Positions 1 through 64,000 of a stretch of 64,000 nt of DNA are shown here, one piece after another (position 1 is the first letter of the stretch; each line of letters starts with the position of its first letter). Source of the DNA: Eledone cirrhosa. Lineage: Eukaryota. The position numbers were made by a program, and so were the translations under genes. A model generated the notes under the pieces. That model worked only from the letters and a program-made list of their open reading frames with translations. It ran no database searches and had not been told where the DNA came from. Location: NCBI GenBank assembly GCA_964016885.1, contig OZ024741.1, positions 143,592,001 to 143,656,000 of the forward strand, in the 5' to 3' direction.

Positions 1-16789: not shown

Positions 16790-18475
16790 AAAGAGTCATT
16801 GTATAACTGATTAGGGATTGAATTAACCTAGATGAGATGCATATTGGATTTATGCCAAGAAAAAGTACCACCAATGCCCTCTTATGAGGCAACAGCAGAA
16901 GTATCTAGCTAAAAGCAAACTCCTCTACTTAGCATTTGTTGACCTAACCTAAAGAAAGCTTTTGACGGTCTCTAGTTCTGTAATCTGGTAGGCACTTAGG
17001 AAACTAGAAGTAGAAGAGTGGCTGATGAAGGTGGTACAAGCCATATACAGAGGTGCTGTCAGCTAGGTTAAAATTAATAATTACTATAGTCAGGAGTTTT
17101 GTGTGCAAGTTGGGGTCCACCAAGACTGTCCTTAGCCCTTTCCTGTTTATTATTGGCTTCCAGGCTATAACAAGATGCCCATAGGAACTGTATGATCTAA
17201 CTCTCATAGCTGAATCTAAGACAGAACTAGAAAAATTCCTGACCTGGAATCAAAAGATCTTGAAGTCAACATGGCAAAGACCAAAGTTCTAGTAAGTAGT
17301 AAGGAAAATAAGGTCCTGATCCCTTCTGGAAAATAGCCCTGCTTAGTGTGTAGGAAAAGTGTGGGTAGAAATTCTATCCTCTGTCCAAAATACAAGCTAT
17401 GGGTACACAAGAGCAAGAGATGTAGTGAGATCTCGGGTTAGTTAGCTAAGAACAAAGAACATGTGGCCGTAGCACAGGAGCAGTAACAAACACACAGGAA
17501 ACAAGTGCTATCAAATCTTGGAAGGTTACATAGAAACAGTTGATGGCTTCTGTTAGCTGGGTGACCAAATTAGCAGTGGAGGTAGGTGTGCTAAAAGTAC
17601 AGTAGCTAGAATGAGATGGAACAAGTTAAAGGAGCTGCTAGCTACAAACGTTTTTTTCCTCAAAATGAAGGGCAGAATGTTACATGGTACTGGGTGCTGT
17701 GTGCAGAGAATTTGCAAAGATTGGAAAGAAATGAAGCTGGTATGCTGCAAATGATGTGTAATATACATAAATGGCAAAGCATAATGAACTGAGAGAAAAA
17801 TTGAGCATAAGAGGGATCAGATGCAGTGTGCAGGAGAGGATATATTGGTATGGACATGTGATGCATATGAAGGATGACAGCTGTATAAAAAGGTGCAGGG
17901 TGCTCAAAGATGATGGAAGATTTGGGATGAGATCATAAGAGCTGACCTTGCACAATTACACCACTCAAAAGATTGAGATCTCTGGCGTTATGCAGTAATA
18001 CAGAAGAATTGCCTTTCTGTGTGCACAGGTTGATGCATACATCTAGTATGCATCAATTTCTATTACCTCCTATGTCCTAACACTCCATCCTTCATCAGAC
18101 AAGTGCCCCACCCTAGATCTACCTCTCCAATCCCCATGTACATCCCCCAGTCGTTTTTGGTGACATGACAAATACCACTCAGTCCACTGTAAAGTGGTGA
18201 TGTTGGTGATACAACAAAAAGCACCCAGCCTACACTGTAAAGTGGCCAGTCCATACTGTAAAGTAGTTGTATAGGTATCATGATAAAAAGCACCCAGTCC
18301 ATTCTGTAAATATGGTTGGCGTTAGGAGGGGCATCCAACCATAGAAACCAAGCCCAAATCAGTTCTGTATGAGCAAAATATAGTCATCTGATCTGGCTTA
18401 TCTTGCAACAGGAAAACTTGTCTAACGCATGCTAGCATGGCAAAATGGACGTCAAATGGTGGTGATGATGATGGC
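16790..18475 (+). mobile_element. 5'-truncated RTE-clade LINE (RT remnant, 3' UTR, GAT tail)
   Basis: Broken RT motifs (QKYLAKSKLLYLAFVD...KAFD; GVHQ..VLSP.LFI; WYGHVM); homologous to 43215-44860 and 58777-59685. Confidence 0.85.
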
Positions 18476-18789
18476 AATGGGCAGTGTTTCTGCCTTTTTA
18501 TTTATTTGTTTATTAATGAAGACATTTGTGGAATAATTGTAAAACAGCTTCAAATATTATCCGGCTTTTTTCCTCAATGATCAACAGTCTTTCACAACTG
18601 ACCTCTTTTCAAACATCACCTTTTATGACTGATTAGTCCTATGTGCACACAACATGATTTTTTTTACAACACCCACAATAGAGCAATGTTGAGGCAACAG
18701 GGTCTACCAATGTGGGAATTTCTGTCTTTTTCTTGCATTAACAACATGCTAGGTATACACATTTTCAAATACTTTGGCTCCTGTATGTA

Positions 18790-19190
18790 CAAATGCTCCC
18801 CAGTTTTTGCAGTCCTTTGCTGACTATCACAATTTCCCGTCATCAATACAAAACTCTTTCAGGGTAGTTTTACATTGGTCTTTGAAGTGTAGTTAGGACA
18901 CCCTATGCTCCTTTTTTATCTGCTAGTTTTCCATACAGCACTTGCTTGGGAATTCTTGGTTCTTCAATTTGAGAGGTATGACCAAGCCCTCTCAGTTGTC
19001 TGGATCTAAGAATAGGATAGAGTAATTAAACATCAGCTCTCCAGAGCACTTCTGTATCAGGGATTTGACGTTGAGGATCTTTCTCAAACAGCACACATGA
19101 AAACTGTTCAGTCTTTTTTCTTGAATTGAGTACATTGTCAAAGTCTCACTTCCATAAAGAAAAGTTGAAAGGATACATCTGGTAGGTCAT
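18790..19190 (-). mobile_element. Degenerate RTE-type LINE C-terminal fragment (second family)
   Basis: Minus strand has remnants of QLRxLGH, LYGKL and FKDQCK with frameshifts. Confidence 0.55.
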
Positions 19191-19459
19191 TATTTTGTTT
19201 TAAACAAATGGCAAATGCTTAATGTTTGTTATTAGATAGAAGCCTGAAGTGTGATCTAAATGCTTTTGATAAGGGATTTAGTGTAGAGGGTTAAAATGAA
19301 ATAGCTTGAATTTGTTGTCAAAACAATGTTTTAAGTCTTGTCTTGTCTTGTTGGTGTAATTTTCTTACTAAATATATTTTTACTTGTTCCAAGTTGTCCA
19401 ATTTTCATATGTGAGTGGCTATTATAAATTGAATTAATTAATAGAATTTAGTTAACTAG

Positions 19460-19752
19460 AGCTTTGCCAGTATAGACTTCCCCGATAACAGACTAATATA
19501 AATAAGACAATAATATAATCCTAATTTATTTCAAATTATGATTAGTGTTAGGTTTATCTAAACTAATATATTCCAAATTAGCATTAGGGTTAATTTATAT
19601 TTTCTGTTTGTGTGGCTGTCAGCCTGGAGTCAATTACAGGAAACTGATTGAATTAACTCTAACCCTAAATTGGAATAAATTAATTTGGATTATATTATTG
19701 CCTTATTCATAATAATTTGTTGTGATAGGGTAGGGCTATTTGGTAGAAGCTG
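19460..19752. mobile_element. Imperfect fold-back/MITE-like element with TTAGGG-like motifs
   Basis: Ends are approximate reverse complements (AGCTTTGCCA...TGGTAGAAGCT; CAATAATATAATCC/GGATTATATTATTG). Confidence 0.5.
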
Positions 19753-20026
19753 GTCACTTCCCATCCTCATTGCTGAGGGTCGAGGATCATGGACAATTAA
19801 TGAAAAATTTCAAGGTATTTACTAAAATTATTAATTATTTCTTTACTAAGATAGTAACTTAATGTGAGGTTCTTATGTAAAATGATGTTGAAAGATTTTA
19901 ATTTAAATTGGAAACCTTTAAAATAGGTGGTTATATTTTATAGAACCAGAGCCAGTTTTGGCCAAGCTGGTAACTAACCAATGTCTTTCCCCTAATTAAA
20001 AAGACGGCAGTGTGTTAATTGGTGTG

Positions 20027-20190
20027 AAGGTGTATAGCTTAGTGGTTAGCGTGTTGGAATCATGATCATAAGATCATGGGTTTCATATTCAGATCAGACT
20101 GGGCAGTGCAATATCCTTGAGCAAGGCACTTCATGTCATGTTTCCCCCATCCCACCCCAATTCACTCAGCTGAAAAAATGAGTACCAGTA
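20027..20190 (+). mobile_element. tRNA-derived SINE with CCTTGAGCAAGGCACTT core
   Basis: Head TAGCTTAGTGGTTAG; core shared with the composite SINE. Confidence 0.7.
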
Positions 20191-20629
20191 GCAGAAGTTA
20201 GTGATTAACATTCAGATAGACTGGTGTCCTATCTAAGAAAGAGTCTTGTACTTTTAGTCACTTAACACCTCATGAGGTTAGGATAAACTCTGGTCTGATG
20301 AGTTTCTAGGCTCGAGATAAGACGTGAAATAAAGGAGATTTAACTTATTTCTAACAGATCAAGCTATCATGTAGAGGCTTCCTTGCTGGTTGTTATTTAC
20401 CTTTTTTCCTTTTTTTTTTTTACTGTTTTCATCAGGGAAGGAAAGGCAGTGCCTTTTTCATTTCTAAGGGCCCCAGAGACTGGTAGGAGAGAAGGGATTA
20501 GGGGTTAGTGTTAGGGTTAATTCATGTCTTCTTGTATAGCTGTAAATTTGGAAGTAGTTATAGTAAACTGATCGAATTAACCCAAACCCTAAACTCTAAC
20601 TCTAACTGTAACCAAGATATATATACACA

Positions 20630-21790
20630 AGAGACAGAGAAGCACCCAAGGCAAGTGCTTCCTTAAAATGCCACACCTGGGCAAGAATACCACCAAGGCT
20701 ATATGGAGGGAGGGCCTCGACATCCACCTGGCCCACTCGGACCCCTCCCTGTGAAGATGCCTCTCCAGGAAACCCGGGAAATCAACTGACGCATGCTCCC
20801 TCAGAGACTGCCCGATGCGCCATGCGAACTGTTGCCTACGCACATACGTCGTGTATAAGATAGAATGTAACAAGTGCAACCAATACTATATAGGTAGCAC
20901 AATCCGGCCGTTGCACATCCGGATCAAGGAACACACTAAAACCAGGACCTCGTCTTTCCGGAAACACATAGCCAAATGCGGAAACAAAGACGGAAGGCCC
21001 ATTATCACAATTCTAGCGACAGAAAGAAACGTTGGCACATTACGTATCAAGGAAGCACTTTGGATCAAATGCCTAGAGCCACAACTAAACAACCGATCCG
21101 AGAGAAGCGAAATGAAGTGGTTGGTTTAAGTTAACAAACGATGCAGCAACACACACACACACACACACACAAGCGAGACAGCAACACACGCACACACACA
21201 CACACAGTAGCATTCCACCATACGAACATACTACACTGACAATACAGAGGAACAAGGCAACAACACACGCACACACACACACACTCAAGTGAGACAACAA
21301 CACACGCACACACACAGTAACATTCACCAAACAGGCAGAGAATGGACTGACAGCTAGCGCCACCCTACTCCTACAATTGAAAGAACTACTTCAGCCGCTG
21401 ACCTCTGCCTGACCGACCCCATTTCATGCGCACGCGCGCTCTGCTGAATACCTCAGATATTCAGAACAACGAACAGCGGAGGACACGTTTCGCACCTTTC
21501 CGACAGACAAACCCCCTCCCCGGAAAAAAAGCTCAGTTGATGGATGTGAATCCGAAATATATAGGGACAATTAAATCTCTCCCAAGGTAACTCTTTCTCG
21601 TGTTGTTATTTTTATTTTTTATCCTTTACAATCTTTCCTTCATTCCTCTACACGTTACAGTCTTATACACGCCACGCATCTCAATGTACACCCACTTATA
21701 TCTCTCTCTCCACCACCGGATCTTGTTACCCGGAGATTTACCCATCTGCATTGTCGAGGCTTCCAAACGACTTAAAGAAATTTACCATAT
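20630..21790 (+). mobile_element. Penelope-like element 3' fragment (GIY-YIG endonuclease plus pseudo-LTR)
   Basis: ORF 20815..21129 has VVYKIECNKCNQYYIGSTIRPLHIRIKEH...IKEALWIK..PQLN, the Penelope GIY-YIG signature; a decayed hammerhead-like motif lies near 21533-21568. Confidence 0.85.
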
Positions 21791-22460
21791 ATATATATAT
21801 ACATACACACACAAACAAACAACAGCAAACATCACCATATTCTTTTCATTCGTTCGCATGTTACACTTTAATTAGTTAGAGGATGAGGTGGAGTGAGTGG
21901 AAGGTTGAGTACTATTTTCTTCTCTGTATATAGAGAGTGTGACGGACAGACAGACATGGTTCTTACAGTATAGATTATTACTATTATCATTCATCAACAT
22001 ATTTTTTTTATACAGCGCCTTGTTAGCAAAGCATTATAACACAGGATTATACTTTCACAGGAACCACCGCATGGAGGTGAGATTGACTTGTCACCTGTGA
22101 ATGCTTATAGTGTGTATATGAAACAATGTCTTCCTGGAATATACATATAAGTTAATTAGAAGCGGCACTAACATAGCATGGTTCATCATATGAAAGCATA
22201 TGTGACATGTTTATGTATAATAAACACACCAGAGTCTCGTTATGAATTTTTTAAAAGCTGTGATCATGTCACAGCTATCTGAATTGCCAGTGAGAATGCC
22301 AGACAGTTGTTGCTGTATTTTTATCTGTCATTGATAACATTGACTCACTCGTTATGGCTGTTACATTTGAACCATCAGCTGGCAATGCTCATTTGCATAT
22401 GCCGAAAATAAAACATGTAAATGTTTATTTGCATATAGTGCAAACTTGACTGGTTAGAAT

Positions 22461-22637
22461 CAGTGCCGGATTTAGGACAAATGAGGCCCTTTGCTATTTA
22501 ATTTATGAGGCCCCTTACTTGGGCCCTGAAGGAAGTAATTAATCATAAACATTTTTGGGGGCAGGAAGAATGGCTTCCCCTGGCCAATGGGGCCCTGTGC
22601 TTAAGCACAGCTAAGCACAACGGTAAATCCAGCATTG
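22461..22637. mobile_element. hAT-type MITE
   Basis: TIRs CAGTGCCGGATTTA / TAAATCCAGCATTG; 8-bp TSD GTTAGAAT at 22453-22460 and 22638-22645. Confidence 0.85.
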
Positions 22638-23875
22638 GTTAGAATATACATATAAGGGAATATTTATTTCACAATTTCGTTTTTTTGTTTTTCTTCTCAA
22701 ATCACGGATCTCTTTAGCACTACATTCGTAATGTTAGCCTGAGTAATGTTATAAAATGTTTTTACCAAATGATAAACGAATTGTTTTAATATGTAGTGAC
22801 CTACATTCCGCAGGCTCATATACATTCTCCGTGCGTTATTTGGCTCAGCCCAGCCAATGACCGCCAGTGAAGGAGAATGTATCTCTACACGCCCTGAGGG
22901 GAAAATTCCCGCGTCGGCTCGGAAGACCTGTCTCTTGCAGCCCAACAACACTAAGATAAACAACTGCTTTTCTTTCGCCATGTAATCACTGGCCAATATG
23001 TAACACAACAATTTAACCATGGCTTGGCAACACTTCAGCCAGTAGACCGTGCCTTCTGAAAATCTTAATTCGTTTGTTTTATTTCTCTTGGCATGCTTGC
23101 GCTACTCAGCTCTACTCAACTCAACCTTTGTTAATAAATAATGTAAAACATGCCAAAGTCGTTGTCGATATTCCTATCCTATCTTTCTACCAAACTGGTT
23201 ACTCATGGTGTTATAACTATTACATTACTACTTCTATAACTCTGCTGCTAAACTGGTGATTATAATAAGACTACTACATCTATATAATACTGCTAAAATG
23301 TTGACCTTCGATGCAGGAGAATTTAAGTATGAAATGCTCCTTTAAAACATATACATCAACCACACGTTCCTGTTAAAAATACTTCGCACACACACAAAAA
23401 AAAAATTATCTCAGCAATAAGACAACATGATTTCTCTAACCACTTTCAATTCCATTGCTGATAGTTAAAAAGATAGTTTATATAATTGAATAAACTATTA
23501 GGTTTTAAGGTCACAGTCAACTACTGGAGGTCAGATAAAAAGGGTTCAAGTACTTTAAAAACATGAGACGGATCACTTCTTAATCTATAAACTGATTTTT
23601 TTGTTGAATTTTAATCTCAACCAATCTCAAGGGTGGTAGTGGTGGTGGCATTAGTTGTTGTTGGCAATAGTGATGGTAGTAGTAGTAGTTGTTTGACTAC
23701 AGGTCAGCTCTGATAGAACAAACCTATGACCAAAGATATCCCAGTCACGAACATAGAGCTTTTTTTCTTTTTTGCCTTTTTAGGCCCTTCAGACATATTT
23801 GACAAATATCTTATAATGCTCATATGAGATATGTGCAGTATCTTTGCGGAGTTATCTGGATTATTATTTTTTTTA

Positions 23876-24097
23876 TTAACCCTTTAGCATTTACATTACT
23901 CTATATATACTATTATATTTTCATGGTAAAGGCTTTACCTCACATAATTATCTCACATAATATCGAATCTATGCGATTTTGAAAGTATTTATTTTGACAA
24001 TACCTTAACATCAGTTTGAGTGACTGGTTACAACCAGTTTCAACAGAAAGGGATAGAGAATTCTGGCCGGTTTGGGCCGGTTTGAACATTAAAGTTG
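23876..24097. mobile_element. MITE with TTAA-CCCTTTAGCATTTA terminus (piggyBac-like ends)
   Basis: Same family as 54445-54985, opposite orientation; right end is decayed. Confidence 0.55.
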
Positions 24098-25217
24098 CGA
24101 TTTGATCATTATCAACAACTTTAGGACTTCCTGCACATGTACGGTCTTCGTGTTATAATCATATATATATATATAGATAGGTTCATGTGTATGTGTGTGT
24201 GTGTGTGAGAGAGAGAGAGAATAATCAGTGTTTGTTTTATACACCTTTGCATATAAGAAAAAGAAAAGATTAAATGGCGAAATTAATAGAAAGGGAGCAG
24301 CAGACTCTATTTGTCTAAGCAGTATATTCTAGGTGGTGCATCCTATGGATAAAATGGCGAAGATGTTGCCATGGAGAACAGCCAGTGAGACCCGCTGTAT
24401 CAGCCACACGTCCTCATGGGGATCCTTCCTCAGGTGTTCCTAACTTTGAGGAGGAAAAACGGCAGTTCGGGGACCGAGGACACCAGAGGTCTCGACGGCA
24501 ACTGACACGTAAAGCAGTCAATCAAATCCTGGTATTTAACCATCGTCTTCCCAACATTATGGGTGGCAGTGCCGGGGTTTGTTACTGAAATGACAGGCTT
24601 GGGGGCAGAGGACGTGTCGTAGCAGGTGGTGTCACAGATTAGAGATTTACTTCCTTCAGTTGAGAAGAGGGTTAACTCTTTTGGGTGCTTGTCATCACCA
24701 CAGTCAAAGCTGGCAGGCTCCAGCTATCATGGGAAATCATTGAAGTTAATTACCTGTCTCCCACATCTTTATATTTTAACTTTCCATATTCACAGTATCA
24801 TTAGAACAAAGTATCATTTGATATCATTTATTTATCTCATTCTTTTATTTTGGCAATTATCTAAAAAAAGAAGGTGAAATTGTGTATTGGCTAATAGAAT
24901 GTTGAATCTTGGCGACCTTGTGTTAGAATCTCTGACACAATACCTTGCTGTATTTAGTTACTGGCTCTTTAAGGTTCTGAGTTTCACTTCTGCAAAAAGT
25001 CAACTATGCCTTTCATCCTTCTAGGGTTGAAACCTGTCAAGTACTGGAGTGAATTTAATCAACTGATACTGGTGTTTGATAAAATCTCCAAGCAAGTGAC
25101 CATTGCTTAGTATCTTGAATGAATCATCTTGATGCTGCTTGCCCTTTAAAGGTGCCTGAGTCTGTAAGACTCCATTTCCCATAGCAAGGAGCAGCAAAAC
25201 CCAGTATTATTATCTTT

Positions 25218-25287
25218 ACGGGGTCGATAAAATAAAGTACCAGTAATGAACTGGGTAATTGCTGGCCTTGTGCCTAAAGTAGAAACA
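25218..25287 (+). mobile_element. 5'-truncated tRNA-SINE (Nin/Deu-like core family)
   Basis: GGGGTCGATAAAATAAAGTACCAG...GGCCTTGTGCCTAAAGTAGAAAC; TSD ATTATTATCTTT at 25206-25217 and 25288-25299. Older copies lie at ~15680-15830, 24900-25060 and 25300-25530. Confidence 0.85.
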
Positions 25288-26269
25288 ATTATTATCTTTC
25301 AGTGGAGCTAGGCAATGGATTGGAAGAGTCGATAGAGTGTTTAGTTAAGGTCATTTATGTTCTGAGTTCAAATTCTGCAGAGTTTAACTTTGCCTTTCAT
25401 CCTTCTGGGGCCGATAAAATAAAATACCAACCACATAGTAGGGTGGTTGTAATCAAGACCTCACGCCCACCACCATCTGCAAAAAAAAAAAAAAAAAAAA
25501 TTGTTGGCTTTGTGCCCAAATCAGAAATCATTACCTTTCAATGCAACAATTTTACACAAATTTGCGGAATAACTCGGTGCAAGCATAGCTGTATGGATAT
25601 CGAGTTCACTTTGCAACTGCATGATTTCTGATTTATGATACCCTGAGTATATATATATATGTATGTATGCATGTATGTATGGTACATAAAGATGTGGAAA
25701 GCACAACTCTCTTCTGTCACCTGAGTCATAAACCATGCAGATCTACAGCTGACCTAAAAGTCATGGATTCATATGGGATGACAACGAAGAATCAATAAAA
25801 GATGGCAATCATCTGTGAAGACACTGCAATCCTCATGTACGTATGTATATATATATATATGTATGTAAGTATGTGTGTGTGCATGCGTGTGTATGTGTGT
25901 ATGCATGTGTATGTGTGGTGGGTTGTGGTGGTGGAGAGGTGTAGCGAAATCTCAATGAGATTGTTCCCATGTTTTCAAATAGTGATTCCTTAGAGCCTGC
26001 ATCGTTGTTGTTTCAATTTACTGACTCTGTTTAAAAGAAAAGGTCATCTGTTTAATGTTTCTGGGATGCAGTCATTATAAATATAAGAAATTTTGATGCC
26101 AGAGAGTAATTGATTATGGCTGGAATGGATTTGATCATAGATTTGCTTGATCAAATCTGACCCGGTCATAAACGACGACGACAACAACAGCAACATCAAT
26201 TATCTACAATTGTTATCAGTAGATAATCAGTACACATGTACTTCTCAGTCAAATAATTAACTTATAATA

Positions 26270-26696
26270 TTATGGATACATTGAAGCTCCGATGTCTGGC
26301 AACTGACTTGGTAAACATCCACAAAATTATTAACCATCTTGCCAACAACAACTTTTGATTTCCATGTGTCTAACAGACGTGGGCATGCCTACAAAGTCAG
26401 AAAACAGCACAGCTCCCATGGCTTTCGGAAACATTTTTTCACGCTCAGAGTTGCTGAAGTATGGAACAAACTGCCTGCATCACCTGTTAGTTACCAAGAC
26501 ACTGCATCCTTTAAAACCTCCATGCTTCCTGAAATTCGCCAACACTATACCTGATATGCCTCCTCCGTACACATTCACACATGTATATCATGATTCATAC
26601 ACTGTTCATTTTCCTGACATTTGTACATTATTCTATGTACTATACATGCACCTTTGATGAGTTGTAGTGCACCTGAGCACTGTACACAATAATTTC
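26270..26696 (+). mobile_element. CR1-group LINE 3' fragment
   Basis: ORF 26339..26554 has RGHAYKVRKQH...RKHFFTLRVAEVWNKLP, the CR1 ORF2 C-terminal motif, followed by a 3' UTR. Confidence 0.85.
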
Positions 26697-26800
26697 AATC
26701 CCACTGAGGTTAACGTTGCCTTTCATCCTTATGGGGGTTGATAAAATAAAGTACCAGTAATGCACTGGGGTAAATGCTGGCCTTGTGCCAAAAGTAGAAA
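26697..26800 (+). mobile_element. 5'-truncated tRNA-SINE between CR1 and Tx1
   Basis: Core GCCTTTCATCCTT..GGGG.TGATAAAATAAAGTACCAG and tail GGCCTTGTGCCAAAAGTAGAAA. Confidence 0.85.
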
Positions 26801-28656
26801 GGGGGATAACATAGATAATTTCAGGCCCATAACTCTGCTAACCACAGAGTTCAAGATTTTGGCTAAGGTGGTCTGGTGGGAGAGGTGCAGACATATGCCA
26901 TTCCAGACAGATCCATCCACGACAACCTCCACCTCATGCGATACATCGTAGAGAGGGTAGCTAGGGAACCTGGCAATTTAGATCAGTTGAAAGCTTTTGA
27001 TAGAGTCAACCATTGTTATCTGGCGGCAGTCCTGAGGGCGGCTGGCTTTGGGCCCGTCTTCAGAGGCTGGATCGCTGCCATGCACAGCGACATCTGCTCT
27101 GTAGTGAGAGTAAACGGTCACCTTTCGGAACCGTTCAACATCATGCGCTCAGTCAGCCAAGGATGTCCCCTCTCGTTCCTGTTGTACGTATTGACTCTCG
27201 AGCCATTACTGCACAAACTGGAGACCCACGCGAACTGGGATGCGGAAGAACCATGTCAGCATATGCAGATGACGTTACAGTAGTGGTGTGGAATGCCAAA
27301 CACATCGAGGCGATCGCCACCACACTAAGAGAATACAAGGTGGTGACAGGAGCAATGATCAACCTGGAAAAGTGGGTGGGCCTGCAAATCGGCACTTGGA
27401 GAGGCAGGTACATGCCGTCCAACAGTGTTGTCGGGTGCTGGATGGATGGACCAGTTAAATTGCTAGGGGTCTGGTTCGGTCCGCACCTCCAGACGGACAA
27501 AAACTGGGACGAGGTGACGAGCAGGGTGGCTTCTCTCACACAGAAATGGACCGAGAGGAAGCTATACCTGAAAGGTCGAGTGGAGGTGGCGAACGCGTAC
27601 ATCGCGTCTGTCATCTACTACCGCCTGACTGTCGTGCCTTGTCCTAAGCCTTGCCTGACTGCGCTGGAGCATTTCCTCTTTCGCTTTTTGTGGAAGGGAC
27701 GTGCTCCGATGGTCAGACGGTCCATCTGCTATCAACACCCGCTACGTGGAGGGCTGGGCATGCCGTGGCTGATGATGCGCAGACATGCGTTCAGACTACG
27801 GCATCTCCACCTCTTCCTCGACAGTGATCAGGTTTGGTCGCCCTTTGCTAGATGCGTATTTCCCCAGCTCGTCTCCTTGACAGAGCTGCAGTCCTGGGTC
27901 AAGCGAGGACCGAGAGGAAGCGCTTGGAGACTGGAATGTCTTCAGGCGTTTGCAGCCCTTGACCAGTCGGGCAATACGATCGGTGGAAACTCCAATTTGG
28001 CGTTCTATAGAAGGTTAGTGGAGGAAAAGAGCGACGATGTCTTTGGGGAGACTCTGGGCGTCGACGAAAACCAACTAGCCAATTCCTAGCCTGGCACTAC
28101 TACCGAGGAGCCTTGCCAGTTTGGGATAAACTCTACAGGCATGGAAGTGCCATCAGCCGAGCCTGTCTGAGATGCATGCAGGGCGATGAAACCATCCTGT
28201 ATGCACTTGTCCAGTGTCCGAGCATTGCTGACTTGTGGGTGTTGATAGCCTGGTGGCCATGGTAAAAGAGATTGAATGGTGGACATGTCTGAAAGGGTCG
28301 AAGACGGGTATTTTCCTCTTCGGTGACACCCTCATTAACTTTTTCAGGTTTCACCTGAAAAGGAAAATCAGGGTGGAGAGGGAAGTGCTGCCTTCCAGGC
28401 AGTTTGTTGAAAGGTGGGTGAGAGAGGCAAGAATGGCCTGTGTGAATGGGCCTACCTTGAGCACGTGCCTGTAGCATCATAGGAGGAAAACTGGAAGAGG
28501 GCTTTAGCAGTCAGGGAAACCGTGGCTTTTTTGTGGGCTTTCTCCACGAGCGACCCTTGGAGGTCTCCCGCCTATTGGGGAATTTTTCCTTGTTTCTTTT
28601 TTTTTGTCACATACTCTGTTTTTGTTATTTACACGCAGAAATGCCCATTTGTACTG
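26801..28656 (+). mobile_element. Tx1-clade LINE, 5'-truncated, internally deleted (copy A1)
   Basis: RT motifs NFRPITLL, LDQLKAFDRV, QGCPLS and AYADD; C-terminal region and 3' UTR are homologous to copy B; frameshifted. Confidence 0.9.
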
Positions 28657-29590
28657 CCCTGTATTGCTGATCGGTGGAACGTCCACCTTGGTGTTCTATA
28701 GAGGACTAGTGGAGAGGAAGAGTGACGAGGTTCTCGGGGAGACCCTGGGCATCGAAGATGATCAGCTGTTCGCTCTCTTCAAGCGAACTTTCAGCCCGGG
28801 GCCTATGAACAACTTCCAGAAATCCCTGGCCTGGCAGTGCTACTGGGGAGCGTTGCCGGTTCGAAATAAGCTCTGCAAGCATGGAAGTGCCGTCAGCCAA
28901 ACCTGTTCAAGATGCGCACAGAGCCAGGAAACTATTGTGCATGCACTCGTTCAGTATCCGTGCATTGCTGACTTGTGGAGCTATGTCGAAAATTTGCTGT
29001 CACATGTAGGATGGATCAGGTTATTGACTGAGTGCATTGTGCAGATAGTCCCGCCGTCCTCCTTTAAGGAGGAGGAAGGGCAGGAAGTTTTCATCTGCCT
29101 GGTGGCCATGGCAAAAGAGATTGTGTGGTGGACAAGGTTCAAAGGATTGAAGATGGACACTTTCCTTTTTGACAAATCCCTGATTAACTTTTTCAAATTT
29201 CACTTGAAGAGGAAAATCAGGGTGGAGAGACAAGTGCTGTCTTCTAGTAAGTTTGTTGAAAGGTGGGTGAAAGTGGCGAGTCTGGTCCGAGTGAATGGGC
29301 CCGCTCTGAGTATGCGCCTGTAGACTGAGGAGTGGGAAAACTGAGAGAGGGCGTTTGCCCTGGTGGTCAGGGTGGCTGTGGTCTTTTGTGTGGTTTTCGC
29401 CACAAGTGACCCTCGGAAGTTTCCCTCCTATTGGGGAATTTTTGTTTTTTTGAATTTTTTGATATTTCTATCTTCTTGTTATAACCTTTTTTACACAGCC
29501 AAAACCCACTTTGTATCGTCCTGTACTGTTCTGTGCCGTCTCTAATGTTTTTCTTCGTGTTAGCCCTTGTGGCCAATAAAGAAACCATTA
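28657..29590 (+). mobile_element. Tx1-clade LINE 3' fragment (copy A2) with complete 3' end
   Basis: ORF 28604..29323 carries a zf-RVT-type motif (CSRC...ETIVHALVQ); ends GCCCTTGTGGCCAATAAAGAAACC(ATT)n. Confidence 0.9.
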
Positions 29591-29614
29591 TTATTATTAT
29601 TATTGTTATTATTG

Positions 29615-29872
29615 TTCTTTGAGTCTCAGTCATTGATGTTATTTAACTGGAAAGTTTGTTGAAATGAATATCAAGCCACTACCTGCAGCCTCAGATATTC
29701 AGGATGTATCGGAGGGTTCTTGCTGTTCCCAGCAAGCATGCCTTTTGAAGTGTTCCAAAAAGCGGGGCTGGACTAATCTTCTTTAACCATCCTTGGAAAC
29801 TCTTTGAGATAGTACCTAGTGCGCCTATGACAATCGGGACGACCTTGATTTCATGGCAGTTCCAAATCCTTC
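29615..29872 (-). mobile_element. R4/Dong-clade LINE 3' fragment abutting a (TAA)n tract
   Basis: Minus strand 29870-29691 translates RIWNCHEIKVVPIVIGALGTISKSFQGWLKKISPAPLFGTLQKACLLGTARTLRYILNI*, typical of the restriction-like endonuclease C-terminus. Confidence 0.85.
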
Positions 29873-32800
29873 ATCACAGAAACAAACTACATACAAACCA
29901 CCACAATTGCATCCCCCGCACACATAAAAATAATAGAAATCACACAAATAAATTACATAATATTTAAAAAAATCTTCCCCACATCAATTGGAGACTACCG
30001 AGGGAACATCACCAAAAGAATATTCACGGATATTCTCGTGGAGAAACCCACCAATGTACGGAGGGATGGATCACCCATCCCTTCCTAAAAAAGAGACACA
30101 GGTAATTTTTGTACCTCTCCCCTCTCACTTGTTTTCCTCCTATCCTAGCCAGAATAGGTAGCATAAATGCACGTGGCCTGGGGTCGTCTTGGAAGCAGGG
30201 CCACCGGTTGAACGATCTCAGGTCGCTAAACATAGATGTGGTGGGCATCAGCGAGACCAGAATCTCCTAGGCACGGACATTCGCACCCATTTTCGGCGGC
30301 TACGTGGTGTACACATCTCCAAGCCGTCCCAGATCTGGGGAATGGGGGGGGGGGGCGTGTTGTTCCAGAGAAGCTGGATCTCGAGATACCGTCTTGTTGG
30401 ACCCAAAGGGTAAGTTGGTGGTACTGGACGTGACCAGCGGAGAAGGACAAGCTTTCAGGCTAGTGGCCACCTATGCCCCAACAGGAGCAGGACGGCCTGA
30501 ATTCTTCTGGCGTCTGGAGACCTTTCTTGGAATGTCCCGCTCTCTATTGTTAGTGGGCGACTGGAACGGGATCTTACATGCACGCTGGGATTGTGTAGGA
30601 TTAGTGGATAGGGGAGGAGGGTGTAAAAGCCTCACAAACCTACTCAGGCGTTTTCAACTGTCGGACAGGTACCGATTGGCTTTCCCGAATGTGCCAATGT
30701 GGACTTGGACAAACCGCATCGGGTCATCCAGATCATATCTAAATAGAATATTTTGTAGCGAAATAGGTCTAGCATAAGCTGTCCACAATTCAAGATAGTC
30801 AGCTACACGGACCACAAATTCGTGATCTCTGTGGTTGACTTAGATAGACTTCATAGATAGGGACCCGGCTACTGGAAACTAAATGCGTCGTTAACAGCGT
30901 GCAAAGCTTACAGAGACCAGATTAGCGAATTAGTTAAGCGAGCATTGACAGGGGCCATCGTCAACAACAAATGGTGGTTTGCCCTGAAAAGAGCATTAGG
31001 TTTAGTAAAGCGCTAGTAACAGAGAAAAATAGAGCAGAAGGAAATCTAGTTAAGAAATTAGACGAGGCGCTTAGTAAAGGCATCGTGACCGACGTGCTTG
31101 TGGCGAAATTGGCTCTCGATAATTTCTCGACGCTAAGCACGAAGGCTGCGTTGTTAAAGCTAAGGTGCGTGCTCTCAGACACGAGGGGATAAAAGCCGTT
31201 CAATGGGCCCGGGTAATAGAAGCGTGTAGTGACAACAAATCCACGATCCGGTCTTTAGTGAACCACGACGGGCACATGATACTCGATCCCGGGCAGATGT
31301 GTGCGGCTTTTCAGCGGCACTTTGCTCAGCTATTCGGGGGCAATGGCGGGCCGCATCGCAGAATGGACTTCAGTGCCTACCTCGAAGGACTGCCGCAGCT
31401 CTCGGCCACTGAAGCAGAGTGTTGCAAAGGCTGATAACGGCTGCTGAAGTACGGGAGGCAATGACTAGCTGCAAAATGGGTAAATCGCCTGGTTTGGATG
31501 GTCTGCCCTACGAATTTTACATACATATTCCAGACTTGTTCGAAGACCTCTTGGCAGACCTCTACTACAACTGGCAGCAGAACGGGAGAATTCTTAGCTC
31601 TGTGAGCCGAGGAGCGGTGGCGCTGCTGAGAAGGGATCCGAACAAGGGGGATAACATAGAAAATTTCAGGCCCATAACTCTGTTAAACACAGACTTCAAG
31701 ATTTTGGCTAAGGTGCTAGCAAAGAGGTTGACGCTTGTCGTTGGTGGTCTGGTGGGAAAGGCGCAAACATGCGCCATTCCAGACAGATCCATCCACGACA
31801 ACCTCCACCTCATGCGATACATCGTAGAGAGGGTAGCTAGGGAACCTGGCATGGGTGGGTCTTTCATCAATTTAGATCAGTCAAAAGCTTTCGATAGGGT
31901 CGACCATCATTATTTGGCAGCAGTCCTAAGAGCAGCTGGCTTTGGGCCAGTCTTCAGAGGCTCGATTGCTGCTATGCACAGCAACATCATGCGCTCGATC
32001 CGCCAGGGATGTGCTCTCTCGTCCTTGTTGTACGTATTGACTCTTGAGCCATTACTGCACAAACTGGAGACGTTGAGGGGGATCCCACGTGAACTAGGAT
32101 GTGGAAGAACAGTGTCAGCTTATACAGATGACATTACCGTAGTGGTATCGAACACCGAATCCATCGAGGCAATCGGCACCACACTAAGAGAATACGAGGT
32201 AGTAACAGAAGCAATGATCAACCAGGAAAAACCAGTAGGCCTGCAACTCGGCACCTGGAGAGGCAGGTCCATGCCACCCAACAGTTTCGTCGGGCGCTGG
32301 GCGGACGGACAGGTTAAATTGCTATAGGTCTGGTTCGGTCTGGACCTCCAGATGGACAAAAACTGGGCTGAGAGGAAGTTATCCCTGAAAGGTCAAGCGG
32401 AGGTGGCGAATGCGTACATCGCGTCCGTCATCTACTACCGCCTGATCATCGTGCCTTGTCCAAAGCCTCGCCTGACTGCACTGGAGCATTTGCTCTTTCG
32501 CTTTTTGTGGAAGGAACGTGCTCCGATGGTCAGGCGGTCTATCTGCTGTCAACACCCGCTACGCGGAGGGGTGGCATGCCGTAGCTGACGATGCGCAGAC
32601 ATGCGCTCAGGCTACGGCATCTCCACCTCTTCCTCGACGGTTATCAGCTGTGGTCGTCCTTTTCTAGACACATGTTTCCCCAGCTTATCTCCTTGGCGGA
32701 GCTGCAGTCCTGGGTCAAGCGAAGACCAAGAGGATGTACTTGGAGACTAGAATGTCTTCAGGCGCTTAAAGCCCTTGACCAGTCAAGAAATACAATAGCT

Positions 32801-33664
32801 GGAAACTCTACCTTGGCTTTCTATAGAGGATTAGTGGAAGGAAAGAGTAACGACATCCTTAGGGAGACTCTAGGCGTCGACGAAAACCAACTAGCCAATC
32901 TCTTCGGGAGAACTTTTGGGCCAAGGCCCATGGACAACTTCCAGAAATCCCTGGCCTGGCAGTGCTACCGAGGAGCCTTGCCAGTTAGGGATATACTCTA
33001 TAGGCATGGAAGTGCTGTCAGCCGAGCCTGTCCAAGATGCGCACAGGGCGATGAAACCGTCCTGCACGCACTCGTCCAGTGTCCGAGCATTGCTGATTTG
33101 TGGGTTTATGCCGAACACCTGCTGTCACGTGTAGAACGGATCCGGCTATCAGCTGAGTCCATCTTGAAGATTGCCCCGCCGCCTTCCTTTAGCCGAGAAG
33201 GGCAGGCAGTTTTTATCTGCCTGGTGGCCATGTTAAAAGAGATTGTATGGTGGACACGTCTGAAAGGGTTGAGGACCGGTACTTTCCTCTTCGGTGACGC
33301 CCTCATTAACTTTTTCAGGTTTCACCTGAAGAGGAAAATCAGGGTGGAGAGGAAAGTGCTGACCTCCAGCCAGTTTGTTGAAAGGTGGGCGAGAGAGGTA
33401 AGAATGGCCCGTGTGAATGGGTCTACCCTGAGCGTGTGCCTGTAGCATTGTAGGAGGAAAACTAGAAGAGGGCATTTGCCCTAGCTGTCAGGGTAACCGT
33501 GGTTTTTCTTGTGGGATTTCTCCACGAGCAACCCTCGGATGTTTCCCCCTTATTGGGAATTTTTCATTGTTTCCTTTTGTCACACTCTGTTTTTGTTTTT
33601 TTTACACGCAGAAATGCCCATTTGTATTGTCCTGTGTTGTCCTTAATGTTATACTTTATGTCAA
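29873..33664 (+). mobile_element. Tx1-clade LINE (copy B): end of ORF1 plus disrupted ORF2 (APE-RT-zinc finger)
   Basis: APE motifs GSINARGL, ATYAP, VGDWN, DH and GYWKLN; RT motifs KSPGLDGLP, LDQSKAFDRV and YTDD; CPRC..H..C; several stops and frameshifts. Confidence 0.93.
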
Positions 33665-33770
33665 CCCGCCGAGGTTAACTTTGCCTTTCATCCTTACGGT
33701 GTCGATAAAATAAAGTACCAGTAATACACTGGGTAATTGCTGGCCTTGTGCCAAAAGTAGAAACAATTAT
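33665..33770 (+). mobile_element. 5'-truncated tRNA-SINE fused to the Tx1 copy B 3' UTR
   Basis: CCCGCCGAGGTTAACTTTGCCTTTCATCC...GTAGAAACAATTAT. Confidence 0.88.
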
Positions 33771-36700
33771 GACGCACATGTGTGAAGACGTACAAGTCTG
33801 CGGAAGAAAAGGTTCGTAATTTTAAGCTGTTTTAAAGTATCATTTTTTGTATTTTCTTGTCATTAACGAAGCATAAGGTACACACCTTGGTACTAAGGAA
33901 GAGAGACCTCTCAATATTCGGGCTTAAAGCCCGAATATTCAGATTTAATTTTTAAATCTTCGATAAAAAATAGCGTCCCCACCAAAAAATATGGAAATTT
34001 TCGACCTTGAAACGGTAAACAACGTACAGGTCAAAAGTTCAAAAACAGCCAGTATAGCTCCCACCAAAATTACTACTACTACTACTACTACAGACATGCC
34101 TGTCGTCCACCCCACGGGATGTGGAGGCAGGACACAAGAGTTACCATCACAACCGCTCCCTTCTGTGATAGAGGCAGTATCATCTCAAAACGACATCACC
34201 ACCACCACCACCGCCACCACCATCACCACCACAACAACAACCCAGAACAACAACGACAATAACACCGACAGCCTCAATGTAAACACTGATGGCGGTGGTA
34301 ACATCAACAACAAACAAAACAACAACAGCAAGAACGACAACACCAACAACAAGAGCAACGGAGGCGCCACCTTTGCAGCGGCCGCAGCGAAAACAAAGCG
34401 CTTCTTCAATGTAGATATTAACGATAGGAACAACAGTTGGCCCAGGTGTGGAGGTTAATTAAACGAGGGAAGTCCTGGGCAAACATAACCATCCCGGATG
34501 AGGCAATAGCAGCCATGCAAAGGAGGACGGTGTACTTTCGATGCATTTCAGTGCAGACACGCAAAGTGGAACTTGCCAGCCAAGCATAAGTCGAGGCTGC
34601 TTTAAAGTGCATCGGGAGTGACATCAAGTACAAAGCAAGGGCCAAGCAGTTCGGTACCATCTCAGTAAAGTTCTAAACCGAGGCCCTTGTTATTAAGCAC
34701 TCGGTGACCCCCTGCAGAACGGAACGCATTATCATGCACCCATCCTACATGGGCAAAAGGACAGTAAAGGTCCGCATTCCCAGGATCCCACCAGGAATGA
34801 ACATATGGTGGCTCCTGGGATGCGTAATCGAGAAGGGGACAGACACTACCCTCCTAGATATCAAAAGGACAAAGAGAGAAGACTGGTCCAGAATAGATTT
34901 GGAGATTCTTCTCCAAATGAAACCAGAGGACATCAACAACATCCCGGATTTTGCCCGCCTGCAAGACAGGACACAATCCAATTAATCACTGAGGGAAGAA
35001 GGCTGCACTGCTCTGTCTGCAGGGAAGCAACACGTCTGCAAGCCTTCTGTCCTCAGTTAAAAAATGCAGGGGTTCGCAAACTTCCTTTATTGCCAATGCC
35101 AGTGGCAGCACGGAAAGCTGCACGACCACCACCACCAAAAATAACACCAAAAATGACACGGGTAACCCCACCAACATCAAAAACAGCCGGACCACCACCA
35201 GCACCGAAACCAATCCAAGGGGAAAACGAGGAAAGCTCTCCCACTCCCCCTACTCCTCCAATTATACACATAGACAGAACCATAAATGCACACACAGACA
35301 CAGATACACTCACATCCACAGACCCTTTGTCTTCCAGCAGTGAAGATGAACGAAAAACCAAAAAGCCAAAAAACAAAAGAGAAAACTCACCAAGAAAAAA
35401 AGTCCCAAACAAAACACAAAAACATACACAACAAAAAATACAGACACCACTAACGCAAACACTTCTCCAATAACATCAACACCAACATCAACATCAACAC
35501 CACCGCCACAATCCCCGAAATGCAAACAGCCTAAACAAACACAAGAACAAATAAACACACAGACACCTGAAATTGCAGACACCACAACTACAACAAACAC
35601 AGACATACCTGAAACAACACCACCAAAACCACCACCACCACAGTCACCAAAACGAAAACAAATAAAACCACACCAACAAAACATAAAAAACTTTGTGCTT
35701 GTCAGAAGGGCCAACGATAAATTGATGGCCCTCTTAGCACGAAGCGAGGATATCCAAACAGAAGGGGAGATGTTTGAATTGAGCACATTTTGCGTGCCAG
35801 AAGCTTCGTTTCTGGTGCGAATGTCGTTCAATTCCTACAAAGAAATTCGAGAGAGCTTTCCTCAAGACGTGGGAACCCCAAACGTGAAACCCACATCGAG
35901 ACTTTTAAAGGGGTTCCCAAAAGAAACCCCATCAACTATGGAGGTCGAACCACCCGACCTTCGCAAGACCCCGGGAGGTAAGTAAACCTTCTCTCTGTCA
36001 TTTAGCTTGCCAACATGGCCATGTTAAGAGTAGGAAGTTTAAATGTTCGTGGCCTGGGGTCACCCTGGAAGCAGGGTCGTCTGCTCAACGAATTCAGGTC
36101 TCTGGAAATGGATGTGATTGCTGTCAGCGAGACCAGGATTTCCGACACGCATGACAACCTCCATCTGTGAGCAGGCCGGGAATGGGAGGTGAGGTAGCAG
36201 TTCTGTTTAGGAAAGGCCTGGATCTCGAAGTAAGGTCGATCTTCTGGGACCCGGACGGTAAGTTGGTGGTCTTGGATGTGAGCAGTAGCGAAGGTGGTGC
36301 CTTTAGACTGCTGGCCGTCTACGCCCATACTGGAGCCGGACGACCGGACTTCTTTAGGCGCCTGGAAACCTTTCTGTGTACGTCTCGCCCTTAACTGTTA
36401 GCGGAGGACTGGAACGGCATCTTAGACGCACGCTGGGATTGTGTGGGAGTAGCTGATAGGAGCGGGGGGTGGGTAGGGTGCAAAAGCCTCAAGCACCTAA
36501 TCAGCCAGTTCCAACTGTCTGACAGGTATCGACTAGATTTCCCCAATGCGTCAGTGTGGACGTGGACCAACCGCATAGGGTCATCTAGATCATATATAGA
36601 CAGGATCTTCATTAGTAAAATAGATAGATAGTGTAAGCTGCCCACTTTTTAAAACGGTCGCCTATTCAGATCACAACTTTGTGATCTGTATAGTCGACCT

Positions 36701-39535
36701 AGATAAAACGCGTAGGTTGGGACCGGGTTACTGGAAGCTGAACATGTCATTTCCGGCACATAAGGCTTACAGGGACCGAGTCAACAATTTAGTTAAGCAA
36801 AAGTTGACAGATGGTGGGGGGCTCTCAAAAGAGAGATTAGAGTAACTTTGATAGAGTTCAGCAAAGAACTAGCGTTAGAGAAAAATAGAAAGGAGGGGGA
36901 GCTGGTAGATAAGTTAGACGAGGCTATTTGTAGTGGCATTGCAACTGACGTGTTAGCGGCGAGAATGACATTAGACCATTTCTTTAATGCGAAACACGAA
37001 GAGCTAAGGCGCGTGCGCTGAGAAACGAGGGAACCAAAGCCGTTCGATGGGCCCGCGTGGCGAACACGTGATAAGCGATTCCAAGCGGATGTGTGAGGAC
37101 TTTCGCCAGCACTTTGCTCAGTGTTCGGGGAAAGTGGCGGGTCGGAGACAGTAGCGGATTTCAATCCCTACCTTGACGGCTTGCCGTGCATCTCGACGGT
37201 CGACGCTGAGCGCTGTGAAAGGCCGATTACTTCAGCCGAAATTCAGGACGCCCTTGTCGGCTGCATGAGGCACAAGTCACCTGGTTTGGATGGCTTGCCC
37301 TACGTACTTTATGTAAATATGCCAGACTTGTTCTCCGATCTCCTCGAAGCGCTCTACTGCAACTGGCAGCAGAATGGGAGTATTCCCAGCTCTGTGAGCA
37401 GGGGAGTGGTGATGCTGATAAGGAAAAACGAGAACAAGAGGGATACATTAGACAACTTCAGGCCCATAACTCTGCTCAATACAGAGTTTAAGATTTTGGC
37501 GAAGGTGTTAGCAAAGAGATTGACGTTTGTCGTCGAGGATTTGGTTGGGGAGACGCAAACTTGCGCAATCCCAGCCAGGTCCATACACGACAACCTCTAC
37601 CTCATGCGATACATCATAGAGAGGGTATGGTGTAAACCTGGCTTCGGTGGAGCACTGATCAATTTAGATCAATCGAAAGCATTCGATAGGGTCGACCATC
37701 GAGCTGGCTTCGGCCCTGTCTTCAGAAGCTGGATCGTTGCAATTCACAGCGGCACCGGATCGGTGGTCAAAGTTAATGGCCACCTCTCGGAACTGTTTCG
37801 GCTCTCCCAATCGGTCCGTCAAGGGAGCCCTCTCTCTTCCCTTCTGTATGTATTGATTCTCGAGCCTTTACTGCGGAAGCTGGAGCTGTTGCAGGTTATC
37901 CCGCTCGAACAGGGATGTGGAAAGGCTGTGTCGGCTTATGCGGGCGACATCACCGTGATGGTGTCGGACACCTCAGAAATAGAGGTGGTCGGCACCTTAT
38001 TGAAGGAATATGAAAGGTTTGACAGGAGCCAAACTTAACCCGGAAAAGACGGTAGGCTTGCAGCTCGGAACCTGGAGAGGCAAGGCCATGCCGTCCAACA
38101 GCGTCGTGGGGCGTTGGATGGACGGACCGGTAAAGTTGCTCGGGGTTTGGTTCGGACCAGACCTCCAGGTAGAAAAGAATTGGGACGAGGTAACGAGCAG
38201 GGTAGCCAGTCTCACCCAAAAATGGGCTGCGAGGAGGCTATCACTAAAAGATCGCGCGGAGGTGGCAAATGCGTACATCATGTATGTCATCTGCTACTGC
38301 CTGACCGTCGTCCTTGCCCACGTTCGCGCCTCGCCAAGTTGGAACGGCTCCTCGTCAAATTCTTGTGGAGAGGACAAGTTTCGTTAGTGAGGCGGTCCAT
38401 CTGCTGCCAGCAACCTTTACGCGGAGGGCTGGGCATGCCGTGGCTAATGATGCACAGACATGCGCTGAGGCTGTAACATCTCCAGATAGTCTGCCTAAAC
38501 GGTGAATAGGTGTGGTCGCCGTTTATCAGATGGGATTTCCGCAGCTTGTTTCTTTGACTGAGCTGCAGTCCTGGGTCAAGAAAAGACCAAGACTCGGTGA
38601 CTGGCACCTGGAATGTTGCCAGGCACTCACTGCCCTCTACCAAGCGGGCAAGTGCGATGACACACTCGGAGAAGCTTTGGGCCTCGACGAAGTCGAACTG
38701 ACCAGTCTGTTCCGGAGGACTTTCGAACCGGGGACGGTGGACAATTTCCAGAAATCCCTCACTTGGCAGTGCTACCAGGGGGCACTGCCGGTTCGGGATA
38801 AACTCTACAGGCACGGAAGTGCTGTCAGACGGACCTGCCCGAGATGCGCACAGAGCGACGAAACCGTTCTGCACGCACTTGTCCAATGTCCGTGCATTAC
38901 TGACTTGTGGAGTTATGTCGAACAGCTACTGTCGCGTGTAGAACGGATCCGGCTATCGGCCGAGTCCATGGTGAAGATCGACCCGCCACCTTGCTTTGGC
39001 CAGGAAGAGCAGGCAATTTTCCTCTGTCTGGTGGCAGTTGCGAAAGAAATTATATAGTGGACCAGATTGAAAGGACTGAAGACAGACACTTTTCTCTTCG
39101 GCCAATTCCTCACCAACTTCTTCAAGTTTCACCTGGAAAGGAAGGTGAGGGTGGAGAGAGAAGTGCTGCACCCCAGTACATTTGCTAAAAGGTGGATGAA
39201 TGTGGCGAGAATGGTCCGTGTGAATGGGCCTACTCTGACCATGCGCCTATCGGCTAGCTAATTTGAGGAGAGGGGTACTCTCCCTGGGTGCCCTAGAAGC
39301 GCAGGGTGGTTCAGGATTGGTGGGGTACCTGAGTCACCCCTGGGTCGTCCACCCTCTATAGGGGAATTTATTTTGTTATATTTATGCGTAGTTTATCTTA
39401 TATTTTTATATCTTCATTGTTAAATTAGTCTTGCCAGTGTGCACTCTTACTCGACCTTATTGTAAACCCCCACTGTTTGTGTCTTTGTATTGTACACTAC
39501 ATGTCGGCCCTTGTGGCCAATAAAGAAATCATTAT
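33771..39535 (+). mobile_element. Near full-length Tx1-clade LINE (copy C), inactivated
   Basis: 5' UTR; ORF1 remnant ~33991-35985 (low complexity, zinc-knuckle-like CSVC...CPQ); ORF2 remnant from MAMLRVGSLNVRGL (36015) to ~39261 with APE, RT and CPRC..H..C; 3' end GGCCCTTGTGGCCAATAAAGAAATCATTAT. Confidence 0.93.
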
Positions 39536-39685
39536 GTTGCAGCAAAGAGTTACGGCCTTTTATGGTCTGAGTTCAAATCCCGCCGAGGTTAACTTTGCCT
39601 TTCATCCTTACAGGGTCGATAAAATAAAGTACCAGTAATACACTGGGTATTTGCTGGCCTTGTGCCAAAGGTAGAAACAAGTATT
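39536..39685 (+). mobile_element. 5'-truncated tRNA-SINE directly after Tx1 copy C
   Basis: B box GAGTTCAAATCCC, core and tail are present. Confidence 0.88.
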
Positions 39686-39861
39686 AGGATTATTATCATT
39701 ACAGTTTTATCACCCCAGTTCTATGACTACCACTTACCATTTGCACAATATATACTGTCGTCTCCACCACCGACGTCACATACCTCCACTATCAACCCTA
39801 CACACACAACTACCATTACTATCACCGATACAACGCACTACCATTAACTTGTACATCTTCT

Positions 39862-40002
39862 TTCCAGCATAGTTACGTCCCTTTACGATCTGAGTTCAAA
39901 TCCCGCCGAGGTTGACTTGGCCTTTCATCCTTACGGGGTCGATAAAATAAAGTACCAGTAATGTACTGGGTAATTGCTGGCCTTGTGCCAAAAGTAGAAA
40001 CA
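39862..40002 (+). mobile_element. 5'-truncated tRNA-SINE with 19-bp TSD
   Basis: TSD ATTAACTTGTACATCTTCT at 39843-39861 and 40003-40021. Confidence 0.92.
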
Positions 40003-40039
40003 ATTAACTTGTACATCTTCTATCCCCATTGTGGGTATG

Positions 40040-40285
40040 GTGTGGTGTGCGGTGGCCGGAAGCTGGGGAGTGCTCGACCCGAAGAGTGCTTCACCGGTTG
40101 GGTGCTTGGCCGGAAGGGTGCTCGACCGGAAGGGCCAGCAGATCGATCTCTCTCTAGTGGTGACCAGGAACGGTGTGGACACGAGTTTGGCAGCTCCCGG
40201 CTGTTAATGAGTTGGACGCACGTGGAAGAGGAGAAACCAGCCATGGGATTTAGCGGCGCCTATGAAAAGCGGTAACTGAGATAGC
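40040..40285. promoter_or_regulatory. GC/CpG-rich island ~400-600 bp upstream of the AKR ATG, with repeated CCGGAAG motifs
   Basis: Three CCGGAAG (ETS-type) motifs in and beside four ~16-bp GTGCTCGACCGGAAGG-like repeats; function is inferred only and it could be a TE 5' UTR. Confidence 0.35.
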
Positions 40286-40663
40286 TTTTTCTAACCACAC
40301 TCATTACCATATTAGAATATTTCTATATCGACTCCTCTCTCTATCACTTTCATCCCCGCCGCAACCACCACTACACCATCATATAACTTCACCTCCACCA
40401 CCATAACAATGACGCCCTCCTCCTCCATTACTACTTCATTGTAACGTTATCTCTCACTACTTCTCCGGCTATTACCACGATTTAAAGTTCTCATCCTTCA
40501 CTCACTACTATCACCATCATCATCAGCAATTTTAGCTACCCCCTCCTCCTATTAAAATCACTCCTAGCTCCAGCACTCCACTATCATCAACTTCAGTTAC
40601 TATTCTACTTTTTACTACAATCTACCTTTTCCGCTACTTCACTATTTCGATATCTTCTCAAAT

Positions 40664-40777
40664 ATGGAACTTGTAAACCTCCCCGGTACTGATCTAAAAG
40701 TATCTCCTGTGTGTTTAGGCACTTGGCAGTTTAACAATGGCGTTACCAATAATACTTGGGATGCACAAACAGAAGAG
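40664..40777 (+). CDS. Aldo-keto reductase (AKR11/YhdN-like), coding exon 1 of 8
   Basis: ATG at 40664; MELVNLPGTDLKVSPVCLGTWQFNNGVTNNTWDAQTEE contains the AKR N-terminal motif; donor GAG|GTGAGC, phase 0. Not in the ORF track; translated by hand. Confidence 0.93.
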
Positions 40778-40899
40778 GTGAGCACATTGTTATTATTTGT
40801 ATTGTGTTTTAAGAAAGATAGGTGAGAGCGACGAGATTGAGTAGCTGAACTATACTGACTATACTTTCAATGCCAGTGAGGCAGCTGTGTAAGCAAGGT

Positions 40900-41130
40900 T
40901 TTATGTGGGGTTCCATCCCGGGAATACCTTAAGGTGCAGTCACCTACTTTTGGGTAACTTCTTGTTAATATTTGTTATTGTTTACTATTGTTATGTATAT
41001 TTATTATAATTTCTAATAGTGTTATTCCTATTCTTTTCACTTCGGTGATGTCCCCTTTGCTTTAGTTGATGTAAACTCCACTTTGCGTTGAGTTGTCTTT
41101 GGTCCGTGTGGTCAATAAAAGAAATAAATA
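40900..41130 (+). mobile_element. Old Tx1-like 3' UTR fragment
   Basis: T-rich UTR ending GTCCGTGTGGTCAATAAAAGAAAT, resembling the Tx1 3' ends at 29562 and 39505; followed by SINEs. Confidence 0.5.
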
Positions 41131-41366
41131 TATATATATATAATAAGGGCAGTGGATTAACAGAATCATTAAAACGCCGAGCAAAATGTTTGCAACATTT
41201 AGTTACGGTCCTGTACTTTCTGAGTTCAAATCTTGCCACGGTCAAGTTTCCGGCGTTAATAAAATAAAGTATTAGTAAATTACTGAGATATAATCGACTT
41301 TACTCTCCTCACAAATTGCTGGCCTTGTGCCAATGTTAGAAATTATTATTATTTAAGGATTATTTG

Positions 41367-41552
41367 GGCGGTGGATTGGCAGTATTGGTAGAGGGTCGGA
41401 CGCCATGCTTTGACGTATAGAGTTACGGCCCTTTATGGTCTGAGTTCAAATCCCGCCAAGGTTAACTTTGCCTTTCATCCTTACGGGGTCGATAAAATAA
41501 AGTACCAGTAATGCACTGGATAATTTATCGCCTTGTGCCTAACGTAGAAACA
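41367..41552 (+). mobile_element. Full-length tRNA-SINE with 22-bp TSD (inserted in the tail of an older SINE at 41147-41345)
   Basis: A box TGGCAGTATTGG and B box GAGTTCAAATCC; TSD ATTATTATTTAAGGATTATTTG at 41345-41366 and 41553-41574. Confidence 0.93.
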
Positions 41553-42383
41553 ATTATTATTTAAGGATTATTTGTATTTAGATGTATTTTTAATGAGATT
41601 TATAAAGGTGTTACAATGTTATATTACATGTTTTCTAACTCCTGAGTATATGACACACGTACTCAAGCACTGACTGTCTAGCTCTCTAACATAAAATAAT
41701 GATGGTATTTGAAGTTTAAAATTATATTTTGTTTGTATTTATAATTATATTTTCACCTTTAATATACCGAAATAATAGCATTTTCAAATATGAAACTATT
41801 AAAAAAACAAAACGACATCTAGATAAACGGTAATGCTGCGAGTGAGTTGGGTTGCTTCAAAAAGTATTAGAGGGAGGCTCCGTCGTCTCTTGTGACCGAT
41901 TGACAAACTTGGTGTTAAATTATTTTCTTTCGTTTTGATTTAATTTTTTTTTAATGTGAAATATTTACGTAAATAAGTATTGTATATATTATGTGTTTAT
42001 AAATAATTTGAAATGCAACAACCTTAACGGAACGGAGAAAACTATTAAAACTAGGTGGTGCGTTGTATCCTTGAGCAAGACACTTTATTTATTTCATATT
42101 GCTCCAGTTCAACCAACTGGGGAAATGAGTTGCAACGTCACTGGTGGCGAGTTATATCAGCTTTTGTCTTTCTCTTGGACATCATATACAGTGAATATAT
42201 TCTATATATTCATATTGTATATATGAGTTGCGATGACAATGCTGCCAAGCTGCATCTGCCTTAGCCTTTCATTGAACAACATTTGCGACATCGTTGGTGT
42301 CAACTGAATCAGCCTTTGCCTTTATCTTGGACAACATTATATACAGTGTATGTGTGTGTGAGCGCATGTCTATATATATATAT

Positions 42384-43198
42384 CAGCGGTTCCCAACCTT
42401 TTATAATAAATTCCACCTTAATGATACAGCAAAACAGTATTTCCCCCCCCCCCCCCCCCCAAAAAAAAAAATTTTAAATTTTTTATATATTTTTTTTATG
42501 TAGAAATAATTTCGGCATGTCTTTTATTTCAATCAAATCATTTAAAATTCATTATAAACTCTTTTTCGACAAAAAACATTAAAATAAGAACATATTATTT
42601 AATTTCAAAATACAAATTAATGAGATTTCTGATTTCCTTTTAAAAAAAGATTCATCTTTTCCAAGTAGTTCAGGGTGACATTTTGAAAGATGTAATTTGA
42701 GCTTAGGAAGGCCTCATAGTCATTTCCCAGTACCTTGAAACAAGTTGCACATCAATATTCTTCTTTTGCATGCAAACAAATCCCATTTGAAGATATGTAT
42801 CATCATACTTTCTTTTTTTCTGTTTTTCTGACATTGAGAAATTCACTAAAATAAATAAAAAAAAGTTTCTATATCCAGTTTTAAATGAGAAATTTACTAA
42901 AATAAATAATATATATCCTGTTCTAAAAATAAGTTTCTTTACTAAGTTTATTTACTAAAACAAATTGTTATATCCAGATTTAAATAATTATCAAGTGAAG
43001 TAAAATCATAATTAGCAAAGGTAGAAAGTTGACAAAGTTGAATATTAAAAATTTGAAGCAAGAAAAAGAAAAAAATTATCTTAGGAAACTACTCTTTTTT
43101 ATGTATGAAATTTTGTGATTTTTAGTTAATTCCCGTGGCTCCCCCATAACTCGCTATGGCCCACTGGTGGGCAATGGGCCCCTGGTTGGGAACCAATG
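42384..43198. mobile_element. Non-autonomous hAT (Charlie-type TIR) element in a TA tract
   Basis: TIRs CAGCGGTTCCCAACC / GGTTGGGAACCAATG, flanked by ATATATAT on both sides. Confidence 0.8.
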
Positions 43199-43214
43199 AT
43201 ATATATATATATAT

Positions 43215-44860
43215 CATCACCGTTTTACGTCCGTTCTTCCACGCTAGCATGGGTTAGACGGGTTGTCCTGTTGTGGACAGTGTCCAGTCGGCTGACCTTG
43301 TCTTGCTCATACAGGAACTGATTCTAGCTGGATTTCTACAACTGGATGCCCTTCCTAACACAAAAAAACCTCATTTACAGTGAGTGCTGGGTGCTTTTTT
43401 CCGTGGCGCCGGCACGCCCACTTTACAGTGTGGGCTGTGTGCTTTTTTGTAGTGGGAGGGGGTAGGGGAATATTGTCTTTATGCTTCAGCTTCAGCTTGT
43501 ACCCGTGGGAAGTCTGGTCTTCTGTATTACTGAGTGACATCAGAGGTCACAGTCATGTGTCATCGCCCTTGAGAGGTGCAATTGGATAAGGTTGGCTTTT
43601 ATCACCTCATCCTAGGTCTTCTTGGGTCTTCCCACTCCACGGCTTCCATCGACTTCTAGTGCTCTGCACCTTTTTATTCAGCTGTCATCCTTCATACGCA
43701 TCACATGTCCATACTAACTCAACCTCCTCTCCTGCACACAGCATTTGCTTCTTCTTGTGCTCAGTCTCTCTCTCAATTCGTTTATGTTTTGCTGTTCATG
43801 TATGTTACTATTACACATCCATCGGAGCATGCAAGCTTCGTTTCTTTCTAATCTGCGCAAGTCTTCTACAGACAGCGCCCAGGTCTCACTACCATGTAAC
43901 ATTGCTGTTCATATACACGCATCATACAGTCTGCCTTTCATTTCGAGTGAAAAGCCTTTTGCAGCTAGCAGTGGCAGTAGCTCTCTGAACTTCAACCATC
44001 CCATTCTTACCCAAGTTATTGTACTTTAACACCCACCTCCGCTGCTAATTCGGTCAGCTAGGTAGCAGAAGCTGTCTACTGTTTCTACAGAGCCCTCCCA
44101 GAGTTTGGTGGTGTTTGTTTCCTGTGGCTGTTTACTGCTTGCTGTTCCAGCGCAGCTGCTACATATGAAGCCTACATTCTTAGTTAAGCTTCCTGAGATC
44201 CCACTACATCTCTTGTGTACCCATTGTTTGCATTTGGGACAGAGGATGGAGTTCCTACATACTGAGCAAGGCCGTTTCCCTGAGGATATCTGGGTTCTGT
44301 TTTCTCGTCTACTTACAAGGACCTTAGTCTTTGTCAGGTTGACTTTGAAACCCTTTCTTTCTAGTCCCTGTTTCTATGTTTGAATTTCTTCTCTAGGTCC
44401 ACCATAGATTCAGCTATAAGTGCAAGATCATCCGCATATAGGAGTTCCCATGGGCATCTTGTCTTAACAGAGAGGGCTAAGAACAGAGCCCTGGTGGGCA
44501 CCGACCTGTATGCTAAATTCCTCGCTATAGTTATTGCTAACCCTAATTTTGCTGACTGCTCCTCTATACATGGCTTTTACAGCTTTCACAAGCCATTCAT
44601 CTATTCCTATTTTCTAAGAGCCCACCAGATTATAGCACGGAGAACCCTGTCGAAGGCTTTTTCCAGATCGACGAATGTCAGGTAGAGCGGCTTACTTTTA
44701 GCTAGGTACTTTTCCTGTAACTGACTCACAAGGAAGAAGGCATCAGTCAGTGGTGCCTTTTCCTGGTACAAACCTAAATTGCATCTCATCTAGTTTTACC
44801 CGATCCCTAATCAACTGTGCTATAACTCTTTCCGTTACTTTCATGACCTGGTCCATCAGC
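43215..44860 (-). mobile_element. 5'-truncated RTE-clade LINE
   Basis: QLQEKYLAKSKPLYLTFVDLEKAFDRV (ORF 44607..44789) and MLHGSETWAL..RRLERNEACMLRWMC; 3' UTR with AGGAAGGGCATCCAG and a GAT tail. Confidence 0.9.
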
Positions 44861-44881
44861 TTTATCTATATATATATATAT

Positions 44882-45740
44882 ATATGAAAAAATGGCGTGC
44901 TGCGTGGTTGCAAATGGGTTACATATGAATAAAATTAGTCCTTCATCGGTGATCTTCCAGCCTTCATTGGTATTTCATCGCTTTAAAGATCATATACCTC
45001 TGGTTGGTGCGAGCAACGGCTAAAGAAAGTCGTTGGGACACGTAAAATAGGGTGAAACGAGCGAGACATGTAAACAAACAAAGATAGTAATGCAACGAAA
45101 AGTGAGGAAGAAGGAGTCAAGTCCCTGAAATCGATGAACATAAGTTCTGTGAAATCGTAGACGAGAGATAAAGCGATGAAATACCAATGAAGGCTGGAAG
45201 ATCACTGATGAAGGACTAATTTTATTCATATGTAACCCATTTGCAACCATGCAGCACGCCATTTTTTCATATATTTATATATTTTCCTCCTTTCTCTGTA
45301 TCTCTCACTTTCGTTTTACCCCCTCTGCCAGTCACTCTCTCAGTTAGCCTCTTCCTCACACTTTCACTCACTCACTCTCTGCTACTCCCCCTCCATCACT
45401 TCCTCCCATTTGACCTGGGTGAAGTGTGAGCGAGAAAAGGATTTGACCTGTGTGAAATCCTTTTCTCGCTCACACTTCACCCAGGTTGGATGGTCTTTAT
45501 CTCTCGTCTACGATTTCACAGAACTTATGTTCATCGATTTCAGGGACTTGACTCCTTCTTCCTCACTTTTCGTTGCATTACCATCTTTATTTGTTTACAT
45601 GTCTTGCTCGTTTCACCCTATTTTACGTGTCCCAACGACTTTCTTTAGCCGTTGCTCGCACCAACCAGAGTTATATGATCTTTAAAGCGATGAAATACCA
45701 ATGAAGGCTGGAAGATCACTGATGAAGGACTAATTTTATT
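44882..45740. repeat. Nested inverted-repeat (fold-back) structure
   Basis: 44882-44983 is inverted at 45171-45272; 44928-45174 is inverted at ~45495-45740; a perfect 32-bp hairpin is formed by 45413-45444 and 45455-45486. Confidence 0.92.
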
Positions 45741-47264
45741 TATATATATATATATGTATGTATAGGTGTGTGTGTTAGGTAATTCTGAAGGAAAAGGAAA
45801 GGAAAAAGAGTGCTCTATATATAGAACAGAGCTATTTAATTAGAAAGTGAACACAAAATATAACTACTCCATTACCAAAGGTTTCTGGATCCCAGACAAT
45901 AATAATATACGTCTTGATCGGTTGTCAGACATAGATGTTATATTTTGTGTTGTTCACTTTCTAATTAAATATATCTATATATATATATATATCATCGTTT
46001 TAATGTCCGCTTTTCCTGCTAACAAGGATTGTCTATATATATATATAACGTTAGAACTCAATGTATCTATCCTAGAAAGGATAATTGCGGTGAGAATCGG
46101 CAGTGTGACTGGTAGTTCTTGTGGTAGGTGATCACCGCCTGTTCAAACACACACACACACATAGACAGTAGAAGTGTGATAGCATTGTGTATAATAGGGG
46201 TGTGTATGAAAGCATATGCTATATGTTTATATGCAATAAACACACGAGAGCCTCACTATCAAAAGGAAAATTACTCGGTGAAACATGTCAGTAGCCGTTG
46301 AGGATGCCAGACAACTGTTTCAAGATTACTGAAGATGCCACATAATAGAATTGATCTGAAGACACGATTTCATGATTGCAAATAAAACCTTGTAGTGATG
46401 GGAGTCACCATTATGTAGTGAATAGATGTATTCTTTGCAGGATGAATGCAAAAATTGTGATGTTGACAATGTTTATTTTATAATAATAAAATTCACTTGT
46501 TGGTACATCGAATATCGAGTAATAAAATCGTGACAGCAATTATCACTACATTAATTTTCTTACTAGCTACTTCGAGCTAGCATGAATGCATGCATCAAAT
46601 AAAACGATACAGTAGAAGTTGTGTTATATTTTTCAGTTGTAGAGAAATGATAAGGAAGGTTAAAGGATAGATAAGTGTAGAAGGGAACAATATAAGGAAA
46701 CCTACTGTGTGTGTGTGTGTTTATCCTTAGCATATGTTGTTCCTGTAGTTGGTCAATCTGTCGAGCTTGGTAGTTGTACGAGAATAGTAGGTAGAAGACT
46801 GTATTCATGAAGAGAAAATCATAGTGTTAGTAGAACGTTCTTCTGTAGTTTGTTTTATCACTATCTCTGCTGGTGTAGTCTGTGGCCGAGAAGGTGAGAG
46901 CCTGTAAGACCAGGAGACAGAGTAAAAGGTCTGTAGAAAGCGAATGTTTTACATCGTTATTCTGTCAAGGACTGCTGCTCCGTACTCTCTGGTTTGGTTC
47001 TAAAAGCGATTGTATTTATAACAATACTATAGCTAGCTGGCTGTGTATATGGTTTGATTTAGTAGTAGCCATGTGTGTTTCGTCTGTCAAGTGTCTGGGG
47101 TCACAGGTCAAGTGGTATATACATTTTAGAGGCGAGAAATTTTGTATTCGATTTTGAATCTTCGCCAGGTAAAACAGTCAAATTCTGTTTCAACCTCTTT
47201 TTTTTTTCTTTTTCTTTTTCTTCAACACTTTAAATTATTCTCTATACTATGAACTTATGATAAT

Positions 47265-47452
47265 TGTTTCTACTTTTGGCACAAGGCCAGCAATTACCCA
47301 GTGTATGACTGGTACTTTATTTTATCGATCCTGTAAGGATAAAAGGCAAAGTTAACCTCGGCGGGATTTGAACTCAGAATGGCAAGGACCGTAACTCTAT
47401 GCATCAAAGCATGACGTCCAACCCTCTGCCGATACTGCCAATCCACCGCTCT
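47265..47452 (-). mobile_element. Full-length tRNA-SINE with 17-bp TSD
   Basis: TSD TATGAACTTATGATAAT at 47248-47264 and 47453-47469; an older + strand copy follows at ~47470-47670. Confidence 0.92.
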
Positions 47453-47726
47453 TATGAACTTATGATAATAATGGATTGGTAGAGCATTGGATAAAATGCC
47501 ATTGCAATGTTCTGGCTCTCAATATTCTGAGTTCAAATCCTGGCATGGCCAACTTTGCTTCTCATCTTTCTGGGATTGATAAAATAAACTACCAATCAAG
47601 TAATGGGGTTGATTTAATCAACTTTGCTCTTCCTCCAAATTTGCTGGCCTTGTGCCCTCCTTAGAAACCAATATTATGAACCTAATTAAGATATGTTGAT
47701 TTATTTTTCCCTCTGTTTCTTTTCAG

Positions 47727-47789
47727 CTGTCCAAAACAATTGTAGATAAAGCTTTCCAAGTTGGAATCAATTTCTTTGACACTGCTGAG
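47727..47789 (+). CDS. AKR exon 2
   Basis: Pyrimidine tract plus TTTCAG acceptor; LSKTIVDKAFQVGINFFDTAE includes the catalytic Asp motif (FFDTA); donor GTAAGC, phase 0. Confidence 0.95.
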
Positions 47790-49659
47790 GTAAGCAGACT
47801 TGTTATAATTTAGAGGACACTAACCTGCAACTAGTGTTTCCCTATCTCTCTGGTCATGCTCAACTCCTACATACAAGTGTGGAAAATAGGATACATTTCT
47901 AATCCCCCCCGCCCCTTCCCATAACGCTGCTGCCATAACAAAAAGCATTTTGTCTACGCCTCCAACAGTCTTAACACTTCACCCTTCACTAGCTAAGTAT
48001 CCCGTGTTAAATTTACCTCCCCAATCCTTATCTGGTATACATTTGTATATCAGACAATGTGACAAGTTCAAAATGCCTCTAGAAATAGTTCACAGTATAA
48101 ATCAGCTTCCAACTCAACATTTAAAGAGTCCTTGATATATAAATATTTACCTTGATAGTTGATCTGTGCATGCATGTAAATTTTTGCACCATGCTGGATC
48201 GGTTAGGATGAACTCCATTTACTAACAGGTTTATATTTTTATCTTTTCATACCTTAAAAGAATCCCTCTGTTGAAAGAATCTTCTTGCAGTATGGATTGT
48301 CTTAATCTATTGAGATGGTCAGTGCTGTTTCTTGGTTCTGGAAACTGCAGTAAGAGGATGTAGTGAAGCTTTTTAGGTTACGTTGCTAAGAATCTATCCC
48401 ATAGGCAAAGATGCTTGTGAAGTTTTCTTGTTTTAGATTACTTTACTAGGAATCCACTCGTCGGTTACTGTGTATAAGTAATTATATATGTGTATATATT
48501 ATATATATGACAAAGTTATATCTGTATATGTACAGAGTGGGTAACCATGACTGTGCCAATGTGTACATAAATGTGTATACACATTTTTCATATGCAGACC
48601 TGGAAACATGCGAAAAAATACAAATTCCCTTGTAAATTGAAAAAAATGATAAACACATTTAATCGATTTTTGGACCTAGTTGGGTCTTCATCAGAAGGTG
48701 TGCATATCATCTAAATAACCATTCGCGCATAGTAGTATTCTGAAATGGACATACTAAGTTGCTTATAATTACCCTTTATGTTGGTAGTTAATTGAGATAT
48801 ATCTTGTATATGTCTGTGTATTTGTATGCGTACTTTTAATGTCTTCTTGAGGGTGGTGGATTGGCAGAATCGGTAAAGTGTCAGACAAACTGTTTTGTAG
48901 TATTTAGTTACAACTTTCTATATTCTGACTTCAAATCCCACCGAGGTCAACTTTGCTTTTCATCTTTCCAAGGTTGATAGTCATGTACTGGGGTTGATAT
49001 AATTGATTCACTCCCCCTTCTCTAATTTCTAGCCTTGTGTCTGTGTTAAAAACTAGTACATCTTCCTTTAGTGCAAGGAGTTCTGAAACATGTGGTCCTC
49101 AGGCTACATGTTTACCACAAACTACTTTTCTATGGCCTGCAGCAGAACAGTTTTCATGACTAATATTTTCTTAAAACTTGTTAATTTGTCCCTTGCTTGT
49201 TCCAAACTCTAGCCGCAGCAGCAGTATTAAGCTTGACATGCCAACCTAATGCAGGGTCAATTTTAAGATCAGTCAGGGTTTGACCATGTTTCTCCACAGG
49301 GGATTTACCAAAAGTAAAAACGGAATTAAGGAAAATTTGTCCCCCTATATTTTGTACTAATATATGTATCCCACTTACAATCATATGCATATTCATTTTG
49401 ATGAAAAACAAAGAAGAAAAGTAGCCTATCAGCTGTATTGCAGGTTAGCATTACAACTTGTTGGAATCCCCCTCCTTCTCACCTTTGGCTCATTGGGCCT
49501 CTTCCCCAAGCAGAGGTGGAACTAGCACCTGTGGTAAGCAGTGAAATTGTGCCTCTGCCAAACATCTAACACCCATCTTTCAGATAACCATAAAATCAGC
49601 TCAAAATTACCAATCATGTTTGTTAATTTTTTAATTGAAAACAATACATGAAAATTACT

Positions 49660-50750
49660 ATTGCGTCTTTCTTGGTTTTACTGATAAAAATTTGTCTATG
49701 ATGTAGCCAAAGTTAGTTTTTTGAGTTTCTTCTCTTTTTACACTAAGAAGAGCAAGATCACAGTCTGACTTGATCCATGGAGGATCTCAAATAAGAGAGT
49801 ATCAGTTCAACTTACTGAATGATCTCTCACAGCTGGTGATGGAAACTGTGATGGTTAGCATTATTTGAATAGCAATATGAAGATTTGGGAAAAATGCTGC
49901 CATCTCCATATTAAACAATAAATTCAAGAAGTTCTTGAGGTCTTGATATTTTGACATTGGCCTGACTTGATAGTAATATTCTGCAATCTAAAATTCCTTC
50001 ATGTAGCTGCCCTCCATCAACATCAGAGCTGTAAAATTCTGCCAAATTTTCTCACTTCTTTACATCATTGTCAGCAACAGTGCCACAACACAGTTCTTTG
50101 ACATTGAGAAGGAACCCAAATTTGGCGTTGGTGTTGTGCAATCCAAGACGGTGAAGTGTTCCCTTCATGACTCTTTCCATTTCTTCCTTAGCTGTTAACC
50201 CAGCATTTATCATGTTCTCATCAGACATTCCTTTCTTCTGTGTATGACATCTTTCAACTTCAACATTCCAGTTATGTCAGAGACCGGATCCTTCTTTAAG
50301 TGATTTACTGACCAAAGTTTCTCTATCATCATCAAAATGATCTCGGAGGGCTTTCAAATCTAGGGCAGCGTCATGGAAGTTCATGCTAGGATCCTGCAAC
50401 CTTTTTTGAACGCTGTCAATGAGAATGAGTATTTTGTTCTAGAATCCAAGCAAAGTCAGGAAATTGTACTTCACCATACAGTTTTATAGATGACTTACAT
50501 CACGTCTTGTTTCACTGGTCTCATTTTTATTGTCCAAAACCAAGGAAGGTTTCTCTAACATGAACTGTTTTTCTCTCAAAATCAACTTCCACATACCTCA
50601 CTACTTCTGAAATCTGTTCATGGTATGCTTGGTTAGTAGTAGTCAAACATGAGACCATAGTATTTGGTCTTACAAATGCTTTTCAGTAAACTATGGCAAA
50701 CAGTGGATGAATTCGTTCTAGACTACCGGTGAAAGATAAGATGCATATCC
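49660..50750 (-). mobile_element. hAT transposase remnant in AKR intron 2
   Basis: Minus strand reads FPNLHIAIQIMLTITVSITSCERSFSKL..ILSYLRSSM.Q.RL, the hAT C-terminal dimerisation motif; frameshifted. Confidence 0.8.
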
Positions 50751-50875
50751 AGAATGGCTCTTTTGAGTCCTTGAGTTTCAGACCTCCACTCTAGTGTATG
50801 GATTCATGAATGCATTTTATTTGTCTTTCTTTTGAGTTGTTAATCATTTGTCATTTTTTTCACCCTCTGAACCAG

Positions 50876-51061
50876 GCATACCCCTCTGCCGAAGGTGTCC
50901 TCGGAAAATGTCTTGAAGGTAGACGCCATAATGCTGTGTTGGCAACGAAGTATGGATTCCGCTCAATAGGTCCTGGTGAAAGCTATACACCTGAAGCTAT
51001 CGATGCTGCCATTACGACCTCCCTACAAAGCTTAAAAACCAATTACATTGATATTTATCAG
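50876..51061 (+). CDS. AKR exon 3
   Basis: CCAG acceptor; AYPSAEGVLGKCLEGRRHNAVLATKYG...SLQSLKTNYIDIYQ includes the catalytic Tyr and Lys; donor GTAAGT, phase 0. Confidence 0.95.
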
Positions 51062-51369
51062 GTAAGTTATAAGATAAAGTGGTGATGATGGTTATGTTAA
51101 AGACCCACCCTCATGCAGGGATACGGTGTACTTATTCATCACTGTTTAACGTCTATTTTCCATGGTTCCATAAATTAGACAGGCTGTTACGTTATGAGGC
51201 CAGAGGAGTTTCTTGCATATAAAATTCATTTTAGGAGTACTGATCCTAAACCAAATATGAAAAAAACAAATTTATTTATTCATTAAGAATCTAATTATAT
51301 ATCAGAAGGGAGGTAGATGTAAAATCCAAACTCACTATCTTCGGTATTCATGCCAAACATGGTCATTTC

Positions 51370-51830
51370 ACAAGATTCATAACTATCTGTTTCTATGGAA
51401 CCTTCCAAGAATTTGATAGCACTTCCTGTGAACGTTTGTGGAACAGCCTCATGTAGAATCTATATTCTTAACTAATCTACCTGAGATCCTACTACATATC
51501 TTGTGTATCCATAGCTTACATTTAGGTCAGAGGACGGAATTTCTACCCATCCCTACACATTGTGTAGGGCCATTTCCCTGAGGGGGTCTGGGCCTTGTTA
51601 GCCTTTCTACTTACTAAGACTTTATTCTTTGCCAAGTTGACTTTAAGACCTTTTGATTCAAGGTGGTGTTTCCAGATCAGGAGTTTTTTCTCTAGTTCGG
51701 TCATAATTTCAGCTATGACAGTTAAATCATCAGCATGCAGAAGTTCCCATGGGTATCCTGTTTTAAACTCTTTTTCTATAGCCTAGCGGATAATAAACAG
51801 GAGAGGGCCAAAGACAGAGCCTTGGTGGAT
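51370..51830 (-). mobile_element. RTE-clade LINE internal fragment
   Basis: IHQGSVFGPLLFII, GYPWELLHADDL and KGLKVNLAK remnants. Confidence 0.8.
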
Positions 51831-52698
51831 ACATATATTATATATATAGTCCACACTGTAAATGTGGTTGGTGTTAGGAAGGGCATCCAGCTGTAAAAGA
51901 ACCTGCCAGAGACGCTTCTGTGCGAGCGAGACATGGTCTCCTGACCATTCCCACATCAAATGGAACAAAACCGTCTAACCCATGCTAGCGTGAAAGATGG
52001 ACGTTAAACGATGATGATGATATATATATATATCTGACTGTTCTTCAAACTTACAATTTTATATAGCTCTGATTAATAATTATTTGCTTAATTAATTTTT
52101 TCATTGAGCCACACTGTGGAAGGTAGCCACACTCATATATGTATCTGACTATGTCTAAATATATACATATATATCCTTATGAATTTATTCTTTACTCTTG
52201 TTCGGTTGAGTAAACCTTAGGCGGTAACTAACTGCTCCTTCTAGCAGCCAACCTACCTGCCATCCAGCCTACCCTTTACACCTTCTACTTTGACCGCTGG
52301 CCACGTGATAATCTTACCCATTTTGAATTCATTTCTGGTGGCAATCACTGTAGAAATTTTAGTCCTCTTGAAGCTCGAAGCCTCCTGGATAATACCAGGA
52401 TTGGACATGCCCACAAAGTACGAATGAAACTATCGATAGTTTATATACATTTTTTCTTCAAACTTGCATTTTAGACTTAGCACCGTTTAATTGATTATTT
52501 GTCTAGTTAATTTATACGGGCTAAGAAGAAAGACTGGGTAAATTTTATCTGGCTGTTCCTTGTGTGGATAGTCTGTGTCATTTATCTGTTATTTCTTTGA
52601 AGTTACATTTTAAACTTAGCTCCGTTTAAATGACTATTTATCTAGTTAATTTCTACGGACTAAGAAGAAAAATTGGATATATTTTATCTGACTGTTCT

Positions 52699-53088
52699 TC
52701 AAACTTATATTTTTATATATATATATATATACATACATATATCATTATCATGATATATATATATATATTTGTATGTTAGTGTCACAAAACCTCCAGCCAA
52801 CTGTAAATGTGGTTGCCATTAAGAAAGGCATCCAGCCGTAGAAAACCAGCCAGAAACAGTCCTATATGAGCATGACATGGTCACCCGGCCTCAAACTTAT
52901 ATTTTTATATATATATATATATATACATACATATATCATTATCATGATATATATATATATATATATTTGTATGTTAGTGTCACAAAACCTCCAGCCAACT
53001 GTAAATGTGGTTGCCATTAAGAAAGGCATCCAGCCGTAGAAAACCAGCCAGAAACAGTCCTATATGAGCATGACATGGTCACCCGGCC
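52699..53088 (+). repeat. ~195-bp tandem duplication
   Basis: 52699-52890 is repeated at 52891-53088, differing only in TA run length. Confidence 0.9.
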
Positions 53089-53194
53089 CAACTTGCCTCT
53101 AAATGGGACAAACCCGTCTAACTCATGTTAGTGTGGAAGATAGACGTTAAACATTGATGATTATATATATATATAGATTGTGTTATTTCTGTTT

Positions 53195-53581
53195 ACCTTT
53201 TACATACATTACACCTCTCAAAGGCAATGACACACGACCGCGACCTCTGGCGTCGCGCAGTAATACAGAGTACCCGACCTCCCATGAGTACAAGCTGAAG
53301 CATATAGACAATATGCCCCCACACCCCCCACCGCAAGGTGGTCGTGGAGGTGCCACGGCAAAAAAGCACCCAGCCCACACTGTAAAGTGGACGTGTAGCA
53401 CCCAGCACTCACTGTAAATGAGGTTGGTGTTAGGAAGGGCATCCAGTTGTAGAAATCAAGCCAAATCAGTTCCTGTATGAGCAAGGCATGGTCAGCCGAC
53501 CAGACACTGCCCACAACAGGACAACCCGTCTAACCCATGCTAGCGTGGAAGAACGGACGTAAAACGATGATGATGATGATA
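53195..53581 (+). mobile_element. RTE 3' UTR fragment with (GAT)n tail
   Basis: Inverted homolog of 43215-43600. Confidence 0.8.
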
Positions 53582-53583
53582 CA

Positions 53584-53614
<31 letters not shown>

Positions 53615-54444
53615 CTGCCCCATGCAGTTTTATTTGTTTGGAGTGACTTCCCTCCTAGACATGCTGTCCTTTCCCTATGGCTTGCAGAGTTCATGTCAAC
53701 CTTGTGCAGTGTTATGAGTTTAAGAAAGTGGCAGATAGGAAGGTAGTAGATGGCCAATGAAAGAGGGGGTAACGGGGTGGATAGGGAAGTGGATTGTTGG
53801 AAGGTGGTGGAAAGGAAATGAAAGAGTGGATTATGTTGGCAATCATGCTGCATGCTGTGTAAACTCTTATAAAAATGATAATACTATTGATCAATATGAT
53901 TAGGAATGAAGAAAGTAAAATAAAAAATGGAAATTACATACTTGATTTTAGTAGGATCTAAATAAGAACTGTCAGTCAGTCAGACTGAGAAGACATATGT
54001 ATCCCAGGTTTTAGAATTGATACAGCTTATTCCTGTTTGTCATAAGCGGCAACTAAAAGTTTGGAATCAGGAAGGGCATCTAGCTATAAAACATTGTTTT
54101 AAAATATCCTGTCAAACCCATGCCAGCATGGAAAAGTTGATGTAAAAATGATATCTTATCTACTTCCTTTAATTTTCTTTGAAAATTTGAAAGCCTTGAA
54201 ATATAAACAGATGTCTCCCATTACAATCCATACCTCTCTGTGCTAGGAAATTCTTAATGAAATAGTGTTTTATTAGAAGGCTACTACATTGCAAATGGGA
54301 CATTACAAGTTAAAAATATGTTGGTAACAAAGATGTTAAGGTGTTACATTACAGCTGTTTAATCGACCTTGTATTTCAGGATGATAATACATCAAAAGTT
54401 TAATTCAAGAAACTAATTTGGAGCAGGATATCTTGTGTTGCTCC

Positions 54445-54985
54445 TAACCCTTTAGCATTTAAACCGGCCATATCCAGCCAGAATTCTCTCACATCTTTCT
54501 GTTCAAACCAATTGTAACTGGCTGCTCATACTTATGTTGGGTATTCTTAAAATAAATAATATCAAAATCTCATAGATTTGATATTATGTGAGATAAAGTG
54601 TTTACTTTTTTTTTTGTTTTAGTCTCATTCATTCTCAGCCTCACACTCATCGATACAGTCTCAACCTCCTGCATCTGACTGAGGTTAGCTGGACATGCTC
54701 ACCGACATCCAGAGTTGACATTGTACTCAGTGCTCCTGTGGGAGCCCCTACATGGACACACTGGAAGAGGAAGACCAAGGTTAACGTATGTTGATGCCCT
54801 AAGGACAGACACTGGTCTGTTGGAGACGCAGGACATGGCAGCGATAATGAGGGACAGAGACCGCTGGAGAGAACTCGTCCATGGATCTCGGGAATTTTAC
54901 TCGCCCTAGAAAAAAAGTGTTTACTGTGAAAATATATAGAGTATATATGTGTATATATAGAGTAATGTAAATGCTAAAGGTTTAA
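54445..54985. mobile_element. MITE (AACCCTTTAGCATTTA...TAAATGCTAAAGGTT termini) with a nested retro-insertion
   Basis: Terminal inverted repeats; the internal insertion 54607-54913 is bounded by TSD AAAGTGTTTACT. Confidence 0.7.
54675..54913 (+). mobile_element. RTE-group (RTE-X-like) LINE 3' fragment
   Basis: LRLAGHAHRHPE...VLLWEP.HG..GRGRPRLTYVD.LR.DTG...MRDRDRWR, followed by an A tail. Confidence 0.8.
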
Positions 54986-55204
54986 GCTACCATTTTTTTC
55001 ATTTGAAAGTGGTGGCTTTTTTTTCCGACACTGGAAATGGTTAATAGATCACATAGCATGTGATCTAAGCTAAGGTTGCATTTATTTTTGAAGTGAAATG
55101 AGGTGTAGTAGCAGGTATGTCCATGTTAGCCATTGGGTGTTGAGTTCTAGTCTGTTGATGATTTATAAAATGTTTGTTCTGTATTGTTTATTTTGTCTGC
55201 ATAG

Positions 55205-55363
55205 ATCCACTGGCCAAATATGGTATCTGACTACACTGCTACTGTGGAGGAATTGAAGAGACAGGTGGCAAAAGGAAGAATACATTATTATGGTGTCAGT
55301 AACTTTGGACCGAAAAACATGAAAAGTATACTGGAAGCTGGTGGTCAACCAATTTCTAACCAG
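55205..55363 (+). CDS. AKR exon 4
   Basis: CATAG acceptor; IHWPNMVSDYTATVEELKRQVAKGRIHYYGVSNFGPKNMKSILEAGGQPISNQ includes the catalytic His (HWP) and the GVSNF motif; donor GTATAT, phase 0. Confidence 0.95.
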
Positions 55364-55507
55364 GTATATTTGAAATGATGGTGATGATGATGCACCACAA
55401 CACATCAATACACACATACATATACACCAACATATACACACACACACACATGCATACACTTATGTGCACACTCACCCACATACTCATACATTTACCTGCA
55501 CACCCAC

Positions 55508-55810
55508 CAACTCAACCTGTCCATAATGTCTCATAGGTAAGCTACACTGACACACACCTACATACATACAGACACCTCTATATGCAAACATCCACTCAAC
55601 CTATCCATAATGTCTTATCCCAGGTTGTCTCCACAGATATATACATGTACACATACAAACAGATGCATATACACATACATCCACTCAACCTATCCATAAT
55701 ATCTTGTTTCGGTAGGCTACACTAACACATGCCGACATACAAACACACCATCCATACACATATACCCACTCAACTTGTCTATAATATTTCGTTACAGATA
55801 GGGTACAACT
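55508..55810 (+). repeat. ~86-bp minisatellite (4 units) in AKR intron 4
   Basis: CTCAAC(C/T)T.TC.ATAAT at 55511, 55595, 55684 and 55769. Confidence 0.85.
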
Positions 55811-55976
55811 TACTGTGGCGTACCATAGAACATGACGTTCAACCACTTTGTGTGGAGAAAAACATTTCCATTTTGGCTTATTCACCTCTACAACAAGGTT
55901 TACTTACTGGGAAATACCTAGCCCCAGATAGTTTACCTGAGGGTCGAAGACGTGGCAAACTCTTCTCAAAATCCAG
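55798..55976 (+). CDS. AKR exon 5
   Basis: TTACAG acceptor; IGYNLLWRTIEHDVQPLCVEKNISILAYSPLQQGLLTGKY...KLFSKS includes the YSPLxxGLLTGK cofactor-binding motif; donor AG|GTGACA, phase 2. Confidence 0.95.
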
Positions 55977-56042
55977 GTGACATTTCCATGATTTTTTTAA
56001 GTTAAACATTAAAAAAAAAAAAAAAAAAATTGTTTTGTTTAA

Positions 56043-56507
56043 AAGCTACCACGATATGAATTGGGCAGTAAATGTTAAAAATATGACAACAATGATGTTA
56101 GGTTGTTACCTTGCAGTTCTTTATATGTTTAAAGGATAAAATCCCTTCATCGAAAGGTTAATAGAAGAAACTATATGGCAGCTTAAGAGTGTTTTTTTTT
56201 TCTATTAATCTTTTAATGAGATTTTATCCTGAAATATAAGGAGCTATAAAGGACTGCAAGGTAACATCCTAACATTATTATATTTTTAACATGCAGTATC
56301 GGTAGAGGGTCGGACGCCATGCTTTCCAGCATAGTTACGTCCCTTTATGATCTGAGTTCAAATCCCGCCGAGGTTGACTTTGCCTTTCATCCTTACGGGG
56401 TCGATAAAATAAAGTACCAGTAATGCACTAGGTAATTTGCTGGCCTTGTGCCTAAAGTAGAAACAATTATATTTTTAACATTTACTTTCCAATTTACATT
56501 GTGAGCT
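56043..56507. mobile_element. Palindromic MITE-like element interrupted by a SINE
   Basis: Arms GTAAATGTTAAAAATAT..ATGTTAGG.TGTTACCTTGCAGT and ACTGCAAGGTAACA.CCTAACAT..ATATTTTTAACATTTAC are reverse complements. Confidence 0.7.
56293..56465 (+). mobile_element. tRNA-SINE with 16-bp TSD
   Basis: TSD ATTATATTTTTAACAT at 56277-56292 and 56466-56481. Further decayed copies lie at ~48850-49050, 56660-56810, 61970-62155 and 62260-62420. Confidence 0.92.
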
Positions 56508-57029
56508 GTGAAACAAAACTTTTGTTTTCTTAATTCTTTTGTTGCCATATTTCAAGTGAAAATCACGTTAGTCAAATTCGGTGGTCCAATTAATTGACTA
56601 AACTCTGCCACTTAAAATATAGGAGCTTTATGTCATTTTGTTAGGAATTGTTATTAGTAAAGGTGGATGTGGATTGGCAGTATTGGTAGAGCGTATGACA
56701 GTGCTTTGCGGTATTTGTTCCAATTCTCTATTTAAATCCAGCTGAGGTCGATGTGTCGATGTAACCAACTTTCCCTCCCCACTGGGCATTGTGCCTAGAT
56801 TAAAAATTATTATTGTGGGGCATGTAAAAAACCTGTAGTCGCAGGCGAAATGCCTTGCTGTATTTAGTTACCTCCCTTTAGTATTCCGTTATCTCCCTTG
56901 AAAATTTGTACTAAAATTCTACCAAATTTCACGTCAAATGTTCCACAGTAGGACTGAACCCGATCCCATGTGCTATTCAGTTGTGAAGCCTTGATTTTGC
57001 CTCTATACATTTCTTCCTTTTATTTTCAG

Positions 57030-57081
57030 TACTACAATGTCTCGTCATGGTCAAGATGGACACGAAAAACTTGTATTTGAA
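57030..57081 (+). CDS. AKR exon 6
   Basis: TTTTCAG acceptor; completes the split Ser codon, then TTMSRHGQDGHEKLVFE; donor GTAAGT; restores phase 0 exactly. Confidence 0.88.
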
Positions 57082-58113
57082 GTAAGTATTCTAAGACTAT
57101 TTCTCTCACTATCCCTAGAACTACATATGTTTTTCTTCTTCAGGGTGTTATTTCAATGGTAATTGGCTGCTGTTTTTAGCAAGACAAATGACCATGTAGT
57201 AGAGATTCTTTTATTGAGTTATAGCTCGGGCAGTTTTCTTCATGGGTCAGTTTATCTGAGAAAGAAAAGAATTTTATATGACATAAGGAAAGCATCCAGC
57301 CATAGAAAAGCAAGCCCAAAACGGAACATTACAACCCATCTAACCCATTCAAGTATGGAAAATAAAAATAAGAGGGTGCTGGAGTTTACTTGAAGCATTA
57401 TGTAAAGTGTTTATTTATTAGAAAGTTACAGCAATTGGAATAAAATTCCATCATCAAAAAAAAAATCGAGGAAACTAATTTGAAGCAGGATAGAAGAAGA
57501 AATCCGAAATGGTTTTGAGGGTCAGAAGGAGTCTGTTGATGACAGAAAGTGATGTCTGAACTGGATTTGTGGGTAAAAAAATGCATTTAGTTTCGAGGCA
57601 AATGGTTGGTGCCCTCTCTGGAAACGCGTGAGACAACCTCAAATTAAGACTGACAGCAACATTGTAAAAATAGTTCTGGATATTTGTAGATGACATACAA
57701 GCATCCCTGTGCACCTGGAACACTAAATGAGGGAAACCTAATACTACCTTGTATATACCGCTCAACTTTGGTATATACAGGGTAGTAATTGTTGCTATTG
57801 TGATTTTAATGATCATTGTTAGTTGAGCCACAAATACTAATATACCCAACAACCTTAAACTTTCAAACCATATTCATTTTCATTTTAACTTCTGAACAAA
57901 CATCTCCAATGTGTAAAAGTTGGAGATTGTGGTGGGTATACCAGTAATTTTGCTTCTATTATCACACATCACCAGGCTCATAACTACTACTACTAGTACC
58001 TCTTCTACTTTCTTTCAAATTGTATAATTTTTCTTTGCTTTGTCCTATCACCCTTGAAATTAGGAAATTATGCAATCGTAAGGAAATAATTCCTATTTGT
58101 ACTTTGTTTGCAG

Positions 58114-58275
58114 ACAATTGGTAAATTGAAAGAAATCTGTTCAGAAGCTGACATCAATATGTCTGTGGCTAGTCTCTCATGGTTGCTACAACAACAGAAT
58201 GTCCCCTCTGTAATTGTTGGAGCTCGTAACCCGGAACAGATTGAACAAAATGTTCAGACTGTGAAATTATCTCAG
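58114..58275 (+). CDS. AKR exon 7
   Basis: TTGCAG acceptor; TIGKLKEICSEADINMSVASLSWLLQQQNVPSVIVGARNPEQIEQNVQTVKLSQ is the AKR C-terminal NADP(H)-binding region; donor GTATGT, phase 0. Confidence 0.95.
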
Positions 58276-58587
58276 GTATGTAGTAATTTTATTTTCAGGG
58301 TTTTTGGTTTCTTTTTTCTGTGAAAGGCTGAGTAACTGCATGTTGAGGGCATGAGTGAATATATTCTGTCAAGATCGTTGTATAAGTGTGTTGGTGTTTT
58401 GACACATGCTTAAGTTTAGCTGGCCTCCTATGAGGTTACATCTTAGACAATGGAATCATACACAGCCTTAAAAAGATGGGTTGATCAAGGCAAAAATATT
58501 TTTGATCAAAGCTGACCTGGGGCGAAACAACTTATACAAAACAATGTTGGGTGAAAACGATTATATACATACATAATACACATGCAT

Positions 58588-58626
<39 letters not shown>

Positions 58627-58776
58627 TTCCATATGAATGTAACGATTCTAGTCCAGTAGAAGTTTCTATGTCAAATAAATATGCTTCTTCTCTACTTATG
58701 TATTCAGTACTTTATCTAACTTTTTATTTTTCTGACCCCCCCTTCAGAAAACCATCCTTAAATAAATAAATATATA

Positions 58777-59685
58777 TCATCATCATCGTTTAACGTCCAT
58801 GTTCCACGCTTGCATGGGTTTGGACGGGAGTTTTCCCACTTGAGGCAAGAGTGGTTGTCTTGCTCGCATAGGACTGTCTGACGGGTTTTCTACAGCTGGA
58901 TGCCCTTCCTAACACCAACCACATTTACAGTGTGGGACTGGGAGGTTTTTACCGTGTTGCCTACACGGCCACATTACAGCGTGGACTGTGTGTTTTTTTT
59001 TGTCGTGACACCTACACGATCTCATTTGTTTTGGCCTGGATGTTGTGGCACCAACATAACTTTACATTGAAAGGGGTGGTGTGGATGGGGTGGGGGTGGT
59101 GGGACGGGGGTGTATTTTGTTAGATGCCTACTGACTGTAGTAGGTTTTACTTTGTATTTAGGTAAGGCGGGTCTTCTCTATTACTGAGTACCGCCAAAGA
59201 TCTCGGTTCAGTGACATTGTCTTGGAGAGGTGTAAGTGTGTGAGGTCGGAATTTATCAGGTCGTCCCAGGTTTTTCTGGGTCTGCCTACTCCGTGGCTAC
59301 CGTCTATCTTTATTGCCCTGCACTTCTTTATACAGCTGTCGTCTTTCATGCGCATCACGTGACCATACCAACGTGGCCTTCTCTCGAGTAAACAACATCT
59401 GATCCCTCTTATTTCTAATTTTTGCCTTAGTTCGTTTATGCTTTGCCGTTCACGTATATTACTATTACATATCCAGCGGAGCATGCAAGCTTCGTTCCTC
59501 TCTAGTCTGCGTATATCCTCTGCACACAATGCCCAGGTCTCACTGCCATGCAACATTGCTGTTCGTATGCAGGCATCATACAACCTGCCTTTCATTTTTA
59601 GGGAGAACCCTTTAGCGGCTAATAGTGGTATAAGCTCTCTGAACTTTTTCCATCCAGTTCTGACTCTAGCTACAGTACTTTCAGA
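58777..59685 (-). mobile_element. 5'-truncated RTE-clade LINE (open C-terminal ORF plus 3' UTR)
   Basis: ORF 59158..59697 has ARVRTGWKKFREL...KGRLYDAC.R.AMLHGSETW...RWYGHVMRM...GRPRKTW; (GAT)n tail at ~58777. Confidence 0.92.
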
Positions 59686-59693
59686 GATATATA

Positions 59694-59738
<45 letters not shown>

Positions 59739-60685
59739 CATATCATCAAAGTCTATTTTTCTACACTTGCATGGGTTAGATGTGTTGTCACATTGAGACA
59801 ATTTAGATCAGGTGACCATGTCTTGCTCATGTGGATCTATATCTTGGCTTGGTCTCTCTGGCTGGATGTCCTTTCTATTGCTAACCATATTACAGTTTCG
59901 ACTGGGTACTTTTTATGGTAGTATCAAAACGACCATCTAACAAAGTGGACTGGCTGCTTTTACAGTGTCTACACACACGCACACACACACACCATTGTTT
60001 TTAAGTTAGTTTTTCATGCTTGCATGGGTTGGATGTGATCTTTTTTAGGCATATTTTCTGTTTGGATGCCTTTCCCAATACCAATCCTTATCTTATTCCA
60101 AATATATTTCATTCAACTGGTATGCTTTAGGACGTATTGTTTATGTGAAGAACATTCTCTCACAAGGCATCAAAATTAATACTCATATGATAGTAAGTGC
60201 GATATGTGAATTTGTACAAAATATAGGGTGACAAATTTTCTGTTTCAAAATTTCCTTAATTCCATTTTTACTTTTGGTAAATTCTTTTTTTTTTTAATTT
60301 TCAATTTTGATAGATTCGTTTTTTTAAAATTGCAATAGATTTTACTATAAATATTATTAAAACAAGGAAAACAAAATCAAAATTAAAAGTTTTATCACAT
60401 TTAAAGAAATAGCAGCTATCTTCAACAAAAATTAAAATAACTTTTTAAAATTCAAATCAAGAAACAAATTACATGTAAGAGTATGGAAGGGATGAGTTTT
60501 AGGAAAATATTAGTCATGAAAATTGTTCTGCTACGGGCCATACAAAAGTAGTTTGCAGGTTGCATGTTTGAGACTCCTGCTGTAAGGCGTTCATAATGGT
60601 GCCATGATAAAAAAGCATCCAGTCCAGCCTGGTCACATTGGTGTCACAACAAAAAGTACCTAATCTACCCAATAAGGAGGTCATA

Positions 60686-61029
60686 TGGAGGCACATGGCT
60701 TAGTGGTTAGAGCATTGGCTTTGCAATCGAAAGGTTGTGGGTTCAATTCTCAGACCAGGTGATGTGTTGTTTCCTTGAGCAAGACACTTTATTTCATATT
60801 GCTCCAGTTTACTCAGCTGTAGAAATGAGATGATAGGACTGGGGTCCATATCATTCCACTGCAAAGTGTTCGTGGAGGTGCCACAGCAAAAAAAGCACCC
60901 AGCACTCACTGTAAATGAGGTTGGTGTTAGGAAGGGCATCCAGCTGTAGAAATCATGCCAGCATCAGTTCCCGTCCCACCCTTGCAAGCAGGGAAAAAGC
61001 GGACGTAAAATGAAATGATGATGAAATGA
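60686..61029 (+). mobile_element. Composite SINE, same family as 2702-3038, in AKR intron 7
   Basis: Reverse complement closely matches 2702-3038 (ORF 60700..60939 mirrors ORF 2785..3024). Confidence 0.85.
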
Positions 61030-61576
61030 TACTGGGGCCACAAAAAATGCTCCCAGTTCACCCTGTAAAACAGTTAGCATACGGAACGTCATCCAGCTGT
61101 AGAAAAGCAAACCAAAAGATAGAACATATGTGCAAGACGTGGTCACCTTTCAAACCCATGCATAGTAAATAGAGGTTAAATGGTGATGATGTTGATGTCT
61201 GTCTTTTATATATGGTAGGGAGGATTTGGGGGATACTTGGTTGTTATTTCCAGCAAAGGGGTGGAGAGAGAGACAATACAAAACTACTCCTCCCTCTGCT
61301 GGACAATACAATTAACCCCCCCCCCCCTTCCCTTAACTGGACACCAACACTGTCACTCCACCTTCTTCCCTCTACTCGGCACCAACAGTCACTCCACCTT
61401 CTTTCCCTCTACTAGACAACACTGTCACCCCCATTTCCTCTTCTAGACAAGTCAATCCACCCCCTTGCCTATGCTGGACAACCACACACACATACACGCA
61501 CCTATATATTTCTTGTCTATTTCATCGGCTGTTTTGTTTATTTTTTAATCTTTGTTATATTTCTATTCCATGACAG

Positions 61577-61672
61577 GACGTGTTGAAAAAGATGACTGAG
61601 GCTAGCGATAATCTGCAGCAAGCAGTTGGCAAAACTCTTGACCAGTGGGCCACTCCTGACCGCTGTGAGTAA
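61577..61672 (+). CDS. AKR exon 8 (terminal coding exon)
   Basis: GACAG acceptor after a T-rich tract; DVLKKMTEASDNLQQAVGKTLDQWATPDRCE then TAA; the joined CDS is 336 aa with no internal stop. Confidence 0.85.
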   Translation, partial: DVLKKMTEASDNLQQAVGKTLDQWATPDRCE

Positions 61673-64000
61673 ACAACAGCTCCACTCCAAGACATTGCAT
61701 TTGTGCACTCCACACTGCACAGACACCCAAGGACAGACTGCTGGAATATTTAACTCTTTTTAAGACTAACTCACCTGAGATCTCCCCTACCTACTTCAGT
61801 TCTACAATAGACAACTGTTCAGTTTTAAGTTGTTCATATTTAAATTGAAAACCTTCCATAATATGCTCGGGGTCTTACATCAAATTATGTTTCAGATACC
61901 CGCTTAATATAGAAAAATGAATGTTAGAAATATAGTCTAAGGGATAACTTAAGAAATTATTATTAGGACAAGGGATTGGCAGAGTTGTAAGACAAATGCT
62001 TAGTGGTATTTATTGAGTTCAAATCCTGCCTTGGTTAATTTTGCCTTTTATCCTTCTGGGCTGATAAACTAAAGTACCAGTAAAGTACTTAGTTCAATAT
62101 AATCAACTTCCCCCTCCCCCAAAATTGTTAGCTTTGTGCCTAAAGTCGAAATCATTACTTCAGCCTTACCTTACATATTCTAAATTTGGAATGATAAAAA
62201 GATGGGCATGGCTCTGTGAAAGGATAAATAAATTTGTGAAGCATTCCATATTTTTTTTCAGGGTGGTGGATTGGCAGAATCAGTAGACCATCAAACAAAA
62301 TGCTTTGCAGCATTTATTATGGCTATTTACATTCTGAGTTCAAATCTTGAAGTCAACTTTTCTTTTCATTCTTCCATGGTCGACAAAATAAAGTACCAGT
62401 AAACTACTGGAGTTGATTTAACTGACTGCTCAGTTTGGTTTAAATTTTTGCAGGATCAACCTTACCTTTCATCTTCCTGAGGTAACAAGAAAAATTGCTT
62501 GTCTAGTTATAGGGTGATATTAATCGATTAAACACTTACCCTTTTTCGAAAATTTTTGACCTAGTTCCTATGTTATAAGTGTAGAGTACTGGGGTATTAT
62601 CTGCAAATCTTCAAGGAATTATACATTATATTTTGCCACTTTTAATACACTGCCCACAAGAGTTCTTTGGCCTTCGGTTGATTAACGACCCCCTCCCTAT
62701 ATTCTTTTCATTACCATCAAATATTAAGTTTAATTAGCTAATTTAATAAACCACTACCCAACAAAGGCAAACTTGATTTTTTTCCACAACTGTAGATTGT
62801 GCTAACATTAATTGTAATTAAAAATATCAATTTTTATTTTCTTTTGTTGTTTTGTTATTCTTCAGCCACACAGGTTTGCTCAATTAGGGCTCACCTATGA
62901 TCTAAAACATTCCAACCATGTTGCTTTTCATACTCCCTGCTATTTAGCAACTCACACTCAACAATTCTTTAGAATTCAGGCGAATACCTCATCACAATTA
63001 CAAATATTAGTAGTCTTAGTACTGACCTGATTCACTGCCAACATACCATTGTTCCATCCTTAAATCTGACTGTACACACTTTCTCATTGTCACTACTCTA
63101 ACCAACTTATTCTTTGATGCATTCACCACCAGCACAGAGTTGGCTACCTGTAGGTGAGCATCGCAAGCTCAAATCCCTCATCACCCTCCAGGGAAGCGCC
63201 TTCTCTATTCTGTCGATTTTCTCATAATAGTGAGATATGGGGATAGTGGGAGTTTGGTTCCTTTGTGTTCGGACCTGGTGTATATGTTTCACGGACATTA
63301 CCTACGTGAAAGAATCCAGAAGAGAGATTCTTTGAAGAGTTTGAAAGTTCATATCACTCACACACTCTCTGCACTTTACTTTACGGGAAACTTTGTTGAA
63401 AGTTTCCACTAAATCAAACCCCGGAAAACAAATTCTTCCTCATCTCTGTACTTCTGTAAGTGCCTCACAAAATTAAAAGAAAAAGAAATGCCTCACTTGT
63501 TCCCTTTCCGAGCACAAAACTGCATTTCAGCAACCTTCATTCTGTGTTCTAATACTTTAATTGTCCGATCAACAATAATAAACAAAGAACGTATTGAATT
63601 TTTGTTTATTGAAAATAAATTTTTTTTTTTTTTTTTTTTTAATGTTATTTAATTTGTGAGGAAGAAAATGAGTATGGGTTTTTTTTAAAAATGAAATGGA
63701 AGATATAAAAAATACAAACATTTATATAAAAATGATCACATGAGTTTATTCCAAATCACTTAAGAGAAAGAGTAAATAAAATAAATAACCACCTGAGAAA
63801 CTCATTTTTTCCAGAAGAAACCTTGGTCGTAATGTGATGTAACGACTGATAAACAAAAAACCCCCACCCCACCAGAAAAATTACAACTCCAGTTTGCCAA
63901 CCAACAAAAACTGAAGAGCTAAATGAGGACCACTAATAAAGCATCTTTTGAAAACCTTGCACAGGTTTTATTAACCAGGAATAAGAAATTTAACCCATAA

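What the first reader, a model, noticed from the sequence alone, without database searches (positions are those of the whole stretch)
25206..56481. Apparent Tx1-LINE / tRNA-SINE partnership: shared 3' tail and shared ATTA target
Seen: the young SINE ends GCTGGCCTTGTGCCAAAAGTAGAAACAATTAT. The two complete Tx1 3' ends read AGCCCTTGTGGCCAATAAAGAAACCATTATT (29562) and GTCGGCCCTTGTGGCCAATAAAGAAATCATTAT (39503), which is the same motif and the same ATT tail. All five SINE copies with readable TSDs (25206, 39843, 41345, 47248, 56277; 12-22 bp) have TSDs starting with ATTA in SINE orientation. Established: SINEs borrow the machinery of LINEs whose 3' end they share; such shared tails are typical of CR1, L2 and RTE partners, and many Tx1 families are sequence-specific. 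Inference: this SINE is mobilised by an ATT-tailed, ATT-targeting Tx1 family that recognises its 3' end. I do not know of this being described.
Basis: partly seen in the sequence, partly recalled or inferred. Interest (0 to 1): 0.75.

Follow-up and report, generated by a model that had tools for sequence, protein, structure and literature searches.

The report
SINE mimicking a Tx1 LINE tail
A very abundant short jumping repeat in this genome (likely an octopus relative) ends in the same roughly 25-letter signal, a predicted small hairpin followed by ATT repeats, as a group of long jumping genes (L1/Tx1 type) and likely borrows their copying enzyme, a pairing my literature searches found described for plant and algal relatives but not for animal ones.

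Summary
Observation confirmed. The five SINE copies have 12-22 bp TSDs starting ATTA. The SINE tail (81,817 exact copies) matches the last 25 nt of L1/Tx1-type LINEs (2,580 exact) at 15-17 of 25 positions in register for three of four ATT-tailed families; CR1, R4/Dong and RTE tails match at 2-9. Both form a predicted 3-4 bp stem with a CUUGU loop, with compensatory changes between families. Ages overlap. Two qualifications: the hairpin is shared by Tx1 families that end in TCTA repeats, so only the ATT end points to the ATT families; and the target is only partly shared, because intact Tx1 5' ends sit in ATT arrays (40 of 51) while SINEs mostly use single ATTA sites (2 of 55 in arrays). Tx1 TSDs are mostly unreadable. 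L2 tails were not sampled. Best reading: Tx1 ORF2 mobilises the SINE through the tail (0.75), untested by experiment. This scan reached the same reading earlier on other DNA of this genome. New variant of a known kind.

The parts
25206..25299 (+). 5'-truncated young SINE with 12-bp TSD (25206-25217 and 25288-25299)
26697..26800 (+). 5'-truncated young SINE behind the CR1 3' end; its ATT end is missing and it abuts a Tx1 fragment
28508..29600 (+). Tx1-type LINE 3' part (ORF2 C-terminus to 29323, 3' UTR, tail, ATT run); family B type tail
29562..29586 (+). Tx1 tail: predicted stem 29562-29565/29571-29574, CUUGU loop 29566-29570, AATAAA-containing A-rich spacer; ATT run starts at 29587
30130..33664 (+). 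Tx1-type LINE (endonuclease, RT and zf-RVT pieces, broken by stops); its 3' UTR runs into a SINE at the 5' arm of the tail hairpin
33665..33774 (+). 3' half of a young SINE between two Tx1 copies, no TSD found
33770..39536 (+). Full-length but broken Tx1-type LINE (family C, about 5.76 kb), flanked by ATTATG on both sides
39506..39530 (+). Tx1 tail: predicted stem 39506-39509/39515-39518, CUUGU loop 39510-39514, A-rich spacer; ATT starts at 39531
39546..39686 (+). 5'-truncated young SINE directly behind the Tx1 tail, same orientation
39843..40021 (+). 5'-truncated young SINE with 19-bp TSD (39843-39861 and 40003-40021); tail hairpin loop at 39982-39986
41140..41344 (+). Older long-form SINE whose ATT end holds the next SINE
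41345..41574 (+). Full-length young SINE (tRNA-like head with B-box, central body, tail) with 22-bp TSD (41345-41366 and 41553-41574)
47248..47469 (-). Full-length young SINE with 17-bp TSD (47453-47469 and 47248-47264)
56277..56481 (+). Near-full-length young SINE with 16-bp TSD (56277-56292 and 56466-56481)

Best explanation
The roughly 185-nt SINE and the genome's L1/Tx1-type LINEs end in a similar 25-nt signal (CUUGU loop in a predicted 3-4 bp stem, an A-rich spacer, then ATT repeats), and the ORF2 protein of the ATT-tailed Tx1 families likely binds this signal in the SINE RNA and copies it into the genome. Inferred steps: the Tx1 endonuclease nicks the bottom strand at an ATTA site; the freed 3' end pairs with the AUU end of the RNA; a second cut about 16 bp downstream gives the TSD. 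The SINE likely acquired the tail from an old Tx1 3' end and has kept the fold and spacing rather than the letters. Its short AUU end would let it prime at single ATTAT sites, whereas Tx1 copies end up in ATT arrays.
For: Shown: 26 of 30 loci with the Tx1 tail have the ORF2 C-terminus upstream, as do 21 of 30 with the GG variant, at 29-75% protein identity and with differing 3' UTRs, so the tail is kept across diverged families (these loci were picked by the tail). An unbroken 1139-aa ORF2 (endonuclease, RT, zf-RVT; closest solved protein human L1 ORF2, E 3e-52, R2 1e-20) ends in this tail. In-register identity to the young SINE tail 16, 17, 15 of 25 for families A, B, D; CR1 2, four AAT-tailed ends 5-9, two GAT-tailed ends 6-8; 1 of 794 null 40-mers reaches 15. 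Stem pairs: Tx1 pair 3 is G-C 158, A-U 22, G-U 3, unpaired 1 of 184; pair 2 is C-G in Tx1 (176 of 184) and G-C in the SINE (275 of 300). Loop-to-ATT spacing is 16 nt in the young SINE and families A, B, D. SINE TSD median 16 bp, 40 of 51 start ATTA; the few readable Tx1 TSDs (L233 15, L282 16, L280 23 bp; L273 and L284 about 17 bp by eye) are in the same range and in ATTA phase. Ages: young SINE 5.7% (half median pairwise), Tx1 A 3.3, B 6.1, C 4.9, D 3.2%. SINEs directly behind Tx1 tails are in the same orientation in 24 of 25 cases. Known mechanism: loop-specific, stem-tolerant recognition was shown for zebrafish L2 LINEs (PMC4176376, passages).
Against: Targets differ in extent: the 15 nt before intact 5' ends are ATT-periodic for 21 of 21 Tx1 A/B and 19 of 30 Tx1 C copies but 2 of 55 SINEs; (ATT)5 follows 4,395 SINE tails (against 81,817 tails) and 1,094 Tx1 tails (against 2,580; patterns overlap but are not identical). 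Readable Tx1 TSDs are 6 of 113 against 17 of 669 in the control, no clear excess, and some of the six are nested-element matches. With unanchored 60-nt local alignment the signal weakens: young SINE against family C P 0.19 and D 0.38, while some non-Tx1 ends reach nominal P below 0.05 (R4d 0.047; old SINE against R4a 0.008, RTEb 0.022). The SINE tail scores as well or better against TCTA/TA-tailed Tx1 families (24-32) than against ATT families (16-25). The hairpin is not more stable than shuffles (z from -0.87 to 1.27) and pair 4 is unpaired in 70 of 184 Tx1 and 121 of 300 SINE tails; family counts are few independent events. No L2 tail was sampled. No experiment.
Confidence: 0.75

Rival explanations
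1. Relic tail, relaxed use: the SINE tail came from a Tx1 ancestor, but today mobilisation depends only on the AUU end pairing with a nicked ATTA site, by Tx1 without reading the hairpin or by any ATT-tailed LINE such as the CR1.
For: CR1 (6,594 exact tail matches) also ends in ATT repeats; the SINE tail is only 60-68% identical to present Tx1 tails; SINE targets are looser than Tx1 targets.
Against: CR1 5' junctions have ATTA within 25 nt in 2 of 26 copies against 66 of 104 SINEs, and none of its 3 of 26 candidate TSDs starts with ATTA. SINE stem pairs 1-3 are kept in 297, 281 and 292 of 300 tails (picked by the loop motif), and the young subfamily lost about 30 nt upstream of the hairpin but kept the hairpin.
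Confidence: 0.12
2. The true partner is a LINE family that I did not sample (L2, another CR1, or an extinct L1/Tx1 family with a looser ATTA target) with a closer tail.
For: CORE and Deu SINEs are usually paired with L2/CR1 (PMC3747384 Table 1); octopus genomes hold L2 (PMC8967140, passages); my RT survey of about 2 Mb, enriched for Tx1, found Tx1, R4/Dong, CR1 and RTE-like clusters only (clade names from motifs I recognise). The target mismatch fits a different enzyme.
Against: All 14 genome matches to a SINE stem followed by AATAAA lie behind SINE bodies; the SINE-type tail with a non-SINE upstream 4-mer occurs 270 times with no dominant upstream word in the 100 listed (blind to a LINE that also shares the SINE's upstream letters); 190 of 206 tail-like hits in 786 kb were classed SINE or Tx1 and the other 16 looked like truncated copies or chance.
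Confidence: 0.1
3. The likeness is chance or convergence of short A/T-rich ends.
For: The shared stretch is about 25 nt, and unanchored alignment gives some non-Tx1 ends nominal significance.
Against: Match is in register at the 3' end in several families, 1 of 794 null sequences reaches it, and the differences keep the stem.
Confidence: 0.03

Closest known systems
SINEU with Tx1-Mar, crocodilians (Kojima 2015, PMC4494074; abstract and sections 3, 15, 16 read)
   Same: A SINE proposed to be moved by a Tx1 family, on shared target and overlapping age.
   Different: SINEU has U1/U2 heads and a Mariner target; section 16 argues from target, age and shared 5' heads, not from a shared 3' tail. Here the head is tRNA-like and the link is the 3' tail.
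Stringent L1-clade pairs: maize LINE1-1_ZM with ZmSINE2/3; Chlamydomonas L1-1_CR with SINEX-3_CR (Ohshima 2012, PMC3472496, passages; 2013, PMC3747384, passages and Table 1)
   Same: L1-clade LINE and SINE share a 3' end with a hairpin, conserved loop, variable stem and compensatory changes.
   Different: Plants and alga; longer shared stretch (about 50-80 nt); no microsatellite target described in what I read. Table 1 of the 2013 review names no Tx1 partner and no animal L1-clade tail partner.
Kibi (TC)n, Koshi (TTC)n and crocodilian (TTCC)n/(TTTC)n Tx1 families (PMC4494074 sections 3, 15; PMC3812793, passages)
   Same: Tx1 LINEs lying in microsatellites.
   Different: Targets here are ATT and TCTA repeats; no partner SINE is mentioned for those families in the passages read.
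Octopus tRNA SINEs OK, OR1, OR2; tRNA-Core and tRNA-Deu SINEs (cited in PMC4758252, PMC4824008, PMC8967140; passages; the 1994 paper itself not seen)
   Same: Abundant tRNA-headed SINEs of octopus genomes; this SINE may be one of them.
   Different: Identity not tested (no library at hand); no Tx1 partner named in the passages read. Bivalve SINE partners are CR1, CR1-Zenon, L2 and Nimb (PMC11481361, passages).

Membership tests
tRNA-derived SINE | Short, non-coding, interspersed, high copy, with TSDs | tested here: met
   About 185 nt, 81,817 exact tail matches, TSDs in 51 of 104
tRNA-derived SINE | tRNA-related head with A and B boxes | tested here: inconclusive
   B-box-like GTTCAAATC found at position 75; my A-box pattern found nothing although an A-box-like word is visible near the 5' end; ARAGORN 0 genes; Rfam no tRNA match
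tRNA-derived SINE | Pol III transcription | not testable with these tools
   No RNA run was listed
CORE / Deu / V / Meta / Ceph SINE superfamilies | Conserved central domain | not tested
   No domain sequences available from a tool; supplements not read
L1-like LINE (L1/Tx1 group) | ORF2 with APE endonuclease, RT and C-terminal zinc-binding domain, closest to L1 | tested here: met
   Pfam Exo_endo_phos, RVT_1, zf-RVT; human L1 ORF2 E 3e-52 against R2 1e-20
Tx1 clade (as distinct from L1 clade) | RT phylogeny groups with named Tx1 elements | not testable with these tools
   Homologues carry no informative names; the name Tx1 rests on target specificity and on L1-Tx1 being reported in octopus (PMC13282606, PMC8967140)
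Tx1 clade (as distinct from L1 clade) | Target-specific insertion, here in microsatellites | tested here: met
   40 of 51 intact 5' ends preceded by ATT arrays against 8 of 7,800 random 15-mers; related families end in TCTA arrays
Stringent SINE/LINE pair | Shared 3' tail sequence | tested here: met
   15-17 of 25 in register for three of four ATT families; weaker without anchoring
Stringent SINE/LINE pair | Conserved stem-loop with compensatory changes | tested here: met
   short stem, few independent events, not unusually stable
Stringent SINE/LINE pair | Same target site and TSD length | tested here: inconclusive
   Same ATTA start and strand, overlapping lengths in few readable Tx1 cases, but array versus single-site difference
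Stringent SINE/LINE pair | Concurrent activity | tested here: met
   SINE about 5.7%, Tx1 families 3-6% (small samples, partly picked by exact tail match)
Stringent SINE/LINE pair | Tail-dependent mobilisation by the LINE protein | not testable with these tools
   Needs a retrotransposition or binding assay

The most novel reading that the evidence does not exclude
An animal L1/Tx1 lineage uses a two-part address on its RNA: one lineage-wide CUUGU hairpin for ORF2 binding, kept across families with different microsatellite targets (ATT, TCTA), and a terminal repeat that pairs with the target and helps choose it. The dominant SINE of the genome exploits this by mimicking the fold with different stem letters and a minimal AUU end, which frees it from the arrays that confine its LINE. 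This would be a first tail-based Tx1/tRNA-SINE pair in animals and a natural test of how much target choice comes from the RNA end rather than the endonuclease.
Probability: 0.4. Interest if true: 0.7.

Novelty: new variant of a known kind. Interest (0 to 1): 0.5.

Why it matters
L1-clade LINEs are the stated exception to tail sharing: over 800 families but 3 SINEs with L1 tails in Ohshima's survey, all in plants or an alga (PMC3747384, PMC3472496). A tail-sharing animal case would support stringent recognition as the older state of the L1/Tx1 group and give a small defined RNA element for binding and structure work. It would also name the likely driver of the SINE expansion typical of octopus genomes, and the contrast between SINE and LINE targets makes the roles of endonuclease and RNA-DNA pairing separable by experiment.

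Tried and rejected
The repeat finder and the ORF listing on the whole window were swamped by the microsatellite at 1-11250. A naive TSD search on 60 Tx1 loci gave almost nothing because tails carry later insertions: of 42 full-length copies, 26 have an R4/Dong end, SINE or Tx1 directly behind the 3' ATT array. Dong/R4 as partner rejected: AAT ends on the opposite strand and no tail match; only R4a and R4d ends were tied to an R4-type ORF, R4b, R4c and the two GAT-tailed ends were not. RTE rejected on the same test. A SINE subfamily ending directly in TCTA: 0 matches (the pattern would miss a SINE that kept its ATT before TCTA). SINE bodies with a complete Tx1 tail: 2 in the genome, too few to mean anything. 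A longer Tx1-like SINE tail (a lead recalled from other octopus species, from no call) was not found in my loci; in two other species' contigs the 30-nt Tx1 tail segment has far more depth than the Tx1 UTR beside it, a weak hint only, since contig depth is no copy number. No RNA holder listed. Empty pre-insertion sites could not be read from the laid runs. Naming the clade through homologue names failed; the protein atlas gave no answer. Literature: nine searches answered found no description of a Tx1/tRNA-SINE tail pair; the 29 'TX1' hits in PMC4176376 are a protein fragment name. Repbase, Dfam, SINEBase entries, Ohshima and Okada 1994, Kojima and Fujiwara 2004 and all supplements were not seen and may bear on novelty.
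Full report
Setting. The window is G000:C2:143592001-143656000 in a 3.0-Gb genome. Its repeat make-up (L1/Tx1-type, Dong/R4, CR1, RTE, one dominant SINE) fits published octopus genomes (PMC8967140, PMC13282606; passages); the organism is my inference.

Observation. The two LINE tails and the SINE tails are at the stated places. The five TSDs are 12, 19, 22, 17 and 16 bp and all start with ATTA. Exact pattern counts in the genome are 81,817 for the 25-nt SINE tail and 2,580 for the 22-nt LINE tail, with 0 for the reversed controls.

The LINE. Of the first 30 tail loci, 26 have the ORF2 C-terminus upstream. Full-length copies are 5.8-6.0 kb and fall into families with different 5' ends and 3' UTRs, here A to D. 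One natural copy has an unbroken 1139-aa ORF2 with endonuclease, RT and zf-RVT domains, closest to human L1 ORF2 among solved proteins. Placement in Tx1 rather than L1 was not tested by a tree with named elements.

The tail. Aligned from the ATT start, the commonest young SINE tail matches families A, B and D at 16, 17 and 15 of 25 positions and C at 10 (1-nt insertion); CR1 2, AAT-tailed ends 5-9, GAT-tailed ends 6-8; 794 genomic 40-mers before ATT runs average 6.8 and 1 reaches 15 (null sequences with tail-like words had been removed). Over 60 nt without anchoring the contrast is weaker: young SINE against C P 0.19, D 0.38, R4d 0.047; old SINE against A 0.08, D 0.10, R4a 0.008, RTEb 0.022. 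No other part of the SINE matches the six reference LINE copies (best E 0.07). Five of six window tails fold with a CUUGU loop on a 3-4 bp stem, the old copy at 41305 differently, and none is more stable than shuffles. Among 184 Tx1 and 300 SINE tails picked by the loop motif, pair 1 is C-G in nearly all (its G is fixed by the pattern), pair 2 is C-G in Tx1 and G-C in the SINE, pair 3 is G-C or A-U in Tx1 (1 of 184 unpaired), pair 4 is often unpaired. The SINE difference can also be read as loss of one whole C-G pair. These are few independent events, but each keeps the stem.

The hairpin is lineage-wide. A degenerate search showed abundant further tails. They belong to related LINEs (ORF2 62-73% identical to the ATT-family ORF2) that end in TCTA or TA repeats (3,733 matches including duplicates). 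The SINE tail is as similar to these as to the ATT families, yet no SINE tail is directly followed by TCTA repeats. So the hairpin points to the lineage and the ATT end to the ATT families.

The target. In loci not chosen through Tx1, 51 of 104 SINEs have a TSD with unique sequence (control 4 of 618), median 16 bp, 40 starting ATTA, preceded by C, T or A. For Tx1 the same test gives 6 of 113 (control 17 of 669); convincing cases are L233, L280 and L282, with L273 and L284 by eye. CR1 gives 3 of 26 (control 2 of 250), none starting ATTA, and ATTA lies near 2 of 26 CR1 5' junctions against 66 of 104 for the SINE; CR1 and truncated Tx1 boundaries are rough and many may be later deletions. Intact Tx1 5' ends follow ATT-periodic sequence in 21 of 21 (A/B) and 19 of 30 (C), SINEs in 2 of 55, random DNA in 8 of 7,800. 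Median ATT array lengths are 22.5 nt before and 26 nt after 42 full-length Tx1 copies and 8 nt after SINEs. A pure-ATT TSD is unreadable, which explains part of the low Tx1 count. Some copies show a few extra ATT-like bases between TSD and element start (L273, L282), so Tx1 RNA may carry AUU at its 5' end too (inference). The shared part is the ATTA start and strand (24 of 25 SINEs behind Tx1 tails, and 6 of 7 behind CR1 tails, are co-oriented); the array preference is not shared.

Age. Young SINEs from random loci (n = 21) are 5-8% from their consensus (half median pairwise 5.7%); the older long form (n = 43) 10-23%. Over the last 300 nt, Tx1 A 3.3%, B 6.1%, C 4.9%, D 3.2%. Another species' contigs hold both SINE and Tx1 stretches at 90% likeness or more (run X5).

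Other partners. An RT survey of about 2 Mb (biased to Tx1 neighbourhoods, 390 kb random) found no L2 cluster, so L2 is untested directly. Indirect tests found no other abundant carrier of the SINE-type tail.

Mechanism. Shown: tail similarity, stem-keeping changes, ATTA-initiated TSDs, array preference of Tx1, overlapping ages. From established knowledge: target-primed reverse transcription, and loop-specific tail recognition in L2 LINEs (PMC4176376, passages). Inferred: that Tx1 ORF2 binds the hairpin, that AUU pairing sets the priming site, and that the SINE's short end explains its looser target.

Known and new. Tail sharing is the textbook SINE/LINE link. Ohshima's table of pairs names no Tx1 partner and has L1-clade tail partners only in maize/sorghum and Chlamydomonas (passages). 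Tx1 was proposed as the mover of crocodilian SINEU from target, age and 5' heads. Mollusc SINE partners in print are CR1, CR1-Zenon, L2, Nimb and RTE (passages). Nine searches showed no report of this pair; repeat databases, subscription papers and supplements were not seen. Earlier unreviewed notes of this scan reach the same reading on other pieces of this genome; they are not independent evidence. The short texts shown do not mention the TCTA families or the array-versus-single-site contrast.

Verdict. Real, likely a true partnership (0.75), a new variant of a known kind; interest 0.5.

Noticed in passing
L311:1300-2900, L342-L347: Related L1/Tx1 families with the same tail hairpin end in TCTA (or TA) repeats and stack head to tail in TCTA arrays; thousands of copies.
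   Followed up: partly
window 29600-29880 (minus) and many Tx1 loci: Dong/R4-type elements with AAT ends sit tail to tail in the ATT arrays of Tx1; 15 of 42 full-length Tx1 copies have such an end directly behind. Unbroken R4-type ORFs of 1141-1216 aa in L115 and L301.
   Followed up: partly
window 33650-33670: A Tx1 3' UTR joins a SINE body exactly at the 5' arm of the tail hairpin through a short C run: microhomology deletion or template switch.
   Followed up: no
L352: SINE body ending in a complete Tx1-type tail; 2 such in the genome.
   Followed up: yes
window 26300-26697: CR1 3' end with ATT tail family (6,594 exact matches); copy L148 has a 25-30 bp near-duplication at its ends.
   Followed up: partly
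window 1-11250: Very long TA/TG/CGTA microsatellite blocks with apparently duplicated short unique spacers (translations near 2750 and 7190, 3190 and 7630 are identical): tandem duplication or assembly artefact.
   Followed up: no
L057, L059, L060: SINE copies whose 5' about 35 nt are tandemly repeated several times.
   Followed up: no
L064:3-6200: Tandem repeat of about 33-nt units open in several frames for over 1,000 codons.
   Followed up: no
window 59158-59742 (minus): RTE-like ORF C-terminal fragment; GAT-tailed RTE-type ends form a separate tail class.
   Followed up: no
Tx1 loci L061-L120: Internal deletions of 0.2-3.3 kb are common in copies with intact ends.
   Followed up: no
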